A stretch of DNA of 64,000 nucleotides, from positions 128,050 through 192,049 of the forward strand of contig CBDATD010000002.1 in the NCBI GenBank assembly GCA_965199935.1. The letters run 5' to 3'. Numbering within the stretch: position 1 is the first letter of the stretch; each line of letters starts with the position of its first letter. Of the stretch, positions 1 through 64,000 are shown piece after piece. A model generated the notes under the pieces. That model made no database searches. It had not been told where the DNA came from and was given only the letters and a program-made list of their open reading frames with translations. A program made the translations under genes and the position numbers. The DNA comes from Bdellovibrionales bacterium (lineage in GTDB: Bacteria > Bdellovibrionota > Bdellovibrionia > Bdellovibrionales > UBA1609).

Positions 1-603
1 TTGGCGGAAGATGAAAAAAATTTTAACGCGTTAAATAAATTAGGTGTTTATCATTTAGACAGAGGGCAGTTTGTTTTAGCCAGAATTATTTTTGAACGAG
101 CTTTGAAAGAACATCCTAAAAAACCGGAACTGCACCACAATATGGGAATGACTGCGTTAAAGGAAGGCCAAAAGCAAACAGCGGTTTTGGCTTTCGAAAA
201 GGGTCTTAGCTACAACAGAAACTACCTGCCTTCTTTAGTGAGTCTTTCTTCTCTTTATTTAGAAACCCGTGATGAAAAAGCTCTGCCTCTTTTAGAGCGG
301 GCTTACGCCCAGGCAGGGGAGTCTAAAAGTTGGTTTAAAATAGCCAATAATTACGCTGTGAGTCTGGCATGGGCTAAAGATTTTAAACAGGCCTCCAGCG
401 TTTACAAGAGGATGCTGCGTAAAAATAAAGCGACAAGTTTGTCTCTTATCAATTATGCTATAATTTTGATAGAGCAGTTTGAGGATGCTGAAACGGCTCA
501 AGAGGTGCTGGAGCAGGCGGACTTTTTGGCTCGAAATAAAAGAGATCAAAACCAAATTAAGGCTTTGAGAAGGCAAATGAACCAAAAGAAAAGGAGAAAA
601 TAA
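1..603 (+). CDS. TPR-repeat protein (5' end cut by window edge)
   Basis: The ORF is open from base 1. Its first codon is TTG, so the true start is probably upstream. It has several ~34-aa helical A/L/Y-rich units (e.g. GQKQTAVLAFEKGLSYNRNYLPSLVSL). It is the first gene of a co-directional cluster with the FHA/AgmX-like and TolQ/TolR-like genes. Confidence 0.6.
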   Translation: MAEDEKNFNALNKLGVYHLDRGQFVLARIIFERALKEHPKKPELHHNMGMTALKEGQKQTAVLAFEKGLSYNRNYLPSLVSLSSLYLETRDEKALPLLERAYAQAGESKSWFKIANNYAVSLAWAKDFKQASSVYKRMLRKNKATSLSLINYAIILIEQFEDAETAQEVLEQADFLARNKRDQNQIKALRRQMNQKKRRK

Positions 604-605
604 AA

Positions 606-848
606 ATGAAATTCAAGAAGCGCTTGTTTTTATTGGCTTTGTTATTTTGTGTTGACTTATCCTCTGCCCAGAAGAAAAAAGGGCGTGTTTACACCGTGGA
701 CTTTGAGGATGAATTTATTGAAGGGCATGTTAAGAATCCAACCATTTTCCACCTTTTTAATAAACAACAGCTGGAATATGACAAGCTTGTTGATCTTAAA
801 AAGGATTTTCTGCCGGAGATGAGAAGAACCGCAGGGGAAATTGAATAA
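606..848 (+). CDS. small secreted protein, unknown function
   Basis: An ATG lies 3 nt after the upstream stop. The N-terminal signal-like segment is MKFKKRLFLLALLFCVDLSSAQ. It is tightly packed between the TPR and FHA genes. Confidence 0.45.
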   Translation: MKFKKRLFLLALLFCVDLSSAQKKKGRVYTVDFEDEFIEGHVKNPTIFHLFNKQQLEYDKLVDLKKDFLPEMRRTAGEIE

Positions 849-857
849 GGTGAGTCA

Positions 858-3023
858 GTGAACCCGTCTATTTTTTTTAAAATTTATAAAGACAAAAAGC
901 TGAAAGGCGTTAAGCAGGTGAGACAGGATCAAGTCTCCATTGGACAGAGTCCAGAGGTGGAGATTTGTTTGGATGGAGACAATGTTCTTCCTTGGCATGC
1001 TCTAGTAGAAAAAATGGGAGACGAATATACCATTTCTGACTTAGGCAGTTCTACAGGGACCTTTGTGAATGAGAGAAAAATTGTTGAAAGTCCTTTGAAG
1101 ACAGGGGACCGCATTCAGATTGGAGACTTTTTGATTGAGTTTTTTATTGGTGTTCCCTATGTGAAATCCACTCAAAAAAGAACGTTAAAAGAGCCGGCTC
1201 CTCCGATATCAGAGGAAGAGGAAAAAAGAACAGAACAGAAAGTGGAAGAGAAAATAGAAGAGGAAACAGAGACCCCCGCTCCAAAGCCGAAAAAGAAAAT
1301 AAAAAAGAAAAAAGCTGTCTCTAAGAAAGAGAAAAGCGGTTTTTCTCCTAAGAAAACCCTTAAAAAAGAACAAGATTCAACACTCCTTCCTCAGCCCGCC
1401 CCGGAAGAGCCGCCGTCTTCTGACTCCGTTTCAGAGCCTCCTGAAGAATCTCTATCCCCCCCGCCGGAAGATTTAATGAGAAAGTCGTTTCGCTCCAATC
1501 CTTGGAAGAAGTTGTTGTCTTTGAAGCCGTCCAAAAAAACATTTGCTCCTCCCAGTGAAATAAAAGACTTGGACCGCGCTATCCCTCCCGGTCAAGGGGG
1601 TGTTGTAGAAGTTTTAGCGGCTTGGGAGGAAAGGATTATCGCTGTTTATCATTCTAAGAAAAATGAAATGGTGACTCTTGGAAACCATCCGGAGGCTGTG
1701 ATTCGAATTCCAAATTTATTTAGCAAACAGCCTTACGCTCTTGTGCATGCGGGGCAGATTGCTCAAGTTCATATTGAAAGCGGAATGAAGGGAAAAATTA
1801 TCCGTGACAATAAGCAGGTGAGTTTTGAAGATGCTCTCAAAAAAGGCGTGATGACTCGTTCAGCTGCTGGATCCTGCAAACTGTCTCTAGGGCAAAAGGA
1901 GGTTTTAAGGGTCGATCTGCATCCTTCTTTGAGAGTGTACATTCGATACACTTCTTTGACTGCTAAAGCTCCGAAGGCTTTGCTTTTTGATTTCAATGAA
2001 GCAGAGTTGGCAGGGATAGGTCTCGCGCTTTGTTTTATGCTGGCTCTCTTTTTCTTTGTTGGAATCTATTACCCTCGATTTTTGTTGGAGGAAGAGAAGC
2101 TGGATGAAAAAGTGATACGCATGGCGACTATTCAGTTTAAGCCCCCTCGGCCCAAACTGATTCGCATGTCTGAGAAAAAGAAAAAAAAATCACGGAAAGA
2201 AAATATTCCAGTGAGAGCTCCAAAGAAAAGTAAAAAACCTGTGCAAATTAAGAAAGCCGGAAAAAAACCCGGTAAAATTGGAGCTGTTGCCTCAAGAAAG
2301 AAACCGAAGAAAAAACCTAAAAAAGTTGTAACCTCTGCTCGTTCGGGGTCTTCTCCCATCAAATCAAAAAAAGGAGGTTCTGGCGCGAGAAGTCCAAAAC
2401 CAGATCCCACTAAGGTTGGCTTATTGGGTGTCTTCGGTAAAGGAGGCATACAAAAGCAATTGGACAAGGCTTACTCTGGTGCGGGTGAGTTAGGGGGCTT
2501 GGCGGATCAGGCCACAGGATCTTCAGGCACAAAAGAAACGTACTCTGGTGAAGGAATTGGGACAAAATTTAAAGATGCAGGCGTTGGAGGCAGAGGATCT
2601 AATTTGATTGGAATCTCCGGTGTTTCCACTCGGGGGCGCGGCGGCGGCACGAAAGGCTTTGGAAGAGGAGGAGGTCTTGGAAATCGGGGTTCTGTGAATT
2701 TATCTTTCGGCACTAATGAAGTGGACGTGGAAGGTTCTGTGGATAAAGACGCTATTTTAAGAGTGATTCGCAGCAATAAAGCTCAATTGGAGCGATGCCA
2801 TAGTATGGTTCTGCAGAACAACCCCTCTATTCAAGGGCGTGTGAAAGTGAGGTGGTTGATTCAAGGGGACAGTGTTGTTTCTGCGAAAGTAGAAAGCAAT
2901 GAGTCGGGGAGCAGGGCTTTAGCTCAATGTCTCTTAAGCCGGTTGAGAAATTGGAGGTTTCCTGGGGCTGTTACAAAGGGGGATACAGGCAGTATTTCAT
3001 TTCCTTTCGTATTCACACGATAA
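858..3023 (+). CDS. FHA-domain protein with AgmX/PglI-type (TonB-C-like) C-terminal domain
   Basis: GTG start. The N-terminus is FHA-like (VSIGQSPEVEICLDGDNVLPWHALVEK...ISDLGSSTGTFVNERKI...GDRIQIGDF). It has long P/E/K-rich linkers and one TM helix (LAGIGLALCFMLALFFFVGIY). The C-terminal ~90 aa (DKDAILRVIRSNKAQLERCH...GRVKVRWLIQGDSVVSAKV...) resemble the tail of myxobacterial GltG/GltJ(AgmX)/PglI proteins. Confidence 0.75.
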   Translation: MNPSIFFKIYKDKKLKGVKQVRQDQVSIGQSPEVEICLDGDNVLPWHALVEKMGDEYTISDLGSSTGTFVNERKIVESPLKTGDRIQIGDFLIEFFIGVPYVKSTQKRTLKEPAPPISEEEEKRTEQKVEEKIEEETETPAPKPKKKIKKKKAVSKKEKSGFSPKKTLKKEQDSTLLPQPAPEEPPSSDSVSEPPEESLSPPPEDLMRKSFRSNPWKKLLSLKPSKKTFAPPSEIKDLDRAIPPGQGGVVEVLAAWEERIIAVYHSKKNEMVTLGNHPEAVIRIPNLFSKQPYALVHAGQIAQVHIESGMKGKIIRDNKQVSFEDALKKGVMTRSAAGSCKLSLGQKEVLRVDLHPSLRVYIRYTSLTAKAPKALLFDFNEAELAGIGLALCFMLALFFFVGIYYPRFLLEEEKLDEKVIRMATIQFKPPRPKLIRMSEKKKKKSRKENIPVRAPKKSKKPVQIKKAGKKPGKIGAVASRKKPKKKPKKVVTSARSGSSPIKSKKGGSGARSPKPDPTKVGLLGVFGKGGIQKQLDKAYSGAGELGGLADQATGSSGTKETYSGEGIGTKFKDAGVGGRGSNLIGISGVSTRGRGGGTKGFGRGGGLGNRGSVNLSFGTNEVDVEGSVDKDAILRVIRSNKAQLERCHSMVLQNNPSIQGRVKVRWLIQGDSVVSAKVESNESGSRALAQCLLSRLRNWRFPGAVTKGDTGSISFPFVFTR

Positions 3024-3206
3024 AAGTGAGAAGAGAGGTTCGGATTCTTGATAGATAAAGGTAATGTGTCATTTCCTTTTGTACTCGCAAGGAGTTAAAG
3101 CGGATATATTTTATACAGTTCAAAGTTTTGGAAATATAGAAAAAGTATTGGTCATAGGGGTCAAACTTTGTTGAAATGAAGAGAGAGTAAATCCAGGGGG
3201 TGAAGA

Positions 3207-3893
3207 GTGGACAGCACAACGGAGCTTATTAATAAGTGTGCGGAATATAATAACTTTATTGCCAAAGCCTTTTGCGAAGGGGGAACCGCGATGTATTTTA
3301 TCGCCGCAGTGGCTTTCCTAGTTGTGGCGCTCATTTTGGAAAGAACTTTTACTTTGCAAAAATTATCTGTGGATAAAAACTCTGTCAGCGGCTCCATTTT
3401 TGGGATGATCCTGCAGGGGCAAATTCAACAAGCCATCGCTTTTTGCGACGCCACTCCGGCGCCTCTTACAAATACGATGAAAGCCGGTCTTGTGCAGGTT
3501 ATGAATCGCAGGCCGGATGAAGAAGTGCAAGTGGCTATGGATGCTTCAGTGTTGAGGGAAACCCCTCGTTTGGAGGGATGGACCTCTTTTCTGGCTGTCT
3601 TCGGAAATGTCAGTGTTTTGGTGGGGCTGCTCGGAACAATCATTGGTTTGATTAAAGCTTTTGGCGGTGTGGCGGAAGCGGATGCGGCGACAAAAGCGGC
3701 CCATTTGTCTAAAGGAATTTCAGAAGCTTTGAACTGCACAGCCTTTGGACTTTTAGTGGCTATTATTGCCATTACAGCTTATGGATTTTTTCAAATTCGG
3801 ATCGGACGCACAAACAATGATATGTTGGAGAGTACAATGAATCTGATGAATCATGTGGTGTCCAATCGAGATAAAGCGTTGAAGAAATCTTAA
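3207..3893 (+). CDS. MotA/TolQ/ExbB-family proton channel
   Basis: 228 aa with three TM segments. The family signature region is VLVGLLGTIIGLIKAFGG...GISEALNCTAFGLLVAIIAITAY. It is followed by two ExbD/TolR-like genes. Confidence 0.85.
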   Translation: MDSTTELINKCAEYNNFIAKAFCEGGTAMYFIAAVAFLVVALILERTFTLQKLSVDKNSVSGSIFGMILQGQIQQAIAFCDATPAPLTNTMKAGLVQVMNRRPDEEVQVAMDASVLRETPRLEGWTSFLAVFGNVSVLVGLLGTIIGLIKAFGGVAEADAATKAAHLSKGISEALNCTAFGLLVAIIAITAYGFFQIRIGRTNNDMLESTMNLMNHVVSNRDKALKKS

Positions 3894-3902
3894 GGTTGGT
3901 TT

Positions 3903-4379
3903 ATGGCTCATGTATCTGACGGCAACTCTGAATCTCCGGTCGTTGAACTGAATTTAGTTCCTTTCATTGACTTGATGAGTGTTTGCATCATCTTTTTGCT
4001 CATTACAGCGGTATGGATCCAAATTTCAATGATTCAATTAGGCACCAGTGTTTACGCAAAGAAAGTAGATGAGAACGACCCCCCTCCCGCTCAAACCCCC
4101 CATGCAGAAGTACCCTTTCGAATTGATGTGGTCTCTAAGGGATATAAAATGATTTTAGGTTCACAGGTGATTCTGGTGCCTCTCGCTAAGAGAGGCCGGT
4201 ACGACCACGAAGGACTGACAAAACAATTGCAGGCCGTAAAAAAAGTCTATCCGGATAAAATGGACGTGGTGGTAACTTCTGAAGACAAGCTTTTGTACAA
4301 ACATTTGATTATGGCGATGGACTTGCTTTTACAGGCCGGCTTTCCCCAAGTTTCCATAGCGCCTGGGGAGGTGATCTAA
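3903..4379 (+). CDS. ExbD/TolR-family biopolymer transport protein
   Basis: 158 aa. The N-terminal motif LNLVPFIDLMSVCIIFLLI contains the conserved Asp within the single TM. The periplasmic domain is of typical size. Confidence 0.8.
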   Translation: MAHVSDGNSESPVVELNLVPFIDLMSVCIIFLLITAVWIQISMIQLGTSVYAKKVDENDPPPAQTPHAEVPFRIDVVSKGYKMILGSQVILVPLAKRGRYDHEGLTKQLQAVKKVYPDKMDVVVTSEDKLLYKHLIMAMDLLLQAGFPQVSIAPGEVI

Positions 4380-4930
4380 TGCCTATCCATGTTCCTGGTG
4401 TTAGAAACAAAAAGAATAGAATTTCTGCCGGCAAAAGGAATGTTGTGGCAGTGCTTCAGCTGACGGCTATGGTGGATATGTTTACTGTGTTAGTGGTGTT
4501 TTTGCTTCAAAACTATGCTTCTACAAATCAGATTCTGCCCATTTCGGATCGGGTGGCGTTGCCAAAAGCGACAAGCACGGCTCAGCTGGTTCCTTCTTTG
4601 GTGGTGACTCTCTCCAAAGAGTCATTGAGTTTTAACGGCAGAGACTTGGTTTCTTTTAATGAAATCAGGGCGAATGAGGAGTGGATGATTGAACCTCTCA
4701 AAGAAGAAGTGGCTGAGTCAGTGGCTCAGTTAAAAGAGGAAAAGAAAAAAGATTTTGTTGTGACTCGAAAAGAGGGCGGGGTTAAAATTTTCCCGTATGA
4801 AAAAATGACTTTGCAGGCGGATGAAAGTATCGATATGCTGTCTATAAAAAAGGTGATGTTTACATTGACCGAAGCTGGGATTAAAGAAATTAATTTTGCC
4901 GTCATTCAGATCAAAAAGTACCCCTCTTGA
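4379..4930 (+). CDS. ExbD/TolR-family protein (second copy)
   Basis: Its start overlaps the upstream stop (ATG at 4379). The motif LQLTAMVDMFTVLVVFLL contains the Asp-in-TM. 183 aa. Confidence 0.7.
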   Translation: MPIHVPGVRNKKNRISAGKRNVVAVLQLTAMVDMFTVLVVFLLQNYASTNQILPISDRVALPKATSTAQLVPSLVVTLSKESLSFNGRDLVSFNEIRANEEWMIEPLKEEVAESVAQLKEEKKKDFVVTRKEGGVKIFPYEKMTLQADESIDMLSIKKVMFTLTEAGIKEINFAVIQIKKYPS

Positions 4931-5312
4931 TTTTTTCAAAGCCGAACTCGTTTACAGCTCTGTCCCCCCAGCCTTTCTATGGAGGCAGGAGTCGGTCATT
5001 GGAAAGGCTGTGTGAACAAAACTGTAAAACTCAGACATGCGTTTTGCCGCAGAGCAAACTTTGTCTGCTCTGTTTCAAAGCCGAACTCGTTTACAGCTCT
5101 GTCCCCCCAGCCTTTCTACGAAAACAGGAGTCGGTCATTGGAAAGGCTGTGTGAACAAAACTGTAAAACTCAGACATGCGTTTTGCCGCAGAGCAAACTT
5201 TGTCTGCTCTGTTTCAAAGCCGAACTCGTTTACAGCTCTGTCCCCCCAGCCTTTCTACGAAAACAGGAGTCGGTCATTGGAAAGGCTGTGTGAACAAAAC
5301 TGTAAACTGTGG
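4931..5312. repeat. three tandem copies (period ~138-140 bp) of a mosaic intergenic repeat
   Basis: The module GTTTCAAAGCCGAACTCGTTTACAGCTCTGTCCCCCCAGCCTTTCTA starts at ~4933, 5071 and 5211. The module CTCAGACATGCGTTTTGCCGCAGAGCAAACTTTGTCTGCTCTG, an imperfect hairpin, is at ~5030 and 5169. The sequence between modules is also conserved between copies. Confidence 0.9.
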
Positions 5313-5382
5313 ATACGCTGTCCCCTTTAGAATATAGAAAAAGGTTGATATGTATCAAGCTCTATTATAATTCATACGAACT

Positions 5383-6756
5383 ATGAGTATGAAGTTCAGC
5401 CATCAATTAGCTCAAAAACTGAATCTCAATCCTCAGATGATTCAGTCTATCGGACTGATGAATTTGTCTGTTATGGAGCTGGAGCAGGCCATTCGCAAAG
5501 AATTGGAGGAAAATCCGGTCTTAGAAGAAAAAGGCGACACTTTAGAAGATGTTTCTTCACTGGAGGAAACTGAGAAGGAGCGTTTGGAATGGACGGAGTA
5601 CACAGCCACCAATATCAACATTCCTAAAAACACAGAGGATGAAAAATACTACGAACGCCATACCCCTGTAGAAGAAAGCTTGAGAGATCATTTGCTGTGG
5701 CAGGTGAATTTTTCCGGGTTCAGCGATTCAGATAGAAAAATATTATACGCGTTGATAGATGCTGTCAATGAAGATGGGTACTTAACAGAGAGCCTTCAAA
5801 GTATTGCGCACGGGCATCATTTGAATGAAACAGAAGTGCGGACTTTATTGAAAAAACTTCAAGAATTTGACCCTCCCGGAGTCGGAGCGGGCAGTTTGAC
5901 AGAATGCCTTCTCATTCAAGCAAAACGCATTGATGAAGATACGCACGATTTGGTTCATCTGTTGAAAAACCATTTGAAAGATCTTCAAACCAAACAATAT
6001 GAAAAAATTGCCTCTGCAATGGATATTCGAGTGGAAGAGGTGCAGGATATTGCACACATTATATCTTCTTTAGACCCTTATCCAGGTCAAAGATTTAACT
6101 CTCATCGAACAGAATATGTTGTGCCGGATATTTATATTGTGAAAAAAGAAGAGGGCGTTTATGAAGCCCGGCTCAATGAGGATTCTATCCCGCAAATTAG
6201 AATTGCTTCTCACTATGTTCGTGTCTTGGATCAGCTGGGCAAAAATCAGGATGAAGAGACAAAACGCTATATCACGGATAAAATGAAAAGAGCCTTGTCT
6301 TTCATTAAGGCCCTCAATCATAGAAAATCTTCTATTTTAAGAGTGACTCAGCTGATTGCAGAAGAACAGGCGGAATTTTTAGAAAAAGGAGAAATGTTTT
6401 TACACCCTCTTCTGCTCAGAGAGATTTCTGAAAGGCTCAACCTGCACATTTCAACAGTCAGCCGGGTGACAGCTAACAAATATGCACATACCCCCCAAGG
6501 TCTTTTGGAATTAAAGTATTTCTTTGGAATCAGTTATTTGAATAAAAAAGGCGAGAGAAAGGGTGCTCCTGCTGTGAAATGGATGATCAAAGAAATCATT
6601 GAATCTGAGAAAATCCCCCTTTCGGATGCTAAAATTTCTCAAAAACTTTTGGACAGGGACGGCATTCACCTCAGCAGAAGACAGGTGGCTCGATTTAGAG
6701 AGGAACTGGGTTATCTCAACACCCTCGAAAGAGAAAGGTATAAACAGAAAGGCTAA
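5383..6756 (+). CDS. rpoN: RNA polymerase sigma-54 factor
   Basis: 457 aa. The N-terminal Q/L-rich region I is MKFSHQLAQKLNLNPQMIQSI. The C-terminal HTH (LHISTVSRVTANKY) and an RpoN-box-like segment (HLSRRQVARFREELG) are present. Confidence 0.95.
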   Translation: MSMKFSHQLAQKLNLNPQMIQSIGLMNLSVMELEQAIRKELEENPVLEEKGDTLEDVSSLEETEKERLEWTEYTATNINIPKNTEDEKYYERHTPVEESLRDHLLWQVNFSGFSDSDRKILYALIDAVNEDGYLTESLQSIAHGHHLNETEVRTLLKKLQEFDPPGVGAGSLTECLLIQAKRIDEDTHDLVHLLKNHLKDLQTKQYEKIASAMDIRVEEVQDIAHIISSLDPYPGQRFNSHRTEYVVPDIYIVKKEEGVYEARLNEDSIPQIRIASHYVRVLDQLGKNQDEETKRYITDKMKRALSFIKALNHRKSSILRVTQLIAEEQAEFLEKGEMFLHPLLLREISERLNLHISTVSRVTANKYAHTPQGLLELKYFFGISYLNKKGERKGAPAVKWMIKEIIESEKIPLSDAKISQKLLDRDGIHLSRRQVARFREELGYLNTLERERYKQKG

Positions 6757-7872
6757 ATGAAAGACTTTATATTTACGAGCGAGTCTGTTTCTGAAGGGCA
6801 TCCAGATAAAATGGCGGATCAAATAAGTGATGCTATTTTAGATGCTTTTTTGGCACAAGACCCTGACAGCCGGGTGGCCTGTGAAACTTTAGTGGCTCCG
6901 GGGCTGGTGGCTGTGGCAGGAGAGGTGAACACTCAATGTTATGTGGATATTACAGGGGCCGTGAAGGACGTTCTTTCTTCTATAGGCTATAATCACGCTA
7001 AAAAAGGGATGGATTATAAATCCTGCTCTGTTTTAACAAGTATCAACCATCAGAGTCCAGACATTGCTCAAGCCGTCGGTTTTGGAAAGGACCAGGGGGC
7101 GGGGGATCAAGGCATCATGTTTGGTTATGCGGTGGATGAAACTGAAGAGTTTATGCCTTTGAGTATTTCTTTATCTCATCAACTGGTGAAAAAATTATCT
7201 GTGCTTCGTAAATCTTCAGGTAATGATTTTTTATGGCCGGACAGCAAAAGCCAGGTGAGCGTCCAATATAAAAACGGCCGGGTGGATTCTGTCAGCAGTG
7301 TGGTGGTATCTACTCAGCACTCGCCGGATATTTCCCTTGAAAAACTTCGTGAGTTCATTGTAGAGGAGTTGATAAAAAAAACGATTCCAAAAAAATGGCT
7401 GAGGAGCACTCAATACTTTGTGAATCCAGGAGGCCGTTTTACTGTAGGAGGCCCCCAAGCGGACACAGGGCTGACGGGGCGTAAAATTATTGTGGATGCG
7501 TACGGGGGACACGGCTCCCACGGCGGCGGGTGTTTCTCAGGAAAGGATCCGTCAAAAGTAGATCGCTCCGGAGCGTATATGGCCCGTTGTATCGCTAAGA
7601 GTTTGACAGCGAACCGGTTGTTAAAAAAGTGTTTGGTTCAAATTGCCTACGCTATCGGGAGGAAAGAGCCTGTGAGTCTTTATGTGGAGGATTATGGAAC
7701 TTCCAAATGGGATCAAAAACAGTTGTGTGATATTGTTTTAAAGAATTGGGATTTAAGCCCTGAGGCTGTCATTCGGGAGTTGGATCTGTTAAAGCCCCGG
7801 TACAGACAGACAGCTGTGTACGGCCACTTCGGCAGGAGTGAATTCACTTGGGAGAAAATCAAATCCTTATGA
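6757..7872 (+). CDS. metK: S-adenosylmethionine synthetase
   Basis: 371 aa with the hallmark motifs FTSESVSEGHPDKMADQISDAILD, GAGDQGIMFGYA and GGGCFSGKDPSKVDRSGAY. Confidence 0.97.
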   Translation: MKDFIFTSESVSEGHPDKMADQISDAILDAFLAQDPDSRVACETLVAPGLVAVAGEVNTQCYVDITGAVKDVLSSIGYNHAKKGMDYKSCSVLTSINHQSPDIAQAVGFGKDQGAGDQGIMFGYAVDETEEFMPLSISLSHQLVKKLSVLRKSSGNDFLWPDSKSQVSVQYKNGRVDSVSSVVVSTQHSPDISLEKLREFIVEELIKKTIPKKWLRSTQYFVNPGGRFTVGGPQADTGLTGRKIIVDAYGGHGSHGGGCFSGKDPSKVDRSGAYMARCIAKSLTANRLLKKCLVQIAYAIGRKEPVSLYVEDYGTSKWDQKQLCDIVLKNWDLSPEAVIRELDLLKPRYRQTAVYGHFGRSEFTWEKIKSL

Positions 7873-7961
7873 CCTCTCTTTTATCTGCAGTTCAGCTTTT
7901 AGCGGGTGATGTTTCTGTGGAAGCTGTAGAGAGAGTCCTGTCAACAGAGAGGCGGCAATAG

Positions 7962-9476
7962 CTATGAAGGAAGGTTTTTGAGTTCTTTGAAAAATCCATA
8001 AACAATAATACATACAAAAATTGTGAATGGAAAAGCTGAAATAATCACCAATAGCTCTAAAGATTGAATACCTCCTAAAAAGAGAAGCGCCAGGGCGATG
8101 AAACCTTCAAGGAACGCCCAGTAGATTTTGTGACTGGTTTTATTTTTGGTGCCGGCCAGATTATGCACGATATAGGAGGCAGAATCAGAAGAGGTGATGA
8201 AAAATAAAGCCACTGCCAAAATGCTGATATAAGACATTACCTGCGCCAAAGGAAAATGCTCTAAAAATTTAAAAATCAAAATGGAATATTCTGTTTTTAC
8301 AAAAGGCTCCAAGTTCATATCTCCAGTGATATGCTGTTCAATGGCTGTTCCTCCGAAGGCGGTAAACCATAAAAAAGAAATACAGCTTGGAATGACTAGT
8401 GTTCCGATGACAAACTCCCGTACGGTCCGGCCTTCGGAAACACGCGCAATAAAGGTGCCGACAAAAGGAGACCAGGCAATCCACCAGGCCCAGTAAAGAA
8501 TAGTCCATTGAGATCTCCACTCTGAAGACCCTAAAGAGTTGATGCGTGTCATATCGGAAATCAAATTTTGTAAATAAGCGCCTGTATATTCCACAAAAGA
8601 GTTAAGCAGAAAAACAGTTGGACCCGCAATGAACATAAAAACTAATAAAACAGCGCAAAGTAAAATATTTATTTCACTCAACCTTCGAATGCCTCGGTTC
8701 AGTCCTGAGATGACAGATAAAACAGCGCACAAAGTGATGAAGACAATAATAAGAGCCTGAGTTGTTCCAGAAAAAGATATGTCAAACAAATGCCTTAATC
8801 CTGAGTTGATCTGCATGGTTCCCCTTGCCAGCGTTGTGGAGACGCCGAATAAAATGGCAATAATGGAGAAAATATCAATACACCAGGCCAGAGGGCTGTT
8901 GATTTTGTCTTTAAAGAAGGGAGAAAGCATACAGGAAATTCTAAAAGGATGCCCCTTGTAGAGGCAAAAATAAGAAAACACCAATCCCATAATAGTATAA
9001 ACCACCCATCCGGAAAAACCCCAATGCAGGAATGTTAATTGGAATGAAAGATCCATGGATTGAGGAGTGGAGCCTTCTCCCGACGGAGGAAACAAATAAT
9101 GATAAAGAGGTTCATACACTCCGGAAAACAAAAGCCCCGTACCCATGCCGGCGCTGAAAAGCATGGCAATCCATGTAAATGTGCTGTACTTAGGTTTAGA
9201 TAGAGAACCTAGACGTTTTCCGCCGTAAGAGCTGAATATTAAATAAATGCAAAAACAAAAGAGAACAAAAATGACCGTGACGTAAAACCATGAAATATTC
9301 AGAACAAAAGTACTTTTAACCCAGGAAAGCAGGCTGAATGTTTTTTGAGGAAAAATCTTAAAGCCGGCCAAAATCAGAAAAACAAGAAGGGAGGATAAGA
9401 CAGCGGTGATGTTGAATTTTTTCAAAGTCTTTTCTCCGGAAGAGTTAAGTGTATCAAGGGGCATCTTCCGGATCAC
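7962..9476 (-). CDS. BCCT-family (betaine/carnitine/choline) transporter
   Basis: 504 aa and polytopic. It carries the BCCT signature-like stretch [32 protein letters not shown]. Confidence 0.9.
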
Positions 9477-9778
9477 CAGCTGGCTTTGATGACTCCAGGC
9501 AGATATCCTTTGTGGGCCATTTCACGAACAGCGATGCGGGAGAGGCCGAATTGTCTAAGGTGGCCCCGCGGTCTGCCTGTCATTGCACAGCGCCGGACGA
9601 CACGATTTAAACAAGTGGATTTAGGAAGTTTTTGAAGCTTTAGAAAGGCTGTAGTCCTTTCCTCTTCGGAGAGTTTCATGTTGATAGATGTTTTTCTTAA
9701 AGATCTCCGAATGGATAAAAATTTTTTAGCTTTTTCAAAACGTTTTTCATTCTTAACGATGGAACTTTTTTTTGCCAT
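9473..9778 (-). CDS. rpsN: 30S ribosomal protein S14 (long, 101-aa form)
   Basis: [13 protein letters not shown]...[40 protein letters not shown] is a canonical S14 C-terminus. Its stop overlaps the BCCT start by 4 nt. Confidence 0.93.
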
Positions 9779-9892
9779 ATTTACGCTCCGGTCTTCAAAG
9801 TTTGAGATTTTCGTCCTGCTGTTTCTGCGAACATAAGATCAAATACTGAAAAATACAATACAAAAAATCACACACAGAGATTATTTTGTGTT

Positions 9893-10999
9893 CTATAAAT
9901 GCCTTTCTTCGGGGCCTGTATAGGAGCTCATGGGGCGGATAATGCGGTTGTTTTGTCTTTGCTCCCAAATATGGGCCGTCCATCCCGCAATACGGCTCAT
10001 CGCAAAAATAGGGGTAAATAAGTCGATGTCCAGCCCCATCATGTAGTAAGCCGGCCCTGCTGGAAAGTCCACATTAGGCATAATATTTTTCTTTTCTTTC
10101 ATATATTTTTCGATGGCTGAGTACATAGGCATCCATTTTGGATTATTAGTTTCTTTGGCAATTTTTTTTGCGCATTCGTGCATGGCGGGGACTCTGGCAT
10201 CTCCGCTTTTATAAACTCTGTGTCCAAATCCCATAATTTTTTTCTTTTCTTTCAAAGATTTGGATAAATACTCTTCAACACGTTCAGGAGTTTCAATTTC
10301 TTTCATCATATACATGACCTGTTCATTGGCTCCTCCATGGAGAGGCCCCTTTAAGGATCCAATAGCTCCGCAGACAGCACTAAAAATATCAGAAGTTGTG
10401 GAGGCAATAACTCGAGCTGTGAAGGTTGAAGCATTAAAACCGTGTTCAGCATATAAAATCATGGAGCGGTCTAAAGCTTGAGCGAATACAGGGGAAGGCT
10501 TTTTGCCAAAGCACATATATAGAAAATTTTCTGCCAAAGACACGCCGGTTAAAGGCGGTATAAAATCCATTCCCTTTCGGAAGCGGTAGTGGGCTGATAT
10601 AAAAATGGGGGCGCACATAAGCATTTTCAAGCCTTTTGCTAAAATATCTTCAGAGCCTTTATCCCAGGTATTGCAGGGGTGAGATCCCATGAGGCTCATA
10701 GCTGTTCTCAAAGCGCTCATAGGGTGGGCTGTTGGGATTTTTTTTAAAACTTCAACAATAGGTTCATAGTCTTCTTTAATTTCTTTTTCACACTTGGTTA
10801 GAGGCAGTTTGCTTTCTATTTGATCCATAGACTTGGGCAGTTCTCCCTGCCATAACAAATAGACTGTTTCCAAGTATTTTTTTTTCTGCACCAATTCGCT
10901 GACGGGGTAGCCTCTGTAGAGAAGAGAGCTTTTTTCAGGGACGATGCAGGAAATGGAAGTGGAGTCAACAATCACTCCTTCTAAACCCTTGCCAGACAT
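9893..10999 (-). CDS. gltA: citrate synthase (short, ~370-aa type)
   Basis: Citrate-synthase motifs are present: GYPV..L, LILYAEHGFNASTFTARV, GPLHGGANE, GFGHRVYKSGDARV and MSRIAGWTAHIWEQ. Confidence 0.88.
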   Translation of the reverse strand: MSGKGLEGVIVDSTSISCIVPEKSSLLYRGYPVSELVQKKKYLETVYLLWQGELPKSMDQIESKLPLTKCEKEIKEDYEPIVEVLKKIPTAHPMSALRTAMSLMGSHPCNTWDKGSEDILAKGLKMLMCAPIFISAHYRFRKGMDFIPPLTGVSLAENFLYMCFGKKPSPVFAQALDRSMILYAEHGFNASTFTARVIASTTSDIFSAVCGAIGSLKGPLHGGANEQVMYMMKEIETPERVEEYLSKSLKEKKKIMGFGHRVYKSGDARVPAMHECAKKIAKETNNPKWMPMYSAIEKYMKEKKNIMPNVDFPAGPAYYMMGLDIDLFTPIFAMSRIAGWTAHIWEQRQNNRIIRPMSSYTGPEERHL

Positions 11000-11104
11000 A
11001 TTCTTCTCCTCACGAGTTTGAAAGACAAATTCTCCTTTTATTTTGAAGTCGAGTCAAGATGATTCTATGGATGTGCTTTTACACAGGCTGTTCCTGCATA
11101 TGTG

Positions 11105-11790
11105 GAAGATGGAATCCAGTCATAAGAAAGGCTGTGCGAACAAAGCTGTAAAGCTCAGACATGCGTTTTGCCACAGAGCAAACCTCGTCTGCTCTGTTTC
11201 AAAGCCGAACTTGTTTTCAGCTCTGTCCCCCCAGCCTTTCTACGTTTTCCGCCTCAAAGCAATCAGCTATGCAAACAGATGTTCAAAGCTCAGACATGCG
11301 TTTTGAGACAGAGCAAACTTTGTCTGCTCTGTTTCAAAGCCGAACTCGTTTGAATCTCTGTTTACATAGCTTTTGCAGATACGTTGTTTCAAAGCTGAAC
11401 TCGTTTTTAGCTCTGTCCTGCCAGCTTTTCTACGTTTTCCGCCTCAAAGCAATCAGCTGTGCAAACAGATGTTCAAAGCTCAGACATGCGTTTTGCCACA
11501 GAGCAAACTTCGTCTGCTCTGTTTCAAAGCCGAACTCGTTTGAATCTCTGTTTACATAGCTTTTGCAGATACGTTGTTTCAAATCCGAACTTGTTTTCAG
11601 CCCTGTCCCCCCAGCCTTTCTACGAATATACGTCACCTCTACGGAAGCAGGAGTCTAGTCATAAGAAAGACTGTGCGAACAAAGCTGTAAAGCTCAGACA
11701 TGCGTTTTGCCACAGAGCAAACCTCGTCTGCTCTGTTTCAAAGCTGAACTCGTTTACAGCTCTGTCCCCCCAGCCTTTCTTGACAGCTGT
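11105..11790. repeat. mosaic array of the same repeat family as 4931..5312
   Basis: The hairpin module CTCAGACATGCGTTTTG(C/A)(C/G)ACAGAGCAAAC...GTCTGCTCTG is at ~11154, 11289, 11479 and 11693. The GTTTCAAAGC(C/T)GAAC module is at ~11196, 11331, 11386, 11521, 11576 and 11735. An internal ~190-bp unit is repeated (11262-11450 vs 11452-11640). Confidence 0.9.
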
Positions 11791-11859
11791 ACCGTCTCGC
11801 CTTTTGTACTTTGTGCAAACATACTTGAAAGAATATTGAAAACTGCGGTATGACAGGCT

Positions 11860-12648
11860 ATGCAGGTTTTTCAAATTCCAGACTTAAAAGACAATTACAT
11901 TCATGTTCTCAGAAGCGGAGGGAAAACCGCTGTGGTGGATCCTTCCACAGCGGCTCCCGTGGACCAATTTCTGCAGAAGAAAAAATGGTCTTTGGATGCT
12001 ATTTTGAACACACACCATCACTGGGACCACACGGGCGGCAATAAAGAATTAAAAAAAAAATGGAGCTGTCTGGTCCTAGGATATTCAAAAGATTCCTATC
12101 GCATCCCAGGCATAAATCACAAATTAGAAGACGGGCAGAATTGGACTTGGGCAGATCAAGTTTGCCGGATTTTATTCATCCCCGGACATACTTTGGGCCA
12201 TATTGCTTTTTGGTTTCAAACATCTTCTATGCTGTTTTGCGGAGACACTCTTTTTGCTATGGCCTGCGGCCGGTTGTTTGAAGGTACGGCCCAACAGATG
12301 TTTGAGAGTTTAAATAAAATTCGCCTTCTGCCTCCTGAAACTCAAATTTACTGCGGGCATGAGTACTCGCTGGCCAACGCTGAATTTGCTCTACAGATAG
12401 AGGGGGGGAATTCAGATTTAGTTAAGCGTAAGCAGAGTATTCACAAAAAAAGAGAAAAAGGGGATTCGACAGTGCCGTTTTCTTTGAAAGAGGAGCTGGA
12501 CACGAACCCCTTCTTAAGGACAAAATATTTTATTCAGCGCCCGGAAAGTGTGACGCATCCTGATTTGAAGGAATGGATGAAGAATACAAAAGTTTCTGAA
12601 CTGGAGCTTTTTGCAAAAATGAGAAAACTGAAGGATTCGTTTCAATAA
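11860..12648 (+). CDS. gloB: hydroxyacylglutathione hydrolase (glyoxalase II, metallo-beta-lactamase fold)
   Basis: 262 aa. Family features are NYIHVL, the THHHWDHTGGN metal motif, GHTLGHIAF, CGDTLF and the C-terminal NPFLR. Confidence 0.88.
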   Translation: MQVFQIPDLKDNYIHVLRSGGKTAVVDPSTAAPVDQFLQKKKWSLDAILNTHHHWDHTGGNKELKKKWSCLVLGYSKDSYRIPGINHKLEDGQNWTWADQVCRILFIPGHTLGHIAFWFQTSSMLFCGDTLFAMACGRLFEGTAQQMFESLNKIRLLPPETQIYCGHEYSLANAEFALQIEGGNSDLVKRKQSIHKKREKGDSTVPFSLKEELDTNPFLRTKYFIQRPESVTHPDLKEWMKNTKVSELELFAKMRKLKDSFQ

Positions 12649-12726
12649 ACTGTCTTCTGCAGAAGCGGAGAAAGGAGGACAGAACTGCGGGCCTTAAAGC
12701 GCTGAACCGGCGCATGATGTCCTTCG

Positions 12727-13137
12727 TTAAGTGAATTGGAAATGGTACCCTTTGACGATGGGAGGCCCTTTGAATTTTTTAAACTGAATGCGGTTTAAGA
12801 TGCCAAGAGCGCATTTTAAAATATCTTTATTCTGTGAATTGGAATTGACCAGGCGGGATTGAGTTTTGCCGGAAGGGAAAATAGTCAATTCCACTAAAAA
12901 ATCTTTAGATGAAAGCCCTTGCCTTTCAGCACAGCCTTGAATTTTTTCTTTTTTTCTTTGGATCACTTGATTAAGATAAGCATCCGGCAGAGTTGCTGTC
13001 CAATCCATTTGGACCTCTAGGTGTCTGCTGGAAGATGGGATTTCTATAGGATAAGATGGAATTTCTAGTTTTTCAGCTTTTGAGCAAGACTGAAAGAGGA
13101 TCAAAAATATACAATACTTACTCTTCTTTAGGAGCAC
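12727..13137 (-). CDS. putative lipoprotein, unknown function
   Basis: The N-terminal signal/lipobox-like segment is FLILFQSC. The C-terminal ~70 aa weakly resemble the AgmX/PglI-type tail (IQGCAERQ...LVELTIFPSGKT...LKCALGIL). It overlaps the secG stop by 20 nt. Confidence 0.4.
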   Translation of the reverse strand: MLLKKSKYCIFLILFQSCSKAEKLEIPSYPIEIPSSSRHLEVQMDWTATLPDAYLNQVIQRKKEKIQGCAERQGLSSKDFLVELTIFPSGKTQSRLVNSNSQNKDILKCALGILNRIQFKKFKGPPIVKGYHFQFT

Positions 13138-13456
13138 TCTTGCTTTCCTCTGTGTTGTTTGGGGGCGCCGCCGCGTTTGGAGCAGACTCTTCTTGAGCGG
13201 GGGCGTCTAAAATGACACTGGAGCTTTTTTTAGTATTCATGTAAGCCAGTTGAATAGAAGTCACAGCAAAAATGACAGCACACCATTTGGTCACTGTGAC
13301 CAAAAAGTCGGAGGCTCCTGTGCCGCTGAAAACACTCCTCGACCCCCCTTGTCCTCCTAGAAGCCCCAAAGCTCCCCCTTTGGGATTTTGCAGGAGAACA
13401 AAAGCAACCAACACGATGCACGTGATAATGTGTATTGTTGCAACAAAAATCAGCAT
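13118..13456 (-). CDS. secG: preprotein translocase subunit SecG
   Basis: 112 aa with two TM helices. The SecG hallmark is VAFVLLQNPKGGALGLLGGQGGSRSVFSGTGASDFL. Confidence 0.85.
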   Translation of the reverse strand: MLIFVATIHIITCIVLVAFVLLQNPKGGALGLLGGQGGSRSVFSGTGASDFLVTVTKWCAVIFAVTSIQLAYMNTKKSSSVILDAPAQEESAPNAAAPPNNTEESKSAPKEE

Positions 13457-13491
13457 GGCCTCTGATTAACACAGTTCAGCTTTGGAGCAAA

Positions 13492-13935
13492 CTATTTTTG
13501 ATCTCTCATAAGGGTAAAAGCTTGAGCGTAGTTTTGAATTTGCTGAATGAGAGAAAAAAGCCCTCCTCTTCTGGAGGGGGTGAGGTGGTTTGCGAGATCC
13601 AGTGTTTCAATAAACTCAGGGGCTTGCTTGAGGATGGCTGAAGGGGGTAAAGAAGAGTAGAAGTGGACCATAAGAGCCAGAAGACCTTTGCTGATCAGGG
13701 CATCGCTGTCTCCCTGAAAAGTCAGAAGATTGTTCTGCATTTTAGGGTAGAGCCATAACTGAGATTGGCATCCCTTCACCAGCCAGCGGTCTGCGTGAAG
13801 AGATGAATTTAAAGGCGGCATTTCTTTTCCCCATTGAATCAATCTTCGGTATTTTGTCTCCCAATCCAGGCACTGCTCAAAAGATTTTAAAATCTCTTCT
13901 TCTCTTCGTTTCAGTAAATTAAGTGGTTTAGACAT
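13492..13935 (-). CDS. sufE: SufE-like cysteine desulfuration (sulfur acceptor) protein
   Basis: 147 aa. The SufE/CsdE pattern is RLIQWGKEMPPL...VKGCQSQLWL with the conserved acceptor Cys, followed by GDSDALISKGLLAL. Confidence 0.8.
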   Translation of the reverse strand: MSKPLNLLKRREEEILKSFEQCLDWETKYRRLIQWGKEMPPLNSSLHADRWLVKGCQSQLWLYPKMQNNLLTFQGDSDALISKGLLALMVHFYSSLPPSAILKQAPEFIETLDLANHLTPSRRGGLFSLIQQIQNYAQAFTLMRDQK

Positions 13936-13981
13936 GAGGAAAATCCTTTAATTTAAAGAAGATATTATTTATACTGGCGGG

Positions 13982-14173
13982 ATGAGCGGTATTCTTAATT
14001 TTTTGTTTGGACGTTTTCCAAAAATTTTTAAAAAAGATCAGGTTTATCATGAGCTAGATCCTCATTCTTGGAGGGAGTGGAAAGCCCGCTACCAACAAAG
14101 CTCTGAGTACGACTGGAGAAGACACAGTGGAAAAAGGCACAAAGCGGATCCTGTTTACTGTAAAAAGCCTTAG
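13982..14173 (+). CDS. small hypothetical protein
   Basis: A 63-aa ORF fills the sufE-rpsR intergenic gap. I see no recognisable motif. Confidence 0.25.
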
Positions 14174-14418
14174 ATTTTAAATGGTTTTTTAGAAAAAGGC
14201 TCAGGTCTGGAAAAGGTATCATAAGCTTTCGTGCCGACAGGCAGGAGATTCAAATTTCTGGCCTTTTTGACAGCATTTTTTAACTGCTTTTGCTGGGAAT
14301 GAGTGAGTCCGGTGATCCGGCAGGGCAGGATTTTACCGCCCTCTGTGATGTAGTTATAAAGAGTGGAAGGGTCTTTATAATCAAAAATCAATTCCGGTCT
14401 TTTCTTTTCTGCTTCCAA
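14170..14418 (-). CDS. rpsR: 30S ribosomal protein S18
   Basis: The S18 core is [49 protein letters not shown]. Confidence 0.9.
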
Positions 14419-14543
14419 AGCTCCTCCATACGGGACAGGCCGTACACTTTATACCACGTCCTTTGTTTTTTCAATAAAAAGGGTTGTCTAAAGACTCTTT
14501 TTTTTGGTATTCAAGGTGTTTTACCGCCTTCAAGGGGTGTGGG

Positions 14544-14843
14544 ATGTCTCGTTGCGAATTTAGCGGCACAGGGCCTGTCGTCAAAAATCTGGTAAGCCAC
14601 TCGAATATTAAAACAAAATCACGGGCCTTTCCCAACGTTCAGCGGAGGACTTTTTACAGTTTGACTTTGAAAAGGTATTTTCGGGCTAGAACGTCTGTTC
14701 GAACCTTGCGCAGTATAGATAAAAAAGGCGGGGTGGATATTTACCTGTTGAAACAAGACAGCGCGCTCTTGTCTCCTCGTCTGTTAAAATTAAAAAACCT
14801 ACTGCTTCGTAAAATCAGTAAAAAAGCGGCTGAATCAACATGA
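14544..14843 (+). CDS. rpmB: 50S ribosomal protein L28
   Basis: The internal ATG at 14544 gives MSRCEFSGTGPVVKNLVSHSNIKTKSRAFPNVQ...SVRTLRSIDKKGG, which is a canonical L28. The upstream 20 codons of the track ORF 14484.. look like read-through. A basic C-terminal extension is present. Confidence 0.85.
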   Translation: MSRCEFSGTGPVVKNLVSHSNIKTKSRAFPNVQRRTFYSLTLKRYFRARTSVRTLRSIDKKGGVDIYLLKQDSALLSPRLLKLKNLLLRKISKKAAEST

Positions 14844-15100
14844 AGTTAAAAATAAAAAAAGACGATGAAGTTCAAGTCATCTCCGGCGGCCAAAAAGGGA
14901 AGAAAGGAAAGGTTTTGGAGATTTCCCAAAAGCCCTTAAAACTGCGTGTGGCCGGAGTGTTTGTTCAAACTCACTTTGATAAAAAAGAAAGAAAACAATT
15001 TGAGAAAGAGGGCTTTGTTGATTATTCTAATGTGAAACTTGTGCAGTCCTCAGCTCCAAAAACCAAGAAAAGAAAGATAGTGAAGAAGAAAAAATCATAA
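14840..15100 (+). CDS. KOW-domain protein resembling ribosomal protein L24
   Basis: An ATGA overlap joins it to the rpmB stop. The N-terminus KIKKDDEVQVISGGQKGKKGKVLEI matches the L24 KOW motif. The C-terminal half is short and lysine-rich, unlike typical L24. Confidence 0.55.
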   Translation: MKLKIKKDDEVQVISGGQKGKKGKVLEISQKPLKLRVAGVFVQTHFDKKERKQFEKEGFVDYSNVKLVQSSAPKTKKRKIVKKKKS

Positions 15101-15126
15101 ATTGGAGCCGGCTTCTGTTTTTTGTA

Positions 15127-15399
15127 TTGAAAAATTGTAAGAGGACTGGGTGTAGAGCGTTGCTGTATCGTTTTATTAAAGCAGGTTTTTTGATGCTGTT
15201 CAGCTGTACAGCCTGCTGTCTTTTTTCAGAAGAAAAGGAGGCGGAGTCTTCCATAGAGGATGAAGTTTTAGAAGTGCGGACTCAATTTCCACGTTATCGT
15301 GTTTTGTACAATCATCAGAAGGTTATTCAAGAAGTTCAGGATCAGATGAAACGAGATGAATCAAAAAATGAGCAAGAGCTGTCAAAACACAAAAAATAA
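15127..15399 (+). CDS. hypothetical secreted protein
   Basis: 90-aa ORF with a hydrophobic N-terminal segment (FLMLFSCTACCLF) and a charged C-terminus. Confidence 0.3.
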   Translation: MKNCKRTGCRALLYRFIKAGFLMLFSCTACCLFSEEKEAESSIEDEVLEVRTQFPRYRVLYNHQKVIQEVQDQMKRDESKNEQELSKHKK

Positions 15400-15443
15400 G
15401 ATGCTGAAAAGGCTTCCAATAGACAGCGGTATAAACAGCACTG

Positions 15444-15749
15444 TTATCTATTTGCTAGAGAGGCATCTTCCTCAGGCAAGGATGCACTGCCCTCGCTGGA
15501 GGGGTGTGTGTAGTTATTGACTAAACAGGACAAGCCTCTATGAATCTCTTTCTCCCAATGATGAGACAAATGTTTCAACCCTGTTAATGGCTCTCCAGCC
15601 TCATACGCCAAGTTGTACATACGCCGATTTTGAGATAAAAATTGATTTGCAAAATTGGTTTTCTGTCTGTTCATATTTTCTTCTGAGTTCAAAACATCCC
15701 AATAAACAGCCATGTCTTCTCCAAATAAGTGAGAATACATTCGCCTCAA
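15444..15749 (-). CDS. hypothetical protein
   Basis: 101-aa ORF with no recognisable motif. Coding status is uncertain. Confidence 0.3.
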   Translation of the reverse strand: MRRMYSHLFGEDMAVYWDVLNSEENMNRQKTNFANQFLSQNRRMYNLAYEAGEPLTGLKHLSHHWEKEIHRGLSCLVNNYTHPSSEGSASLPEEDASLANR

Positions 15750-15840
15750 GGAGAGAGAATATTGAAGTTTTTTTGCAAATATCTAATTTTTTGAGCTGGA
15801 ATTTGAGGGGGTGTAAGGGGTGTAAAAATCTGAGGCTCAT

Positions 15841-16356
15841 TTATCGGGTGATGACCTGCCATACTGCATAGAAGGCCAAGGCCAGAACAATACAAACCAG
15901 AAGAGCTGTCTTCTTAAAGGCCGTCGTTTTGCTGACCAGAAAAGGAGTGAGAACGGCCAGGAGGCCCCATACGAGAATTTTTTGCCAAAACCAAGCAGGG
16001 GAGAGAAAACCCACAGGAATATTGGTTTTTGCAATCAATCCAAAACCGGAAACAAAAAGCAGAAGTAAAGCAGAACCGTGGAGAGAGAGAACGAACTTTT
16101 TAAAGGACACAGGACCGGTGATAAGCATCCCCATAGACAAAAAGAGTGTTATGAGACTCAGAAAGTGAAGCATTATGTAAAATTCATAACTCATGATTTC
16201 TGTCAATAATTCAGTTGTTTGTTGTATGTCAATAAGGATTACAGGTTTGTTGAGTTCATTGTTGGATTGGATAAATGAAGCAGGGAAAATATAAGATGGG
16301 TGTTTTTGAAAAACCATGAGGTCCGTTTGAGCTTTTTTATTCAAATACAATGTCAA
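15841..16356 (-). CDS. integral membrane protein, unknown function
   Basis: The C-terminal ~110 aa form four hydrophobic helices (MLHFLSLITLFLSMGMLITG...LLVCIVLALAFYAVW). The true start may be an internal Met. Confidence 0.45.
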   Translation of the reverse strand: MTLYLNKKAQTDLMVFQKHPSYIFPASFIQSNNELNKPVILIDIQQTTELLTEIMSYEFYIMLHFLSLITLFLSMGMLITGPVSFKKFVLSLHGSALLLLFVSGFGLIAKTNIPVGFLSPAWFWQKILVWGLLAVLTPFLVSKTTAFKKTALLVCIVLALAFYAVWQVITR

Positions 16357-16451
16357 AATCCTACAGCGAGGAGGATTTGGATTGTTGCTGCTTTTTTAAA
16401 AGGAATTTCCTTGATGATCATCTCAAATCAGGTTAGAAACCCTCATTCGTT

Positions 16452-18482
16452 TTGATGTATTCAGGGGTGTTTTTTATGGATTACGGTTTTATTGTTCCTC
16501 TTGTGGGTTTTGTGGGTTTGCTTTACGCTCTTTTTAGCTACTGTCTTCTTTCCAGATACTCTCCAGGCAATGAGAAAATGCAGGCCGTCAGCTCTCAAAT
16601 TCATCTAGGGGCTATGGCTTTTATGCAGGCTCAATATTTGAGGCTTTCCTTCTTTATTTTGATTGCGTCTTTTTTACTGTGGTTTTTTATGAGCTGGATG
16701 ATGATGTTTGCTTTTATCGCGGGGGCTGTGTGTTCTGCTTTGGCCGGTTTTATTGGAATGAAATCAGCCGTGAAAGGAAATGTTCGAACAGCGTCAGCGG
16801 CTCAAAAAGGCATTGCTCCGGCTTTACAGGTGGCTTTTGACAGCGGTTCTGTAATGGGCTTGAGTGTGGCCAGCCTTGGGTTGTTGGGATTGGGTCTGCT
16901 GTACTACGTGTTTGAATGGTTTTCTATTTCTTCTGTTTCCTTTATTTCTGGTTTTTCTATGGGGGCCTCTTCAATTGCTTTGTTTGCCCGTGTGGGCGGA
17001 GGTATTTTCACTAAAGCGGCGGATGTCGGCTCAGATCTTGTCGGCAAGGTGGAAGCCGGTATTCCGGAAGACGATCCTAGAAATCCCGGCGTCATTGCAG
17101 ACAATGTGGGCGACAATGTAGGCGATGTTGCAGGCATGGGCGCTGATATTTTTGAGTCTTATGTGGGAGCTATGGTGGCTTCTATGGCCATCGCCGCTTC
17201 TATGACTGATATTCAGGGGTATTTTGGAGCATCCGCAGAAAAAGAGCTGTTGATTGTACTTCCTCTTTTTGTTTGTGTGGCCGGACTGGCTTCTTCTTTT
17301 TTAGGTTTATTCAGTGTTCAGCTGTTTAAGTCCCGCCCTCCCGCGAGTGCTTTATTTTTATCACAGATTACGGGAGCTTTTGTATTTTTAGCGGTCACAG
17401 GCGTTTTATTATTTTCCACAATGGAGATGGGATGGAAAATTTATGCCGCTGTTTTAGCGGGTCATATCGCCGGGCTTTTGATCGGCAAGATTACAGAGTA
17501 CTACACTTCTTCAAAACCTATTTTAAAAATAGTGAAAGCCTCTAAGACAGGTCCGGCTACAAATATCATTTCAGGCGTCTCTGTAGGTTTAGAGTCTTGT
17601 TTTATCCCTTTGCTGTTTATCGTTTTAACTATTTTAGTTTCTTATCAATTTGCCGGCCTCTATGGGATTGCCATGTCAGCCGTCGGTATGCTGGCTACAG
17701 TGGGGTTGACAATGACCATAGATGCTTACGGGCCTGTTGCTGACAATGCGGGAGGCATTGCGGAGATGTCCGGTTTGGGCGCTGAGGTGAGAAAAGTGAC
17801 AGATCAATTGGACTCTGTCGGCAACACAACCGCCGCGATCGGCAAGGGTTTTGCCATTGGCTCCGCCGCGCTAACGGCTTTGGCTTTATTTGTGGCTTTC
17901 AAACAAGCGGTGTCCAGCTCCATCAACATGGACATCACAGATCCTTACGTTGTGGCGGGTCTGTTTTTAGGATCGTCTATAGTGCTTTTTTCAGCCAGTT
18001 TAACAATGAATTCGGTGGGCAGGACAGCAGAGAAAATGGTGGAGGAAATTCGACGTCAATTTAAAGAAATTACCGGCTTGATGGAAGGAAAGGCAGAACC
18101 GGACACCCGCAGATGTGTGGATATTGCCGCTTCGGCCTCTTTGAGAGAAATGGTTCTGCCCGGAGTTTTAGCTGTTGTGTCTCCTGTGTTGATTGGTTTT
18201 GGTTTAAATGCCACGGCTTTGGCGGGAGCTTTGGCCGGAGCTTTAATTACAGGAGTGGCTTTGGCTTTGTTCATGGCCAATTCCGGGGGAGCTTGGGATA
18301 ATGCGAAGAAGTACATAGAAAGCGGACAAGATCCTTCTGCCGGCAGAGGCGGTGTGGTTCACCAAGCGGCGGTGATAGGAGATACAGTGGGAGATCCGTT
18401 CAAAGACACAACAGGTCCGGCAATGAACATTTTAATTAAATTAATGTCTATTGTGGCTTTAGTCATTGCTCCTCTCCTTTAA
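16452..18482 (+). CDS. hppA: membrane-bound proton/sodium-translocating pyrophosphatase
   Basis: ~670 aa and polytopic. H+-PPase motifs are [67 protein letters not shown] and [17 protein letters not shown]. The start may be the ATG at 16455 or 16476. Confidence 0.95.
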
Positions 18483-18535
18483 AATAAAATTAAAAATTTA
18501 TGAAAAAGAAATAAACTTCCGATCCGTATAAGGCT

Positions 18536-19642
18536 ATGGATGGATCTGTTTTTGAATCGGCAATTAAAAATTTTCTTTCTCCTATTTGGGATTTATTGAA
18601 AGACGAGTCTGTGACAGAAGTCATGGTCAACTCCTTTGATGAAATCTGGATTGAGAGAGGCGGAAAAATCGAGAAGGCTTCAAACAAGTTTCAAGATGAA
18701 GACTCCTTAAGAGCCGCCGCGAACAATATTGCTCAAAGTGTGGGGCGTCAGATTGGGGATGAAAATCCAAGACTGGATGCCCGTCTTCCCAATGGGTACC
18801 GCATTCACGTTGTGATCCCGCCGTGCGCAAGGAAAGGAACCACGATGGCGGTCCGCAAATTTTCCACCACACAGTTTACTTTTCAGGATTTTATCAAATA
18901 CGGCTCTATGTCTGTGGAGATGGCTCAGTTCATAGACATTTGCGTGAAACTGGGAAAAAATATTATCGTCAGCGGCGGTACAGGTTCTGGAAAAACGACT
19001 TTGCTCAGCATGATCTGCAACCGCATTCCCAAAGGCCAGCGTTTAATTGTCATTGAAGATTCCAGCGAACTGCAAATTGATTATGAACACATTGTCTTTT
19101 TTGAAACCAGAATGGCTCAGCCGGATGAAGGGCTGTCCGCTGTCACTATTGAAGATTTGGTGAAAAGCAGTCTTCGTTTAAGACCGGATCGGATTATTAT
19201 TGGAGAGGTTAGAGGAGGGGAGGCCTTGGATTTAGTGCAGGCCATGAACACAGGGCATAAGGGGTGTTTTGGAACCCTGCACGCCAACACTCCAAAAGCG
19301 GCGATGGTCAGACTTCAAGCTCTCGCTCAGGGCGCGGATTCTCAACTGAGTGAAAAAGCTCTTGTTCAGCAAATCAGTTCAGCTGTGGATGTTGTGGTTC
19401 AAACTTCCCGGTATCAAGACGGTGTTCGAAGAATTGCCTCCATTTCGGAAGTGCTGGGCAAGGATGAAAGAGATCAATATTTGGTGGAGGATATTTATCA
19501 TTTGGACCGTCTTATCAAGAGAGAAGACGGGAGTTTTTCAGGTGTTGCAGAGGCAACAGGCCGTGTCCCTTCTTTTATGTCAGAAATTGAGGATCAAAAG
19601 CTTCCTTTTTCCCGCCAAAAATTTCTGAAAAAAGCCTCTTAG
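18536..19642 (+). CDS. CpaF/TadA/VirB11-type secretion ATPase
   Basis: 368 aa. Features are Walker A GGTGSGKTTLL, LIVIEDSSEL, RPDRIIIGEVRGGEALD and the His box NTGHKGCFGTLHAN. No other tad/pilus genes are adjacent. Confidence 0.88.
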   Translation: MDGSVFESAIKNFLSPIWDLLKDESVTEVMVNSFDEIWIERGGKIEKASNKFQDEDSLRAAANNIAQSVGRQIGDENPRLDARLPNGYRIHVVIPPCARKGTTMAVRKFSTTQFTFQDFIKYGSMSVEMAQFIDICVKLGKNIIVSGGTGSGKTTLLSMICNRIPKGQRLIVIEDSSELQIDYEHIVFFETRMAQPDEGLSAVTIEDLVKSSLRLRPDRIIIGEVRGGEALDLVQAMNTGHKGCFGTLHANTPKAAMVRLQALAQGADSQLSEKALVQQISSAVDVVVQTSRYQDGVRRIASISEVLGKDERDQYLVEDIYHLDRLIKREDGSFSGVAEATGRVPSFMSEIEDQKLPFSRQKFLKKAS

Positions 19643-19745
19643 CTCTTTCGAGTTCTGCTTTATTAAAGTGACAGTATAGACCAAAGACCAAGCTCTATAA
19701 AAAATCTAAAAAGAGGGAGATTGTTATAATAACATCAAGGGAATC

Positions 19746-20684
19746 GTGAAAAAACTGATGATTCAAATTGAAACTTTTTTTGGCCAGGCCTACGACTGGC
19801 TGAATGTGGCTTTTAGTCATGAGTTGTTTTCAGTTGGAGACAAAACTCCTATTACGTTTGGACGCGTTCTCATCAGTTTGACCGCTTTTTTTGTCGGCTA
19901 CAAAATAATCCGCCTCTTGTCTCATCAGGTGGATAGAAGAATTCTCACCCATTTTGATGTGGAGCCTGCTTTCCGCCACAGCGCTAAGACTTATTCTTTC
20001 TACATTATGATGATTTTCCTCATTCTATTTACTTTAAAACTGTTAAATATTCCTTTAACGGCTTTCACCATTGTCGGCGGCGCTGTCGCTGTAGGTTTGG
20101 GCCTTGGGGCTCAAAATATTATTTACGATTTTTTAAGCGGCCTGGTGATTATGCTAGAGCATCCCATCCGCACAGGAGACGTTGTTGAGCTGTTGGATCA
20201 GCAGGATGTTGTGAGGGGGCATGTGGAGTACATTGGAGCCAGAGCCACACGCATCTACACTGTGGATAACAAGCATATTATTATCCCTAATAATTATTTC
20301 CTCAGCAAATCTGTATTGAACTGGACTCTCTCTGATGAAGTGATCCGCGCTGATGTTGAAGTAGGGGTGATTTACGGCTCCCCTGTGGAGAAGGTGAGGT
20401 CTCTGCTGTCTCAGGCCGCGGATGAAAATGAGAAAGTCAAGAAAAAGCCTCAGCCTGTGATCCTTATTTCTGATTTTGGAGACAACGCCGTTGTTTTTCA
20501 TTTGTACTTTTGGGCAAAAATCGCCACTGTCATGGATATGAAAAAGATTCAAAGTGAAATTAGATTTAAGATCACTGAACTTTTTAAGGCAAATAATATT
20601 GTCATCGCCTTTCCCCAAAGAGATTTACATTTGAAATCCTCTTCGGCTCCTCTACAGGTGGAGATACAAAAAACTAGTGTTTGA
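19746..20684 (+). CDS. MscS-family mechanosensitive channel
   Basis: GTG start with three or four N-terminal TM helices. The pore-helix/beta-domain pattern is GAVAVGLGLGAQNIIYDFLSGLVIMLEHPIRTGDVVEL followed by IIPNNYFLSKSVLNW. Confidence 0.85.
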   Translation: MKKLMIQIETFFGQAYDWLNVAFSHELFSVGDKTPITFGRVLISLTAFFVGYKIIRLLSHQVDRRILTHFDVEPAFRHSAKTYSFYIMMIFLILFTLKLLNIPLTAFTIVGGAVAVGLGLGAQNIIYDFLSGLVIMLEHPIRTGDVVELLDQQDVVRGHVEYIGARATRIYTVDNKHIIIPNNYFLSKSVLNWTLSDEVIRADVEVGVIYGSPVEKVRSLLSQAADENEKVKKKPQPVILISDFGDNAVVFHLYFWAKIATVMDMKKIQSEIRFKITELFKANNIVIAFPQRDLHLKSSSAPLQVEIQKTSV

Positions 20685-20717
20685 CTGGAGTCTTGGAGAT
20701 ATGATCTGATCGGCTCT

Positions 20718-21584
20718 ATGCCGGGTACAGATACATCCAAAGAAAAATCGGTTCACCCTTTTCCTCTGGAGCAAGTGGGCCTCAAAGACATTGAACTGCC
20801 TTTAGAAGTGCAGTGGGGGCGGCGGACGCAGTCTGCCTTAGCTGTTATTGAAGCTGTTGTGTCTTTGGACGACCCTCATCAGCGCGGCATCCATATGTCG
20901 AGAATCTATCACGCCCTTCATCAGTTTTCTGAAAATGAAATTTTGAGTCCGAAAACAATGAGAAGTCTTTTGAAAAAAATTGTGGACGCTCAAGAGGATT
21001 ATTGCTCCTCCGGCAGACTGCGCATCCAATGGAAAAGTGTTGTGGAGCAAAACTCTTTGGTCAGCTCGTATAAAGGCTTCCGTGTGTATCCTTGTTTTTA
21101 CGAAATGGATACAGAAGGAAGTTTTATCAGCGGTGTGGAGCTGTTGTACTCTTCCACCTGCCCCTGCTCGGCGGCTCTTTCCAGAGAGCTGGTCCAGGAT
21201 CAATTTAAAAAAGACTCTCCCTCTTCGGATCAAGTGATGGAGTGGCTGGGGAGGGAGAAGTCTATCGCCGGCACAGCGCACGCCCAGAGAAGCCGGGCTA
21301 AAATTCAAATAAAAACAAAAGAACAAAATTATTTAATGTCTGTGATCACTGAGGTGGAAAAGGCCCTGGCCGTGCCGGTTCAAACAGCTGTGAAAAGAGA
21401 GGATGAAAAACAATTTGCCCGCCTCAACAGTCAGAATTTAATGTATTCTGAAGATGCTGTCCGAAGAATCAAGCATTGTCTAGAGAGGCAGGGGTGGGTC
21501 ACAGCCTACCATGTGGAAATTGGGCATTTTGAAAGCCTTCATCCGTTTAATACTGCGGCCAGAACAATGAAAAATTGGAAATAA
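20718..21584 (+). CDS. folE2: GTP cyclohydrolase I type 2 (FolE2/MptA family)
   Basis: 288 aa. FolE2-type motifs are VGLKDIELPL, RGIHMSRIY, STCPCS and GTAHAQRS. Confidence 0.8.
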   Translation: MPGTDTSKEKSVHPFPLEQVGLKDIELPLEVQWGRRTQSALAVIEAVVSLDDPHQRGIHMSRIYHALHQFSENEILSPKTMRSLLKKIVDAQEDYCSSGRLRIQWKSVVEQNSLVSSYKGFRVYPCFYEMDTEGSFISGVELLYSSTCPCSAALSRELVQDQFKKDSPSSDQVMEWLGREKSIAGTAHAQRSRAKIQIKTKEQNYLMSVITEVEKALAVPVQTAVKREDEKQFARLNSQNLMYSEDAVRRIKHCLERQGWVTAYHVEIGHFESLHPFNTAARTMKNWK

Positions 21585-24123
21585 CCAGCAGGCGGAAAGT
21601 GAAAACAAAAGACGGCATTTGGATTCGAGGAGCGAGAGAGCATAATTTAAAATCCATCAATGTGTTTATCCCCAGAAATAAAATCACTGTTTTAACGGGG
21701 CTTAGCGGAAGCGGTAAATCCAGTTTGGCTTTTGACACTATTTATGCTGAAGGGCAAAGACGCTATATTGAAAGCTTTTCCTCATACGCCCGTTATTTTA
21801 TGGAAAAACTAAAACCTCCGGATGTGGATTCTATTTTGGGGCTTTCTCCTGTTGTCGCGATTGACCAAAAAACGATCAGCTCAAATCCCCGCTCGACCGT
21901 AGGGACAGCAACGGAAGTTTATGATTATCTGCGCCTCCTCTACGCAAAACTGGGGACTCCTGTCTGCCCCTCTCATCGTGTCCCTCTGGAAAAAACAACT
22001 CCTGCTGATATTGCCGTCAATGTTTTTAAAAGGAGAAAAAAATCTCCATTGAAAATTTTTGCTCCTGTGGTTCGCGGGAAGAAGGGGTTTATGCAGGATG
22101 TTGTTCAGAAATACATCAAAAAAGGTTTTGTTCGGGCGAGAGTGGATGGTCAAATGAGAAATTTAGATCAGGTTTCAAAGCTCTCCAAAAATAAAACTCA
22201 TCATATAGATATTTTAGTGGATCAGATATTTGCGGAGAAAAAATATTATGACCGCTTTTTAAAAAGCGCGGCGCTGGCCGCTGAATTGTCGGATGGATTT
22301 ATTTCTGTTGAGCTGGATCAGCCCCATTCCATTCAGATGTATTCTTTGAACGCCGTCTGCCCCATTTGTTTTTTTTCAGCTTTGGAAGTGGAGCCTAAAC
22401 TTTTCAGTTTTAACTCTCCGAAAGGAGCCTGTCCTGCCTGCAGCGGCTTGGGCTATGACAAAGAGGATGACCGGGTGGATGAAGAGGAATTGTTTTACTC
22501 CAAGGTCTGCTCTGTTTGTCAAGGAAGGAGGCTGTGTCCGGAAGCTCTATCCGTGTTGATTAAAAATAAAAATATTCACGAGTTGTCCTCAATGGATTTG
22601 GAGGGGCTGGAAAAGTTTTTAAAAAAAATTCGATTTCCCTCAAAGTATAAGGTGATTGCTGAAAATATTATTCAAAAAATCCTTTATGATTTGGAGGTGT
22701 TGAAAAAGGTAGGTGTTTCTTACCTAAGTTTGGAGCGTTCGGTTCTCTCCCTCTCCGGCGGAGAGGCACAGAGGATTCGGCTGGCTTCTCAAATTTCTTC
22801 TGTACTCAGGGGGGTTTTGTATATTTTAGATGAACCAAGCATTGGCCTTCATCCTGCAGACAGTGATGTTTTTCTGGAACTCATGCGAAAACTTAAAAAA
22901 AGGGATAATACAATTTTAATTGTAGAACACGATGAAACAGCTATTCGCTCTGCAGATTATATTGTTGACATCGGACCTGGAGCAGGGAGGCTTGGAGGGA
23001 GGCTGGTGGTTCAAGGGGTTTTGCAGGATGTTTTGAAAAATAAAAAAAGCCTCACCGGCGCTTATCTAGCTCACAGAAAAAAAATCATCATTCCCTCTCA
23101 GAGAAGAACAAACTTTAAGGAGCGTCTGGAGATTGTAGGAGCCAGAGGAAATAATTTAAAGAATGTGCATCTTAAACTTCCTTTGAAAACTTTTACCTGC
23201 GTCACGGGGGTGTCCGGCAGCGGCAAAAGCTCTCTGATTGTCGATACCCTGTATAGGGCCTTGTTTAAAAAAATCTATAAAAACAGCTTATTTCAGCCTC
23301 TGCCTTTTGAAAAAATACTGGGGTATAAATCCATTGAAAAAGTGATTTTGGTGGACCAAAAAACCGATTGGCAGAACTTCAAGATCAGTGCCGGCGACCT
23401 ATGTAGGCGTGATGTCTCTGATCCGCAGTTTTATGTCTCTGCTGGCTTCTTCAAGGGTGCGGGGCTGCACACCCTCTCATTTTAGCTTCAACGTCAAGGG
23501 AGGGCGCTGTGATTACTGTGAAGGAGCAGGGCAGATCGTACAGGAGATGCATTTTTTTATCTTCTGCTGTGATTCCCTGTGAAATGTGCCAGGGCAAAAG
23601 ATACTCTTCAGATGTTTTAAATATTTTTTATAAAGAGAAAAATATTTCAGACATACTGCAGATGACCGTTCGCGAAGCTCTGAGCTTTTTTAAAGACCAT
23701 CCACAGATTCACCGCCATTTAAAAAGTCTGAGTGATGTGGGGCTGTCCTATCTCACTTTAGGGCAGTCGTCTGCCGCCCTTTCGGGGGGGGAGGCTCAAA
23801 GAATCAAATTGACTCGTGAACTTTCCAAGAAAAATCAAGGAAACACTCTGTATATTTTAGATGAACCCACCACGGGCCTTCATTTTGATGATATTAAAAA
23901 ACTGCTGGATGTTTTGAATCGTTTAGTGGATAAAGGGAATACGGTGGTTGTTATTGAACACAATATGGATGTGATTAAATCCTGTGATTATGTTTTAGAT
24001 TTGGGTCCGAGGGGAGGTCGTTTTGGCGGACGCATTTTAACTGGAGGCTCTCCTGAGCGTGTGGCGGGCGTGAAAGACAATCTGACAGGAAAATATCTTA
24101 AGAAGGCCCTGAAAACAGTATGA
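21575..24123 (+). pseudogene. uvrA: excinuclease ABC subunit A, reading frame broken twice
   Basis: Three consecutive frames (21575.., 23388.., 23509..24123) together give a colinear UvrA: GLSGSGKSSLAFDTIYAEGQRRY; zinc-finger cysteines; LSGGEAQRIRLA; then VDQK|PIGRTSRSVPATYVGV...FSFNVKGGRCDYCEGAGQI..EMHF|LSSAVIPCEMCQGKRY...LSGGEAQRIKL...LYILDEPTTGLH. The breaks fall in the A6 run at 23358-23363 and the T7 run at 23552-23558. Confidence 0.9.
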
Positions 24124-25511
24124 AAATTCAGGATAAATGTGCAGTTTTTGGCATCTGGAATCATCCTGAGTCCAGCGTGTTGGCGTATCTGGGGCTGTAT
24201 GCTCAACAGCATCGAGGCCAGGAGGGCGCTGGGATTATTTCTTTCGACTCAAACAGTTTTGATGTGCATAGAGGGCTGGGGCTTGTGGGAGAGGTGTTCA
24301 ATGAATCCCGCTTGAAAAGTTTAAAAGGCTCTTCAGCGATTGGCCATGCCCGGTATTCAACCAGAGGGAAGAGTCAAGATGAGCAAAGCCTCCAGCCTTT
24401 GAAAGCTGTGATTCAAGGCCGCGCTTTAGCTGTGGCCCACAACGGAAATTTTACAAACTTTTTAAGTCTTAAAAAACAATTAACTCAAGAAGGTTTTCGC
24501 TTCAAAGGGACTGGAGATACAGAGTGTTTAATTCATTTGATCAACAAGTATTCTGATGAAAAATCTTCCTTTTTGGAAGTTTTGAAAAAATCTCTTTCTT
24601 GTATTGAGGGGGCTTACAGCTTGGTTCTGCTGAGTGCGGACCGATTGATTGCTGTGCGGGATCCAAGGGGGTTTCGCCCTCTTGTTCTGGGCCGGAAAAT
24701 AATGAAAGAAGGGCGGATTTCCTATATTACAGCCTCCGAAACTTGTGCTTTTGATTTATTGGGCGCGGAGTATATGAGGGAAATTTCTCCCGGAGAGATT
24801 TTGGTTTTGTCGAAAGAAGGTCTTTCCTCTGTTTTTATGGATTCGAAGCAAAGCAGAAAAGCCTGTATCTTTGAGCATGTGTATTTTGCGCGTCCGGACA
24901 GTCAGGTTTTTGGCTCCAGCGTTTATTTAAAACGCAAGAGTATGGGGAGGGCTTTGGCTTTGCAAAAACCGGTGCCGGCAGATTTAGTGATTCCAGTGCC
25001 GGACAGCGGTGTTTCATCAGCTTTGGGCTACTCAGAAGAAAGCAAAATTCCCTTTGAGATGGGCATCATCCGAAACCATTATATTGGAAGAACTTTTATT
25101 CATCCCAGTCCAAGCATTAGAAACTTTCGAGTGCGTATTAAACTGAACCCTCAGCATGCTTTGATTAAGGGAAAATCTGTGGTGGTGGTGGACGATTCCT
25201 TAGTGAGAGGGACAACGTCTAAGGCTATTGTCAAAATTTTACGCTCCGCCGGCGCTAAAGAAATTCATTTTCGAATTGCTTCTCCTCCTGTGACAGACCC
25301 CTGCTATTACGGGGTGGATACTCCTGAAAAAGAGCAGTTGATCGCCGCCAAGAAAAGTTTGGATGAGATGAGGAAGTTTTTACAGGTGGATTCTTTGGAG
25401 TTTTTATCTGTTGAAAATTTATTAAAAGCCGTAGATCCGGAAAATGAAGGGTACTGCCGGGCTTGTTTTACGGGGAAATACCCCACCCCTGTTGAAAAGG
25501 AGTTAAAATGA
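24120..25511 (+). CDS. purF: amidophosphoribosyltransferase
   Basis: The N-terminal Cys nucleophile context is DKCAVFGIW. Also present are AQQHRGQEGAGI and the PRTase loop VVVVDDSLVRGTTS. An ATGA overlap joins it to the uvrA stop. Confidence 0.95.
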   Translation: MKIQDKCAVFGIWNHPESSVLAYLGLYAQQHRGQEGAGIISFDSNSFDVHRGLGLVGEVFNESRLKSLKGSSAIGHARYSTRGKSQDEQSLQPLKAVIQGRALAVAHNGNFTNFLSLKKQLTQEGFRFKGTGDTECLIHLINKYSDEKSSFLEVLKKSLSCIEGAYSLVLLSADRLIAVRDPRGFRPLVLGRKIMKEGRISYITASETCAFDLLGAEYMREISPGEILVLSKEGLSSVFMDSKQSRKACIFEHVYFARPDSQVFGSSVYLKRKSMGRALALQKPVPADLVIPVPDSGVSSALGYSEESKIPFEMGIIRNHYIGRTFIHPSPSIRNFRVRIKLNPQHALIKGKSVVVVDDSLVRGTTSKAIVKILRSAGAKEIHFRIASPPVTDPCYYGVDTPEKEQLIAAKKSLDEMRKFLQVDSLEFLSVENLLKAVDPENEGYCRACFTGKYPTPVEKELK

Positions 25512-26407
25512 CCAGCCGTTTTTTTGTTGTGGATGTTATTGCTCCGGCTTCTTCAGCCTCTGCCGGGGATATAAAAAAAGCTGCGGCCTGCTTAAAAAAA
25601 ATGGGCTTAAAACCCAGATGGAGGGGCTCTATGAAACAATCTTCTCTGTTTGCTCAAAAAAGCTCTGAGGCTTTTGAAAATTTTAAAAAGGCTTTAGGGG
25701 CTGAGGATTCTTTGCTCATTTGGAGTTTGAGAGGAGGGTACGGGAGTGTTCGTCTTTTAAAGTTTTTGGATTCCATGAAAAGACGCCCTTCTATAAAAAA
25801 AATATTTATAGGCCACAGTGACACCACTGTTTTGCATGACTGGATTCACAGTCGTCTTCAGCGGCCCACTTTGCATTTTCCTGTACTGAAGGATCTGCCT
25901 GAGACGGCTCTGTCTTCCCAGAAGAAATTTAAAAAACTTCTTTCAGGGGAGAAACAGATTTTTTTTCCTCCTTTGGAAATATTAAACTGGAGGAGTTTCA
26001 AACGGAATAAAAAAATAGTTTCTCAAATAACCGGGGGGAATATGACTCTCATTCAAAGCTCCCTAGGCACTCCTTGGAGTGTTTCAAGAAAAGGGATTCT
26101 GTTTTTAGAGGACGTCAATGAACAGCCTTACCAAGTACACCGGATTTTGTGGCAGATGAAACACAGCGGGGTTTTTAAGAATATACGCGCCGTTATTTTT
26201 GGAAGATGGAAAAAGTACAGTAAGGACATTATTCAAAAAGCACTCAAGCCTTTTGCAAGCGAGGCGGATTTTCCGGTTTTAACAGGGCTTCCCTGCGGCC
26301 ACGGGCGGGTCAACGACCCTCTTCCTTTAGGGGTTCAGGCAGAGTTAAATTTTGAAAAAGGCAGAGGGCTGCTGCAAGTCAAATCTCCTTTCTTAGGGGA
26401 GAGTTGA
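25508..26407 (+). CDS. ldcA: LD-carboxypeptidase (peptidase S66, muramoyltetrapeptide carboxypeptidase-like)
   Basis: 299 aa. S66 motifs are RGGYGSVRLL, the Ser nucleophile in IGHSDTTVLH, and the C-terminal GLPCGHG. It is adjacent to mpl, consistent with peptidoglycan recycling. Confidence 0.8.
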   Translation: MTSRFFVVDVIAPASSASAGDIKKAAACLKKMGLKPRWRGSMKQSSLFAQKSSEAFENFKKALGAEDSLLIWSLRGGYGSVRLLKFLDSMKRRPSIKKIFIGHSDTTVLHDWIHSRLQRPTLHFPVLKDLPETALSSQKKFKKLLSGEKQIFFPPLEILNWRSFKRNKKIVSQITGGNMTLIQSSLGTPWSVSRKGILFLEDVNEQPYQVHRILWQMKHSGVFKNIRAVIFGRWKKYSKDIIQKALKPFASEADFPVLTGLPCGHGRVNDPLPLGVQAELNFEKGRGLLQVKSPFLGES

Positions 26408-27862
26408 ATGCAGTTTATGGCGCATAAAGGCTCCAGAGGGCAGTTGACTTCTGTTTCTTTAAAACCGGGGGATTGTATTCATTTTATAGGCATCTCAGGC
26501 ACAGCTATGGCCGGTGTGGCAGGTGTTTTAAAAAGCCGGGGTTTTCAAGTGCAGGGCAGTGATTCAGGCGCTTATCCTCCTATGTCCGATCAGCTTAAAA
26601 AAACAAATATTCCATTGATGGAAGGCTACGAAGGCTCCCGCATTCAAGCCCCCGTTAAATTGGTGGTTGTCGGTAATTCTATTTCCTCTGCAAATGAAGA
26701 AGCCAGGGCTTTGACTGCTGGAGATATTCCTTATCTGAGTCTGCCTGAAATTATTCATTTTGCTTTGATTCAGGACAAACAAAGTTTAGTGGTTTCAGGC
26801 ACTCATGGAAAATCCACGACCAGCTCTATGGTGGCCTGGCTGGCGGAGTTCCTGGGCTGTCACCCCAGTTTTCTTATAGGAGGGGTGCCTAACAATTTTA
26901 ACCAGTCTTTCAAACAAACAGATTCTTCGTGGTTTGTTATTGAAGGAGATGAGTATGATACGGCTTTCTTTGATAAAAGACCGAAGTTTATTCACTATCA
27001 GCCTTTTTCAGTTATTTTAACAAGTATTGAATTTGACCATGTGGATATTTACGACAGTTTGGAAAAAGTAAAAAACAGCTTTGAAATGCTGTTGAGGTCT
27101 ATTCCTCAAGACGGGTTTCTAATCGCTAACGGCGAGGATAAAAATATTCAGGATATTATACATCATGCTTCCTCTAAAAATGTGATTACGTATGGGGTGA
27201 CCACAGGAGACTACAGACTGGAGGACCGAAGACCCTGCAATAGAGATGGTTTTCAAACTTTTTCTATTAAAACTCCTCAAGGGGATAAGGTGCGGATTCA
27301 ACTGCCTGTTTTCGGCCTCCACAACGCCATGAATGCTGTATCAGCTTTTGCTTTATGTAACGAGTTGAAGTGGGATCAGGCTCAAACAGTGAAAGGTCTT
27401 TCTTTGTTTCGAGGGGTCAAGAGGCGCTGTCAAATTTTAAAAGAATCAGATCGAGTGGTTGTGATTGAGGACTTTGCCCACCACCCGACAGCCGCTAAAG
27501 CTGTTTTAGGGGCGCTCAGGGAGCGTTACCCTGAGCGTGATATTATTGCTGTGTTTGAGCCGCGTTCAGCTTCCTCTAGGAGGAGTGTCTTTCAAAAACG
27601 TTATGTGAGTGCTTTTTCTAAGGCGGATCGAGTGTTTACAGCTCCTCCTTTTCGGGAGTTTGAAATTCCTTCGGATCAAAGATTTTCTTCTAAAAATTTA
27701 GTGCAGGATTTGAATGTGCAAGGCACCCCGTCTTATCTGTATGACAATGTGGAGGTCATGGCTCAAGAAATTGTTCAATCTATCAAAAAGAAATCAGTGA
27801 TAGTCATTATGAGCAACGGCCCTTTCGGCGGAATTCATCAGCTTCTTTCAAAACTTATTTAG
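26408..27862 (+). CDS. mpl: UDP-N-acetylmuramate:L-alanyl-gamma-D-glutamyl-meso-DAP ligase
   Basis: Mur ligase family. Features are IHFIGISGTAMAGVAGVL, the Mpl-typical GSDSGAYPPMSDQL, the P-loop GTHGKSTTSSM, and IEGDEYDTAFFDK. Confidence 0.85.
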   Translation: MQFMAHKGSRGQLTSVSLKPGDCIHFIGISGTAMAGVAGVLKSRGFQVQGSDSGAYPPMSDQLKKTNIPLMEGYEGSRIQAPVKLVVVGNSISSANEEARALTAGDIPYLSLPEIIHFALIQDKQSLVVSGTHGKSTTSSMVAWLAEFLGCHPSFLIGGVPNNFNQSFKQTDSSWFVIEGDEYDTAFFDKRPKFIHYQPFSVILTSIEFDHVDIYDSLEKVKNSFEMLLRSIPQDGFLIANGEDKNIQDIIHHASSKNVITYGVTTGDYRLEDRRPCNRDGFQTFSIKTPQGDKVRIQLPVFGLHNAMNAVSAFALCNELKWDQAQTVKGLSLFRGVKRRCQILKESDRVVVIEDFAHHPTAAKAVLGALRERYPERDIIAVFEPRSASSRRSVFQKRYVSAFSKADRVFTAPPFREFEIPSDQRFSSKNLVQDLNVQGTPSYLYDNVEVMAQEIVQSIKKKSVIVIMSNGPFGGIHQLLSKLI

Positions 27863-27981
27863 AAGAAAAGAGCTTGCCCTGCTAAAAGATCAATCCTAAA
27901 GTGACTTGAAGGCTGTTTTTTAGAGAAGGAGAAGAGTTACAAGACTTTGAAGAAAAGCGGAGAAAGAGCTTATGGGAGAGG

Positions 27982-28569
27982 GTGTTTAAAAAAATGAAAT
28001 ATTTTCTATTGTTGTTTTTTTTCTGCGGCTGTCAAAATGCGCAAAAAACCATTGTGGAAAAAAGCCGCCGGCTGGAGGAGGCTTTGTCGAGCGGCGGCAG
28101 TACGCTGTCAAGAAAGCTGTCTTTTTTGGCCAAGAAAAAAGCTTCCGCACGGCCTGAGGATGTACAGAAAAATTTGAACTCTATTAAAGAGAGGCTGGAT
28201 TTTTTAGAAAGAAATATGGTTTCCAAATCAGATGTGGATTCTTCCATAGAGCTTTTAAGGCGTGAGCTGTCAGAAATTAAACAAAGTCTTCCAAAGCCCA
28301 AAGAAAAACCTGTGAAAGAAAAAACTTTGCTGGAGCAGGCCGAAGAGAATTTTAAAAATAAAAACTGGAAGCAGGCTATTTTTGCTTATGAAGAGTTCCG
28401 AAAGAAAAACCCTCAATCGGGCAAGTTTGCGGAAGCCACTTTAAACATTGGATTGAGTTTTCAAAACTTGGATTTGAAAAAAGAAGGCCGTGTGTTTCTG
28501 CAGGAAGTGCTGGATCGATTCCCAGGCTCTCCGTCCGCCAAAAAAGCCAAGCAGGCTTTGGCGCAGTGA
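27982..28569 (+). CDS. YbgF/CpoB-like periplasmic coiled-coil + TPR protein
   Basis: Signal peptide with lipobox-like FFFCGC. It has a coiled-coil middle and a C-terminal TPR-like segment, AIFAYEEFRKKNPQSGKFAEATLNIGLSF...FLQEVLDRFPGSPSAKKAKQAL. The start is either the GTG at 27982 or the ATG at 27994. Confidence 0.6.
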   Translation: MFKKMKYFLLLFFFCGCQNAQKTIVEKSRRLEEALSSGGSTLSRKLSFLAKKKASARPEDVQKNLNSIKERLDFLERNMVSKSDVDSSIELLRRELSEIKQSLPKPKEKPVKEKTLLEQAEENFKNKNWKQAIFAYEEFRKKNPQSGKFAEATLNIGLSFQNLDLKKEGRVFLQEVLDRFPGSPSAKKAKQALAQ

Positions 28570-29588
28570 AAAAAGCGTTGGCTGTTGAAACCAGTTGTGA
28601 TGACACTTGCGTCTCTGTTGTGGGCGGGGACGGTTTTGTAGATCTGTCTTTAAAACAAGATCAAAATAAAATACATTCTCCTTTTGGGGGGGTGGTGCCG
28701 GAGAGAGCCAGTAGAAATCACAGCCGGCATTTACTGCCGCTTTTAAATCAAGCTTTGGAAAAAATTCCTATTCAAAAAATTTCTCTTTTAGCTTTCACAA
28801 ACCGCCCTGGTTTAATGGGTTCTCTTTTGGCCGGCTCAGTCACAGTCAGAACTCTTGCGGAGCTTTACGGCAAACCCGTACTGGGCGTCAATCACGTTGA
28901 AGGTCATATTTTATCTCCTTTTCTGTGGGACAAGGATTATCAAAAGAAATGGGATTTTCCTTATCTGGTTCTGGTGGTCAGTGGAGGGCATACTCATTTG
29001 TTTGAGGCCCGGTCTTTGTCAAAATATGTTTTATTGGGAAAAACTTTAGATGATGCGGCGGGTGAGGCTTTTGATAAATTCGCAAGATTTGTCGGCCTGC
29101 CTTATCCGGGGGGTGTTCATGTGGATCAAACAGCTCAAGGAGGGGAGTGTTCTTTTTCCTTTCCGGTGGCTATGCAGAAGAGAGGGCTGGATTTTAGTTT
29201 TTCGGGCTTGAAAACTTCAGCGTATTTATTATCAAAGAAGGTGGATTGCAAAAAAAACATAAAATCTTTATGTGCTGGCTTTCAGTCCGCGGTGGTGGAG
29301 CAAATTATGAATAAACTGTCTGAATGCATTCGTCTCTATCCTTCCTATAAGAGAGCGGCTGTGGTGGGAGGGGTCAGCGCCAACTCTCATTTAAGAAAGA
29401 GGTGCCTCCAGTGGGCTGAGAAACATTCCATAGATTTAGCGCTTCCTCCTTTAAAATACTGCACGGATAATGCGGCGATGATTGGCTATACGGCAGTTCA
29501 AAAATATTTAAGCGGAGATTTTTCTACAGATCTTAGCTGCAGCGCCGGACACAAACCGGAAGATTTTATAATTTCTCCGCCTGCATAA
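28566..29588 (+). CDS. tsaD: tRNA N6-adenosine threonylcarbamoyltransferase
   Basis: Kae1/TsaD motifs are ALAVETSCDDTCVSVV, GVNHVEGHI, VVSGGHTHL, DDAAGEAFDKFAR, GGVSANSHLR and YCTDNAAMIG. Confidence 0.92.
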   Translation: MKKALAVETSCDDTCVSVVGGDGFVDLSLKQDQNKIHSPFGGVVPERASRNHSRHLLPLLNQALEKIPIQKISLLAFTNRPGLMGSLLAGSVTVRTLAELYGKPVLGVNHVEGHILSPFLWDKDYQKKWDFPYLVLVVSGGHTHLFEARSLSKYVLLGKTLDDAAGEAFDKFARFVGLPYPGGVHVDQTAQGGECSFSFPVAMQKRGLDFSFSGLKTSAYLLSKKVDCKKNIKSLCAGFQSAVVEQIMNKLSECIRLYPSYKRAAVVGGVSANSHLRKRCLQWAEKHSIDLALPPLKYCTDNAAMIGYTAVQKYLSGDFSTDLSCSAGHKPEDFIISPPA

Positions 29589-29590
29589 AA

Positions 29591-30304
29591 CTAAGACGTA
29601 CGCGGGTTGAAGGTGGAAAAAATTTTCTTTATATCTTTTTCATTTAAAAAGCGGGCTTCCCCTTTGTTCAGAGATCCTAGTTTCAAGCGTCCTATGGCTG
29701 TTCTTTTGAGCCGTTTGACGCTAAACCCGATTTTACTGCACATATGATGGATTTGTCTGTTTTTTCCTTCTGTGATGACAATTTGGATCCATGCTCCTGA
29801 TTTTCTATGAATAGACAGAGCTTTCACACGCCCTCCGGGAATGCTCACACCTCTTTTTAATTTTTCCAGTTTTTTTATTTCAGGCCGCCCGTCCAGCTTT
29901 GCTAAATACGTTTTCGGAATTTGAGAACGCAGTGCTTTTTGTGAAAATTCTCCGTCATTGGTCATAAGCAGGAGGCCCTCTGTATTCCAATCCAAGCGGC
30001 CCACAGCAAACACTCTGTATTTCAATTTTTTAAAGTAGTGAAAAACAGTGGTTCGATGAGAAGGATCCTTACTGGAGGTGAGGGTTTTTGCCGGTTTATT
30101 AAAGGCGATATAGACAGGATGAAGAAAGGGGCGGACGGCTTTTCCCTTTATTTTTACTTGATCTATCTTGGGATCCACAAAAGAAGAAAGGCGGTGGACA
30201 ATGTGGTTGTTGAGACGCACCTTTTTTTCTTTAATCAAAAGATCTGCTTCTCTTCTGGAGTAAAAGGCATATTTTGAAATAAAATGATTGAGACGCAGTT
30301 TCAT
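29591..30304 (-). CDS. RsuA/RluB-family pseudouridine synthase
   Basis: The N-terminal S4 domain is RLNHFISKYAFYSRREADLLI. The catalytic motif is VGRLDWNTEGLLLMTNDGEF, and EGKNRQIHHM is also present. Confidence 0.88.
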   Translation of the reverse strand: MKLRLNHFISKYAFYSRREADLLIKEKKVRLNNHIVHRLSSFVDPKIDQVKIKGKAVRPFLHPVYIAFNKPAKTLTSSKDPSHRTTVFHYFKKLKYRVFAVGRLDWNTEGLLLMTNDGEFSQKALRSQIPKTYLAKLDGRPEIKKLEKLKRGVSIPGGRVKALSIHRKSGAWIQIVITEGKNRQIHHMCSKIGFSVKRLKRTAIGRLKLGSLNKGEARFLNEKDIKKIFSTFNPRTS

Positions 30305-30317
30305 AACAGAAAGAGAT

Positions 30318-31490
30318 TTATCGGGAGGAATTTTTTGATTTTTCTAAATTATAAATTTTTTCAAGAGTGCTGTGGACAGCGCTGGGTATAATTTTTTTTC
30401 CATTGACAAAAAGAGCGGGGGTGCCTTGAATGTTCAGGTTTTTCCCCTCCGAAATCTGTTTAAAAACAGCGGTCGAGGCGGATGGATCTGATGTACAGTT
30501 TTGAAGGTCCGGCGCTTTCTGCATCGTGAGTTGGTCTTGAATTTGCTTTTTTATCTCCTCTGTGTTTTGCCTGAGCTGAATCCAATTTTCCTGTTGAGAG
30601 AAAATAAAATCTTGGAGTTTTAATTTTTCTTTGGAGCAGAAAACTGCTTTGGACAGGTAGCAGGAAGCGCTGTCCGGCTCTTCTTTTTCCTGACAGCCTC
30701 TTGGGTTTAATGGAAAGTGTACATATTCCAAACGCACATCATCTGGGTGTGCTTTTTGGAATGTTTTTAACACTCTGTAAACACGCCGGCAGTGGGGGCA
30801 TAAAAAATCAACAAACTCGGTGATGGTTAAAACAGCTTGAGAGCGTTCAGGGCCGGAGGAGAGATATGATTCTGAGGAGGTGTATTGAATTTCGGCTTCT
30901 TTCCAGTCCATAAAATTTGAGAGGGCCATGGATTTTTGAGCGGGGTAAAGCTGAAGACTCCATCCATGCAGCAGCAGAACAAAAATCCCTGTCGAAACAA
31001 TGATAATGCTTAAGACCTGAGCATCAGGCCGAAGACCCGTGAACGAAAAAAGCTGAGTTTTAGGCAATCCTCTTTTAAGGGGCCATAGAACCAGAAAAGA
31101 CAAAATATAACAGACAGAGCAGAGAGGGCAGAGCGTCTTGAGGATAAAGATAGAAATCACAAGCATGCAAACAGAACCGAGAGCGGAAAGAACAGCAATT
31201 CTCCAAACCCAGGAGGACCAGATGCTCTCCAGCCATCTCCACTGCAGGAGGATGAGGACGGTGAGGCAAAAGACATTGAGGGCTATGGCAAAGTGAGAAA
31301 TTGGTATGCCGAAAATTTCTGCAAAAGAGGAAGTCAGGGCTTGGTCGCAGTTCCAAGCGGCCCCTACTTCACATAAGTTGAGAAAAGCAGAGTCGGCTTT
31401 GAGGGCGTAGGAGCGAAGTGATAGATACGCTTGCACAGCCGCGGAGGAGCCTAGCAAAATAAGGTTTGGGATAAAAAATCTTTTTTTCAT
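30318..31490 (-). CDS. VKOR-domain / DsbA-like thioredoxin fusion (disulfide-bond formation)
   Basis: The N-terminal polytopic VKOR pattern is C-x6-C loop (LCEVGAAWNC), SSFAEIFGIPISHFAI, and a TM CxxC (LCPLCSVC). The C-terminal thioredoxin-fold motif is FVDFLCPHCRR. Confidence 0.7.
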   Translation of the reverse strand: MKKRFFIPNLILLGSSAAVQAYLSLRSYALKADSAFLNLCEVGAAWNCDQALTSSFAEIFGIPISHFAIALNVFCLTVLILLQWRWLESIWSSWVWRIAVLSALGSVCMLVISIFILKTLCPLCSVCYILSFLVLWPLKRGLPKTQLFSFTGLRPDAQVLSIIIVSTGIFVLLLHGWSLQLYPAQKSMALSNFMDWKEAEIQYTSSESYLSSGPERSQAVLTITEFVDFLCPHCRRVYRVLKTFQKAHPDDVRLEYVHFPLNPRGCQEKEEPDSASCYLSKAVFCSKEKLKLQDFIFSQQENWIQLRQNTEEIKKQIQDQLTMQKAPDLQNCTSDPSASTAVFKQISEGKNLNIQGTPALFVNGKKIIPSAVHSTLEKIYNLEKSKNSSR

Positions 31491-31586
31491 AGAGAAAATT
31501 GAAGATAGAAAATTGCTTGAAACTTGTCACTTGCGAATTTTTCCTTATAACGCAGAGCTAAATAACATTTTCTAAAGGGCTGTTTT

Positions 31587-32096
31587 ATGTCATATCTCTT
31601 AAGAGAGGGCTGGGGGATGGAGTTTTATTTAAAAGAGTTTTCGGAGGTGGAATCTGGAGGGGCGTCCGAGGGGTCTTCGCTCAAGGGGCCGTTTAATAGA
31701 AAACAGATTTTGCAGTTTTTATTTAGGAATTTGGTGACCGCAGAGACGAAGCTGTTAAAATCCCGGCGGTGGAAGAAGCTGTCTGCTTATTTTGATGTTT
31801 TCTCTGAGGATGGGAAATCTTCTTGGACTTTGCTGAAAAAATACAAAGGGCGTTTTATTCAGACGGGGTCTTACAGTCGGGAGGGGATTCAAAATTTATT
31901 GAAGAAGGGTTTTTTGTCGGATCAGGATTTTGTGTGGAGAGATGGTTTTTCTTCATGGAGGAGAATTTCTCTTTGTTCTGAGTTTCACACTCGTTTAGAA
32001 GGGGCTTTGGAGGATTTTATGGATCAAGAGTGTTTAAAAACCAGGCCTTCTCCTAAGGCTCTCGTGTATAAAAGAAAAGCTCCTCACATTTTTTAA
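31587..32096 (+). CDS. GYF_2-like domain protein
   Basis: There are two segments of the type G..s...i..l...G.l.....vWr.G...W..i (e.g. GSYSREGIQNLLKKGFLSDQDFVWRDGFSSWRRI). The start is uncertain (31587 or the ATG at 31617). Confidence 0.4.
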   Translation: MSYLLREGWGMEFYLKEFSEVESGGASEGSSLKGPFNRKQILQFLFRNLVTAETKLLKSRRWKKLSAYFDVFSEDGKSSWTLLKKYKGRFIQTGSYSREGIQNLLKKGFLSDQDFVWRDGFSSWRRISLCSEFHTRLEGALEDFMDQECLKTRPSPKALVYKRKAPHIF

Positions 32097-32109
32097 GAAA
32101 GACTGAAGT

Positions 32110-32871
32110 TCATGGAGCGGGGCCGGTGTTGCGAAGATTGTCATAAAAATATTGAATAAACATATTCACATCATCATTGAAATAAACAGTCCGCCCGGTG
32201 TATTTTGCATAAGCGCCCACAAGTTCAAAAAAATCTTCGTACGTATTGGTGGGAGATAAAGCTTCTCTCAAATTTGTTGTGAGTATGCGTGTTTCTTGGT
32301 AAAACCTAATGAAATCCTTCTCCACTGCGTTTCTATTTTCTGCATTTTTCTTCAAAACTTTATCAATCCAGTTGTGAAGGTGTTTTGGATGTTTGATGCC
32401 TAATTGGGCAAAAAACTGGTTCATTTTATTAAAATGTGTGTTCAACTGCTCGATTCTGTCCACAATATCTTTTCCGCGGTAAAAGGTCTTCCTATCAGAG
32501 GGGTTGATTTTGCCATTGATGAATTTTGCAATTAAATTTGAAGTTTCGTGTTCTAAATGAAGCAGTAAAGCGCCGATAAACTGATGATGCTCGTTCATGC
32601 TGTCTGCTATAATCTGTACAGCGAAAAGACGAAGAACGGCCTCTTCAGAATTTAAAAAAGGCAAAACCCATTTGCTAACAGAGGCGCTGTTTGGTTTTAT
32701 GCTTTTCATTTCCCTCAGTGCTTTTAACTGTCTTATTGTATCAGAGCTTTTAAGGTCTTGTTGAATACGCTGAACATCATTGACAATGTTGTTGAGGAAT
32801 TGATCGACGCACTCACTGCTGTAAGCAGGGTGGGAGAAGAGGGAGATAAAAAAACATAAACGAATCATCAA
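32110..32871 (-). CDS. hypothetical secreted protein
   Basis: 253 aa with an N-terminal signal-like segment (MMIRLCFFISLFSHPAYS). No recognisable catalytic motif. Confidence 0.45.
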   Translation of the reverse strand: MMIRLCFFISLFSHPAYSSECVDQFLNNIVNDVQRIQQDLKSSDTIRQLKALREMKSIKPNSASVSKWVLPFLNSEEAVLRLFAVQIIADSMNEHHQFIGALLLHLEHETSNLIAKFINGKINPSDRKTFYRGKDIVDRIEQLNTHFNKMNQFFAQLGIKHPKHLHNWIDKVLKKNAENRNAVEKDFIRFYQETRILTTNLREALSPTNTYEDFFELVGAYAKYTGRTVYFNDDVNMFIQYFYDNLRNTGPAP

Positions 32872-33070
32872 GCACTCGTACCACAGGCTTTATGGAAAAA
32901 GATACGTTAATTTAGTTTATTTGAATTTTTTTCAAAATCCCTGTTGGGATATTTTCTTGAAGGGGCCGCTCACCCTCGGAAGGGTTTTTCCGTAATTAAG
33001 ACACTTTGGAGCGGCCGGAAGAATGAACTGGACCTGAGAAGACTTTCTTTATAAGTCTTGTCAAAGCCCT

Positions 33071-33370
33071 TTGTGGCAGGTATCATGGCTGTTGCGGAGA
33101 AAAAGAGGGTTTGTTTTGATGAAGTTGTCGGCGTTTGGTGTAATGATTTTTCTATTTTCAGCCTGTGGTTTTCAGAACTCAAGTCCAGGCGGAGGCGGCG
33201 TGAGTGAAAGCCGGCTCAAACAAGAGGTGTTGGACAAAGCGGCTGGGTGCGGTGAATACACTCGTTCAGTGTATGAGAAAAACATAGAAATGCTTCAGCG
33301 AAGCTCTGATTTAAGCTCCAATCAGCGTCTTGATGTTTTGAGAAAAATGAAAGACCGCATAAACTGTTAG
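33071..33370 (+). CDS. putative small lipoprotein
   Basis: An internal Met gives MKLSAFGVMIFLFSACG (lipobox). The track ORF start at 33071 is probably too far upstream. Confidence 0.35.
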   Translation: MWQVSWLLRRKRGFVLMKLSAFGVMIFLFSACGFQNSSPGGGGVSESRLKQEVLDKAAGCGEYTRSVYEKNIEMLQRSSDLSSNQRLDVLRKMKDRINC

Positions 33371-33386
33371 AAACAAGGGGGGTATT

Positions 33387-33812
33387 GTGAAAAAATTATT
33401 GTTGCTGATTGTTTTTTATTTTTCCAGTTCGGTTTGGGCTGTAGAGTACGGAACTTATGCCTGGACAGGAGTGGGCTGTAGAGATTCGTCGCTGAATGAA
33501 GACAGCCATGTGACAAAGGCTGTGTCCTCCAATCCTGTGGGGGTTTCCTATGCTGTATTCAATATCAACAATGATGGAACAGCCAATATGCATGCTGTGA
33601 TTGACGATAAAGAACAAAAATTTTCGGACCGTTACATGGAAGCGAGGGATAGAATTGACATTTTACTTTCCATGGGAGACCAGATTGCGGGGACTTTCAC
33701 CCTTAATATTGTAAGGGACACTCTTGTCATTGTGGAAGAGGATGAAGAGGCTGCCGAAGAAATTTGTGGGTCTGATAAAAAGTATGTCTATGTTCTCGAT
33801 AGAGTGAATTAA
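33387..33812 (+). CDS. hypothetical secreted protein
   Basis: GTG start with the signal peptide MKKLLLLIVFYFSSSVWA. 141 aa. This is the last gene before the compositional change. Confidence 0.4.
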   Translation: MKKLLLLIVFYFSSSVWAVEYGTYAWTGVGCRDSSLNEDSHVTKAVSSNPVGVSYAVFNINNDGTANMHAVIDDKEQKFSDRYMEARDRIDILLSMGDQIAGTFTLNIVRDTLVIVEEDEEAAEEICGSDKKYVYVLDRVN

Positions 33813-33852
33813 ACCCAAATCCGGCTGGATGTTCAGGCATAGAGGAAAATCC

Positions 33853-33909
33853 GTCCATTTTTTAATACAGTAAAAAATAGACGAGTCCATTTTTTAATAC
33901 AGTAAAAAA
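33853..33909 (+). promoter_or_regulatory. pair of 25-nt direct repeats upstream of ATPase gene 33952
   Basis: GTCCATTTTTTAATACAGTAAAAAA occurs at 33853-33877 and again at 33885-33909, a 32-bp period. A TTGACT hexamer follows at 33915-33920. Confidence 0.5.
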
Positions 33910-33951
33910 CAGCCTTGACTGCTCTCAGCAGTATATGGTACAAGTGAACTC

Positions 33952-35100
33952 ATGAAGCGATGGATTGAACCTTATATTTTAAAAGATTTGTCTAAAAAAA
34001 TGGTTTTTTTAGGAGGCCCCAGGCAGGCGGGAAAGACCACTTTGGCTCAGGCTCTCCTTAAGAATTTTCCCTATAAAAAATCTAAAAAGGGCTTGTATTT
34101 GAATTGGGATTTTGACGAAGACAGATCCTCTATTTTGAAAAAAAAGTGGGATGAAGATCATCAAGTTATTGTGTTTGATGAGCTTCATAAATATAGATTT
34201 TGGAAAAACTGGATTAAAGGAGTGTATGACAAATATAAAGGGATGCATAAATTTTTAATCACTGGGAGTGCAAGGCTTGATATGTATAAAAAGGGGGGAG
34301 ATTCATTGTTGGGCCGTTACCATTATTGGAGGCTTCATCCCCTCACAATAGATGAAAGACCTTCAAAGATGAGCCGTAAAGAGGCTTTTAAAAGATTGAT
34401 GACAGTAGGAGGCTTTCCTGAGCCTTTTCTAGGAGGAAATGAACAGGAGGCCCGGCGGTGGAGAAGGGAGCGTTTTGACAGGATTTTAAAAGATGATATT
34501 AGAGATTTAGAATTTATAAAGAAAATTCAAGATTTAAGTTTGTTTGTGGATGTATTACGCCGCAAAGTAAGCCAGCTTGTTATTTTGTCCAACATTGCAA
34601 AACAAATACAAATTTCTCCGAGAACAGCTCAGCTGTGGCTTTCTGCTTTAGGGCGTATGTATGTTTGTTTTTGTATTTATCCCTATACGAGGCATTTAGC
34701 TCGGGCCGTGAGAAAACCTCCAAAAGTTTATTTCTTCGATAACGGAGATGTCATTTCTGAAGACAATGAGGGTTCTCGTTTTGAGAATCTTGTGGCGGCT
34801 CATCTTATAAAAAAAATGCATTTTTGGGAGGATGCAAAAGGCTTCAATATGGATTTAAGGTATATTAGAGATAAAGAATCTAGAGAAGTGGATTTTATTA
34901 TAATTAAGGAGGGTCGAGCGTGGGCTTTGGTGGAGGTAAAACTTTCGGATGATAAAATTTCAAAGTCTCTTCTTTACTATTCTGAAAAGCTCAAACCTAA
35001 ATATGCCATACAGATCACTGCAGATTTAAAACAAGAGTATAAGCAAAAAGGCTGTCGTGTTTTGCGTCTCGAAACAGCTTTGAAAGTTTTATTTGAATAG
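33952..35100 (+). CDS. AAA+ ATPase of the AAA_14/DUF4143 (COG1373-like) type
   Basis: 382 aa. Features are Walker A GGPRQAGKTTL and Walker B VIVFDELHKY, then GSARLDMYKKGGDSLLGRY and a C-terminal segment with REVDFII...ALVEVK (nuclease-fold-like). It is a paralog of 42142..43272. Confidence 0.8.
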   Translation: MKRWIEPYILKDLSKKMVFLGGPRQAGKTTLAQALLKNFPYKKSKKGLYLNWDFDEDRSSILKKKWDEDHQVIVFDELHKYRFWKNWIKGVYDKYKGMHKFLITGSARLDMYKKGGDSLLGRYHYWRLHPLTIDERPSKMSRKEAFKRLMTVGGFPEPFLGGNEQEARRWRRERFDRILKDDIRDLEFIKKIQDLSLFVDVLRRKVSQLVILSNIAKQIQISPRTAQLWLSALGRMYVCFCIYPYTRHLARAVRKPPKVYFFDNGDVISEDNEGSRFENLVAAHLIKKMHFWEDAKGFNMDLRYIRDKESREVDFIIIKEGRAWALVEVKLSDDKISKSLLYYSEKLKPKYAIQITADLKQEYKQKGCRVLRLETALKVLFE

Positions 35101-35296
35101 TTTAGAGGGAGATGGTGTTGTTTAGCGGTCTGCCCGCGGGCAGGCAAAACAAACTGATAGTCAGTGTATCGGATAAAGATACAGTCCCTTTGTCAATTTA
35201 GAGTGGGGCCAATTGTCAATTTCACAGAGGGGCAGTTGTTTTTTCCTCTTCTAGCGGCGCCTGAACCTTGATATAGAAAAACTGCATTTTTTGCTG

Positions 35297-35355
35297 ATTT
35301 TTCACAAAAATGCACGAAAATTGTTGATTTTTTCACAAAAATACACGAAAATTGT
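35297..35355 (+). promoter_or_regulatory. pair of ~29-nt direct repeats upstream of ATPase gene 35363
   Basis: GATTTTTCACAAAAATGCACGAAAATTGT (35297-35325) is repeated as GATTTTTTCACAAAAATACACGAAAATTGT (35326-35355). The second copy ends 8 nt before the ATG. Confidence 0.5.
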
Positions 35356-35362
35356 GATTACT

Positions 35363-36521
35363 ATGTACAAAAATCGAATTATTGATATTTCTGAAGATAA
35401 GAATATCCTCTTTTTTTGGTGTTCGAGGAAGCGGTAAAACAAAGCTTTTAAAACGTCTTTTTCCTTCAGCTCTGTACATTGATCTTTTAGATGAGACTCT
35501 TTATCAAGACTACCTCTCTAATATTGGGAAGTTTTATGAAACAGTCAGTGGTTTTAAAAATGACGGCTTGGTTATTGTGGATGAAGTTCAAAAAATGCCT
35601 AACCTGTTAAATGAGGTTCATCGGCTTATTGAATCTTCTCAGCGGCGATTTATTTTGACCGGATCTAGCGCAAGAAAAATTAAAAGCAGGGGAGTAAACC
35701 TTTTAGGAGGTCGAGCGGGTATAAAGCATCTTCACCCTTTCACTCCAGAAGAGCTGGGAGAGGATTTTAATTTAGATCAAGCTTTGCGTTATGGTTTAAT
35801 TCCCATTGTATGGTCTTCTCATGACAGGGATGACAAACTAAAAGATTATGCTGAAACCTATCTTAAAGAGGAGATAAAAGCAGAAGCTTTAGTAAGGCAT
35901 TTGCCTAGTTTTGTGCGTTTTTTACAAACGGCTGGTTTGTATCATGGGCAGGTTGTCAATATGAGTGCAGTTGCAAGAGAGTCTCAAATTTCAAGAGACT
36001 ATGTGCGTGAGTTTTTCTCTATTTTAGAAGATACAATGCTGGGGTTTTTTCTTCCCGCTTATTATCCAAAGCTTCGTTTGAGAGAGCAAAAGAGTTACAA
36101 ATTTTATTTGATTGATCCGGGTCTAGCGCGTGCTTTAAAGAAAAACTTTGGCCCTGTATCGACTGAGGAGAAAGGATTTCTTTTTGAAGGGCTTATGGCT
36201 CAGCTGTTGAGGACTTATAAAGACTACCGTGGTCTTTGTGAAGATATTTATTATTGGTCTTCTTTAGGGTCAAAACAGACAGAAGTAGATTTTCTTTTAA
36301 AAAGGGGGGAGGAATTAATAGCCATTGAAGCTAAAGCCAAAAATGACGTTTCTTCTCAGGATTACAAGGGGCTTAAAGCTATTGGTGAATTACCGGGTGT
36401 TAAAAGGAGAATTGTAGTTTACTTAGGAAAGACTATAAGAAAAACCCAAGAAGGCATTGAAATTTGGCCCTTTGATTTCTTTTGCCAAAACCTAAAAGAA
36501 AATTTTAAATCTAGTATTTAA
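35363..36521 (+). pseudogene. AAA+ ATPase (DUF4143-type, second subfamily), +1 shift in a T7 run near the 5' end
   Basis: The ATG at 35363 gives MYKNRIIDISEDKNILFF, after which the frame is lost in T7 (35411-35417). Removing one T joins it to GVRGSGKTKLL (Walker A), the frame of track ORF 35382..36521. Downstream are VIVDEVQKMP (Walker B) and TEVDFLL...IAIEAK. This could be a sequencing error rather than a true pseudogene. Confidence 0.7.
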
Positions 36522-37348
36522 TGTTCTCCTAACTCTGTGCAAACCTCATAGATGCAGTTCATTTGTCAGCTTGGGGAGGAGTCGTGGACTGCATCTCTTT
36601 AAGGGAGCAATCCAATCAGAGGGCGAGTTTTTATCCCAGTTCTTTAGTCTATTTATGCCAATTAATTTAGGAGATATAGTTTTTCTATTTGATAATCAAT
36701 TTTTTTAAAATTTTTTTCTGTTAAGATTAAAAACTTGAGAATATATAAGTTTTACCTATCATATCTTCACCTGTAAAAAATTAACTAATACGTAGATAAA
36801 CTTATTGTTGTATTTTTTGTTAAAATTTGGCAACCTCAGTTTCGCGGGTTGGTGTCATTGGAGGGTATAAATGCCGGAGAAAGAGAAAGGTAAAAAGAAT
36901 TTAATATTTAATTGGCTTGCAAAAGGAACTCGAGCTGAACCGTGGCCTACAGCTGAAGAAGTTGTTGAAAGCGATGAATTTAAGAAACTTCAGGAAATTG
37001 GCAAACGCCTGGTGCGGAACCGTAGCAATGACAATAAAAACGAAACCTCAAAATGAGTGTCGAAAACTCCCTACAGGGCATTCTCCTCCAATACCTCCAA
37101 AATAAAAATCACTCACACCGACATCCTGATTTTTTACTCTTTCTACATTGTCTCAAAGATATGTTCCAAACTCATACCTAGACTATATAAATTTTACATC
37201 TTTGATAAAAAAAAGAAATAGTCTAGTTTATTATCAGATTTCAACTTTTCAACTTTGTTTCTCATTTACATTTTTATGTATAATTTACAGTGGTGGTCCA
37301 CTCTCTCAACTTCTTGTGATACACTGGCGGTTCTTTGGAGAATGATCT

Positions 37349-37585
37349 ATGAATAAAAAAACATTTGGCGGTGTGATTTCATTTGCCTGTAGAAAAAAGA
37401 AGTTGAATCAAAAACAACTTGCTGAAAAAATTATTCGCGAAGACGGTGATCCTATTTCACCCCAATATTTGAACGACATTGAATATGACAGACGAAGCCC
37501 ATATGTAAGGATGGGATATGAAGGCCACCCTGGAGGCAGGGATGATCAAGGCAGTTTATGGAGTGTTTACACTTTTGAGCATTGA
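37349..37585 (+). CDS. XRE-family HTH protein, probably truncated or frameshifted after the HTH
   Basis: The XRE-type HTH is FACRKKKLNQKQLAEKIIREDGDPISPQYLNDIEYDRRSP. The remaining 25 aa (VRMGYEGHPGGRDDQG...) do not look like the usual continuation. Confidence 0.5.
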   Translation: MNKKTFGGVISFACRKKKLNQKQLAEKIIREDGDPISPQYLNDIEYDRRSPYVRMGYEGHPGGRDDQGSLWSVYTFEH

Positions 37586-37614
37586 CCTTATATTATTGAT
37601 ATTGCCAATTAAAT

Positions 37615-38394
37615 TTGTGTTTGTTCTTCTTAAAAAAGAGGAAGCTTGTGAGAAGATTAAAAGATCTGGGAGAAGAAAAACTTATTGATCAATTCAAGAA
37701 CAAATTATCATTAACTTCTTTTGTAGAAAAGAAGAAAAATTTATCTGATTATTTAGATAAAATTCCGTTTGTAGAAAAACGAAAAGGAGGAGAAGGAGAA
37801 CAATCTTATGTGGAAATTTGTACTTTTCTCAAACTAGGAATTCATTATAAAGCTTCACATTTGAAATGGACTGGTGGCCAACTGGAAGGAAATGAGTTTG
37901 ATGGAATATTATATTTTGATCAAGGTGAACAAAAAATTGAAATATCTGCATTGATTAACCCGGAAGAAATGAAGGATTATAGAAAAAAGTCCGGACATCA
38001 AGAGATTCCAAGAAGTATTGTAAAATCAATGAAAGAAATGAATGTTTCTGAAGATTTCCTTAGAAAATATTGGAAGTCCTATAAAAATCTAGAGGAGTCT
38101 TATTTGGGGTGTCCCACAACCATAGTAGAAGATTTTATATATGAGAGGTTGGTTTCTATTTTCAAAAAGAAAAATAACAAAAAATACAAAGGGTTTTGGC
38201 TTGTTATTTCTTATGAACCTAATTTCTCTTTAGAATATTTTAGCGATGACTGTATTAAAAAATATATTTTCAAAAAAATAAAAAGTGACAATAACTTCAA
38301 ACATCTAAAAGATATTTTTAAAAAAATAATCTTCCTGCCATATCACGAAGTAAAGGGGCATAAAATTTTTGAATTGGATAAACCTTATTTTTGA
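37615..38394 (+). CDS. hypothetical protein (has a decayed paralog at 57404..57910)
   Basis: ~250 aa with no recognisable domain. The likely true start is the GTG at 37648, which has a GAGGA RBS and is where homology with the second copy begins. Confidence 0.5.
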   Translation: MCLFFLKKRKLVRRLKDLGEEKLIDQFKNKLSLTSFVEKKKNLSDYLDKIPFVEKRKGGEGEQSYVEICTFLKLGIHYKASHLKWTGGQLEGNEFDGILYFDQGEQKIEISALINPEEMKDYRKKSGHQEIPRSIVKSMKEMNVSEDFLRKYWKSYKNLEESYLGCPTTIVEDFIYERLVSIFKKKNNKKYKGFWLVISYEPNFSLEYFSDDCIKKYIFKKIKSDNNFKHLKDIFKKIIFLPYHEVKGHKIFELDKPYF

Positions 38395-38556
38395 AGGCGA
38401 GCGATATAGGAGTTACAAAGATGTGAGTTCTTATATGGGATCTGTGTTGAAAAGAGGAACATATTTTTACTAGATTCATCAAAGAAAAAACTTGTCTTCT
38501 GTCCAAATCCTCTTAGAATGAAGCTTTTACTCTGTCAGCAGAAGGGTTAGTTTTTT

Positions 38557-39609
38557 ATGTCAAAATCAAGCAAGCCCAAGAGCTTAAAATCTCAAATCGC
38601 CAAAAAATCTGTTAATCATCATGATTTATTTTTCAAAAGTTTTTACTCTAAGCCTGATTTTGCTTTGGAGCTGTTTCAGCTTATTTTCCATAAAGAGGAA
38701 TTGAAAGCCTATAATTGGAAGCATTTAAAAACAGAAAAGGACAGCTTAAAGGAAAAAAGAGCTGATCTTGTCTTTTCTGTGCCTTTGAAGGCGAAACCAA
38801 ACAACAGAGTTAAAATTTTCATCCTGTTAGAACACAAATCCTATTACGACCCAGGTCTTTTCAGCCAGCTTTTGTACTATCAAACCATGCTTCATGAGGA
38901 AAGCCTTAAGTCCGGTTCTATCTCTCCTATTATCCCGGTAGTGTTCTATCATGGAAAAATCCCATGGAAATGGGCAAAAACCTTTCAGGAAACAGCCTAC
39001 AAAGGCTTTCTCTCAAAAATTCCTGCTAGATCTAGAAAAAATATGTTAAATTATGGGATAAAGCTGTTGGATGTTCATGATTTGAAGCTGAAGGGAGTTT
39101 TTAGAAATAAGAGCTTTAAAAGTCGCGGTGCCTTGTATTTGTTGCGTCGGATATGGAATATAAAGCTTACTAGAGCTGAGTTAAAAGAGGTGCTGGCGCT
39201 GTTTGGTGATTTGTCTAGCGACAGGCAAAATAAGCTGATAGCCAGTGTATCGGATTATTTGAGGTCGGTGCTGAAAGCTGGCAAAGAGTTTAAAAAGCTG
39301 TGGCAAACTGTGGAGAAAGAACTTATAGAACAGGGTATTTTTAAAAAAGGAGGTTATATGGATACATTGCAATATGTTGAAGAAAGAGGTCGTATAAAGG
39401 GTTTGCGAAAAGGCCGTCAGGAAGGCCGTCAGGAAGGCCGTCAAGAAGGCCGTCAGGAAGGCCGTCAAGAAGGCCGGAAGGAAGGCCATCAAGAAGGCCG
39501 TCAGGAAGTGATTTTAAATATGCTGAAGAAAAAGGCTGACATAAATTTTATCTCAGAGGTAACTGGGCTGCCTGTGAAAGAGATTAAAAAGCTCAAAAAC
39601 GGCTCTTAA
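38557..39609 (+). CDS. Rpn/YhgA-like recombination-promoting nuclease (PD-(D/E)XK, 'putative transposase' family)
   Basis: The N-terminal pattern is HHDLFFKSFYSKPDFALELFQLIF...RADLVFSVPLK...IFILLEHKS...IIPVVFYHG. A C-terminal (GRQE)8 repeat precedes the final helix. Confidence 0.85.
   Translation: MSKSSKPKSLKSQIAKKSVNHHDLFFKSFYSKPDFALELFQLIFHKEELKAYNWKHLKTEKDSLKEKRADLVFSVPLKAKPNNRVKIFILLEHKSYYDPGLFSQLLYYQTMLHEESLKSGSISPIIPVVFYHGKIPWKWAKTFQETAYKGFLSKIPARSRKNMLNYGIKLLDVHDLKLKGVFRNKSFKSRGALYLLRRIWNIKLTRAELKEVLALFGDLSSDRQNKLIASVSDYLRSVLKAGKEFKKLWQTVEKELIEQGIFKKGGYMDTLQYVEERGRIKGLRKGRQEGRQEGRQEGRQEGRQEGRKEGHQEGRQEVILNMLKKKADINFISEVTGLPVKEIKKLKNGS
39412..39507 (+). repeat. 8 x 12-bp tandem repeat (GGCCGTCAGGAA) inside the Rpn-like gene
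   Basis: Read directly from the sequence. It encodes GRQEGRQEGRQEGRQEGRQEGRKEGHQEGRQE. The antisense 'AFLT' ORF in the track is its shadow. Confidence 0.95.
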
Positions 39610-39616
39610 AAATCAA

Positions 39617-39700
39617 TTACTTAGAATCATATATCAGTTGCTGCATATTGCAGTCAGAGCTGTCAAATTTTTCATCGGTTTCATGGTAAGGGCAGTCATC
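39617..39700 (-). pseudogene. remnant R1 of the 3' end of the 61401..62783 gene family (most diverged copy)
   Basis: The minus-strand translation is DDCPYHETDEKFDSSDCNMQQLIYDSK*. Compare GGDCPYYEADEILGNTNCNDFQDLDD in the intact gene. There is no start codon or upstream coding sequence. Confidence 0.55.
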
Positions 39701-39781
39701 TCACTTTCTCTTTCAAAAATAACCATATATTAGGTTATTTCAGAGATAAATTCTTTAATTTGATAAAATTCACATAGATTA

Positions 39782-39810
39782 TTGACAAACTACATATTTT
39801 TATGTAGTAT
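39782..39810 (+). promoter_or_regulatory. sigma-70-type promoter with embedded palindromic operator for the TA pair
   Basis: TTGACA (39782-39787), a 17-nt spacer, then TAGTAT (39805-39810), directly before the ATG at 39811. The inverted repeat CTACAT/ATGTAG spans the spacer and overlaps the -10 hexamer. Confidence 0.6.
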
Positions 39811-40165
39811 ATGTTGATGAATGATGTGGCAGTTAAAAAGATTGATTATTATGCGACGAGGGGAGGGAGAGAGCCGTTTTTAGAGTGGATAAATGGTTTA
39901 GATGTGAAAACACAAATTATCGTTGATCGTTGCATTCAGAGGGTTGTACAGGGTTGTACAGGGTGGTGCTAAAAAATCTATCAGAAATTTAAAGGATGGA
40001 GTATTTGAAATGAAAATTCCTTATGCAGGGGGATTAAGAGTTTATTTTGCAAAATATAAAAATGAGGGTATTCTTTTGTTGATCGGAGGAGATAAGGGTA
40101 CACAGCAGAAAGACATACGGAAGGCAAAAAAATATTGGAGGTGCTATTATGGCAAACAGACATAA
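39811..40165 (+). pseudogene. RelE/ParE-superfamily (Gp49/DUF891-like) toxin disrupted by a 10-bp tandem duplication
   Basis: The 5' part reads MLMNDVAVKKIDYYATRGGREPFLEWINGLDVKTQIIVDRCIQRVVQG. GGGTTGTACA is then duplicated (39941-39950 and 39951-39960) and shifts the frame. Deleting one copy joins it to GAKKSIRNLKDGVFEMKIPYAGGLRVYFAKYKNEGILLLIGGDKGTQQKDIRKAKKYW, which is track ORF 39923..40165. Confidence 0.7.
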
Positions 40166-40472
40166 AAGTTATGATGAAGTATTGGCGAAGAAATTTAAAA
40201 ATCTGAGGTACGCCCAAGGATATCTTATTCATATTCTTGAAAAAGAAAAGTTACCGGTAGAAAAAGCTCTTCGTGAGACAATTAAAGCTATGGGGCTCAA
40301 AGAATTCTCTAATAAATCTGGTTTGTCGATTCAGGCTGTCTCCGACTTTGTGGCTAAGAGGCAGAAGTGGAGTATTGACAAGCTTTCAATTTGCATTAAG
40401 AAGGTGTTTCGTTTAAAGATCAAGTTATCTCTTGAAATTCCTAAATCTATCAAATCCACCAAAGTCGCTTGA
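40149..40472 (+). CDS. HTH antitoxin partner (HigA/addiction-module antidote type)
   Basis: It overlaps the toxin 3' end by 17 nt. 107 aa. The pattern is YLIHILEKE...AIKAMGLKEFSNKSGLSIQAVSDFVAKRQ (HTH). Confidence 0.65.
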   Translation: MANRHKSYDEVLAKKFKNLRYAQGYLIHILEKEKLPVEKALRETIKAMGLKEFSNKSGLSIQAVSDFVAKRQKWSIDKLSICIKKVFRLKIKLSLEIPKSIKSTKVA

Positions 40473-40595
40473 ACTATTGTTTTTGCAGAGTTATTTTGCG
40501 TGGGAGTTTTTAAAGTTCTCATTCTCTTGATTGTCGAGTCGTTGGAGAGGTGTTTTCTGAGGCCGCCGAATATTTGGATTTATATTGTATATTTC

Positions 40596-40964
40596 TTAAA
40601 AACAAATCACAATCCTCCCTGCGGTGAAAAATAAAGTGGAAAATTTTGACCGCAAATAACTAACAAAAGCTTCAGCTACTTCCAAAGGTCCCCCAGGAGT
40701 ATGGAGAATCAAATCTAATTTAGAACCAGAAAGACCATGAATGACCTCCATAAGACCTTGTAAATCTTCATCAGAAATACTCAAAAAAGAAGGAGGTACA
40801 TCAGGTTTGGATGTCCAACAAGATGCATAAAGAATTGTATTGCGTTTTGTTAAATCAAAGACTGCTTTTAAATATTTACGACGAACAAAATCAAATGAAG
40901 ATTTGACACCCGGCTGTTGAGTAGTTTCGTGTAATTCTTTGAGAATTTCACTCCATGTTGGCAT
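40596..40964 (-). pseudogene. N-terminal fragment of an SDH-family Clp-fold serine proteinase
   Basis: The family N-terminus is present: MPTWSEILKEL...RRKYLKAVFDLTKRNTILYAS...DLILHTPGGPLEVAEAFVSYLRSKF. The ORF then ends after ~110 aa of an expected ~280. Confidence 0.55.
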
Positions 40965-40981
40965 TCAGTGTTTTACCTTTC

Positions 40982-41188
40982 TCAGAAAAATATAGGTTCT
41001 GATGAATCCGAATTAGTAACCTTATAGGCAGAATTGTTAATAACTTGATGGGCCTGTTCTGCTTCATGGCTTTCTTGCCAAAGGTTATAAACAGTCATCA
41101 TTTCTTTAACACCTGGTCGATCAAGAGACTTCTTTCTTAACTCAGCGTGTCTTTTTGCCCTATTCTTTGGTACATCATATTTCCCCAT
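40982..41188 (-). CDS. small hypothetical protein upstream of the protease fragment
   Basis: 68-aa ORF on the same strand, ending 18 nt upstream of the start of the protease fragment. No recognisable motif. Confidence 0.3.
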   Translation of the reverse strand: MGKYDVPKNRAKRHAELRKKSLDRPGVKEMMTVYNLWQESHEAEQAHQVINNSAYKVTNSDSSEPIFF

Positions 41189-41436
41189 AAATTCCCTTTT
41201 ACTTATGTAATCCCAGATCTAAATCTAAAAAACCCCTGAAATGGCTTTTTAATACGGAAATTTCACTTACAAATTGTCGGTATATCGCTTTGATATGTAA
41301 AAAGCAATAAAAAAAAGAGCTGAAAAATGTTTTAAAAACAGCTTAACAAAAAAACGTCCTAAAATCGAATTTTTTTAAATATCACTCCTATTTGCCATAA
41401 TAACAGGCCATTTTTAGATCAACACTTTGGACTTAG

Positions 41437-41849
41437 TTAGAGGAGTAATATATACCAGCTCTTATAATGCTCCTCTAGCCTCTTTAAACGATGGGATTTT
41501 GTAGTTAAATTATGTCTTAGCCAGACCCCTTTGACTCCTCCTTCACTAACCATATAGCCTTCCTGTTTTAACTCATTGGATACCCTTTGTTGACCTGCTA
41601 CAGGGTTTTGCAAAGAATAATCCAAATCCTTTGTTCAATTTCAAGACTCACTCTGTCAGATATTTTAGGCTTAGATTTCGACTTAGCTATTAGTCCTGAT
41701 AAACCCTCTTCTTTTAGAGTCCCTTTTATATCGTAGTAATGCTGGCGGCTGACTCCTAGTCTTCGGCAGGCTTCCGATATATTTCCCAAAACTTTTCCTA
41801 ATTCTACTATATTTGTTTTTCTATTTATAATATACTGCTCTTGTGTCAT
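41437..41849 (-). mobile_element. remnant of an rve-type (IS481/IS3-superfamily-like) transposase: N-terminal HTH region only
   Basis: Two overlapping frames are involved. The first reads MTQEQYIINRKTNIVELGKVLGNISEACRRLGVSRQHYYDIKGTLKEEGLSGLIAKSKSKPK. The second reads LQNPVAGQQRVSNELKQEGYMVSEGGVKGVWLRHNL...RLKRLEE. No DDE catalytic domain follows and no terminal inverted repeats were seen. Confidence 0.6.
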
Positions 41850-42141
41850 GGCTTTCTCCTTTAATTAAATTTACTAATTACTTCTTTTAATTTTAACTGA
41901 GAAAGCCCGGCCTTTTTTAGTCTGGGCTGGATTTTTAGATTGTAAACGCTTTTCTATACTAGCTCATATTATGACTTTGAAAAATGGAAAAGTGTATGCG
42001 GGGTCTTTGAGGAAATATCCAAACAATCCAAATCTAAAATATGAGCGCCAAACAATTTCTATTATTCCATCTTTTAGCGGGTACAGAGAACAAGAGCAAA
42101 AATGGGTTGAATGGGCCAGCTGCACATCACAGTTGAAGTTT

Positions 42142-43272
42142 TTATATTTTTAAGACTTCTTTGCAGAAAGTGATGAAGGGCAGGGAGCGGCCTTTGTTCT
42201 TTTCATCTCCAAAATCTTTTTTCATAAGATGCACTTGAAAGCACTTTGGGATAAGCAGTCTTTTTTGAAAATACCCCAGATGAGGAGATAAAGCTTTCTC
42301 ACCCGCTTTGCATTCCACTGCAAATAACGGGCGTTTATTTTTTAGGACTATAAAATCCACTTCTCTTTTGTCTGTGTCCCTCAAATATCTTAATTCCATT
42401 TTATCTCCGCGGGAGTCACAGCGGTAATGGCAGTATTTTAATAAATGACAAGCGACAAGATTTTCAAAGCGGTATCCCTTTGATTCTATTTGAGACCAGT
42501 CCCAAAAATAAAGTTTTTGCTCCTTTTTGACTGCCCTGATCTTTGAACGTCCAAAGGGGGGGATTAAAAACACAACATAAAGAGCTTCAAGCAGTTTTAA
42601 CCACCGAGCAATAGTTTGGTGGCTGACTTGTAAATCCTCTCTTATTGAGTTGATAGACAGAGGTGATCCTGATTTTTCAGGCAGAGACTCTAACAAGAGG
42701 TGAATCAATGAAACTTCTTTTACTTTTTCTAAATCTCTTAAATCCTCATTAATTACTTGGTGATTTCTATGGTTTTGCCATTTCTTCCAATGGCTGAGCG
42801 ATTGGCTGAATAGAGGTTCAGGAAATCCTCCAAACTTCATCAGTGTTTTTAAATCGCTGATGGAAGGGTTTTTGTTCAATTCTAAGAGAGAAAAAGGATG
42901 AAGCCGATAATGAAAATATCGACCCATCAAAGAGTCTCCCCCTTTTGAAAAGTAATCCAAACGCCCTGATCCTGTAACTACAAAGAAATGATTTGAGTGA
43001 TGTGCATCATAAAGTCCTTTCATGAAAGACCTCCATCTGGCGTATTTATGAATTTCATCAAAAATAATTATTTTATGTTTTAACGGGATTTCATTAATTA
43101 ATATTTTTTTTCTATGATCTGGAATATCCCAATTTAAGTAAGATGGATTTCTTGCTGCAGACGGCTTGATCAAACTAAGGCTGAGAGTGGTTTTTCCGAC
43201 TTGTCGGGGTCCGCTGATAAACACCATCTTCTTTTTCATATCTTTTTTAATATGGCTGGACAGGTATCGCAT
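42142..43272 (-). CDS. AAA+ ATPase of the AAA_14/DUF4143 type (paralog of 33952..35100)
   Basis: 376 aa. Features are Walker A SGPRQVGKTTL, Walker B IIIFDEIHKY, GSGRLDYFSKGGDSLMGRY, and the C-terminal REVDFIV...FAVECK. Confidence 0.8.
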   Translation of the reverse strand: MRYLSSHIKKDMKKKMVFISGPRQVGKTTLSLSLIKPSAARNPSYLNWDIPDHRKKILINEIPLKHKIIIFDEIHKYARWRSFMKGLYDAHHSNHFFVVTGSGRLDYFSKGGDSLMGRYFHYRLHPFSLLELNKNPSISDLKTLMKFGGFPEPLFSQSLSHWKKWQNHRNHQVINEDLRDLEKVKEVSLIHLLLESLPEKSGSPLSINSIREDLQVSHQTIARWLKLLEALYVVFLIPPFGRSKIRAVKKEQKLYFWDWSQIESKGYRFENLVACHLLKYCHYRCDSRGDKMELRYLRDTDKREVDFIVLKNKRPLFAVECKAGEKALSPHLGYFQKRLLIPKCFQVHLMKKDFGDEKNKGRSLPFITFCKEVLKI

Positions 43273-43332
43273 AGAATAGGCTCCTTTAAGCAGTTTTCTT
43301 GAATGTTAAAATATGATTATTTTAAGGTCAAG

Positions 43333-43377
43333 TTAAAAATACTCATGAGTATTCTAACATAGGATTAAAAATACTCA
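43333..43377 (-). promoter_or_regulatory. pair of direct repeats upstream of ATPase gene 42142..43272
   Basis: TTAAAAATACTCA occurs at 43333-43345 and 43365-43377, a 32-bp period. The first copy overlaps the palindrome ACTCATGAGT. On the gene strand a TTGAC follows the proximal copy. Confidence 0.45.
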
Positions 43378-43679
43378 CATGATTTGCAAGGAAGGCAAAA
43401 CTGAATTTTTTTACCAAATTTGCTGAAAATTTCATAAAAATAGACGAATTTTGTTAAGTATGATGTTTAATAGGTTTAAGATTTAGGCCGCATTTCCTCA
43501 GACACGCAGTCTATATTGTTTTATTCTGATTCAATTTGAAACGATATTACATTCCGTAATGTACGTTTAGTCCATTTTAATCTTATTATTTTCGATATGT
43601 GTCCGATAAGTCTGGTTAGACTGTAGCCCTCGAAGGGATACGGTTCAGATTAACCAGAAGAAAAAGTGGGATATGTCCA

Positions 43680-45125
43680 ATGACATTAGGTCAGTTGTTT
43701 CAAGAATTTCAGAATAATCCAATAGCTTTGATTATATTTTGTGTTTGTTCTTTATTTATATTCTATTATGCTTATTTGGAGGGGAGAAGCTTAAAAGCAG
43801 AAAGTTTTAAGGATTATAAATCTATTATTATCAGCATTGGTATATGCGGTACTTTCATAGGTATATTTATTAGTTTATTCTCCTTTGATCCTCAAAATAT
43901 TGAAAAAAGCGTACCTGAATTACTAGGTGGACTGAAATTAGCTTTTTCAACGTCTATTGTAGGTATGCTTTTCTCTATAATCTTATCTCATAGAGAGAAC
44001 TCTTTATCAAAATCTGAAAATCAATCCAATTCTTCAGAAAAAGATATTTTGAAATCTATTCTTGAGACAAATGTTGAAACCAACGGTGTTTTAACAAAAT
44101 TATCACAGAGCATAGAAAAATCTAATTTAAGGATGGTTAATCAATTAGTTTCCACTGAATCCTCTATTTCAAATTGTTTAAAACCCATTTTAGCTGAACA
44201 AAAAATGGCGAATAGTCTTTTCCTTGAGATTAAGAATAAAGTGGAGACCATAAATGACAATATGCTACAATCATCCGAGAATATAGATCAACACCTCAAC
44301 AAGGTTCAAAGGATGGTTAATCAATTAGTTTCCACTGAATCCTCTATTTCAAATTGTTTAAAACCCATTTTAGCTGAACAAAAAATGGCGAATAGTCTTT
44401 TCCTTGAGATTAAGAATAAAGTGGAGACCATAAATGACAATATGCTACAATCATCCGAGAATATAGATCAACACCTCAACAAGGTTCATACGTCATTAAA
44501 ACAGGCGTTAGAAGAATTATCTAAAGGAGCTTCTGAAGCTGTTGTTACTGCATTAAAACAGGTAATTACTGATTTTAATGACAACTTAACAGAGCAATTT
44601 GGAGACAATTTTAAACAGCTTAATGAAGCGGTTTATAAGATGATTAAATGGCAAGAGAATTATAAGGTGGCGATCACACAAGTGGAAGAGAATTTACAAA
44701 ATATACAAACTCAGATTGAGCAAAATTCCTCTTGGGTTGAAAGGTTTGCGGAAGATTATAAAAAAATCTCAAAAGTACATCAAGATTTAAGGGAAATTAT
44801 AGAAACAAATCAACATCAAATAGACGAATTAGAAAATGGACTAAGTAACCTTCACGAGGCTGGTCAAGGTGCTGATTTGTTAGTAAAATCGATGGAGAAC
44901 TTTTCATCAAAGATTAGGTCTTCCATAGAAGAGCAATCAACAGCATTAAATAATCAATCAGAGTCCCTTAGAACTCAATCAGATAATTTAAGAAAGGAAT
45001 TGGAAAGCTCTTTAGGAAATCTGAACACAGCCCTTGTGAGTTTGACCAATAAATTTAGAGAAGAGTATAAAGGCCTTCTTGAACAGCATAAGGAACTGCT
45101 TCTGAACTTCAAGAGATCAGCATAG
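43680..45125 (+). CDS. MotA/ExbB-like membrane protein with long coiled-coil tail (ZorA-like)
   Basis: The N-terminal TM helices include the MotA/ExbB-type pattern SIGICGTFIGIFISLF...LLGGLKLAFSTSIVGMLFSIIL. The remaining ~360 aa are heptad-rich, Q/E/N/L coiled-coil-like. It contains a perfect 60-codon tandem duplication. Confidence 0.7.
   Translation: MTLGQLFQEFQNNPIALIIFCVCSLFIFYYAYLEGRSLKAESFKDYKSIIISIGICGTFIGIFISLFSFDPQNIEKSVPELLGGLKLAFSTSIVGMLFSIILSHRENSLSKSENQSNSSEKDILKSILETNVETNGVLTKLSQSIEKSNLRMVNQLVSTESSISNCLKPILAEQKMANSLFLEIKNKVETINDNMLQSSENIDQHLNKVQRMVNQLVSTESSISNCLKPILAEQKMANSLFLEIKNKVETINDNMLQSSENIDQHLNKVHTSLKQALEELSKGASEAVVTALKQVITDFNDNLTEQFGDNFKQLNEAVYKMIKWQENYKVAITQVEENLQNIQTQIEQNSSWVERFAEDYKKISKVHQDLREIIETNQHQIDELENGLSNLHEAGQGADLLVKSMENFSSKIRSSIEEQSTALNNQSESLRTQSDNLRKELESSLGNLNTALVSLTNKFREEYKGLLEQHKELLLNFKRSA
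44131..44490 (+). repeat. perfect 2 x 180-bp in-frame tandem duplication inside the ZorA-like tail
   Basis: 44131-44310 and 44311-44490 are identical base for base except at the last 2-3 nt, the junction. Each copy encodes RMVNQLVSTESSISNCLKPILAEQKMANSLFLEIKNKVETINDNMLQSSENIDQHLNKV. Confidence 0.97.
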
Positions 45126-45134
45126 AGTGTTCAG

Positions 45135-45926
45135 ATGAAGGTAGATTTGACACAATTTGAAGAGCTTTTGGAAGCAGTAAAGAGTTTTGGTATTAGTGAT
45201 TTTTCAAAAATAAAAATTCAATTTGAAAGAGGTGAAGGGTTAGATGTAAATTTAGATGAGATTTTTCCTTCTTCAAGTGAAGAGCTTCTAACTATTTTAC
45301 CGGATGGGTCAGTTAGAAAATCTATCATCTATATTGTGGATATTTCTACATATTATGATGAGACACATAGTTATCCTAAGTTTCATATATATAATTGTAA
45401 GACGATAAAGTGGATGAGAGCTGGTGGGAGAGGACATAGATACAAAGCTTCTAGCAGAGTAGATGGGAAATTCATGCTGATCAAAAATGACAGAAAGTGG
45501 GAAGAAGAATTAAAAATATGTCTTAACTGTCTGAAACATTACAATGATCAATTTGTAAGTATTAAAACAAGAGAAAATTTTTCAATTAAAGAATATATCA
45601 AAAATCCAATAAAGAGTTCTGGATTTTTTGAAAGCTTTGATTTTTGTACTCTTCCAAATGTGTACGCTGAAAATTGGAAATCTATATCAGATTACGTAAA
45701 GAAGAGGTCACATTATAAATGTTCTAAATGCTGTAGGGATTTTTCAAACAAATCTTATAGAGAGTTTTTACACACTCACCACAAGGATGGAGATAAGACT
45801 AATAATACGTTTGGAAATCTAGTTTCTTTATGTATTGAATGCCACTCTCAAGAATATAATCATGGGCATATGAAAAATAGCTTTCAATACAAAAAATATT
45901 TAAAAACTAAAAAGAAGGTAGCATGA
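45135..45926 (+). CDS. HNH endonuclease-domain protein (ZorE-like position/function)
   Basis: The C-terminal HNH/His-Me finger is CSKCCRDF...LHTHHKDGDKTNNTFGNLVSLCIECHSQEYNH. The N-terminal ~190 aa are an unknown domain with PKFHIYNCKTIKWM...CLNCL. It starts 10 nt after the ZorA-like stop. Confidence 0.75.
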   Translation: MKVDLTQFEELLEAVKSFGISDFSKIKIQFERGEGLDVNLDEIFPSSSEELLTILPDGSVRKSIIYIVDISTYYDETHSYPKFHIYNCKTIKWMRAGGRGHRYKASSRVDGKFMLIKNDRKWEEELKICLNCLKHYNDQFVSIKTRENFSIKEYIKNPIKSSGFFESFDFCTLPNVYAENWKSISDYVKKRSHYKCSKCCRDFSNKSYREFLHTHHKDGDKTNNTFGNLVSLCIECHSQEYNHGHMKNSFQYKKYLKTKKKVA

Positions 45927-46675
45927 AGTCTTCTAAAGAATGGATAAGTATTTCAGATATGATGACTGGACTAATGATGGTTTTTCTATTTATTGCTGTC
46001 CTGTATATAGATAAAATTGAAGATAGCATTCGATGTATGGAGCATCCAGAAGAATTTCAGAAAGAAGTAAAAAATTTGATGGAAAGATATGATAACTATA
46101 ATGAACAAATTTATGTTCAGCTTAAAAATGAATTCAATAAAGAGTTAGAAATATGGGATGCAAAATTAGATAGAGAAAATCTCACAATGAGTTTTTCTCG
46201 TAAAATGATCTTTTTGGCTGGGGATACTCGTATCAAACAGAATTTTAAAAAAGTTTTAGATAATTTTTGCCCTAGATATTTTAAGATCTTGTACAAATCT
46301 AAGGAAGATATAAAGGAGATAAGAATAGAAGGTCATACATCCAGAGAGTGGGATGAAGTTTCCAATCGAAAAATAGCTTATTTTAATAATATGGAGCTAT
46401 CACAAGATAGAACGAGATCAGTATTAGAATATTGTATAGCAGAGCGTTTGAGCATTGATGATGAAATTCAAAATTGGATATTGAAAAAAGTTACGGCAAA
46501 TGGTTTGTCGTCTAGTCAACTTAAATGTGATCATACAGATCCTGATGAGTTATGTAAAGCTCAAAATAGAAGAGTCGAATTTCGGGTGCAAACGAATGAA
46601 ACTGCTGTGTTGAAACAAATTAAAGATAAGCTCAATAATTTATTAGAGCAATTAAAAAAGTGTAAAAAAACATAA
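45923..46675 (+). CDS. MotB/OmpA-like stator-anchor protein (ZorB-like)
   Basis: An ATGA overlap joins it to the HNH gene. The N-terminus is WISISDMMTGLMMVFLFIAVL, a MotB-type plug/TM with the conserved Asp. The C-terminal OmpA-like motifs are IRIEGHTS...NMELSQDRTRSV...NRRVEFRV. Confidence 0.75.
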   Translation: MKSSKEWISISDMMTGLMMVFLFIAVLYIDKIEDSIRCMEHPEEFQKEVKNLMERYDNYNEQIYVQLKNEFNKELEIWDAKLDRENLTMSFSRKMIFLAGDTRIKQNFKKVLDNFCPRYFKILYKSKEDIKEIRIEGHTSREWDEVSNRKIAYFNNMELSQDRTRSVLEYCIAERLSIDDEIQNWILKKVTANGLSSSQLKCDHTDPDELCKAQNRRVEFRVQTNETAVLKQIKDKLNNLLEQLKKCKKT

Positions 46676-46732
46676 AACACAAACAAGGTATACTACAGAT
46701 GAGTTAGCTTTCCTCTGTGGTGAATGCGAGGG

Positions 46733-46850
46733 TCACTGGTTTTCATTTCTGTTGAAGTTGATACAAGGGTATCCACTGCATTGCGGGGCCAAAGGGTGTA
46801 CTTTACCACTGTAATCATCTAAATCTGAAAAGTCATTGCAGTCAGAGCAA
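46733..46850 (-). pseudogene. remnant R2 of the 3' end of the 61401..62783 gene family
   Basis: The minus-strand translation is CSDCNDFSDLDDYSGKVHPLAPQCSGYPCINFNRNENQ*. It begins immediately at the stop codon of gene 46851..48347. Confidence 0.65.
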
Positions 46851-48347
46851 CTAAGACTGCTTCTGTTTATTCTGCTGGTTTGAATCATGATGTATTCTTA
46901 TATTTGATAAGATTAATAATGTGTGGATTATAGCAGTGGTGGTTTTTGAATTTAAACTGTTCTTAGGAAAATGACCATGGCAAATCATATTTCTAAGATT
47001 CCAACCTCTTTGGTCAGTTAGAAGTAACTCAAAATATCTGGGTATATTACTATTGAGCTTAAAAGCTGTAATAAATTTATCGTCTTTCAATAGAGATCCT
47101 AAGGAGCGTAATTGAAAGTTATGAGGTTTATAAATTGTTCCTCCGTTTATTTTTACTAATTCTCTAACAATGGATTCAATCTGAAGTATTAATATTAAAG
47201 TACTTGATATATAATTTCCATTAAAAAAATGTTCTAGTCCTTTTTTTATAATTTGATATCGTTCCTTTGGAAATATAGGAGAAAGAAAAAAATGTTTTAA
47301 AAGGTTTTGAGCAGTTAACGATTTATGAGTTTTCAAAGATTGTAAGCCTAATTCAAGAAAATTTAGATTAATCTGAATTTCGTAATTCATTTGATTAATG
47401 ATATGCCCTTGATTAACAGTACGTTCAGGTGAGTCTTTTTCTGTAGATCCAATTTTATTTATCACTCGTCCTGTATGATCTATCTTTTTTTGAGTTATGA
47501 AAAACTGGAGTGGAGACTTTTGTAACGTTTTTAGCACAATATCCTTAGACCTATTTTTGTCAGGAATAAAGTTTATAGATAAAGAAACTAATGATTCAAA
47601 AAGAGAATTTTGGTTTAATAACGTAGATGTGTAGTTATCGATTTCTTTTCTAGGAATGCTGATAGTTTCATCAAATTTCTTTAATTCTTCTAAAGAAGAT
47701 TGTTGGTATTTACGTATAGCAGGCTCTAATGCTTCCATTTCTCTAAATAGTTTGTATTGATACAATATTATTCTGACTTTTTCTAATAACTCACTTCCCA
47801 CCATTGCAGGGACACTTTTACAATGATGCAAACAGGAATCTTTATAGAGCAATAGTACTTTTCTTAGATTTCTGGTTTTGTTTTTGTACTTGTAGTAAGA
47901 GGATAATCTTGAAATACTTTTCTCAACAGCAAAGAAGTTAAATCTATCTGAATTGTTATCAGAAAAGGTGTTTAATCTTCTTTCTAATTCTTTTATAATC
48001 TCCTTTTCTTGTTCTTTTTTTAGTTGAACCTTCTTAGATAAATTTTTATCTTCAATTAGTAAATCAAATGCATATCCCCATGTGCCAAGTTTATCATCTT
48101 CAGAGTAAGTGTTTTCATATTTTATAAGGGCATCTCTTACATTGAATATCCTTTTTTCATCTGATATAGATATGGCTAGCTTTAAACTTTGTTCTAGCTT
48201 GTCAATTATGGAATGAAATCCTTCTGCAATTAATTTTTTGTTAGATAAGTTTTCATTTTTTAACTTAGATAGTTGTAAAGAAGAATCAATAAATTTGTGG
48301 GCAAAGGATATATTTCGATTTGTTTGTTTTGAAAAAAACCAAGCCAA
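46851..48347 (-). CDS. hypothetical protein with DUF4209-like C-terminus (tentative)
   Basis: ~498 aa, very AT-rich, with a TTG start in the track. The C-terminal segment LLTDQRGWNLRNMICHGHF resembles the conserved R-N-x-x-x-H-G core I associate with DUF4209. This has not been verified by any search. Confidence 0.5.
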   Translation of the reverse strand: MAWFFSKQTNRNISFAHKFIDSSLQLSKLKNENLSNKKLIAEGFHSIIDKLEQSLKLAISISDEKRIFNVRDALIKYENTYSEDDKLGTWGYAFDLLIEDKNLSKKVQLKKEQEKEIIKELERRLNTFSDNNSDRFNFFAVEKSISRLSSYYKYKNKTRNLRKVLLLYKDSCLHHCKSVPAMVGSELLEKVRIILYQYKLFREMEALEPAIRKYQQSSLEELKKFDETISIPRKEIDNYTSTLLNQNSLFESLVSLSINFIPDKNRSKDIVLKTLQKSPLQFFITQKKIDHTGRVINKIGSTEKDSPERTVNQGHIINQMNYEIQINLNFLELGLQSLKTHKSLTAQNLLKHFFLSPIFPKERYQIIKKGLEHFFNGNYISSTLILILQIESIVRELVKINGGTIYKPHNFQLRSLGSLLKDDKFITAFKLNSNIPRYFELLLTDQRGWNLRNMICHGHFPKNSLNSKTTTAIIHTLLILSNIRIHHDSNQQNKQKQS

Positions 48348-48392
48348 GCCAGAGTACCTGTTTTGTAAAATAGGGTTTTGTACTTCAGAAGA

Positions 48393-48971
48393 TCATTTTT
48401 TCCAATAACTTACTGCTTCCAGAGAAATATCCTTAGTATCTGGATTGGTGATAATTTTACCCTCTTTATTCTCAGAGATAAAAAGAGGTTTATAGTAGTT
48501 TTCCCACGTAGCTTGGAATTTATCTTTTTCTATGTTTTTTGGCGGGTGTGCACAATCGTTGCCAGTAAGTCTGACTTCATTAGCCCATTCGTGTAAATCT
48601 TTTGTAATAATTTGTTGATCAAGTAGCCATTTAATTTGACCTCTTAATGTTTCTCCAGTAGCTTTCTTTTTAATACAACAAGATTGTAGTGTTCGACGAG
48701 CTATAACACCTGTTGCTCTATAAGCATTTACAGAAAAACAAAGATAAGCTTCTTTTAAATCTTCTTTAAGAAAATCTGGTGTTTTTTCATTGATTGGCTT
48801 TGGCAACGCTGTTGGATAAGTTTTTATAATCATCCCATCATAGCGGTAAACTAAAAGGAAGAAGTTGCAACTATTACATTCAGAAATATGATATCTACCG
48901 TAATGAGCTCTATTACTCAGGGAAGTGTATCGTCGGCAACTAGGACAATAAATAGAATTTTTATCTGCCAT
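48393..48971 (-). CDS. zinc-ribbon + DUF4145-like protein (tentative)
   Basis: The N-terminal ribbon is CPSC...C..C. The C-terminal pattern is YRATGVIARRTLQSCC...GETLRGQIKWLLDQQIITKDLHEWANEVRLTGNDCAHP, typical of DUF4145 (....R..gN.aaH). It lies directly upstream of 46851..48347 on the same strand. Confidence 0.5.
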   Translation of the reverse strand: MADKNSIYCPSCRRYTSLSNRAHYGRYHISECNSCNFFLLVYRYDGMIIKTYPTALPKPINEKTPDFLKEDLKEAYLCFSVNAYRATGVIARRTLQSCCIKKKATGETLRGQIKWLLDQQIITKDLHEWANEVRLTGNDCAHPPKNIEKDKFQATWENYYKPLFISENKEGKIITNPDTKDISLEAVSYWKK

Positions 48972-49110
48972 ATCTTTATTCTTTGAAGAAGCATCAAAGT
49001 ACCACCGTACATTATTTTAGGAACAATTCAAAGGAAAATTTTTACTTCCATGATTGTATATGGGATAAAAGGTAGAAACTATAAGAGTGGATTAGTTTTT
49101 ACTTCTGTTT

Positions 49111-49195
49111 TTCGCCGTTGTTGCGGTTGAAGTGGGAGAGAGAAATGGCATCGCGAGGGAGGGTTAGTTTTCATCATAGTCGATATCCTTTATTT
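49111..49195 (-). repeat. remnant R3 (tail-only) of the 61401..62783 3'-end repeat
   Basis: The minus strand reads ...KDIDYDEN* (stop at 49164-49166). It is followed by CCCTCCCTCGCGATGCCATTTCTCTCTCCCACTTCAACCGCAACAACGG. This is similar to the post-stop motif plus a second tail-let seen in the other copies. The similarity is weaker than for R4-R7. Confidence 0.45.
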
Positions 49196-49208
49196 GTAAC
49201 TTCCAACT

Positions 49209-49245
49209 CTGGACTATAGAGATAAATTTTAGTAAAATACAGAAA
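49209..49245 (+). promoter_or_regulatory. conserved promoter-like module (copy 1), upstream of the TIR gene
   Basis: CTGGACTATAGAGATAAATTTTAGTAAAATACAGAAA contains TGGACT, a 17-nt spacer, then TAAAAT. It is nearly identical to 58896-58932. Confidence 0.5.
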
Positions 49246-49333
49246 GCTCAGCACTGTTGAGAAGCTAGTGAATTGGGATGTTGCTACAATTTCTTAAATT
49301 TGAAGCAATAACGTAACAAACAAGGTTTAAAAT

Positions 49334-50230
49334 ATGAATAATGTAAAAATTCCAAAATTTTTTATGTCGCATCATCGTAAAGATAGGGAATTGTTATCTG
49401 TTTTGAAGAGAGTCTTCTTGAATCATGGTATTGAGTTATTTTTAGCACATGAAGATATACCAGGAGGAGAAGAGTATATTGAAAAAATCAAAGATGAGCT
49501 ACGCAACTGTGATATTTTTATAATTTATGCAAACGATAATTCTAAAAATAGCTCTTTTTGTAATCAAGAAATTGGATGGAGTCTTGTACTCAATAAACCA
49601 TTCATTATAATAGGAGATAAGGATTGGGATCTAATGCCCAAACAGCAGAGTTATAAGTTAAAACCAGGAAAGGAATTTGAATGCTTTTCATCAATAATGA
49701 GAGATAAAAGAACAATTAAAGCAATATCTCAGTTTGCACAATATAAAAAGAAATCAAGTGCTTTAAAGGTTTTAGCGAAAATGAATTATTCAGGTTTTCG
49801 AGTGCATAGCAAAGCACCTTCTAAATTATCAGATAAATGGATACATCTAATTCCTCATGCTTGGAATGATTATTGGTTTTACACAGAATTTGATGTTAAT
49901 TACACCATAAACCGCCAAAAGATAGAACTAAGCTATAAAATAGGCTATCGAGGCCAAATAGGAGGAAATCCTAGTAAAAGCAGTTATACATCTAAGGAAA
50001 TGAGTGAATATTTTTTATGGTTACCGGATAATTTTCTATCTCGACAAACTGATGGCACTGGAGATACGAATGTTGATACAGCTATTTCTATTTTGCTGAG
50101 AGATTGTGAGTATGATGGGAGTTTAAAAAAAGGTTTTGAAAATGAGGACGTCTTTAAAAGGTCACTTTTTCTGGGTGAACTAAATGGTAACAATAAGCTG
50201 GATGAATCACTCTTTGAAGGTATGGATTGA
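49334..50230 (+). CDS. TIR-domain protein with uncharacterised C-terminal domain
   Basis: The N-terminal ~120 aa fit the bacterial TIR pattern: FFMSHHRKDRELL...LFLAHEDIPGGEEYIEKIKDELRNCDIFIIYANDNSKNSSFCNQEIGW, including the conserved Glu in CNQEIG. The C-terminal ~170 aa are unknown. Confidence 0.7.
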   Translation: MNNVKIPKFFMSHHRKDRELLSVLKRVFLNHGIELFLAHEDIPGGEEYIEKIKDELRNCDIFIIYANDNSKNSSFCNQEIGWSLVLNKPFIIIGDKDWDLMPKQQSYKLKPGKEFECFSSIMRDKRTIKAISQFAQYKKKSSALKVLAKMNYSGFRVHSKAPSKLSDKWIHLIPHAWNDYWFYTEFDVNYTINRQKIELSYKIGYRGQIGGNPSKSSYTSKEMSEYFLWLPDNFLSRQTDGTGDTNVDTAISILLRDCEYDGSLKKGFENEDVFKRSLFLGELNGNNKLDESLFEGMD

Positions 50231-50307
50231 GTCTCCAAAGTAGTACGGAAGGGTTAAATGGGGTGGAATAAGGTTAAGAATATTGTTGATTCACCGATAA
50301 GTCTTTT

Positions 50308-50874
50308 ATGAATTTATTAAAATTGATATTTTTCTGGCCAATTTGTATTTTACAATTCATCATCCTATTTCCTATTCATTTAATTACTACTATATTCTTC
50401 AAAAAAGGAGTGTTGGCAGAGCTGGCAAGAAAAAGAGATTTATCAGGCATACACACATTAATTCGGCAAGGGTATGATGTGAATGCACAAAATGCCTTTG
50501 GACAAACTCCTTTACATGGTGTGTTTTTTGATAAGGCACATTTGAGTATCAATTCATATATGACGATGACAGTTTTAAAATATTTAATTAATATTGGGGC
50601 AGACGTTAATATTGTTGATAAAAGAAATTGGTCTCCTTTAATGTATGCTATTAATGCAGATTATACAGATGAATCAATATATTTAATTAACTCTGAAAAA
50701 ATATTACTGAATAAAAGGTTCTATGAAGATCATACAGCTCTTCATTGTGCTGTGATAAAAAATAATTCAAAAATAGTGACACACCTTTTAGAAAAAGGAG
50801 CTGATCCTCATATAAGAGATTCATTAGGTTTAAAACCTATTGATTATTGTAGAAGTAAGAAATCTATTTTTTAG
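50308..50874 (+). CDS. ankyrin-repeat protein with N-terminal TM segment
   Basis: The N-terminal hydrophobic segment is LIFFWPICILQFIILFPIHLITTIFF. There are three or four ANK units (GQTPLHGV..., NWSPLMYAIN, DHTALHCAVIKNNSKIVTHLLEKGADP). Confidence 0.75.
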   Translation: MNLLKLIFFWPICILQFIILFPIHLITTIFFKKGVLAELARKRDLSGIHTLIRQGYDVNAQNAFGQTPLHGVFFDKAHLSINSYMTMTVLKYLINIGADVNIVDKRNWSPLMYAINADYTDESIYLINSEKILLNKRFYEDHTALHCAVIKNNSKIVTHLLEKGADPHIRDSLGLKPIDYCRSKKSIF

Positions 50875-51049
50875 ATAAATGTTCTTCCTTCTAATTGAAA
50901 AAATACTAAAGATTTTCATTATTCGACCGATACAAACTATCAGTGGGAAGAAGGTTAAACATTTTTTTGAAAAAATCAAAAGGAAAGAGAATAAGGAAAT
51001 CTCACTTTTACACTATAACAAATGTTTTAAATAATGCTGAGGTTCAGCA

Positions 51050-51739
51050 ATGATAAATCTTTTAGTTCTTTTTTTAGTCATTGGATTAATTATCATACTC
51101 TGTATTTTTTCTACGGAGAAGAAAATGGCATCCTTTAGATATATTTCTAAAAAAATTAATCTCTTCAAAAAATTTCCATTCAATCTGAAAGTTTTTTTAT
51201 CAAGCTTAAATCTTCAAAAAAAATTAGTATACAAAATTAAATCAAAATATACCTCAACGTCTTCGAGAGACGTTTTTGAATCAATAAAAGAAATAAAGGA
51301 ATATTTATCTATTTTAACGAAAAATGTATCCAAAAAAGATGAAGAAATTGATAGATTAAAAAAGGGGTATGATCTCAAGATTTTCAAAGATTTTTTGAAT
51401 AGATTTTTAAGAGTCTATAGAATAGTGGAGGAGGATGTAGAGTTTTATACAGAAAAGAGTAATAGAGAGATATCTAAAATATTAAATAACATAAAATTTG
51501 GTTTAAAAGAAGCTTTTTTAGATTGTGGATTGGAAGAGTTTCAACCACAGGAAGGGGAAATATATAAAGAGTGTTTTGGACTTTCAGAGAATGTTGAACA
51601 CGTGAATACAGATGATAAAACTAAGGATATGAAAATCGTTAAAGTAAAGAAGAAAGGATTTAAAATGAAAACGTATTGTGGGTACGAGGTTATACGTCCA
51701 GCAATTGTCTCTATTTATAAATATACAGAAAGGAAATAA
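51050..51739 (+). CDS. membrane-anchored GrpE-like nucleotide-exchange-factor homolog (tentative)
   Basis: It has an N-terminal TM (LLVLFLVIGLIIILCIF) and a coiled-coil middle (KKDEEIDRLKKGYDLKIFKDFLNRFLRV). The C-terminal pattern GLEEFQPQEGEIY...IVKVKKKGFKM...EVIRPAIVSIYK parallels the GrpE beta-domain (G.e.i.p.G..FdP...v..v...Gy.....viRpA.V.V). The stop is 3 nt before the Hsp70 start. Confidence 0.55.
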   Translation: MINLLVLFLVIGLIIILCIFSTEKKMASFRYISKKINLFKKFPFNLKVFLSSLNLQKKLVYKIKSKYTSTSSRDVFESIKEIKEYLSILTKNVSKKDEEIDRLKKGYDLKIFKDFLNRFLRVYRIVEEDVEFYTEKSNREISKILNNIKFGLKEAFLDCGLEEFQPQEGEIYKECFGLSENVEHVNTDDKTKDMKIVKVKKKGFKMKTYCGYEVIRPAIVSIYKYTERK

Positions 51740-51742
51740 AAA

Positions 51743-53260
51743 ATGAAAAAATTAGTTGGAATTGATTTAGGAACTACAAATTCTGTTGTTTCATATTTAG
51801 ATGAAATGGGTTCACCTACAATTATTCATAATGACGATGGAGGGAATATCACTCCTTCTGTTGTGCATTTCAGTTCTGCCAATCATTCTATTGTAGGCAG
51901 GGAAGCTAAAAAAGAATTTCCTAAAGAATTCCCTACTACGAATACGCAGACTTTTGCCTTCTTTAAAAGGCATATGGGATCTGATAAAAAAATAACTATT
52001 TTTGAAAAAGAAATTACTGCAACTGTTCTAAGTGGGTTGGTTTTAAAAAAACTTCATGAAGATGCTAAGAATAAATTAGATTCTTCGTTGGAAGCAATTG
52101 TGACAGTACCGGCAAGTTTTTCAAACAAAGCAAGAGAAAAAACATTAGAATCTGGTAAATTGGCAGGGATAGATATTTCAAATATTATTAATGAACCAAC
52201 AGCTGCGGCTTTATATTATGCATATAAATCTGGAAAAGATTTATCTGGTAACTATGCAGTCTATGATCTAGGAGGAGGTACTTTCGATATATCGATTATA
52301 AGGGCATCTGGAAAAGATATCGAAGTACTCTCATCTGAAGGGGTTTTTAATCTAGGTGGTAAAGATTTCGATGACAAACTAATATCTCTTGTACGAGAAA
52401 AATTTAAGAAACAAACTGGAAGAGAGTTAGAGGCAGATGATTATAATTACATAGATGCAGAGGAAGATAAAAAATCATTATCTAAAAGAGATGAAATTAA
52501 TATCTCTTTAGGAAGAGGTTCTGAAAGAGTTACGATAAACATACAAAGGACAGAATTTGAAACTGCCATTTCACCTTTGGTTGCTCAAACTGAAATGCTA
52601 TGCGAAAGTGCTATGGATAAAGTTAAATTGAACACTTCTGATATTAAAGATATTTTTTTGGTAGGAGGTTCAACTCGTATCCCTCTTATTAAATCTAGTG
52701 TTGAAAGAAATTTTAATAAAAATCCATTAACAACACATAATCCAGATGAAGTTGTATCTCTAGGTGCGAGTATTTATTGCGGGTATAAGACGCATAAGTC
52801 CAATCTTAATGTTGTACAAAAAACGTGTATGGAAAAAGTTAATATTCAAGAAATAACTAATCATTTTTTTGGAACAATTGTGATAGACGAGGATATGGGC
52901 CAACTGACCTTAAAAAATGATATTCTGATAGAAAAGGGATCAAAAATACCTTGTTCCATACACAAGATATATCAGACCATCAGAGATAATCAGTCTAAAA
53001 TTGAATGTACAATCACCCAAAGTAGCCACAATGAAACTGATCCTGAATTTGTAAATGTTATATGGCAAGGGGACTTAAGTATACCTACTGGACGACCTGC
53101 AGGTCAACAAATCAGGGTTACATTTTCTTATGATGAAAATCAAATTATGCAATGTTCTTTTTTAGATATATCTTCTAATAGGCAAACGTCTATTGATTTA
53201 AACATGGATAAAGAAAATTCTTCTGTAAAAACAGAAGTTGAAAAATTTTTAGTAGATTAG
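51743..53260 (+). CDS. non-canonical Hsp70-family ATPase (lidless)
   Basis: Actin-fold/Hsp70 motifs are VGIDLGTTNSVVS, TVPASFSNKAREKT, IINEPTAAALYYA, VYDLGGGTFDISI and FLVGGSTRIPLIK. A ~150-aa beta-sandwich-like substrate domain follows (QIRVTFSYDENQIMQCSF), but there is no alpha-helical lid or EEVD tail. 505 aa. Confidence 0.9.
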   Translation: MKKLVGIDLGTTNSVVSYLDEMGSPTIIHNDDGGNITPSVVHFSSANHSIVGREAKKEFPKEFPTTNTQTFAFFKRHMGSDKKITIFEKEITATVLSGLVLKKLHEDAKNKLDSSLEAIVTVPASFSNKAREKTLESGKLAGIDISNIINEPTAAALYYAYKSGKDLSGNYAVYDLGGGTFDISIIRASGKDIEVLSSEGVFNLGGKDFDDKLISLVREKFKKQTGRELEADDYNYIDAEEDKKSLSKRDEINISLGRGSERVTINIQRTEFETAISPLVAQTEMLCESAMDKVKLNTSDIKDIFLVGGSTRIPLIKSSVERNFNKNPLTTHNPDEVVSLGASIYCGYKTHKSNLNVVQKTCMEKVNIQEITNHFFGTIVIDEDMGQLTLKNDILIEKGSKIPCSIHKIYQTIRDNQSKIECTITQSSHNETDPEFVNVIWQGDLSIPTGRPAGQQIRVTFSYDENQIMQCSFLDISSNRQTSIDLNMDKENSSVKTEVEKFLVD

Positions 53261-53276
53261 GAACAGGACCGTATAT

Positions 53277-54404
53277 ATGGAAATAATTTTTATTATCATT
53301 ATAATGTTAGTCTCCACTTTTATTTGGAATGTTTTTATCAATTTCTGTCATACAAGAAGTAATGCTTTTGAAATAGATTTACATATAGAATCTAAAGATG
53401 ATACGCAACTCATAATTATAAACGGAAGAGGCATTATACCATCAAATAAATGTCATGACAATAATCTCATTTTTATATCTACTGTATGGGATATTACAAA
53501 TGGAAAAGAATCTCCTGTTCTATGTTTAGTACCTGAGTTTCAAAAACATGGAATTTTTTATTTTCAAAAAACTGTTCCTATACCTTATGATGCAACTCTT
53601 ATTAAAGAGTGGGTTCCTGTAGGGATTGTTATTCCTGAAATATGCGTTTTCCCATTCTCTAAAAAAAGAAAATTACGAACACGTTTATCACTACTCAATA
53701 CAGAGGGCCAAGTGATAAAAGAATATTCCTCTGAAATAGAGTTTTATAACTCTAAAAAAGGGTATGAAGAGGTTAAAAAAGATAAAATTAAACTATTTAA
53801 AATGGAGCTTCACATATTAATGAATATTGCAATGGCTGATGGAAAAATTGACAATAAAGAAATAGAGTTTTTCACTCAAAAAATTACAACATTTCTAGAA
53901 AACTATGAAGGACAAGAAAAAGAGAATTTAAAAGAGCAATTGAATCTATTATTGAAAAAATCTTACGAACAAATTTATTTTAAAAGAGATAATTTACAGC
54001 ATTTCACTAACTTATTTAAAGAAATTTCTACGGATGCACATAGATATAATTTAATAAAAAGTTGTACTGAAATGATGAGCATAGACAAAAATATTGATGA
54101 AAAGGAATTGAAAATTATTGATAATATATCTAATCAATTAGGGTTGCGATATAACAAAGTAAATGAGTTAAAAGATATTCATATTTTAAAAGGTAGTAAT
54201 GTAGATCCTTCAAATCCTGAGGTGATTCTTGGTATTAAATCTGAATGGAATTACGATAAAATTCGAATGCATCTTAACAAACAGTTTACAAAATGGAATG
54301 CAAGAATGCAGGGGTGTTCTGATGAAAAAGAAAGGCAACAAGTTCAAAATATGTTAAATTTAATTGCAAAAACGAGATTAAAATATGAAAAAAAAGCTGG
54401 ATAA
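53277..54404 (+). CDS. membrane protein with TerB-like domain and C-terminal J-like domain lacking HPD (DjlA-like architecture, tentative)
   Basis: It has an N-terminal TM (IIFIIIIMLVSTFIWNVFINF) and a ~150-aa unknown domain. The TerB-like segment is ELHILMNIAMADGKIDNKEIEFF...YNLIKSCTEMMSIDKNIDEKELKIIDNISNQLG. The C-terminus EVILGIKSEWNYDKIRMHLNKQFTKWNARMQGCSDEKERQQVQNMLNLIAKTR aligns by eye to a J domain, with WNA in place of HPD. Confidence 0.5.
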   Translation: MEIIFIIIIMLVSTFIWNVFINFCHTRSNAFEIDLHIESKDDTQLIIINGRGIIPSNKCHDNNLIFISTVWDITNGKESPVLCLVPEFQKHGIFYFQKTVPIPYDATLIKEWVPVGIVIPEICVFPFSKKRKLRTRLSLLNTEGQVIKEYSSEIEFYNSKKGYEEVKKDKIKLFKMELHILMNIAMADGKIDNKEIEFFTQKITTFLENYEGQEKENLKEQLNLLLKKSYEQIYFKRDNLQHFTNLFKEISTDAHRYNLIKSCTEMMSIDKNIDEKELKIIDNISNQLGLRYNKVNELKDIHILKGSNVDPSNPEVILGIKSEWNYDKIRMHLNKQFTKWNARMQGCSDEKERQQVQNMLNLIAKTRLKYEKKAG

Positions 54405-55521
54405 AAATCAATTAAGTATTGTTCGGTATTCTGAAGATAGATCTTCCAAAGCAAGTTTACCTACTCATTCCGATATACTTACACAATTGAAAAATTCATT
54501 TCTTATGAATCACTTGCCTGTAAATAAAAAACTCACGCCAAAAATATATCAATCTGTGGAGGATTGTCTATTTACTCTGGGGATAGATAGTATGATTCAT
54601 AATGTATCTATTTTTATTTATCAAGATCATGAAGTTAATGCCAAGTGTTTGACAGGATTTAAAAATAATATTATTATTTTACTTTCGTCTTCTCTAGTGA
54701 AGTTTTTTAAACTTGACGAATTAAAGTTTGTCATAGGGCATGAACTGGGTCATTATTTATTTCATCAAAATTCGGTTAAGCAATCCTCCAACCGTAATCT
54801 GGAGAGTTTCATATTGCGTAGAGCGAAAGAAATAACTGCGGACAGGGTAGGATTACTGTGTTGTCAGTCTCTGGATACTTCAATAAAAGCTATGCTAAAG
54901 ATGTTATCTGGGCTTGATGAAAATCATCTGGTATTTAACATAGCCTCTATATTAGAGGAACTAAAAAATGTAGATCCTTCAAATATTCCAATAGAAGAAA
55001 TGTGTGCTTCTCATCCTCCTCTAGCCATTAGATCTAGAGCTCTACTATGGTTCTCTATGGGAAAAGTTTATTTAGACCTTATAGGAAAAGTTTCTACTGG
55101 ATGCTTATGTGAGAAAACTATAGATAGTAGAGTTAAAAACGATCTCACTAAATATTTAGATTCACAATGTTTAAATCAAATTCAAAAAACTAAAAATGAT
55201 TTTAAATTTTGGATATTATCTTTAATTTTTTTAAAAGATCGTACCTTCAGTAAAGAAGAGCAATCGATTATATCAAAAATTTTTGGTCAAGAAAAAATGG
55301 AAAAATTAAAAAACTTTATCTGTTCATCATCAAAAGAACAAGTTATGAAAAGTATTACTCATAATTGTGTTCAATCGTTTTTTTCTTACTTTACAGAAGC
55401 TCCAAAAGAATCAATTTCATACTTAAGAAACCTAGATAATACCATAAAAGAAGAGTTTGGTATTTCAAATAGTTTACCATTTGTGTTGGACAAATGTCCT
55501 GATTTAAACAAATATCTATGA
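54385..55521 (+). CDS. M48-like zinc metallopeptidase
   Basis: It overlaps the upstream gene by 20 nt. The HExxH motif is in FVIGHELGHYLFH, and the downstream third-ligand region is RAKEITADRVGLLCC (M48 pattern E..AD). The C-terminal ~120 aa may be a second TerB-like module (FWILSLIFLKDRTFSKEEQSIISKIFG). Confidence 0.65.
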   Translation: MKKKLDKNQLSIVRYSEDRSSKASLPTHSDILTQLKNSFLMNHLPVNKKLTPKIYQSVEDCLFTLGIDSMIHNVSIFIYQDHEVNAKCLTGFKNNIIILLSSSLVKFFKLDELKFVIGHELGHYLFHQNSVKQSSNRNLESFILRRAKEITADRVGLLCCQSLDTSIKAMLKMLSGLDENHLVFNIASILEELKNVDPSNIPIEEMCASHPPLAIRSRALLWFSMGKVYLDLIGKVSTGCLCEKTIDSRVKNDLTKYLDSQCLNQIQKTKNDFKFWILSLIFLKDRTFSKEEQSIISKIFGQEKMEKLKNFICSSSKEQVMKSITHNCVQSFFSYFTEAPKESISYLRNLDNTIKEEFGISNSLPFVLDKCPDLNKYL

Positions 55522-55600
55522 TAGAATATTTAGTAGGGGAAACTTAGAAATGAAAAAACATAAACATAAGTCAGGTGTACTACAGATGGGTTAGTATCTG

Positions 55601-55885
55601 TCGCAGTTGATGTAGGAGTGTGAGTGGGGTTCGCCTCCTAATTAACTACCGCCGCCGTCATAGTCTATGTGAGGATAAGGCAAATATAGTCTGAATCTAT
55701 CTCCTAATTGGGATTGAATGATGTCAGAGATAGATAAGAAGTCGTCTAAATCAGTGAAGTCATTACAGTTTGTGCGACTTGATAATCTTTCATCAGCTTC
55801 ATAGTAAGGGCAGTCGCCTCCTTCTTCTCCCTCAAGGTCTGAATCACCGCTTCGTCCGTCTGAATCCTGAAAGTTTAAAAATTCA
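55601..55885 (-). pseudogene. remnant R4 of the 3' end of the 61401..62783 gene family
   Basis: The minus-strand translation is EFLNFQDSDGRSGDSDLEGEEGGDCPYYEADERLSSRTNCNDFTDLDDFLSISDIIQSQLGDRFRLYLPYPHIDYDGGGS* (stop at 55642-55644). It is followed by GCGAACCCCACTCACACTCC and a second tail-let, TACATCAACTGCGAC. There is a stop codon upstream and no start codon. Confidence 0.8.
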
Positions 55886-55984
55886 AACTTTTAGAATGAA
55901 TAGAGATTCTCTAAGAAGAGTAATTAGATGTACATATTATTGGTATATTGAATAGTTGTAAAAGAACTAATAAATGCTTGCATT

Positions 55985-56854
55985 TTGTATTTTCACGTGG
56001 TAAATACCCTCTTTTATATGTGTGAGGTGGAAAGTTTGGTCAATTTTGAGGAAATACAAACGTCAGTGGATTGCGACTGCAAAAGAGTGACAGTTACGCA
56101 CACAAAATGTAAATATTCTCGCGAAGAAGATACTCAACCATTAGGGACATCTAAATGGAAAGGTGTGATTACATCACTAGTTACGTGTCTTTTCTTTAAA
56201 TTTGTTCCCATTTCAATTTTCGTTGTTATATGTTTCCCTCTTTCGGACTTTTCGGCAAAATTTGCAATTCTTTTTCCATTGTCCAATTGTTGTGTAGATA
56301 AGTTTGGTGAAGTAGATATGCATAGTTCAAAAATGTCTCAAAAAATAGCTAATTCGCATCAACTTAATAAACATACACCCACCGTTTCCAAGAAATCTGA
56401 ACCTCTGATGAAGGAGGCAAATGAAGCAAATCTTTTGATCAAAGCTATGAAGGATAGAGCTTATATAAAAGCTCGTACATTAATAATAGATGTCGGAGTT
56501 GATGTAAATTTTCAAGATAAGAGTGGAAACTCACCTCTACATATAGCCTCTTTTGATGGGAGCAGGGATATGATTGATTTGCTTCTGGACAATGAAGCGT
56601 CGATGGCTGTTCAAAATAATGAAGGAAATACCCCTTTACATATCCTTGCAAGAGAGGGGTACTATGAGATTATTTCTGAGTTGGGATTTTTAAATGAAGA
56701 AGATATGGAGTGTATTGCAAGTGTAAAAAATACTAAAGGGCATACAGCGTTGGATTTGGCTTATGCCAGTATGGTGAATGAAGAGTATTTTAAGAATTCT
56801 GTATTCGATGACTTATCGTCAATGAGATGTAGTGACATTGCACAATTGGAGTAA
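55985..56854 (+). CDS. ankyrin-repeat protein with hydrophobic N-terminal region
   Basis: The C-terminal half carries ANK units (GNSPLHIASFDGSRDMIDLLLDNEA, GNTPLHILAREGYYEII, GHTALDLA). The N-terminal part has TM-like segments (VITSLVTCLFFKFVPISIFVVICF). The start is uncertain (TTG at 55985, or the internal ATG at ~56319). Confidence 0.65.
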   Translation: MYFHVVNTLFYMCEVESLVNFEEIQTSVDCDCKRVTVTHTKCKYSREEDTQPLGTSKWKGVITSLVTCLFFKFVPISIFVVICFPLSDFSAKFAILFPLSNCCVDKFGEVDMHSSKMSQKIANSHQLNKHTPTVSKKSEPLMKEANEANLLIKAMKDRAYIKARTLIIDVGVDVNFQDKSGNSPLHIASFDGSRDMIDLLLDNEASMAVQNNEGNTPLHILAREGYYEIISELGFLNEEDMECIASVKNTKGHTALDLAYASMVNEEYFKNSVFDDLSSMRCSDIAQLE

Positions 56855-57165
56855 ACTACCGCTTCCTCCGGTGAAGTCTTCGTAGTCGAGATACAGGGGT
56901 GTTGAGAGCGGGGTTGCCTAGCTTCCGCTGCCAGAGCCGTCGTAATCGATACAAGGGTATCCACTGCATTGTGGGGCCAAAGGATGTACTTTACCGCTGT
57001 AATCATCTAAATCTTGAAAGTCATTGCAGTTCGTATTTCCTAATATTTCGTCAGCTTCGTAGTAGGGGCAGTCGCCTCCTTCTTCTCCGTCAAGGTCTGG
57101 ATCACCGCTTCGTCCGTCTGAATCTTGAAAGTTCAAAAATTCTTCTTTACTGGTGTGAAACCTAG
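56855..57165 (-). pseudogene. remnants R5a+R5b of the 3' end of the 61401..62783 gene family (best-preserved copy)
   Basis: R5b (56918-57165) on the minus strand reads KEEFLNFQDSDGRSGDPDLDGEEGGDCPYYEADEILGNTNCNDFQDLDDYSGKVHPLAPQCSGYPCIDYDGSGSGS*. About 150 bp of it are near-identical to 61470-61620. After its stop comes GCAACCCCGCTCTCAACACCCC and then a tail-only copy, R5a (56855-56917, ..YLDYEDFTGGSGS), which abuts the ankyrin gene stop. Confidence 0.85.
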
Positions 57166-57403
57166 TGAAATTTCGAAAAAATGTAAAGAGTTTCACATGA
57201 AAGATGAATTTGACAAGGATATTCAAAAATTAGGTAAAATCAATTTTAGAATAACGTTCCCTATGAGTATTAAAGATCGAAAATAATACATAGATTTTTT
57301 GTATGTAAATAATATATTTTTGAACTATGTTCTTGAGGAGGCACAAAGGGAATAAAGCACTAAGATCAAATCTGTATCTGATACTTCCAGAAGGAGAAAG
57401 CTT

Positions 57404-57910
57404 GTGAAAAGAATTAAAAAATTCAAAAGAAGAAAAACTTATTAGTCAATTCAAGAAAAAATTGTCATTAACTTCTTTTAAAGAAAACCAGAAAAACTTG
57501 TCTAATTATTTAGGTACAATGCTACTTTAAGAAAAATGAAAGGGAGGAGAGGGAGAGCAAGCCTATGCAGAAATTTGCACTCTTCTCAAATTAGGAACTC
57601 ACCATAAAACTTCACATCTGAAGTGGGCTGGTGACCAGCGGGATGGAAACGCTTTTGATGGGATACTGTATTTCGATCAAGACGAACAAAAAGTTGAAAT
57701 TTCTGCATCAATTAACCCGGAAGAAATAAAGGATTATAGAAAAAAGGATGGACATCGAGAGATGACAAAAAGTGTTGTACAATCAATGAAAAAACGAATT
57801 TTTCTGAAGATTTTCTTAGAAAGTATTGGACATCTTGCAAAAATCTAGAGAAGTTTCTTTTGAGGTATTCCCCAATTATAGTAGAAGATTTTGTATATAA
57901 ATTGAGGAGA
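57404..57910 (+). pseudogene. decayed paralog of gene 37615..38394
   Basis: Nucleotide similarity is evident from GAAAGCTTGTGAAAAG (compare GGAAGCTTGTGAGAAG at 37640) through ...ATAGTAGAAGATTTTGTATATAA. The frame from the GTG at 57404 stops after 13 codons, there are multiple indels, and the 3' third is missing. Confidence 0.7.
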
Positions 57911-57965
57911 GGAAAAAGTAGCTCATTTGAACTGTCTATTGATGGTTGCTGCTTTAGGGGCGTAA

Positions 57966-58634
57966 TCAGCTCTCTTTTGGTATCATTTTTAACTCTTTAA
58001 GAAGTTTTTCTTTTACTGCATCATAAACGAAGAATTGTCTTGATAATAGGTCTCTTTTCAAAAATTCCTTATCTTCTGGAATAACAGGAGAGATGTGTTT
58101 TTCAATATTTTGTTCCATTTTTTTGAAATTTAAAAAATCCAATCCAGAAATAGAAGACCATCGTATAAGAAATATAGCATTAAGAATAATTCTCTTATAA
58201 GCTGAGTAAAGTTTCCATACATCTTCTGATAAATAAGGTTCAATTTTATGCTCATTGAGTCCTTCTCTACATTCTTTTTCAATACTTTGAATTATTGGAC
58301 TGAGCCATCTTTCTGTTTCTTGGAAAGCATTTTTCAGTTTTATTTTGTTTGTCTCTTCCAGGGTTTCCCAGTTTTTCAATTTTTTAAAATTCAAATTCTG
58401 CAACCATCCACAAATAGATTCTCCTTGAGAGAAAGTCTTTATATTTTTGTTTATTTGTTCTATGGCATTTAATCTTTTTTTCTTAAGAAGGATATTTTCA
58501 TTCTCTTTGATTCTAATGTTTGATTTGTCCTCTTCTAATTCTTTTTTAAATTTTTGTTCCACATATTTTTTGAGAAACCAACCAAAAGCTGATCCTATTG
58601 TAAAGATTAAAGACATAATTAGTTTTTCAAGCAT
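57966..58634 (-). CDS. hypothetical N-terminally membrane-anchored protein
   Basis: 222 aa with an N-terminal TM (LIMSLIFTIGSAFGWFL). The rest is charged and helical. No recognisable motif. Confidence 0.45.
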   Translation of the reverse strand: MLEKLIMSLIFTIGSAFGWFLKKYVEQKFKKELEEDKSNIRIKENENILLKKKRLNAIEQINKNIKTFSQGESICGWLQNLNFKKLKNWETLEETNKIKLKNAFQETERWLSPIIQSIEKECREGLNEHKIEPYLSEDVWKLYSAYKRIILNAIFLIRWSSISGLDFLNFKKMEQNIEKHISPVIPEDKEFLKRDLLSRQFFVYDAVKEKLLKELKMIPKES

Positions 58635-58895
58635 AAATTTCCGTTCTCAGTTAATTTTAGAGATATTGTATTTGTCGATGGAATATACTCTACTTGCTCC
58701 CTTCATGCCAAGAGCCAAAATGAAAAGAATACTGGCTGTAGTTATGCATCTCTCTAGGAGACACATCATTCTCTCAGCATAAAAATAGTTACTCACATAT
58801 TACATAGTTCTTTTTTTTTGTTGGCAGTATTTAGCTGTAATCAGGGGAAATGTTCCTTTTTTTCTACGAATTAGACGCTCGATAATTGTCGAATT

Positions 58896-58932
58896 CTGGA
58901 CTATAGAGGAAAATTTTAGTAAAATACAGAAA
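58896..58932 (+). promoter_or_regulatory. conserved promoter-like module (copy 2), upstream of gene 58955
   Basis: CTGGACTATAGAGGAAAATTTTAGTAAAATACAGAAA contains TGGACT, a 17-nt spacer, then TAAAAT. It has 2 mismatches to 49209-49245. Confidence 0.5.
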
Positions 58933-58954
58933 TGTAGCCCTTTTAGGAGTTTCT

Positions 58955-59785
58955 GTGGATTCTACACTATTAATTTCAATATTTGCTTTAGGGATGACCG
59001 TGCTTGCTTTTGTAATGGCAGTAGTTACTCTCTGTTTGCAGTGCAGGGGAAATAAAATTGCTAACGATGTAAACAAACAGTCAGAGAAAATTTCAAAACA
59101 TCAAGATCGTATAGAATTTTTCCAAAAAAAGAATCATGTTATAGGTCAGGTTAAAAATTTAGAGCTTTCTGAAGAAAGTTCTATCAAACTTGTAAACGAT
59201 ATAGAGTTTATATTTGAAAATAGATTCAGTCATATAGTGGTTAAAGATACAGAAGGCTCATTTCCTGAACTTTCTATGAGTAGTTGTGGAAGTGCAGATG
59301 AAGCAGACAATTGGATTAATCAATTAAAAGAAAAAATCATTAAAATTCATCTAATAAAAGAAGGAGAAAGATCTTATGCTCTTCCTTCTGTGTCAGAGGA
59401 TTTTGAAAGGAAAGAAGGTTTAGAAATGGGTCAAATAAAAGGCTTAGAAGATGAGCATTATTATTGGAAGAATAGCCAAATCACATACATTCCTGGATTT
59501 TTATTTGTTATAGAGAAAATAGGATATAAAGGTAGGAACAGCGTAGAATCAAAAAATGAGCGTGATGAAAGTATTGAGCTTAAACATCGGTTTTTTAAGA
59601 AAGCTACTTTAGATACAGAGGAGAGATATGTTTTGTATGTATCTAAAGCAGGGAAAGACTTTAGATGGATAATTTATGATTTTCCTAATCATGAAAGTGT
59701 GAGAGTAGAGGTTAAATTTGTTAATCCAAATAGATTAGAAGAACACGCAAATGCCTTAAAAGCATTCCTTGAGTGGGGACACTAG
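58955..59785 (+). CDS. hypothetical N-terminally membrane-anchored protein
   Basis: GTG start with an N-terminal TM (LLISIFALGMTVLAFVMAVVTLCL). 276 aa with no recognisable motif. Its last codons (..EWGH*) lie inside the repeat motif, and its stop shares a CTAG with remnant R6. Confidence 0.45.
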   Translation: MDSTLLISIFALGMTVLAFVMAVVTLCLQCRGNKIANDVNKQSEKISKHQDRIEFFQKKNHVIGQVKNLELSEESSIKLVNDIEFIFENRFSHIVVKDTEGSFPELSMSSCGSADEADNWINQLKEKIIKIHLIKEGERSYALPSVSEDFERKEGLEMGQIKGLEDEHYYWKNSQITYIPGFLFVIEKIGYKGRNSVESKNERDESIELKHRFFKKATLDTEERYVLYVSKAGKDFRWIIYDFPNHESVRVEVKFVNPNRLEEHANALKAFLEWGH

Positions 59786-59870
59786 CTTCCGCCGGCGGAG
59801 CCTTCGTAGTTGAAAGGGGTATCCACTGCATTGTGGGGCTATAAGCTACTGTTCTTTAAAGTCACTGCCT
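59782..59870 (-). repeat. remnant R6 of the 61401..62783 3'-end repeat
   Basis: The minus strand reads ..PHNAVDTPFNYEGSAGGS* (stop at 59782-59784). The segment GGGGTATCCACTGCATTGTGGGGC matches R5b and R2. Sequence downstream of the stop (TGTCCCCACTCA) matches the post-stop motif. Confidence 0.6.
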
Positions 59871-59932
59871 CAAATGACTAATAAAAATTAGGTTATTGGA
59901 ATTGGTGATCGAAATAAAGGACAGAGAACAGA

Positions 59933-61123
59933 TCATCTATATTCGTATTGTGAGACGGTACATTGAAGTCTTTGTATTAAGTCATCATAAGTAATTATAT
60001 CAATAATGTTTTTATATTTTCTTTTAATAATTTCAAAATCTTCTTTTTGTTCTAAGTTTAAGTTATTACTTCTACCTAAAACAATCATTGCTCCAGGATT
60101 GGTAATTTTTATTTGACAATTATTTGGCAAATTGTTATTATATTTCTTGTTTAAATAGTCCTCTCCTCGTTTTCCCCATTTGTTTAGATGTAAGATATAT
60201 TTTTCCACTTGCATCACAGTTCCTGAGAGTTCTTTCACTGGACAATAATTTCCCCTGTAATTTGGATTGTCTGGAACAATTTGGTGATCTAAAGGTCTTT
60301 TTATTTCTAAAATATCAATATATCCTTCTGAATCGACCAATAAATAATCTAATTCTCTTTTTTTATTTTCTGTGTAGGAGTCTTTTATTTTGACTTTTTG
60401 GAAAACTTTTATATATTTTGGAAAAATTAAAAGTAATATCTCGATAATTTCTTCTTGCCATTGCTTTTCGTTATAATGGTCTTCTTTACTAAGCATATTT
60501 TTTAATTTTTTTAAAATGACTGAATATTTATCTTTTTCATAATTTCTAAAATTATCTAGTAAATTGAAACCTTGAACACTCTTTTTTTTATTCATATATT
60601 TCTCATATTTATCTTTCACATCTACTCTTGTACTTTCAAAATACTTTGTTAAAATTACGGATAACCTTAATTCACAATATTTTTTCTTTTCTGTTGTATT
60701 TGGAAATTGCTTTAATAAGTCTTTAAAACCTTCGTGAGAAATTGAACTTTTATTAGCTCCTCCTAAAAAAAATGATTCACTAATCAAATTGTCAATATGT
60801 TTAAAAATGGAAATCGTGTAATTTGTCACAAAATATTTTTTCTCTAGTTTAATATCTTTATAGATGTAAAGATTATTAGTAATACCCAAGATTTCTTTAT
60901 TTATTTTATAATATCCTTTCTCAAGTACTCCAAACTTAAATTTATAATCAAGATATTCTGATGTTTTAAATTTTTTAACTAGATTATGCTTTGTAAGATG
61001 AAAGGTCTTATCAAAGCAGACACCTTCATTATTTCGAAATTTATCATTTAGCCAAGTAGGCTCATCATCTGGTAAATATTCTAATATTAAAATATTATTA
61101 TTTTTTACAAATTTGATCATCAT
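59933..61123 (-). CDS. Shedu-like (SduA/DUF4263) PD-(D/E)XK nuclease-domain protein (tentative)
   Basis: 396 aa. The C-terminal third contains RELDYLLVDSEGYIDILEIKRP...QVEKY, matching the D...(E/Q)xK core and spacing I associate with DUF4263. It is a single-gene cassette. Confidence 0.6.
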   Translation of the reverse strand: MMIKFVKNNNILILEYLPDDEPTWLNDKFRNNEGVCFDKTFHLTKHNLVKKFKTSEYLDYKFKFGVLEKGYYKINKEILGITNNLYIYKDIKLEKKYFVTNYTISIFKHIDNLISESFFLGGANKSSISHEGFKDLLKQFPNTTEKKKYCELRLSVILTKYFESTRVDVKDKYEKYMNKKKSVQGFNLLDNFRNYEKDKYSVILKKLKNMLSKEDHYNEKQWQEEIIEILLLIFPKYIKVFQKVKIKDSYTENKKRELDYLLVDSEGYIDILEIKRPLDHQIVPDNPNYRGNYCPVKELSGTVMQVEKYILHLNKWGKRGEDYLNKKYNNNLPNNCQIKITNPGAMIVLGRSNNLNLEQKEDFEIIKRKYKNIIDIITYDDLIQRLQCTVSQYEYR

Positions 61124-61319
61124 ATTTTATTATGAACATACTATGTCAACATTTTCAATGGTTCAAATGTCCTTGCGGGATTACAAAAAAATTACCCTCT
61201 GGATCAGAAACAGGAGTTTTTAGGATTAATGTATTGGATAATATTGTTTTTACAGGTGAGGCGATACGCAAAATGAGAGGGATGGTGAGTACCTGGAGGA
61301 ATCACCCTTCCCGTCGTAG

Positions 61320-61400
61320 TTAATACGGGGGTGTGAGTGGGAACATTAATCGCCGGCGGAGCCTTCGTAGTTGATGCAGGGGTGTGAGGGTGGGGTTCGC
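61320..61400 (-). repeat. remnants R7: tandem tail-lets directly downstream of the intact gene's stop
   Basis: The minus strand after the stop (TAG, 61401-61403) reads GCGAACCCCACCCTCACACC, then CCTGCATCAACTACGAAGGCTCCGCCGGCGATTAA (PCINYEGSAGD*), then TGTTCCCACTCACACCCCCG, then TATTAACTACGACGG. These are repeated units of tail, stop and post-stop motif. Confidence 0.7.
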
Positions 61401-62783
61401 CTAGTTACCTCCGCCTCCGCCGCCTGAGTTTTCATAATCAACCTTTGGATACGAATTCAAGGTATTGAAGTCATCTAAATCTTGAAAGTCATTGCAGTTC
61501 GTATTTCCTAATATTTCATCGGCTTCATAATAGGGGCAGTCACCGCCTTCTTCTCCGTCAAGGTCTGGATCACCGCTTCGTCCGTCTGAATCTTTAAAGT
61601 TCAAAAATTCTTCCTTTGTATTCCATTCTCGAATCATTAGATGTGTTCTATGTAGAGCATCAAAGTTTGAATCTAAGCATTCCAAAGTAAAATATGGATA
61701 TCCTATTGGCAGATGTACTTGTGGTGAGTTCTCATCTTTTCGAGATTCATCTGGAAAAAACATTAGTGGGCAATCAGGACAAGAATATGAATTAGTTCTT
61801 TGATTTTCTCCTGGAAAAAATCCTGGTGGGTTGTCTGTAAAAATTAAATCCTCAATACCATCAAAGTAATTGACAGTAGGAGTGCTTTTATTCACAAAAC
61901 GATCTTGAAATATTGGACCCACCATAAAAGTTTCTCGTCTTCCCCGAGTCCAAGAAGAAAACACTTGCGGTATAGGGTATTCTATTTCCAGTTTATAATC
62001 ATTTATGAAAGCGAGGGTGACATTCCTTTGTGCAGGCCAATCAGAGGATCGGACTGGACCTCCAATGCAGTTGCTAAGCTCTCCTCCCCATTCTTTTTCT
62101 GCGGTATCCGATTCGTTTTCTACTGTACAATCATCAACACTCCCAGTAGTACTTTTATATTGAGTAGTTTCGGCCATACCAAAGCAACAATTGCTTAAAC
62201 CTGACTCAGACAGATCATAATCACAACTTTCCTCTTGGTCTTCTTCTTGTAAGATCCATCCTGTACCTGTTGATCTGATCCACGTTTCTTCCTCAAAAGT
62301 TTCTGAATCTTCATTTGTGACTTTACATTCATCTACTGAAAGTGGCCCTATTCCAGAACGTTGATTCCAATGCCAGGGGGCCATGAAGGTAGTGTATTCA
62401 CACATCTCTCTAGGGACGTTGTATTGTATGGGGATTCCCTCTTCTGCCTGCCCCAATACGCCAATATCCGCCTCATTCAAATCTAAAATGCAGTACAAGT
62501 CCTCCACAGACTCCGTGTTTTTGTCTATACCGCAGTCAATGAGGCCGATGGTGTCGTTAGAACTCAGCTCATACAAAGGGACAGCAAGCCCTTGTCCTTC
62601 GTAGTGACCTGTATCGAATTTAATATAAAAACGATCGTCAATATCCTCACTGGTTAGCTCAGAGAAAACATCTATCGTGGGAACGCAGGACAGGCAGAAA
62701 TAAAATATAAAGAAATAGATTCCCGCTTTTATAGATTTTAAAGACACTTCTATATGTTCTCCTGTTATCCGTGAAACGTACAC
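61401..62783 (-). CDS. secreted/lipoprotein-like Cys- and Asp/Glu-rich protein, unknown function (intact source of the R1-R7 repeats)
   Basis: 460 aa. It has an N-terminal hydrophobic segment with a lipobox-like FCLSC and many Cys residues. The acidic C-terminal module is KEEFLNFKDSDGRSGDPDLDGEEGGDCPYYEADEILGNTNCNDFQDLDDFNTLNSYPKVDYENSGGGGGGN. The start codon choice is uncertain. Confidence 0.6.
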   Translation of the reverse strand: MYVSRITGEHIEVSLKSIKAGIYFFIFYFCLSCVPTIDVFSELTSEDIDDRFYIKFDTGHYEGQGLAVPLYELSSNDTIGLIDCGIDKNTESVEDLYCILDLNEADIGVLGQAEEGIPIQYNVPREMCEYTTFMAPWHWNQRSGIGPLSVDECKVTNEDSETFEEETWIRSTGTGWILQEEDQEESCDYDLSESGLSNCCFGMAETTQYKSTTGSVDDCTVENESDTAEKEWGGELSNCIGGPVRSSDWPAQRNVTLAFINDYKLEIEYPIPQVFSSWTRGRRETFMVGPIFQDRFVNKSTPTVNYFDGIEDLIFTDNPPGFFPGENQRTNSYSCPDCPLMFFPDESRKDENSPQVHLPIGYPYFTLECLDSNFDALHRTHLMIREWNTKEEFLNFKDSDGRSGDPDLDGEEGGDCPYYEADEILGNTNCNDFQDLDDFNTLNSYPKVDYENSGGGGGGN

Positions 62784-62965
62784 TTCACGGACTCTTGAAA
62801 GACTGTATTATTATGACTAAAAACCTGAAAAAAAGGGAGAGCCAGCCCTTAAGCGGAAGATAAAACTAGACTTTATGAGAGGTGGTTTTGGGCAATTAGG
62901 ACAGTAGTGCTATGTAAGTTTTACACAAGCCGTTCAAGCTCTCACTAATCCAGCAAATTTAATTT

Positions 62966-63889
62966 TTGTTTCAATGTGAAACAGAAAAGAAACTTTTCTT
63001 TGATTTATTAAATCTTTTATTTAATAAAGATGGAGAAAGTAGTAGGAGGATTATGCTTGAACCTCAATCAGATAAAAAGACAATACTGCCTGTACATTGC
63101 CCAATATATTCTGATGAGATAGCAGTACTTATGGCAAGGTGTGCTGATATTGCCTATCACACTAGTAAAGAAGAAATAGAAGTTAAATTAAGGAATCTTC
63201 AACTAGAGTATGTAAATTTTAGTTCTGGAGAACCTCAATTTATCATTGCTGAACACAGGGAATTTTACATTGTTGCTTTTAGAGGGACGAAGGGAATATC
63301 CGACATTTTTAGTAATTTGCTTTTTATCAGTATGAAAACGAAAATGGGGAAACTACATAAGTTGTACACAAATAATTATTGTGAAATTCATAATCAGTTG
63401 ACAGAGTTTTTAGACAAAGCATTAAAAAAGGAGAAAAAGCCGGTTTATATCACAGGGCATTCTAGGGGAGGTGCTTTGGCCATTATAGCCGCTTCTCAAC
63501 TCTTTAAGCAAAATGTGGCGGCTTGTTATACTTTTGGCTCGCCTCCTATCAGCGAAGATAGATTGGACTGTTTCATAGAAAAGCCCATCTACAGGGTTGG
63601 AAATGAAGGTGATATTATTCCGCTGTTGTTAAAGTTTAAATATGAGCATATTGGTTCATTTTATTTTTTAACTAAAGATGGATGTGCATTAAGATCCCCG
63701 TATATTGGCTTTTCCAAAACGTCTAAAATCTTGTTTAAAAAATTAAATATTAAATTACAGATGTTTTTCAAAAATAAAGATATTTCTTATCCGGAGCATG
63801 ATATTAAGACATACATTAAAAAGCTAAAGAAAGTTGCTGAAAACAGAAAACGAATGAAATCAAAAAAGAAAATGATTTGTACGACTTAA
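62966..63889 (+). CDS. class-3 lipase-like alpha/beta hydrolase
   Basis: Lipase_3-type features are FIIAEHREFYIVAFRGTKG and the nucleophile elbow ITGHSRGGALAIIAA (GxSxG), followed by YTFGSPP. The start is uncertain (TTG at 62966, or the ATG at ~63053). Confidence 0.7.
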   Translation: MFQCETEKKLFFDLLNLLFNKDGESSRRIMLEPQSDKKTILPVHCPIYSDEIAVLMARCADIAYHTSKEEIEVKLRNLQLEYVNFSSGEPQFIIAEHREFYIVAFRGTKGISDIFSNLLFISMKTKMGKLHKLYTNNYCEIHNQLTEFLDKALKKEKKPVYITGHSRGGALAIIAASQLFKQNVAACYTFGSPPISEDRLDCFIEKPIYRVGNEGDIIPLLLKFKYEHIGSFYFLTKDGCALRSPYIGFSKTSKILFKKLNIKLQMFFKNKDISYPEHDIKTYIKKLKKVAENRKRMKSKKKMICTT

Positions 63890-64000
63890 GCGTTGTTTTA
63901 TCACTAAATTTTAAGGTATCCAAGTGCGAACAAGTGGAGAAGATGATTTTTTTTGTTATTGACAGACGTAAAAGATTTTTACTTTGAAAAGTCTTCTGCC

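What the first reader, a model, noticed from the sequence alone, without database searches (positions are those of the whole stretch)
39617..62783. Six unrelated gene cassettes are separated by decaying copies of the 3' end of a single gene
Seen in sequence. The last ~80 codons of the intact minus-strand gene 61401..62783, its stop codon and a ~20-nt post-stop motif (minus strand GCGAACCCCAC(T/C)CACACCCC) recur at least seven more times, always in the same orientation:
- R7 61320-61400
- R6 59782-59870
- R5 56855-57165
- R4 55601-55885
- R3 49111-49195
- R2 46733-46850
- R1 39617-39700

The copies sit exactly at the borders between functionally unrelated blocks:
- R7|R6: the Shedu-like gene
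- R6|R5: two membrane-anchored hypotheticals plus a pseudogene
- R5|R4: an ankyrin gene
- R4|R3: the TIR, ANK and Hsp70 operon
- R3|R2: the DUF4145/DUF4209-like pair
- R2|R1: the TA pair, IS/protease debris, an ATPase and the Zorya-like trio

Similarity to the intact gene falls with distance. R5 is near-identical over ~150 bp and R1 is barely recognisable. Several junctions fall precisely on stop codons: a shared CTAG at 59782-59785, and the ankyrin gene stop at 56852-56854, which is directly abutted by R5a.

Inference. This is the footprint expected if mobile cassettes repeatedly integrated into the 3' end of this gene, each bringing or regenerating a replacement 3' end. That is the pattern seen in tRNA-targeting islands, with older insertions pushed outward. 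No integrase or recombinase is visible in the window, so the mechanism is unexplained. The only recombination-associated gene nearby is the Rpn-like nuclease next to R1.
Basis: partly seen in the sequence, partly recalled or inferred. Interest (0 to 1): 0.85.

Follow-up and report, generated by a model that had tools for sequence, protein, structure and literature searches.

The report
Defence cassettes between displaced gene ends
A 27-kb anti-phage defence island in an uncultured Bdellovibrio-like bacterium is punctuated by left-over copies of the end of one neighbouring gene, which suggests the island grew by repeated insertion of "gene end plus defence genes" segments without any visible integrase.

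Summary
The last 0.07-0.3 kb of the minus-strand gene 61401-62783 recurs at six further sites, always co-oriented: R7, R6, R5, R4, R2 and R1. The gene encodes a lipoprotein-like protein of an uncultured 'Bdellovibrionales' lineage. R3 is not statistically supported. Only 3' ends recur.

The copies bound anti-phage cassettes: Shedu, ankyrin, a TIR-Hsp70 operon, PD-T7-4/PDC-S39 and Zorya II.

R4 and R5 start at the same codon (K389) and keep open reading frames. Their C-terminal tails resemble those of other lineages' orthologues. They differ from the live gene mostly at synonymous sites (7:1 for R5). So they were once working gene ends from diverged relatives, not decaying local duplicates.

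Three relatives have an empty site, two carry other cargo there, and one has the same Zorya operon directly after its live gene.

There is no tRNA in the 64 kb, and no integrase or recombinase domain in the ORFs and gaps scanned.

Best reading: incoming 'gene end + cargo' segments serially displaced the gene end, probably by homologous recombination, as with Rhs orphan arrays. The main rival is an unlinked site-specific recombinase, as in CIME-like accretion. This is a new variant of a known kind, of moderate interest.

The parts
61401..62783 (-). Target gene. It encodes a 460-aa ORF (the database product is 448 aa). The protein is Cys-rich and lipoprotein-like and belongs to a small family of 27 proteins. 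Its C-terminus is conserved: REWNT-KEEFLxFxDSDGRSGDPDxxGEEGxDCxYYExDE..CNDFxDLDD-(variable linker)-YPxxxYxxGG.
   Evidence: No Pfam or NCBIfam family matches.
61466..61617 (-). Conserved 150-nt block of the live gene, running from codon K389 to DLDD. This is the part repeated in R5, R4 and R1. The homology of both R4 and R5 begins at codon K389 (61616-61614).
   Evidence: D3, D6; sequence reading.
61280..61405 (-). R7: two short tail remnants directly after the stop codon (..HPCINYEGSAGD* and ..HPRINYDGKGD..). Each starts at CCCCAC/CCCAC.
   Evidence: nhmmer E 1e-7 and 7e-7.
59933..61123 (-). Shedu nuclease gene sduA. It is the only gene of the first cassette.
   Evidence: Pfam SduA_C 2.5e-33; PADLOC SduA 8e-144.
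59770..59840 (-). R6: a tail remnant (APQCSGYP / NYEGSAGGS*). It is a chimera. The first 23 nt are identical to R5, and the next 24 nt are identical to the first post-stop mini-tail of the gene.
   Evidence: E 3.5e-10; D8, D15.
57152..59769 (.). Second cassette. It holds a 276-aa membrane-anchored ORF at 58955-59785 (+), whose stop lies inside R6; a 222-aa ORF at 57966-58634 (-); and a pseudogene at 57372-57898 (+), which is a copy of gene 37615-38394.
   Evidence: (D2, D5).
56844..57151 (-). R5 plus R5a. R5 is an open 88-codon copy of the gene end with a different tail (..DDYSGKVHPLAPQCSGYPCIDYDGSGSGS*). It is followed by a second mini-tail that abuts the ankyrin gene stop at 56852-56854.
55985..56854 (+). 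Ankyrin-repeat gene. It is the only gene of the third cassette.
   Evidence: Pfam Ank_2 8e-14.
55553..55890 (-). R4 plus R4a plus a flanking block. R4 is an open 86-codon copy with a third tail type (..FLSISDIIQSQLGDRFRLYLPYPHIDYDGGGS*). It is followed by a mini-tail and then a 42-nt block (CTAACCCATCTGTAGTACACCTG..) that is shared with the R2 flank.
   Evidence: D19.
49334..55521 (+). Fourth cassette: an operon encoding a TIR (ThsB-like) protein, an ankyrin protein, a GrpE-like protein, Hsp70, a TerB-domain protein and an M48 peptidase.
49111..49195 (-). R3: the claimed remnant (IDYDEN* plus a CCCACT..TCAACCGCAACA stretch). Homology is not established.
   Evidence: 28 of 500 shuffles reach the score; not detected; weak 69% member of repeat family D10.
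46851..48971 (-). Fifth cassette: a DUF4145 gene (PADLOC PD-T7-4) and a DUF4209 gene (PADLOC PDC-S39).
46665..46855 (-). R2 plus a flanking block. R2 is a 35-codon remnant (SCSDCNDFSDLDDYSGKVHPLAPQCSGYPCINFNRNENQ*) of the R5 tail type. It is followed by the same flanking block seen after R4.
   Evidence: D7, D19.
43531..46677 (+). Zorya type II operon (zorA, zorE, zorB). The same operon, 80-82% identical, directly follows the live gene in relative L020.
39717..43530 (.). Mixed block with no remnant inside it. It holds a DUF4143/AAA_14 ATPase at 42142-43272 (-), debris with the helix-turn-helix domains of a transposase N-terminus (read by eye as IS481-like) at about 41.5-42.1 kb, a protease-like fragment at 40596-40964 (-), a HigA-like gene at 40149-40472 (+) and a HigB/Gp49-like pseudogene.
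39647..39716 (-). R1: a decayed remnant of the conserved block (DCPYHETDEKFDSSDCN).
   Evidence: 0 of 500 shuffles; D6.
33952..39609 (+). Distal, low-GC part of the island with no detectable remnant. It holds two DUF4143 ATPases, an HTH gene, an unknown gene at 37615-38394 and an Rpn-family nuclease gene at 38557-39609.
62966..63889 (+). Lipase_3 gene, the conserved core neighbour. In the relatives it lies just downstream of the target gene. Here it lies upstream of it and is divergently transcribed.

Best explanation
The island grew by serial displacement of the gene's 3' end.

DNA segments came from related lineages. Each consisted of the last ~0.3 kb of that lineage's copy of the gene, followed by one defence cassette. 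Each segment recombined with the resident gene inside the conserved 150-nt block (K389..DLDD). The incoming end became the working end of the gene. The previous end, together with everything behind it, was pushed downstream as a dead copy. Repetition gave the array.

The recombination is most likely homologous (RecA-type). One route is a single crossover of a circularised segment. The other is a double crossover in which an existing remnant serves as the second anchor. No cassette-borne integrase is involved.

- **Shown:** the remnants, their orientation, their former functionality, their foreign origin, the empty and differently filled sites in relatives, and the failure to find any recombinase in the ORFs and gaps scanned.
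- **Inferred:** the order of events and the enzyme.
For: 1. Only 3' ends recur, always co-oriented and downstream of the live gene.
2. R5 and R4 are uninterrupted reading frames through their own stop codons. R5 differs from the gene by 7 synonymous changes and 1 non-synonymous change (dN/dS 0.03). R4 has dN/dS 0.17. A local duplicate decaying in place is rejected (P about 0.001 for R5 and 0.03 for R4).
3. The locus holds three different tail types, and each resembles the tails of other lineages' orthologues. The R4 tail resembles P0006, the R5/R2/R6 tails resemble P0012/P0016, and the live tail resembles P0002/P0003.
4. The gene, R5 and R4 each carry the composite of tail, stop codon, GCGAA and an older mini-tail. 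So the incoming pieces were copies of a chromosomal locus that was already scarred, not a minimal attP.
5. In L020 the Zorya operon directly follows the live gene. Here it follows R2, with a shared flanking block.
6. The site is empty in L001/L002, L016 and L018/L019. L004 has Fic-type cargo there and no recombinase.
7. No integrase, resolvase or tRNA was found in the window or in the L020 and L004 inserts. Cassette genes abut the remnants within 0-30 nt, so the cassettes were probably always small.
8. R6 is a chimera of two tail types joined at an arbitrary point (D8 and D15). L020 has five tandem mini-tails. Both are signs of homology-driven exchange among the copies.
9. The conserved block offers perfect matches of 50 and 57 nt between the gene and R5.
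Against: - R4 and R5 begin at exactly the same codon, next to unrelated cargo. That is what a fixed crossover site of a site-specific recombinase would give. The homologous model has to assume that the boundary is inherited from one founding event.
- No donor molecule or circle has been seen.
- No close strain was available, so no insertion is caught in the act.
- The gene-R5 differences are not significantly clustered (P 0.2), so there is no mosaic signature.
- Only ORFs of at least 100 aa and the larger gaps were scanned for recombinase domains.
- The rest of the 449-kb contig and of the genome was not available.
- The TIR gene shared with L020 lies distal to Zorya there and proximal to it here.
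Confidence: 0.45

Rival explanations
1. Integrase-free cassettes are moved by an unlinked site-specific recombinase. Each cassette is a small mobilisable unit whose attachment site is the gene end. A recombinase encoded elsewhere, either a host enzyme or one from another element, cuts at a core at K389, and perhaps at a second core at CCCCAC. It inserts circles at the live gene, much as integron cassettes or cis-mobilisable elements are inserted.
For: - R4 and R5 share an identical 5' boundary next to unrelated cargo.
- Several mini-tails start at CCCCAC, directly after a stop codon plus GC(G)AA.
- The cassettes are single systems with tight borders.
- The motif ACCTAATWTWT occurs 25-70 nt upstream of R1, R5 and R6. 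These are 3 of the 4 hits in the window, against 0.4 expected.
- The clade does have tyrosine-integrase islands that carry Shedu: L022, next to tRNA-Pro.
Against: - No recombinase was found in the 64 kb, or in the inserts of L020 and L004.
- The gene end was not found on any viral contig or metagenome contig.
- The repeats are long (150-330 nt) and diverged rather than a short identical core.
- R2, R6 and R1 do not share the K389 boundary.
- The composite of tail plus older mini-tail travels with each copy.
- R6 is recombinant at an arbitrary point.
Confidence: 0.3
2. Classical tandem accretion of full integrative elements. Each element had its own integrase and targeted the gene's 3' end. Each later decayed to its defence cargo plus its att sites, giving an array of CIMEs (cis-mobilisable elements).
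For: The pattern matches the accretion scheme described for ICE/IME/CIME tandems (PMC5704250) and for tycheposon islands with scattered partial tRNAs (10.1101/2020.12.28.424599).
Against: - Six cassettes of 1-6 kb would each have had to lose the integrase and all backbone genes while keeping borders within 0-30 nt of the remnants.
- No integrase fragment survives anywhere in the six-frame reading.
- The occupied sites in L020 and L004 also lack one.
Confidence: 0.1
3. The long remnants are kept as silent cassettes for varying the C-terminal tail of a surface lipoprotein by gene conversion. The 5' anchor would be the conserved block and the 3' anchor the post-stop motif. The defence genes would merely have lodged between the cassettes.
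For: - The gene, R5 and R4 all have the same layout: conserved block, variable linker and tail, then a conserved post-stop segment.
- The frames are intact and dN/dS is low.
- The tail is the most variable part of the family.
Against: - R1, R2 and R6 are truncated and decaying.
- The copies are kilobases apart.
- Three relatives have no silent copy.
- The low dN/dS is equally explained by recent import.
Confidence: 0.07
4. The remnants are the decay products of a tandem family of full-length paralogues.
For: One distant relative (OZ241325.1) has six dispersed paralogues, two of them about 18 kb apart.
Against: - tblastn with the whole protein finds no fragment other than 3' ends.
- R4 and R5 start at the same codon.
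- The closest relatives have a single copy.
Confidence: 0.03
5. The array is an assembly artefact: alternative strain paths downstream of one gene were concatenated in a metagenome assembly.
For: The window comes from a metagenome-assembled genome, and the repeats flank variable content.
Against: - The copies differ in length, in sequence (74-94% identity) and in truncation point, and they have unique junctions.
- An independent assembly (L020) also shows tail arrays and the tail-Zorya junction.
Confidence: 0.03

Closest known systems
Orphan modules downstream of rhs and cdiA genes (displaced C-terminal fragments)
   Same: A full-length main gene is followed by co-oriented fragments that begin in a conserved coding region and carry alternative C-termini. 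The fragments look like displaced ends of full-length genes. Homologous recombination between the main gene and an orphan occurs over a few hundred nearly identical base pairs (PMC3967940).
   Different: Here the variable end is a 20-40 residue tail, not a toxin domain. The linked cargo is anti-phage systems of 1-6 kb in either orientation, not an immunity gene. The gene is not an Rhs or CdiA protein (no Pfam match).
Tandem accretion of integrative elements and cis-mobilisable elements (CIMEs) at the 3' end of a target gene
   Same: [quoted passage not shown] Older units that have lost their integrase remain, flanked by att copies (PMC5704250).
   Different: No unit here has an integrase or any backbone gene. 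The units are single defence systems. The repeats are 150-330 nt of diverged coding sequence rather than a short core.
Tycheposon-built islands of Prochlorococcus
   Same: Incoming elements push earlier ones further into the island. Partial copies of the target are scattered through the island. Cargo behaves as plug-in cassettes (10.1101/2020.12.28.424599).
   Different: Those elements target tRNA genes and carry tyrosine recombinases, and fragmented integrases remain in the islands. Here the target is a protein-coding gene, and there is no tRNA and no integrase.
Integron cassette arrays
   Same: Small cassettes without a recombinase lie in a row, each delimited by a co-oriented recombination-site copy, next to a fixed platform.
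   Different: There is no intI next to the array. The cassette genes are in both orientations and have their own promoters. The repeat is a gene end, not an attC hairpin (the fold was not tested).
Defence hotspots between conserved core genes
   Same: A fixed chromosomal position between core genes is empty in some genomes and filled with different defence systems in others.
   Different: Here the hotspot keeps a readable record of successive events, in the form of displaced gene ends.

Membership tests
Site-specific accretion array (ICE/IME/CIME type) | [quoted passage not shown] | tested here: met
   Co-oriented gene-end copies lie at six borders.
Site-specific accretion array (ICE/IME/CIME type) | A tyrosine or serine recombinase, or its remains, in at least one unit | tested here: not met
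   Pfam scans of all ORFs of at least 100 aa in the island and of most longer ORFs in the core, plus six-frame reading and a six-frame Pfam scan of the larger gaps, found none. The L020 and L004 inserts also have none.
Site-specific accretion array (ICE/IME/CIME type) | A fixed crossover position (a common core at the repeat boundary) | tested here: inconclusive
   R4 and R5 share the K389 boundary. R2, R6 and R1 do not.
Rhs/CdiA orphan array | A main gene followed by co-oriented 3' fragments that start in conserved sequence and end in alternative C-termini | tested here: met
Rhs/CdiA orphan array | The variable C-terminus is a toxin domain paired with an immunity gene, and the main protein has Rhs/YD or CdiA repeats | tested here: not met
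   The gene has no Pfam or NCBIfam family. The tails are 20-40 residues. The cargo consists of Shedu, Zorya, TIR and similar systems.
Integron | An intI integrase and attI at the head of the array | tested here: not met
   The genes flanking the head of the array are the lipoprotein-like gene and Lipase_3.
Integron | attC hairpin sites between the cassettes | not tested
   The remnants were not folded. They are coding-sequence copies with no obvious palindrome on reading.
tRNA/tmRNA-targeting island (including tycheposons) | A tRNA or tmRNA gene at the island border, with partial copies inside the island | tested here: not met
   ARAGORN found none in the window. Rfam found none.
Defence island / hotspot | Several known defence systems clustered at a position that varies between related genomes | tested here: met
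   PADLOC matches SduA, ZorA2/ZorE2/ZorB2, ThsB-like TIR, PD-T7-4, PDC-S39 and PDC-S01. The site is empty or differently filled in relatives.

The most novel reading that the evidence does not exclude
The end of an ordinary protein-coding gene serves as a reusable docking site. Single defence systems are captured, stacked and exchanged between lineages there without any linked recombinase. Each capture swaps the protein's own C-terminal tail. If this is general, it would give a concrete mechanism for the many defence hotspots that show no mobile-element genes. The intact remnants might double as a reservoir of alternative tails for the lipoprotein-like protein.
Probability: 0.2. Interest if true: 0.75.

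Novelty: new variant of a known kind. Interest (0 to 1): 0.5.

Why it matters
Many defence islands sit at fixed hotspots with no integrase or transposase, and how they are filled is unclear. This locus keeps a stratified record of at least six successive events. The displaced gene ends were once functional and came from diverged lineages. That points to exchange of 'anchor gene end plus cargo' segments between relatives as a way to build such islands. The idea is directly testable with strain-resolved long reads from the same habitat. The work also defines a hotspot (lipoprotein-like gene / lipase) in a poorly known clade of small-genome Bdellovibrio-like bacteria.

Tried and rejected
- **Other collections searched for the gene or its end.** Among 14 species-representative genome loci, none has extra remnants within 10 kb. 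JGI metagenome contigs gave nothing, either with the whole family or with the C-terminal-only alignment. Viral contigs gave nothing with the C-terminal alignment.
- **Contig look-ups that failed.** The source contig (P0001), the closest complete relative (P0005, and its Shedu protein P0029) and P0012 are not on record. So the adjacency of Shedu and the gene in that relative could not be checked.
- **Tail profile.** An nhmmer profile of the tail found no hidden copies and did not recover R3.
- **Mosaic test.** Clustering of the gene-R5 differences is not significant (P 0.2), so no mosaic claim is made.
- **Shedu as a travelling cassette.** Homologues in L021 and L022/L023 lie at other loci. Their homology to the window is confined to the ORF, and no gene-end copy is nearby.
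- **TIR as evidence of cassette shuffling.** Only the ORF is shared with L020 and the flanks are unrelated, so it is weak evidence.
- **Left border of the island.** No remnant and no trace of the relatives' upstream neighbour (the ACR_tran operon) was found there.
- **dif/Xer-like site, and R1 sharing the K389 boundary.** Both were considered from reading the sequence, and neither could be established.

Full report
**Setting**

The window has a core of about 42-45% GC and a low-GC stretch (about 28-38%) from about 34 kb to 61.4 kb. The core region 1-33 kb holds housekeeping genes: sigma-54, SAM synthetase, citrate synthase, H+-pyrophosphatase, Mur ligase, TsaD and others.

The low-GC stretch holds known defence genes. 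These are Shedu SduA, Zorya type II (ZorA2/ZorE2/ZorB2), a ThsB-like TIR protein, PD-T7-4 (DUF4145), PDC-S39 (DUF4209) and three PDC-S01 ATPases (DUF4143). There is also an Rpn-family nuclease gene, toxin-antitoxin debris and debris with a transposase-type helix-turn-helix N-terminus (read as IS481-like).

Relatives of the target gene come from metagenome-assembled 'Bdellovibrionales' genomes of 1.3-2 Mb.

**The target gene**

ORF 61401-62783 (minus strand) encodes a Cys-rich protein with an N-terminal hydrophobic segment ending in a conserved Cys, so it looks like a lipoprotein (inference). It matches no Pfam or NCBIfam family. It belongs to a family of only 27 database proteins.

The family's most conserved part is the C-terminal stretch REWNT-KEEFLxFxDSDGRSGDPDxxGEEGxDCxYYExDE..CNDFxDLDD. 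After it come a linker of very variable length and a short end, YPxxxYxxGG.

Yes for six of the seven sites.

- blastn of the gene end against the window gives R5 (146 nt, 94.5%, E 1e-61) and R4 (147 nt, 83.7%, E 9e-40). It gives shorter hits at R6, R2 and R1.
- Using each copy as a query links R2 to the R5 tail (83 nt, 94%). It links R6 to both R5 and the post-stop region.
- tblastn with the whole protein finds only C-terminal matches, all on the minus strand. No other part of the gene recurs.
- A 14-nt tail motif has 7 hits, all on the minus strand and all at remnants, against 1.5 expected.
- A profile of the tail finds thirteen units in the window and in relative L020, and nothing elsewhere.
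- R1 is significant: 0 of 500 dinucleotide shuffles reach its alignment scores against the conserved block.
- R3 is not significant: 28 of 500 shuffles reach its score. I treat R3 as unproven.

**Anatomy of the copies**

Translation of the copies shows that R5 and R4 are uninterrupted reading frames of 88 and 86 codons. Both run from codon K389 through their own stop codon.

Both begin homology at the same codon, K389. Immediately upstream of it, each has unrelated sequence.

Their tails differ from the live tail and from each other.

| Copy | Tail |
|---|---|
| Live gene | FNTLNSYPKVDYENSGGGGGGN |
| R5, R2, R6 | YSGKVHPLAPQCSGYPCIDYDGSGSGS type |
| R4 | FLSISDIIQSQLGDRFRLYLPYPHIDYDGGGS |

Each type resembles the tails of different orthologues in the family alignment.

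The gene, R5 and R4 all carry the same composite: tail, stop codon, GC(G)AA, then the older mini-tail.

R4 and R2 additionally share a 42-nt block behind the tail (D19). This block is weakly recognisable in L020.

R6 is a chimera. Its first 23 nt are identical to R5. The next 24 nt are identical to the gene's first post-stop mini-tail (D8 and D15).

**The remnants were once working gene ends**

Over the 48 alignable codons of the conserved block:

- The gene and R5 differ by 7 synonymous changes and 1 non-synonymous change (dS 0.33, dN/dS 0.03).
- The gene and R4 have dS 0.66 and dN/dS 0.17.
- The gene and the L020 orthologue have dS about 1.6 and dN/dS 0.07.

Suppose a copy had been duplicated in place and had then drifted. 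About 70% of the differences should then be non-synonymous. That model is rejected for R5 (P about 0.001) and weakly for R4 (P about 0.03).

So the divergence arose while these sequences were parts of functional genes in lineages separated by dS 0.3-0.7. They arrived here, or were displaced here, recently relative to that divergence.

**Relatives**

- **Empty site.** In L001/L002, L016 and L018/L019 the order is RND transporter, target gene, then Lipase_3. The gene product is 57-62% identical to the one here. The spacer between the gene and the lipase gene is 157-434 nt, with a single tail.
- **Other cargo.** In L004 about 3.3 kb lies between the gene and the lipase gene. It encodes a Fic protein and two unknown proteins, and no recombinase.
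- **Shared cargo.** In L020, one of the closest relatives, the gene is followed by five tandem mini-tails. Directly after them comes a Zorya II operon that is 80-82% identical to window 43531-46677. Three unknown genes follow, then a TIR gene 77% identical to window 49300-50172.

In L020, therefore, Zorya holds the first position behind the live gene. In the window it sits behind remnant R2, with five cassettes between it and the gene. This is what serial insertion next to the live gene predicts.

The cassette identities (77-82%) are similar to that of the gene itself (about 77%). So at least Zorya is old at this locus.

The TIR gene lies on the other side of Zorya in L020. However, only its ORF is shared, so it says little about cassette order.

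**No recombinase**

- No tRNA or tmRNA was found, and no Rfam family.
- Pfam scans covered all ORFs of at least 100 aa in 26-64 kb and most longer ORFs in 1-26 kb.
- Six-frame reading of the gaps, plus a six-frame Pfam scan of the larger gaps, found only helix-turn-helix debris of the transposase N-terminal type and a Gp49-like pseudogene.
- Cassette genes end or start within 0-30 nt of the remnants. The ankyrin gene stop abuts R5a. The stop of the 276-aa ORF lies inside R6. The DUF4209 gene stop is 3 nt from R2.

Decay of six large integrase-bearing elements to exactly their defence gene plus intact borders is therefore unlikely.

**Mechanism**

Everything fits serial displacement of the gene end. 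A segment made of another lineage's gene end plus a cassette recombines with the resident gene within the conserved block. The incoming end takes over, and the old end is left behind the new cargo.

Which enzyme does this is not shown. I favour homologous recombination for five reasons:

- No recombinase was found at three occupied loci.
- The shared sequence is long and diverged rather than a short core.
- Each copy brings along an older scar, so the donors were chromosomal loci of relatives.
- R6 is recombinant at an arbitrary point.
- L020 shows tandem amplification of tails.

Rhs orphan arrays are a precedent. There, main and orphan fragments share a few hundred nearly identical base pairs and recombine (PMC3967940).

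The main rival is a site-specific recombinase encoded elsewhere. Its best support is the identical K389 boundary of R4 and R5. Under homologous exchange this boundary must be inherited from a single founding event.

Accretion of elements at a gene end, with integrase-less units left behind, is a described process (PMC5704250). So is pushing older units into an island (tycheposons).

**Other rivals**

- A decayed tandem paralogue family is disfavoured, because only 3' ends survive and close relatives have one copy.
- An assembly artefact is disfavoured, because the copies are unequal and L020 is an independent assembly.
- A silent-cassette system for tail variation is not excluded for R4 and R5. 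It does not explain the truncated copies.

**Limits**

- No close strain and no complete close relative could be read.
- The gene end was not found in viral or JGI metagenome collections.
- The island continues to about 33.95 kb without remnants.
- The target gene lies head-to-head with the lipase gene here but in tandem with it in relatives. So the gene plus the island has been inverted or moved, and the left border does not match the relatives' upstream neighbour.
- Shedu homologues in the clade sit at other loci, one of them in a tRNA-Pro integrase island. Their homology to the window is confined to the ORF. So gene-level movement by other routes also occurs.

**Verdict**

The insertion-with-replacement reading is supported. 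The integrase-type mechanism is not shown and is, on balance, less likely than homology-driven exchange. This is a new variant of known accretion and orphan-array patterns, of moderate interest.

Noticed in passing
window 49334-55521 (+): An operon encodes a ThsB-like TIR protein, an ankyrin protein, a GrpE-like protein, an Hsp70 family ATPase, a TerB-domain protein and an M48 peptidase. The Hsp70 protein has no PADLOC match. The operon may be an undescribed chaperone-based defence system.
   Followed up: partly
window 44129-44488 (+), inside zorA: A perfect 180-nt in-frame tandem duplication (44129-44308 and 44309-44488, 100% identical) adds 60 residues to the ZorA tail. The L020 orthologue lacks it (421 aa against 481 aa).
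   Followed up: partly
window 39386-39529 and 35108-35174: The Rpn-family nuclease gene carries nine 12-nt tandem repeats encoding (GRQE)n. A 67-nt fragment that is 75% identical to an inner part of this gene lies just after the ATPase gene, at 35108-35174.
   Followed up: no
window 37615-38394 and 57372-57898 (+): An unknown 259-aa gene in the distal island has a pseudogene copy (80% nt, 65% aa, with stop codons) next to R5.
   Followed up: partly
window 49202-49245 and 58889-58932 (+): A 44-nt repeat (91% identical) lies upstream of the TIR gene and of the 276-aa membrane-protein gene. It overlaps a promoter-like match (TGGACT-17-TAAAAT).
   Followed up: no
window 39725-39735, 57225-57235, 59883-59893 (-): The motif ACCTAATWTWT occurs 25-70 nt upstream of R1, R5 and R6. 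These are 3 of its 4 hits in the window, against 0.4 expected. Its meaning is unknown.
   Followed up: partly
window 61401-63889, compared with L001, L004, L016 and L018: The target gene and the Lipase_3 gene are head-to-head here but in tandem (gene then lipase) in four relatives. Only about 86 nt upstream of the gene (62795-62880) are conserved. The gene plus the island appears inverted or relocated.
   Followed up: partly
L020 3464-3866: Five tandem copies of the last ~15 codons plus the stop codon follow the live gene. Alternate copies are nearly identical, which indicates local amplification of the tail.
   Followed up: partly
L022 10001-15103: A Shedu homologue (64% aa) lies in an island that also has Replic_Relax, an HTH_17 excisionase-like gene and a tyrosine integrase next to tRNA-Pro. 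Classical integrase islands carrying the same defence gene therefore exist in the clade.
   Followed up: partly
L016 12393-13495, L018 12570-13665, L004 15522-16629: A SocA/Panacea-domain toxin-antitoxin pair is inserted between the lipase gene and the rRNA adenine dimethylase gene in three relatives. It is absent in L001. This is a second small variable spot next to the same locus.
   Followed up: no

Follow-up and report, generated by a model that had tools for sequence, protein, structure and literature searches.

The three genes at positions 43680–46675 of the window (the 64-kb stretch of DNA that was analysed) very probably represent a type II Zorya anti-phage system that is complete and has the gene order zorA-zorE-zorB; we put the probability of this reading at about 0.88. 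The locus belongs to a known system and is not a new one. Its only oddities are the A-E-B order and a duplication of 60 residues in the tail of ZorA, and the identity of the system is unchanged by these two features as well as by the history of ZorB. A preliminary description of this DNA had recognised a trio of MotA-like, HNH and MotB/OmpA-like proteins and had read it as a relative of Zorya II with a non-canonical gene order. Both points are borne out: each protein matches its own type II Zorya profile in the PADLOC search, with E-values of 1e-46 to 1e-73 (ZorA2, 1e-62; ZorE2, 2e-46; ZorB2, 2e-73), the A-E-B loci form a clade, and zorABE is the canonical arrangement. The assignment is read from sequence, namely from profile membership, conserved functional residues, the coupling of the operon and a gene order that marks a clade.

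All three genes are co-directional and are located on the forward strand as a single operon, as in type II Zorya: zorA (43680–45125, 481 aa, ending in TAG), zorE (45135–45926, 263 aa) and zorB (45923–46675, 250 aa). A spacer of 9 nt (45126–45134, forward strand) lies between the TAG of zorA and the ATG of zorE, and the stop of zorE overlaps the start of zorB in an ATGA (45923–45926, forward strand) with AAGAAGG upstream; the coordinates agree with the gap and the overlap reported earlier. This overlap is a predicted translational coupling of zorE and zorB. No terminator-like site was detected within the operon by the terminator scan, and promoter-like sites did not exceed the count in shuffled sequence.

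Motor proteins and nuclease

Among the PADLOC profiles, ZorA matched ZorA2 PDLC00638 at 1.1e-62, and the ZorA2 profiles in general (1e-62 to 2e-36) scored far better than ZorA1 (5e-12) and ZorA3 (1e-5). The best solved-structure match is the type II ZorA of S. kujiense (PDB 8vvi_F, 2.2e-30); the score against the Pfam family MotA_ExbB, 18.4 bits, is under the cut-off of 22.9. Three hydrophobic segments, at residues 10–35, 46–71 and 84–103 of the hydropathy profile, are read as transmembrane helices; C-terminal to the third of them lies a tail of ~370 residues, predicted to be cytoplasmic, and the AF2 monomer model (pLDDT 62) is helical throughout. Membership of the ZorA2 family, a head of three transmembrane helices and a long C-terminal helical tail are the features of type II ZorA, and the three segments with their tail bear out the earlier characterisation of the protein as a MotA/ExbB-type membrane protein with a long tail. 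The Thr/Ser filter of the ion pathway of type II ZorA is also present: T58 and S92 are aligned with T147 and S184 of EcZorA and are invariant in 14 homologues. The suggestion that 481 aa is relatively short for a ZorA did not hold, since the S. kujiense protein has 378 aa and type II ZorA across the sample ranges from 338 to 980 aa.

ZorB matched PADLOC ZorB2 PDLC00641 (1.6e-73) and PDB 8vvi_A (2.8e-39), with WISISDMMT aligned to WISLSDMMT. Its single hydrophobic segment (7–33 by hydropathy) is an N-terminal transmembrane helix with D12, which is located in the motif WISISDMMTG and corresponds to D26 of EcZorB. The C-terminal part is an OmpA-like peptidoglycan-binding domain (Pfam OmpA, 32.2 bits, over the cut-off of 27.2), and the motifs NxxLSxxRxxxV and NRRVEF are readable in the sequence. 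ZorB2 family membership, a transmembrane helix with an invariant Asp and an OmpA-like domain are thus combined as in type II ZorB. In the preliminary description the protein was called MotB-like, with a plug and transmembrane Asp and an OmpA domain; the Asp (D12) and the OmpA domain stand, but the plug does not, since ZorB is devoid of a MotB-like plug and its Asp sits in the transmembrane helix (Hu et al. 2024, PMC11946911).

ZorE contains no hydrophobic segment and is composed of an N-terminal DUF8245 region (PF26739, found in ZorE homologues) and an HNH nuclease domain. PADLOC ZorE2 PDLC00643 matched at 1.7e-46 over profile positions 33–280 of 282, and the range across the ZorE2 profiles is 2e-46 to 4e-16; the second-closest ZorE (P0003) is 77% identical. 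The CxxC...HH...N...CxxCH pattern noted earlier is real, residues C196, C199, H215, H216, N224, N228, C233, C236, H237 and H243 being invariant in 18 homologues. Residues H84, Y177, H216 and K221 correspond to H90, Y189, H226 and K231 of EcZorE, which are functionally essential, and N224, N228, L229, H237 and H243 to the tested residues N234, N238, L239, H247 and H253, while E99 and H235 of EcZorE are not kept and are replaced by W93 and T225. The E. coli counterparts of ZorB D12 and of ZorA T58 and S92 likewise proved essential in experiments. The features of type II ZorE, DUF8245 together with an HNH domain with a catalytic His and Zn-binding Cys/His residues, are therefore predicted from the sequence. 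The Pfam HNH family alone was sub-threshold on this protein. The structure model (pLDDT about 62), of low confidence in its N-terminal half, gave nothing at E <= 0.001 in the PDB fold search; weak likeness over 70–90 residues was found to DotN, Cap5, T4 endonuclease VII and the HNH domain of Cas9.

The E. coli type II system, in the order zorA2-zorB2-zorE (examples are that of ATCC 8739, which was tested in PMC11890865, and the annotated copy on NZ_CP127005.1), comprises the same three families, with identities of 40% for ZorB, 28% for ZorE and 22–33% for ZorA. Common to both are the Asp of ZorB, the Thr/Ser filter of ZorA, nine residues of ZorE and the one-strand operon. In contrast to the locus described here, the order in E. 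coli is A-B-E, ZorA has 550 aa (481 aa here, 421 aa minus the duplication), and ZorE has 367 aa with a nuclease-like C-terminal extension of ~100 residues, which is absent from the 263-aa protein. The type II ZorAB of S. kujiense (PDB 8VVI, PMC11890865) is the best solved match for both motor proteins and the template for the 5:2 assembly; its sequences are nearest to members of the A-B-E branch, not to the A-E-B clade.

The ZorAB motor of type I Zorya (zorABCD, E. coli NCTC9026, PDB 8QYD, PMC11946911) is homologous to that of the locus, with head matches of ZorA at about 1e-5 to 1e-7 and a ZorB1 profile match of 2.8e-49 on ZorB. The Asp and Thr/Ser ion pathway and the long helical tail, the integrity of which is essential in type I, are common to both, whereas the type I effectors are ZorC and ZorD in place of the HNH protein, and the type I ZorA, of 729 aa, has an extra N-terminal region of ~85 residues relative to the ZorA of the locus. 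Type I provides direct (non-abortive) defence, whereas population-level immunity has been reported for type II. The 5:2 motors MotAB, ExbBD and TolQR share a distantly homologous transmembrane core and the Asp of the B subunit, as well as the OmpA-like domain in MotB, but have neither a long cytoplasmic tail nor a nuclease partner, and the locus lies outside a motility or Tol/Ton context.

The assembly, activation and anti-phage effect of the locus may be proposed by homology with the E. coli and S. kujiense systems and the published mechanism of Zorya (PMC11890865, PMC11946911). ZorA and ZorB would form a 5:2 ion-driven rotary motor in the inner membrane, with the OmpA-like domain of ZorB as the peptidoglycan anchor, D12 of its transmembrane helix as the ion carrier and the five ZorA tails bundled into a long cytoplasmic helical rod. 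Upon perturbation of the envelope by a phage, the active motor would recruit soluble ZorE to the membrane, where the HNH nuclease would nick DNA and phage spread would be stopped.

Gene order and phylogenetic position

The order zorABE is canonical, or 'typical', for type II Zorya (Hu et al. 2024, PMC11946911), as the preliminary description had stated, and is also seen in the E. coli IncY plasmid NZ_CP127005.1; the locus departs from it. All genomic loci with the A-E-B order (14 of 14), mostly from small-genome 'Bdellovibrionales' MAGs, are united by a branch supported at 100/99, in the ZorA tree and the ZorE tree alike. L111, the nearest relative, shares this order. The order is (A-)E-B in all 14 independent metagenome loci with a close ZorE and (A-)B-E in the more distant scorable loci, and more distant type II systems have the canonical A-B-E order. 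The characterised systems of E. coli and S. kujiense fall on A-B-E branches, and the proteins of the locus are only 22–40% identical to those of E. coli. In the unrooted trees, the A-E-B clade is placed among A-B-E lineages and not apart from them. The plasmid collection yielded only distant ZorE (<33% identity), and IMG/VR only ZorE-like fragments confined to the HNH domain; accordingly, there is no sign of the A-E-B clade travelling on known plasmids or phages.

The PADLOC rule for type II Zorya is based on the presence or absence of genes and is order-free. To our knowledge, gene order was not required in the original definition of the type either. Since the PADLOC definition refers to protein families present or absent, order is a descriptive and not a defining feature. 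The A-E-B order is, as judged from the adjacency of A and B in other Zorya types and from the nesting in unrooted trees, a derived rearrangement specific to the clade, in which no change of parts is evident. The literature search found no publication on a 'zorAEB' arrangement. In ~30 of the sampled loci, which form a well-supported clade, the nuclease gene stands between those of the motor. Published surveys treat zorABE as canonical and removed other arrangements; at least one major comparative analysis (PMC11946911) was filtered for zorABE by design, so that this clade is missing from its statistics on tail length and phylogeny.

Two other explanations of the trio, both very improbable, bear on the same evidence. 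The preliminary description had offered an independent fusion between a nuclease and a stator pair; this would be a convergent combination, non-homologous to type II Zorya. Such convergence would fit the departure from the canonical order and the low identities (22–40%) to E. coli ZorA2, ZorB2 and ZorE, but each protein scores far better on its type II profile than on those of type I, type III or non-Zorya families, and the A-E-B clade is nested among A-B-E lineages; the alternative found no support. The HNH gene might also be a separately mobile homing endonuclease that has inserted into a MotAB-like or ZorAB pair without being its functional partner. HNH genes are frequently mobile, placement between A and B is unusual, and weak PADLOC matches to 'HEase' profiles (E 1.7e-4) were obtained. 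However, the ZorE2 match is full-length and covers the non-HNH N-terminal DUF8245 part, the gene occupies the same position in 14/14 genomic A-E-B loci, in L111 and in the 14 metagenome loci, and ZorE co-diverges with ZorA, the same clade being recovered in both trees. The coupling of zorE to zorB and the lack of a full-length ZorE relative among the viral contigs of IMG/VR also argue against a mobile insertion.

The history of ZorB is different. This protein, chiefly its peptidoglycan-binding domain, is discordant with the ZorA/ZorE tree (AU p = 0.003); the separate history of the domain hints at a wall anchor that is exchanged in a host-specific manner.

Duplication in the tail of ZorA

The duplicated segment mentioned in the preliminary description is a perfect tandem repeat, found by TRF at 44129–44488, with a period of 180 bp, 2.0 copies and 100% matches, in frame with zorA (repeat family D4). 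Copy 1 (44129–44308, forward strand) encodes residues 151–210, and copy 2 (44309–44488, forward strand), which aligns with the single copy of L111, encodes residues 211–270. Only one copy is present in L111, the ZorA of which has 421 aa. The genome has no further copy of the 180-bp unit, and in the alignment of homologues the duplication is located in the proximal tail, a region of variable length. Internal repeats of ZorA were detected by scoring off-diagonal, ungapped self-alignments with BLOSUM62 against shuffled sequences, self-BLAST having missed even the known duplication; tandem repeats were found in other type II ZorA tails, of 23 aa in L007, 25 aa in L009 and 18 aa in L107, as well as in L073/L074. 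The duplication is, to all appearances, a very recent event private to this lineage. At a rise of 1.5 Å per residue, 60 additional residues would make the helical tail ~9 nm longer.

The complete identity of the two copies and the single copy in the nearest relative would also be expected of an assembly artefact, with a true zorA encoding 421 aa as in L111. This is unlikely: assemblers tend to collapse perfect tandem copies, not to create them, the unit is unique to the zorA site, the duplication is exactly in frame and sits where tail length varies among homologues, and other type II tails carry tandem repeats of different unit lengths. A genuine duplication may still matter for function. In type I Zorya, all truncations of the ZorA tail abolished defence, and recruitment of the effectors needs an intact tail (PMC11946911); altered tail length may therefore be of consequence, possibly to the detriment of the duplicated ZorA. 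Since 60 is not a multiple of 7, a stutter of 4 residues in the heptad phase would also result. That the system is present but disabled, the lengthened tail having broken the signalling from motor to ZorE, is nevertheless doubtful, since the ORFs of zorA, zorE and zorB are all intact, natural type II ZorA proteins vary widely in length (338–980 aa) and have tails with repeats, and the published tests were of truncations, whereas the duplication is a lengthening. The two-copy zorA and the one-copy gene of L111 represent a natural allele pair for the relation of tail length to Zorya activity.

A broader and rather speculative suggestion is that the zorA-zorE-zorB clade is a functionally distinct subtype of Zorya II, missed by published surveys because of their filters, in which the nuclease is translationally coupled to ZorB, the wall-anchor domain is exchanged or re-adapted independently of ZorA and ZorE to suit the cell wall of each host, and tail length is rapidly tuned by in-frame tandem duplications. 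Tail length and wall anchor would then be two 'knobs' on the sensor that can evolve separately, and the zorA duplication in the window would be a just-born example of tail tuning.

Defence island

Genes of PDC-S01, PDC-S39, PD-T7-4, TIR and Shedu were found near the operon, the GC content of which is 31%, compared with 39.8% for the genome. Very probably, as part of the type II Zorya explanation as a whole, the locus lies in a low-GC defence island that a Bdellovibrionales-like bacterium with a small genome (1.44 Mb) acquired by horizontal transfer; the finding extends type II Zorya to this poorly studied lineage. Both the tRNA scan and the Rfam scan of the 64-kb window were empty; the island is therefore not tRNA-linked inside the window. 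The defence-gene neighbours and the ZorA tail of ~370 residues set the locus apart from flagellar, Tol or Ton stators, as do three ordinary MotA/ExbB/TolQ paralogues located elsewhere in the genome, and no relative has the three Zorya genes within a cluster of motility or Tol/Exb genes.

Downstream of zorB, a remnant repeat at 46751–46842 (repeat family D6, no strand assigned) reproduces the 3'-terminal region of the gene at 61401–62783 and is 90% identical to 56939–57030. Remnants of this gene were found by blastn and tblastn at 39666–39698, 46815–46842, 55601–55890, 56924–57151 and 59770–59813. The repeat at 46751–46842 is the closing boundary of the Zorya-bearing cassette of the island.

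Type II Zorya operon and its proteins

The operon is represented by three forward-strand ORFs, zorA (43680-45125, 481 aa), zorE (45135-45926, 263 aa) and zorB (45923-46675, 250 aa). The TAG stop codon of zorA is followed by 9 nt and the ATG of zorE; zorE is joined to zorB by an ATGA overlap, with AAGAAGG immediately 5' of it. On re-reading, the ORF positions, gap and overlap of the preliminary description matched exactly. Hydrophobic segments were found in ZorA (three, all inside the first 103 residues) and ZorB (one), and none in ZorE.

As had been proposed, the locus encodes a genuine Zorya system of type II: all three proteins match type II profiles of PADLOC-DB, namely, ZorA2 (1.1e-62), ZorE2 (1.7e-46, almost the full profile covered) and ZorB2 (1.6e-73), and the matches of ZorA to type I and type III profiles are much weaker than to ZorA2. 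The best solved-structure match is 8VVI, type II ZorAB of Sulfuricurvum kujiense (2e-30 for ZorA, 3e-39 for ZorB); no relative of ZorE was found by PDB sequence search. In the Pfam scan, the sole domain above cut-off in the three proteins was OmpA in ZorB; MotA_ExbB and HNH fell below the cut-offs in ZorA and ZorE, which is usual in such divergent families. Three ordinary MotA/ExbB/TolQ genes are present elsewhere in the genome.

According to Hu et al. 2024 (PMC11946911), type I defence requires ZorB Asp26 together with the Thr147/Ser184 filter of ZorA. In HMMER alignments, T58 and S92 of the window ZorA, invariant across 14 homologues, fall on ZorA Thr147 and Ser184. ZorB D12 is aligned with the Asp of 8vvi. 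Essential residues of E. coli ZorE were mapped in a 2026 preprint (PMC13192584); for comparison, the ZorE annotated on the E. coli plasmid NZ_CP127005.1, the residues of which agree with the preprint numbering, was used. H90, Y189, H226, K231, N234, N238, L239, H247 and H253 correspond to H84, Y177, H216, K221, N224, N228, L229, H237 and H243 of the window ZorE (9/9 conserved); conservation does not extend to E99 and H235. E. coli ZorE (367 aa) has a C-terminal extension, which is absent from the window protein. AF2 models were of modest confidence (pLDDT ~62), that of ZorE being good in the HNH half only, and a fold search with the ZorE model gave weak HNH-type similarities and nothing stronger. 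The ZorA model is helical throughout, with predicted tail helices at residues 120-301 and 307-480.

Gene order across Zorya loci

The canonical type II order is zorABE, and in types I and III zorA and zorB are adjacent; non-canonical arrangements were left out of the published phylogeny and tail-length analyses (Hu et al., PMC11946911). The copy on NZ_CP127005.1 is annotated as zorA2-zorB2-zorE. For comparison, loci with ZorE were collected from a scan of species-representative genomes, from PDLC00643 searches of 1,760 genomes of five groups and from wider regions around the matches; neighbours were classified with ZorA, ZorB and ZorE HMMs made from the collected loci themselves. The order zorA-zorE-zorB (A-E-B) was found in 14 loci: that of the window, ten from the order of the 'Bdellovibrionales bacterium' MAGs, and one each from Campylobacterales, Candidatus Albibeggiatoa and another gammaproteobacterium. 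About 30 loci have the order A-B-E, and in four Campylobacterales loci zorB is divergent and located upstream of zorA-zorE.

In both the ZorE and ZorA trees (IQ-TREE), one branch with support of 100/99 sets apart all 14 A-E-B loci, and the loci with divergent zorB form a second clade; the question of the preliminary description, whether this order defines a ZorA clade, is thus answered positively (the tree is unrooted). In an independent test, metagenome contigs were scanned with the same ZorE alignment: where the full-length ZorE was close (33-43% identity), the order was (A-)E-B in 14/14 loci, and the scorable ones among the more distant loci were (A-)B-E. The nearest relative, L111 (ZorE 79% identical), is A-E-B too. 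Since the trees, the metagenome loci and L111 all agree, the A-E-B order is a heritable property of a clade. It is neither an accident of a single genome nor a mobile HNH insertion between zorA and zorB. Because zorA and zorB adjoin each other in both type I and type III, and the A-E-B clade is nested among A-B-E lineages in the unrooted trees, A-E-B is probably the derived state. What is new is limited to this clade-specific order, which published surveys filtered out, and to the ZorB history and ZorA tail duplication described below.

Other arrangements were also met. Loci L071-L074 (Campylobacterales genomes G477, G462, G429 and G446) have a third type II arrangement, in which zorB is encoded on the other strand and lies upstream of zorA-zorE at a distance of 0.6-3 kb; they form their own clade in the ZorA, ZorB and ZorE trees, and their ZorA is long (528-716 aa), with 16-20-aa tandem repeats. 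Locus L010 (4822-9780 of Bdellovibrionales MAG CBDBBW010000007.1) has the order zorA-zorE-zorE'-zorB-(zorE fragment)-zorB', a locally amplified effector/anchor module with ZorE copies 80% and ZorB copies 85% identical. The Campylobacterales genome G402 contains two type II systems (L107, 1737-4679, and L008/L017), A-E-B on contig 67 and A-B-E on contig 27, the latter with a 980-aa ZorA containing a long stretch of 18-residue periodicity. In L090 (5445-7115; G1499, Bacteroidota sample), the ZorE profile matches a 557-aa ORF, and ZorA and ZorB are absent within ~5 kb either side; this ORF may encode an orphan or fused ZorE-like nuclease.

ZorA tail and ZorB history

The duplicated segment noticed earlier inside ZorA was confirmed as a perfect 180-bp tandem repeat (44129-44488, 2.0 copies); as assembled, residues 151-210 are exactly repeated by residues 211-270. 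L111 has a single copy of the 60-residue unit (ZorA 421 aa), and the 180-bp unit was found nowhere else in the genome. The assembled duplication, new and private to the window ZorA, lies proximally in the tail, where length is variable. Growth by tandem duplication looks like a normal mode for type II tails, because tandem repeats occur in others: L007 (23-aa units), L009 (25-aa units) and L073/L074; the tail of L107 ZorA (980 aa) has an 18-aa period. In type I Zorya, every tail truncation abolishes defence (PMC11946911).

ZorB has a history unlike that of ZorA and ZorE, which is also new. In the ZorB tree, A-E-B loci fall into three groups, and the AU test, performed without L076 (a very divergent ZorB), rejects their monophyly (p = 0.003). 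With the alignment split, monophyly is not rejected for the transmembrane and linker part (p = 0.23) and is rejected for the peptidoglycan-binding domain (p = 0.02); these tests were chosen after the tree was seen, and p values are indicative only. As far as such indications go, the incongruence is compatible both with exchange of the wall anchor and with its re-adaptation to particular hosts. 'Bdellovibrionales' A-E-B ZorBs cluster with ZorB of L085, an A-B-E system from the same order-level sample.

Defence island and host

The GC content is 42.8% in the first 33 kb of the window, 32% at 36-61 kb and 31% in the operon (genome average 39.8%). In all A-E-B loci, the operon is lower in GC than its flanks, as expected of transferred defence genes. 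Neighbours include three paralogous AAA_14/DUF4143 (PDC-S01-like) ATPase genes (33952-35100, 35382-36521 and 42142-43272), a DUF4209 (PDC-S39) and DUF4145 (PD-T7-4) pair, a TIR protein, an Hsp70 module and a Shedu-like gene. The ATPase gene adjoining zorA, the one of the three scanned with PADLOC, is PDC-S01-like, and it is divergent from zorA with a 407-bp spacer. In L111, a TIR_2 gene (125-1015, 296 aa) is located near the operon, upstream; the TIR gene of the window is downstream.

Between the island cassettes lie remnants of a secreted-protein gene (61401-62783), from its 3' end, at 39666-39698, 46751-46842 (directly past zorB), 55601-55890, 56924-57151 and 59770-59813, a pattern that fits serial insertion at the end of this gene. 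ZorE2 is rare in the sample of the host phylum (2/401 genomes), and the host 16S rRNA shares 86.7% identity with the 16S rRNA of a 'Bdellovibrionales bacterium' MAG. A direct repeat of ~490 bp (~80% identity; 37656-38142 and 57413-57898, 19.7 kb apart) brackets most of the defence island and overlaps an unannotated 259-aa ORF (37615-38394).

Follow-up and report, generated by a model that had tools for sequence, protein, structure and literature searches.

A conserved four-gene operon linking a lidless Hsp70 and its predicted membrane-anchored partners to an M48 peptidase in a bacterial defence island

Layout of the locus

What does a compact set of chaperone-like and protease genes do in a defence island, and is it a system of its own or part of a larger one? 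We examined this question in a window of 64,000 nucleotides (the whole stretch of DNA analysed, from a Bdellovibrionales bacterium, GCA_965199935.1, CBDATD010000002.1:128050-192049). An earlier reading made without database searches (hereafter the sequence-only reading) had described four packed or overlapping co-directional genes at 51050-55521. All coordinates match: the four genes lie on the same strand with spacings of 3 nt, 16 nt and -20 nt (i.e., a 20-nt overlap).

51007..51035, + strand: promoter-like site TTTACA-17-AATAAT, 10/12 positions matched, in the 175-nt gap 5' of the first gene
51050..51739, + strand: GrpE-like gene (ORF1), 229 aa, Pfam GrpE
51743..53260, + strand: lidless Hsp70 gene (ORF2), 505 aa, after a gap of 3 nt, Pfam HSP70
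53277..54404, + strand: TM/Ig-like/TerB/J-like adaptor gene (ORF3), 375 aa, after a gap of 16 nt, Pfam TerB
54216..54398, + strand: J-like C-terminal unit of ORF3, with KWNAR at nt 54291-54305
54385..55521, + strand: M48 peptidase gene (ORF4), 378 aa, 20-nt overlap with the ORF3 stop, Peptidase_M48

The promoter-like site could be where the four-gene operon starts, and we treat it as a pointer only, since sites of this kind are no more frequent in this AT-rich region than expected after shuffling. The GC content of the module region is 0.29-0.32 compared with 0.41-0.45 upstream, in agreement with the AT-richness noted earlier. The module island has about 30% GC and the genome 43%. The suggestion that the module is flanked by remnant repeats held in part: the 102-nt repeats enclose the downstream ankyrin gene alone, whereas a 44-nt direct repeat (91%) at 49202 and 58889 encloses a 9.7-kb block (49202 to 58932) that includes the module.

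Conservation and spread of the four-gene set

The four-gene set is a conserved unit, far beyond chance. A survey of gene neighbourhoods across phyla showed the four genes to be colinear, and kept together without TIR, in 33 of the 39 loci from other genomes with room for all four. The set was found in at least eight phyla, its hosts including Alpha- and Gammaproteobacteria, Marinimicrobia, Chloroflexota, Thermodesulfobacteriota, Nitrospinota and Rhodothermales, among others, and fragments of the operon occur in Bacteroidota, Gemmatimonadota and Saccharibacteria. This distribution is patchy, a pattern seen with horizontally transferred genes. Between the window and one relative (L002), the four proteins share 51%, 72%, 56% and 61% identity in gene order, i.e., they diverge in step. 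The overlap between the M48 and TerB genes is present almost everywhere and typically measures 8-38 nt across loci. Hosts are mostly free-living, largely marine bacteria, and rare fusions join family members to sensor-type TPR or LRR repeats.

The gene searched for was not found in the phage and plasmid collections, and no abortive-infection-type effector is conserved with the operon. When compared with PADLOC-DB v2.0.0, the GrpE-like, Hsp70 and TerB proteins gave no match better than E=0.01, and ORF4 matched only capP, over 40 residues centred on HExxH (E=2.9e-6). Nor did we find an earlier description in the literature that could be searched, consistent with the view that this is not a defence system that can be named. 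To the extent that no prior description was found, we regard the operon as a so far undescribed four-gene system.

An Hsp70 that ends before the lid

ORF2 consists of a nucleotide-binding domain, an altered linker (KVNIQE where DnaK has DVLLLD) and a beta substrate-binding domain. It matches Pfam HSP70 (PF00012) with 299 bits, the match stopping at model position 509 of 599. We call the protein lidless because its C-terminus corresponds to residue ~519 of E. coli DnaK, in the first turns of lid helix A, and its tail carries a conserved KF[LM]V[DE]. The catalytic residues of Hsp70 (D8, K70, E171, D194, T199 and D201, DnaK numbering) are kept and are invariant in 117 relatives, so that the earlier description of an Hsp70 with ATPase motifs and a beta domain, without a lid, stands. 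Judged by its sequence, ORF2 is a member of the Hsp70 family and not a DnaK, scoring 321 against the NCBIfam DnaK equivalog, for which the cut-off is 648. The Hsp70 proteins of the family are soluble.

The surface that would meet a J domain has changed. In DnaK, R167 and Q378 receive the aspartate of the HPD motif, and E206 and D477 provide charge contacts (PMC8215388). Across the 117 relatives, these positions are swapped family-wide: R167 to Y, H, F or N; Q378 to Y or F; E206 to R, K or S; and D477 to S or A. Residue 167 also pairs with the motif of the accompanying ORF3, Y167 occurring with KWNNR in 16/19 and N167 with KWN[GAS]R in 7/8. Additionally, the GrpE-signature loop of subdomain IIB is 5-10 aa shorter across the whole family, and the classical GrpE contact may therefore differ in ORF2. 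As a separate observation, the absence of most of DnaK's GrpE-binding loop from this Hsp70 speaks against a GrpE-driven cycle.

A proposed membrane adaptor with Ig-like, TerB and J-like parts

ORF3 comprises a TM helix (aa 2-28), an Ig-like beta-sandwich (aa 32-158), a TerB domain (aa 163-306) and a three-helix J-like unit (aa 314-374), and its AlphaFold2 model has a pLDDT of 86.1. The TerB call made earlier was upheld by Pfam (PF05099, 34.9 bits, cut-off 24.4). The structural match of this domain is 2h5n, and its acidic pairs (D188, E195, D270 and E277) are invariant in the ORF3 family, which counts 536 clusters at E<1e-30 and 943 at E<1e-10 (50% identity clusters). TM segments were detected in 129 of 144 TerB/J-like proteins, and the K+R count is 0.05 ahead of the TM and 2.05 behind it, which under the positive-inside rule indicates an N-out/C-in topology. 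One ORF3 homologue is automatically named 'Co-chaperone DjlA' in UniRef. We rejected ORF3 as a DjlA co-chaperone on the grounds that its match to the NCBIfam DjlA equivalog reaches 17.6 bits (cut-off 162) and is confined to the TerB part, and that the J unit is non-canonical.

The C-terminus had been read as J-like with HPD replaced by WNA, of which the replacement is clear and the fold remains weakly supported. KWNAR occupies the position of the J-domain KYHPD, and HPD was found in 0/163 members of the family, which carry KW[NS]xR instead (W in 160/163, R in 158/163). No DnaJ match to ORF3 was obtained in Pfam, in NCBIfam or in a PDB sequence search at E<=10. Alignment to J domains with hhalign gave the expected register, with P=0.0038-0.0073 compared with 0.27 for the reversed control and a probability of 5-9%. 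The isolated unit was modelled with a pLDDT of 89.6 as helices 8-12, 20-39 and 44-68, with no helix IV, and in the models KW[NS]xR sits within helix II and not in a loop. J domains took ranks 1-2 in Foldseek (2dmx and 2y4u, TM 0.62-0.66) and about 10 of the top 44 matches, all with E>0.6. Taken together, this weak but convergent support suggests a J-like unit. Since it has no HPD, places its motif in helix II, lacks helix IV and failed the sequence-family tests, the unit may only tether Hsp70, or it may act in something unrelated to Hsp70.

A tethered GrpE-like protein and a soluble M48 peptidase

ORF1 has an N-terminal TM helix, a coiled coil and a region (aa 77-223) corresponding to the four-helix bundle and beta-domain of GrpE. 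As proposed earlier, it matches Pfam GrpE (PF01025; 31.4 bits, cut-off 25.8, model positions 25-164 of 165), and GrpE was the sole specific family to recur among its relatives, 10/26 of which matched it individually. The NCBIfam GrpE equivalog scored 22 (cut-off 194), hhalign against E. coli GrpE gave P=0.056, and the family profile reached coiled coils only, and no GrpE structure, in the PDB. We therefore regard ORF1 as a probable GrpE homologue, an assignment that is supported, through a marginal match. All 40 of 40 family members examined have 1-2 TM-type segments, and the 2.8 K+R after the last TM place the GrpE part in the cytoplasm by the positive-inside rule.

ORF4 is assigned with greater ease. 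It matches Pfam Peptidase_M48 (PF01435) with 56.7 bits (cut-off 20.3), and the expected HExxH is present as HELGH (nt 54739-54753), with the downstream glutamate ligand E149 at nt 54829-54831, in line with the original M48 call. H119, E120, H123, E149, D153, R154, H210 and P211 are the same in all 33 relatives, which covers HExxH...E and the HP motif, and from these active-site residues the peptidase is predicted to be catalytically intact. At its N-terminus the protein has a conserved RYSxD motif, and its C-terminal ~130 aa form a helical domain that is weakly TerB-like (P=0.0025, control 0.13). The nearest solved relative is the HtpX homologue 3cqb (E=6e-4). A membrane protease of the HtpX, Ste24 or Oma1 type was rejected, given TM-type segments in 0/39 family members and a score of 25 against the NCBIfam HtpX equivalog (cut-off 245).

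Genomic context

The island in the window contains Zorya II, PDC-S39, PD-T7-4, TIR and Shedu and is a true defence island, as had been recognised. Similar surroundings recur at other loci, where integrases, ArdA, R-M, Shedu, Zorya, Shango and AbiE abound in the flanks. Specifically, the neighbours are an integrase at L001, Shedu with R-M and Panacea at L002, AbiE with a deaminase and an integrase at L056, and an integrase with an excisionase-like gene at L057. A census of two genes on each side at 38 loci recovered rve x3, IS240 x2, ArdA x3, type I and III R-M, SduA, ZacA/B, SngA/B, IetS, SoFic x2, PDC-S11, PDC-S18 and BrxC/D-like genes. At many loci the neighbours are ordinary genes of metabolism or transport; in Balneola they include catalase-peroxidase, OsmC and MFS, and one Rhodospirillales genome has transport and sugar genes there. 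Overall, the operon has no fixed neighbours.

The sequence-only reading had coupled the module to TIR and ankyrin partners, which comparison with other loci did not bear out. The TIR gene of the window is genuine (TIR_2, 44.8 bits, with ThsB-like matches). Neither the four closest relatives nor the 38 loci of the census (two genes per side) have a TIR gene next to the cassette, and the only ankyrin gene near the cassette elsewhere is 7 kb off in one close relative. In the window, the 175-nt gap with the promoter-like site keeps the ankyrin gene and the module apart. Because they are not found beside the cassette at other loci, the adjacent TIR and ankyrin genes are neighbours and not parts, i.e., separate cargo of the island. 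Thoeris, or another TIR-based system with this module as a component, was rejected because no other locus examined has the TIR gene.

Comparison with known systems

E. coli DjlA, which works with DnaK and GrpE, resembles ORF3 in having an N-terminal TM, a TerB-type domain and a C-terminal helical unit at the J position. DjlA tethers Hsp70 to the inner membrane, and we propose the same for ORF3. However, DjlA combines an HPD J domain with the housekeeping DnaK, whereas the ORF3 family is devoid of HPD. ORF3 further adds the Ig-like beta-sandwich and would be paired with a lidless Hsp70 of its own, in which the J-contact residues are altered, in an operon that carries its own GrpE and M48 protease. 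The HscC-DjlB/DjlC and HscA-HscB pairs likewise represent divergent Hsp70s co-evolving with a dedicated, partly membrane-bound co-chaperone; they too are sporadic, probably horizontally transferred, and have the GrpE-signature loop deleted. HscA and HscC, however, retain a lid, if a shortened one, together with canonical HPD partners, and probably do without GrpE. In the operon described here the lid is missing, the partner is not of the HPD kind, and a GrpE homologue and a protease are encoded alongside the Hsp70.

In the heat shock response of E. coli, the DnaK/DnaJ/GrpE-sigma32-FtsH circuit lets chaperone occupancy decide on degradation of the target. By analogy, the operon may couple ATP-driven unfolding or holding to an occupancy-gated zinc metalloprotease at the inner membrane, and we infer a functional resemblance to a split FtsH, although there is no homology in the motor (AAA+ vs Hsp70) or in the protease (M41 vs M48).

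Lidless DnaK-like domains fused to EACC1-cysteine-protease defence modules have been described, and their authors suggest that such a domain senses misfolded proteins without refolding them (bioRxiv 2025, PMC12642450). Both cases link an Hsp70 without lid helices to a protease in a conflict-type setting. The published system is a single fusion with a caspase-like cysteine protease, a pore-forming EACC1 effector and a domain ~50% identical to DnaK, without GrpE, a TerB/J-like partner or membrane anchors, whereas in the operon the Hsp70 and the protease come from separate genes, the protease is an M48 metalloprotease, and no death effector can be recognised. HSP70-GrpE-DnaJ themes also occur in conflict systems centred on GAP1-N2 GTPases (Kaur et al. 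2020, PMC7159879), in which, as here, a dedicated Hsp70, GrpE and J-type protein are encoded together in a predicted conflict system. Those systems, mainly from Actinobacteria and Firmicutes, are built around the GTPase and contain FNIII-DnaJ fusions, and they have no GTPase, FNIII, TerB or M48 link in common with the operon.

Proposed role and alternatives

Considering the above, the operon is most likely a mobile module in which a chaperone gates proteolysis at the membrane. On balance we favour, with modest confidence, a self-contained, horizontally spread operon that encodes a specialised Hsp70 machine at the cytoplasmic face of the inner membrane, coupled to a zinc protease and acting in conflict. 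What we observed is the anatomy of the module, its conservation and topology, the intact active sites, the changed J-interface and the genomic setting; the physical contacts, the direction of control between Hsp70 and protease, the substrate and the phenotype are inferred. ORF3 would be a single-pass membrane adaptor that presents its Ig-like domain, its TerB domain with the acidic ligand-binding pairs retained, and its J-like hairpin on the cytoplasmic side. The hairpin would dock on the re-wired J-site of ORF2, recruiting the Hsp70 and perhaps triggering ATP hydrolysis, and membrane-anchored ORF1 would reset the ATPase cycle. ORF4, presumably translationally coupled to ORF3, would cut the polypeptide captured or unfolded by the Hsp70, or might itself be gated by it. 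The signal would be aberrant or foreign proteins at the membrane.

Given that the operon sits in integrase-flanked, defence-rich islands without fixed neighbours, conflict with phages or other mobile elements is its most likely role, and an immune role is plausible but unproven. The ordinary neighbours at many loci, the absence from the phage and plasmid collections and the lack of a conserved abortive-infection-type effector count against it. That client binding by the Hsp70 acts as sensor and the peptidase as effector, as the sequence-only reading put it, is a reasonable hypothesis, for which the fusions of lidless DnaK-like domains with defence proteases may serve as a partial precedent. 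Only tentatively do we suggest a new class of anti-phage or anti-plasmid immunity, in which a tethered lidless Hsp70 would sense its occupancy by foreign or aberrant polypeptide, the M48 peptidase would be the effector and a non-HPD KW[NS]xR J-like partner would have co-evolved with the re-wired J-site.

An accessory role in membrane or envelope quality control or chemical stress tolerance, rather than immunity, is possible, though we think it doubtful. TerB would then sense metal or small-molecule stress, the tethered Hsp70 would extract or hold damaged membrane-proximal proteins and the M48 protein would degrade them, with DjlA-DnaK and HtpX/FtsH as the E. coli parallels. This explanation draws on the DjlA-like architecture (TM, TerB-like, J) and the UniRef name, on HtpX as the nearest relative of the M48 protein, on the non-defence flanks at several loci (the Balneola locus and the Rhodospirillales genome) and on the mostly free-living, largely marine hosts; a general stress role was also raised for the lidless DnaK-protease fusions by their authors (PMC12642450). 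It accords less well with a patchy cross-phylum distribution, as for horizontally transferred genes, and with an operon repeatedly beside integrases, transposases, ArdA and named defence systems. Moreover, the M48 protein is soluble, which HtpX is not, and the re-wired J-site isolates this Hsp70 from the general chaperone network.

A larger conflict system, in which the four genes act with the upstream TIR and ankyrin (perhaps also the downstream ankyrin) and TIR is the effector, is very unlikely. In the window these genes are adjacent and on the same strand, the 44-nt direct repeat encloses the whole 9.7-kb block and the TIR domain is real, but the four-gene set is complete and conserved without TIR or ankyrin, the 175-nt gap precedes the module, and the comparative data from the closest relatives and the census contradict such a union. 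We give hardly any credence to the idea that the genes are the ordinary DnaK/GrpE set of the organism, or a decaying, functionless duplicate. DnaK and GrpE models are indeed the top family matches, yet both equivalog scores fall far below their cut-offs (321 vs 648 for DnaK, 22 vs 194 for GrpE), the Hsp70 has no lid, the co-chaperones are TM-anchored and the island has 30% GC in a 43% GC genome, in keeping with the earlier view that this is not a housekeeping dnaK set. Active-site residues and family motifs are strongly conserved in hundreds of clusters, and decay is therefore unlikely. PMC11019930 reports dnaK in 98.9% of bacteria, so that a canonical copy would be expected elsewhere in these genomes.

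Four-gene operon and its conservation

The four open reading frames (ORFs) of the module were recovered exactly where the sequence-only reading had placed them, on the forward strand and with the spacing it gave (gaps of 3 nt and 16 nt, then an overlap of 20 nt). That observation is confirmed as a whole, while the interpretation attached to it is supported in part.

Genes of the module (window coordinates, strand, product, basis)
51050-51739, +, ORF1, GrpE-like protein, 229 aa (ORF call and Pfam GrpE)
51743-53260, +, ORF2, Hsp70, 505 aa (ORF call and Pfam HSP70)
53277-54404, +, ORF3, TerB/J-like protein, 375 aa (ORF call and Pfam TerB)
54385-55521, +, ORF4, M48 peptidase, 378 aa (ORF call and Pfam Peptidase_M48)

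Close relatives of ORF3 form 10 clusters among 5.8 billion proteins, and their contigs carry the four genes in the same order as the window. The lidless Hsp70 of ~500 aa belongs to a far larger family, with ~50% identity in other phyla. GrpE-like / Hsp70 / TerB / M48 cassettes were identified in Pseudodesulfovibrio portus, Balneola, Robiginitomaculum and one Rhodospirillales genome, where the TerB proteins are full-length ORF3 homologues (28-32% identity). An exhaustive profile search sized the ORF3 family at 1288, 943 and 536 clusters (50% identity) at E<1e-3, E<1e-10 and E<1e-30, respectively, nearly all of ~400 aa. A scan of species-representative genomes yielded 46 loci from Alpha- and Gammaproteobacteria, Marinimicrobia, Dehalococcoidia, Thermodesulfobacteriota, Nitrospinota, Rhodothermales, Flavobacteriales, Longimicrobiales and Saccharibacteria. 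Counting with purpose-built HMMs for the four proteins, and only at loci with room for all four genes (n = 39), we found the colinear set in 33; the remaining copies have been rearranged, disrupted by IS elements or have decayed. Overlap between the TerB and M48 genes is usually 8-38 nt across loci. The gene-neighbourhood survey shows that the four genes are kept as a unit. In rare fusions, the adaptor has gained TPR repeats or the GrpE-like protein LRR repeats. Experiments are feasible because cultured carriers exist, namely Pseudodesulfovibrio portus, Parahaliea maris, Alcanivorax sp. DP30 and Wenzhouxiangella sp.

A lidless Hsp70 with an altered J-domain site

ORF2 scored 299 bits against Pfam HSP70, with the model covered only to position 509 of 599. 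Residues of its catalytic and allosteric core (D8, K70, P143, E171, D194, T199 and D201, E. coli DnaK numbering) are invariant among 117 relatives. The protein has a conserved C-terminus ([DE]I[DEQ]KF[LM]V[DE]) and stops near DnaK residue 519, within the opening turns of lid helix A, indicating that the lid is missing by design. The [DE]I[DEQ]KF[LM]V[DE]-COOH tail, at 53200-53260 of the window and in homologues, may serve as a partner-docking motif comparable to the EEVD tail in eukaryotic Hsp70. The possibility that ORF2 is instead the housekeeping DnaK is effectively excluded, given a score of 321 against the NCBIfam DnaK equivalog cut-off of 648 and the absence of the lid; on this point the sequence-only reading was right.

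In DnaK, R167 and Q378 receive the aspartate of the J-domain HPD motif (PMC8215388). Across the Hsp70 family examined here, position 167 is Y, H, F or N and never R, and Q378 is replaced by Y or F. Two of the charge contacts for J helices II/III are lost or reversed (E206 to R/K/S, D477 to S/A), and D211, E217 and P419 are retained. In addition, the hydrophobic linker DVLLLD is replaced by K[IV][KN][VI][SAQ]E, and the "GrpE signature" loop is shorter by 5-10 residues.

Putative membrane-tethered partners of the Hsp70

The GrpE-like assignment of ORF1 stands, with marginal support at the level of sequence homology. Its Pfam GrpE score (31.4 bits, cut-off 25.8) covers nearly the whole model, and GrpE, the sole specific family that recurs, was matched individually by 10 of 26 relatives. 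The C-terminal motif CGVE.F.P..GE.Y...FKIAEV...GY.L...EVI.PAKV.I has its counterpart in the GrpE beta-domain. Alignment to E. coli GrpE by hhalign matched the right regions, at only P = 0.056. A search of the PDB with the ORF1 family profile returned coiled coils only and no GrpE. All 40 GrpE-like members inspected carry one or two TM-type segments with basic residues after them, placing the GrpE part in the cytoplasm, tethered to the membrane.

ORF3 was modelled confidently by AlphaFold2 (pLDDT 86) as a TM helix (residues 2-28), an eight-stranded beta-sandwich (32-158), a helical TerB domain (163-306) and a C-terminal unit (314-374). Its topology is N-out/C-in, with the TM segment starting from about residue 3 and K+R of 0.05 before and 2.05 after it. 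Pfam supports the TerB call (34.9 bits, cut-off 24.4), and the acidic pairs D188/E195 and D270/E277 are retained. Foldseek with the whole model returned only TerB and generic beta-sandwich matches.

The J-like C-terminus proposed from sequence is weakly supported. The unit bears a nearly invariant signature, E.LLGI.P.W....I+KHL+.EF.KW[NS].R...L....ER..AQ.ML.LI..AR+KY, whose W and R occur in 160 and 158 of 163 members. In favour of the proposal, hhalign set ILGI on ILGV and KWNxR on KYHPD (P = 0.0073 with 15 sequences and 0.0038 with 160; reversed-sequence control, P = 0.27). The isolated unit was modelled as a short helix and a long hairpin (pLDDT 89.6). Its top two PDB matches in Foldseek were the J domains of DNAJB8 and P58IPK (TM 0.62-0.66, E>0.6), and J domains made up about 10 of the top 44 matches, all at E>0.6. 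Against it, HPD occurs in 0 of 163 members, no DnaJ model in Pfam or NCBIfam matched ORF3, PDB sequence and profile searches with ORF3 returned no J domains, and the models place KW[NS]xR within helix II and lack helix IV. Residue 167 of the Hsp70 gives a hint of co-variation with the adaptor (Y167 with KWNNR in 16 of 19, N167 with KWN[GAS]R in 7 of 8), a pattern confounded by phylogeny. Also counted in favour of J-likeness were the TM-TerB-[J] arrangement, which matches that of DjlA, and the change of the Hsp70 J-site in step with an HPD-less partner, to which the same confounding applies. We therefore regard the C-terminus as a J-like helical unit and not as a member of the J-domain family.

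A soluble M48 peptidase

The M48 assignment of ORF4 is supported (Pfam Peptidase_M48, 56.7 bits, cut-off 20.3). Its zinc site is intact, since all 33 relatives compared share H119, E120, H123, E149, D153, R154, H210 and P211. Among solved structures, the closest is that of an HtpX homologue (E = 6e-4). None of the 39 ORF4 family members has a TM segment, unlike HtpX, Ste24 and Oma1. An HtpX-type membrane protease was rejected, as was CBASS membership via capP. The conserved C-terminal helical domain of ~130 aa weakly resembles TerB (P = 0.0025, control 0.13), a hint that it could be TerB-like. In all relatives, a nearly invariant R-Y-S-x-D segment (54385-54450 in the window) lies N-terminal to the catalytic domain; it might act as a plug, a degron or an Hsp70-binding segment.

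Genomic setting

GC content falls to 0.29-0.32 at the module, as against 0.41-0.45 across the first 32 kb of the window. The low-GC region is a true defence island, containing three PDC-S01 ATPases, a transposase, Zorya type II, PDC-S39, PD-T7-4, a TIR protein, the module and Shedu SduA. The PDC-S39, PD-T7-4 and SduA genes confirm that the island around the module is dense in defence genes.

Defence genes of the island (window coordinates, strand where given, product)
43680-46675, Zorya type II: ZorA2, ZorE2 (HNH), ZorB2
46851-48347, -, PDC-S39 protein (DUF4209)
48393-48971, -, PD-T7-4 protein (DUF4145)
59933-61123, -, Shedu SduA (E = 8e-144)

The sequence-only reading had considered upstream TIR and ankyrin proteins as possible partners, which the wider survey does not support. 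A TIR gene was absent from every other cassette locus examined, and the sole ankyrin gene near a cassette elsewhere lies 7 kb off in one close relative. In the window, the ankyrin gene and the module are 175 nt apart, and the gap contains a promoter-like site. Since the cassette is kept without either gene in other genomes, both were rejected as components, and a TIR-coupled model is effectively excluded. Matches of the ankyrin proteins to Legionella effector models reflect repeats only. The TIR protein (49334-50230) has a TIR domain (TIR_2, ThsB-like) as its N-terminal half, and aa 160-279, its C-terminal half, are similar to PtuA / PDC-M01A ATPase proteins at their N-terminus; no ThsA-like partner was found near its gene.

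A census of two genes on each side of 38 loci (146 genes) revealed no further conserved partner. The flanks included many mobile-element and defence genes (three rve, Phage_integrase, two IS240, three ArdA, two HsdR, a type III REase, SduA, ZacA/ZacB, SngA/SngB, IetS, two SoFic, PDC-S11, PDC-S18 and BrxC/D-like), with type I specificity subunits and MTases farther out. Some close relatives adjoin AbiEi/AbiEii, a deaminase and integrases; others sit beside an integrase (L001) or beside Shedu, R-M, PDDEXK and Panacea genes (L002). A link to Shedu was rejected, SduA being nearby only in the window and at L002.

Possible mechanism and role

We propose that ORF3 and ORF1 would tie the Hsp70 cycle to the cytoplasmic face of the membrane, with the J-like hairpin docking on the re-wired J-site and the GrpE homologue exchanging nucleotide. 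The lidless SBD-beta could then grip clients that are bulky or lie close to the membrane by their exposed segments. The soluble M48 protease, made in step with ORF3, would cleave these clients or be gated by the Hsp70. Such a design might work, by analogy, like a split FtsH or a DnaK-sigma32-FtsH titration circuit.

Because the operon lies among mobile elements and in defence islands, we favour a role in conflict, a reading we hold at even or slightly lower confidence, over accessory quality control of the envelope or under stress, which seems less likely. Ordinary neighbours occur at other loci, for instance in Balneola and in one Rhodospirillales genome. No TerB/J-like relatives were found in IMG/VR viral contigs, PLSDB plasmids or INPHARED phages, and when plasmids were searched by blastn with the entire module, nothing beyond a trivial Hsp70 match of 117 nt came up. 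The operon is a credible candidate defence module.

Comparison with known systems

DjlA shares the TM-TerB-J layout of ORF3, but it has HPD and uses the housekeeping DnaK, whereas ORF3 lacks HPD. In the specialised pairs HscC with DjlB/C and HscA with HscB, lids and HPD are retained and there is no GrpE. HSP70, GrpE and DnaJ-FNIII occur in GTPase-centred systems (Kaur et al. 2020, PMC7159879). CoCoNuT Hsp70-like units, which are ATPase-degenerate and fused to McrB or McrC, were rejected as a relevant match. The nearest conceptual precedent is provided by lidless DnaK-like domains fused to EACC1-cysteine-protease modules, for which misfolded-protein sensing has been suggested (2025 preprint, PMC12642450), although their parts differ from those of the operon; "terb" in that preprint means terbium and not TerB. 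According to a 2026 review, such DnaK derivatives are unexplored.

The operon is a widespread and apparently undescribed variant of specialised Hsp70 systems, in which the non-HPD partner is unusual and the M48 protease is obligatory. PADLOC v2.0.0 holds no model for it, and no description was found in the literature compared, outside which lies the 2012 study of Ter systems by Anantharaman, Iyer and Aravind, where links between TerB and chaperones may be mentioned. With this operon, one large group (~500-900 clusters at 50% identity) acquires defined partners and a testable mechanism: a lidless Hsp70, an HPD-less co-chaperone-like protein matched by changes in the Hsp70 residues that would read HPD, a membrane-anchored GrpE and a protease always attached. 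For chaperone biology, it would show how far evolution can re-engineer the J-domain/Hsp70 interface and how proteolysis can be wired directly to an Hsp70 with no AAA+ partners involved. For phage defence, it offers a candidate system that lies within known defence islands and is missed by current detection tools, and it would put "chaperone occupancy" among infection sensors.

Variant loci and repeats in the island

Several loci depart from the common layout. A Rhodothermales locus (L047, 6241-12505) lacks an M48 gene and carries two TerB/J-like paralogues together with an LRR / GrpE-like fusion. At locus L040 (6753-13753), the opposite strand encodes a second Hsp70, and the GrpE-like protein bears gp5-type beta-helix repeats. 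One variant protein (P0205) is a TPR-TerB/J-like fusion. In P. portus (L004, 11972-17515), genes for a TerB_N-TerB-TerB_C protein, a BrxC/D-like ATPase and a DEAD helicase lie directly beside the operon.

In the window, a 44-nt direct repeat (91% identical; 49202-49245 and 58889-58932) brackets a 9.7-kb block holding the TIR gene, an ankyrin gene, the four-gene module, a second ankyrin gene and an ORF at 57966-58634. Each copy contains a promoter-like site and lies just 5' of a forward-strand ORF (49334, 58955), so that the repeat could act as a promoter common to both or mark the edge of an inserted cassette. Another direct repeat, of 102 nt (92% identical; 55783-55884 and 57041-57142), encloses the downstream ankyrin gene (55985-56854) alone and has no Rfam match; an Rfam scan of 48.9-59 kb and a tRNA search across the window were also negative. 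The three paralogues that match PDC-S01, a candidate defence family (AAA_14 + DUF4143 ATPases, E down to 7e-46; 33952-35100, 35382-36521 and 42142-43272 (-)) are interspersed with a YhgA-like transposase (38557-39609). Finally, the ZorA-like gene carries a 180-nt in-frame tandem duplication in its coiled-coil tail (44129-44488, 2.0 copies), which would extend the tail by 60 residues and, the copies being 100% identical, is very recent.
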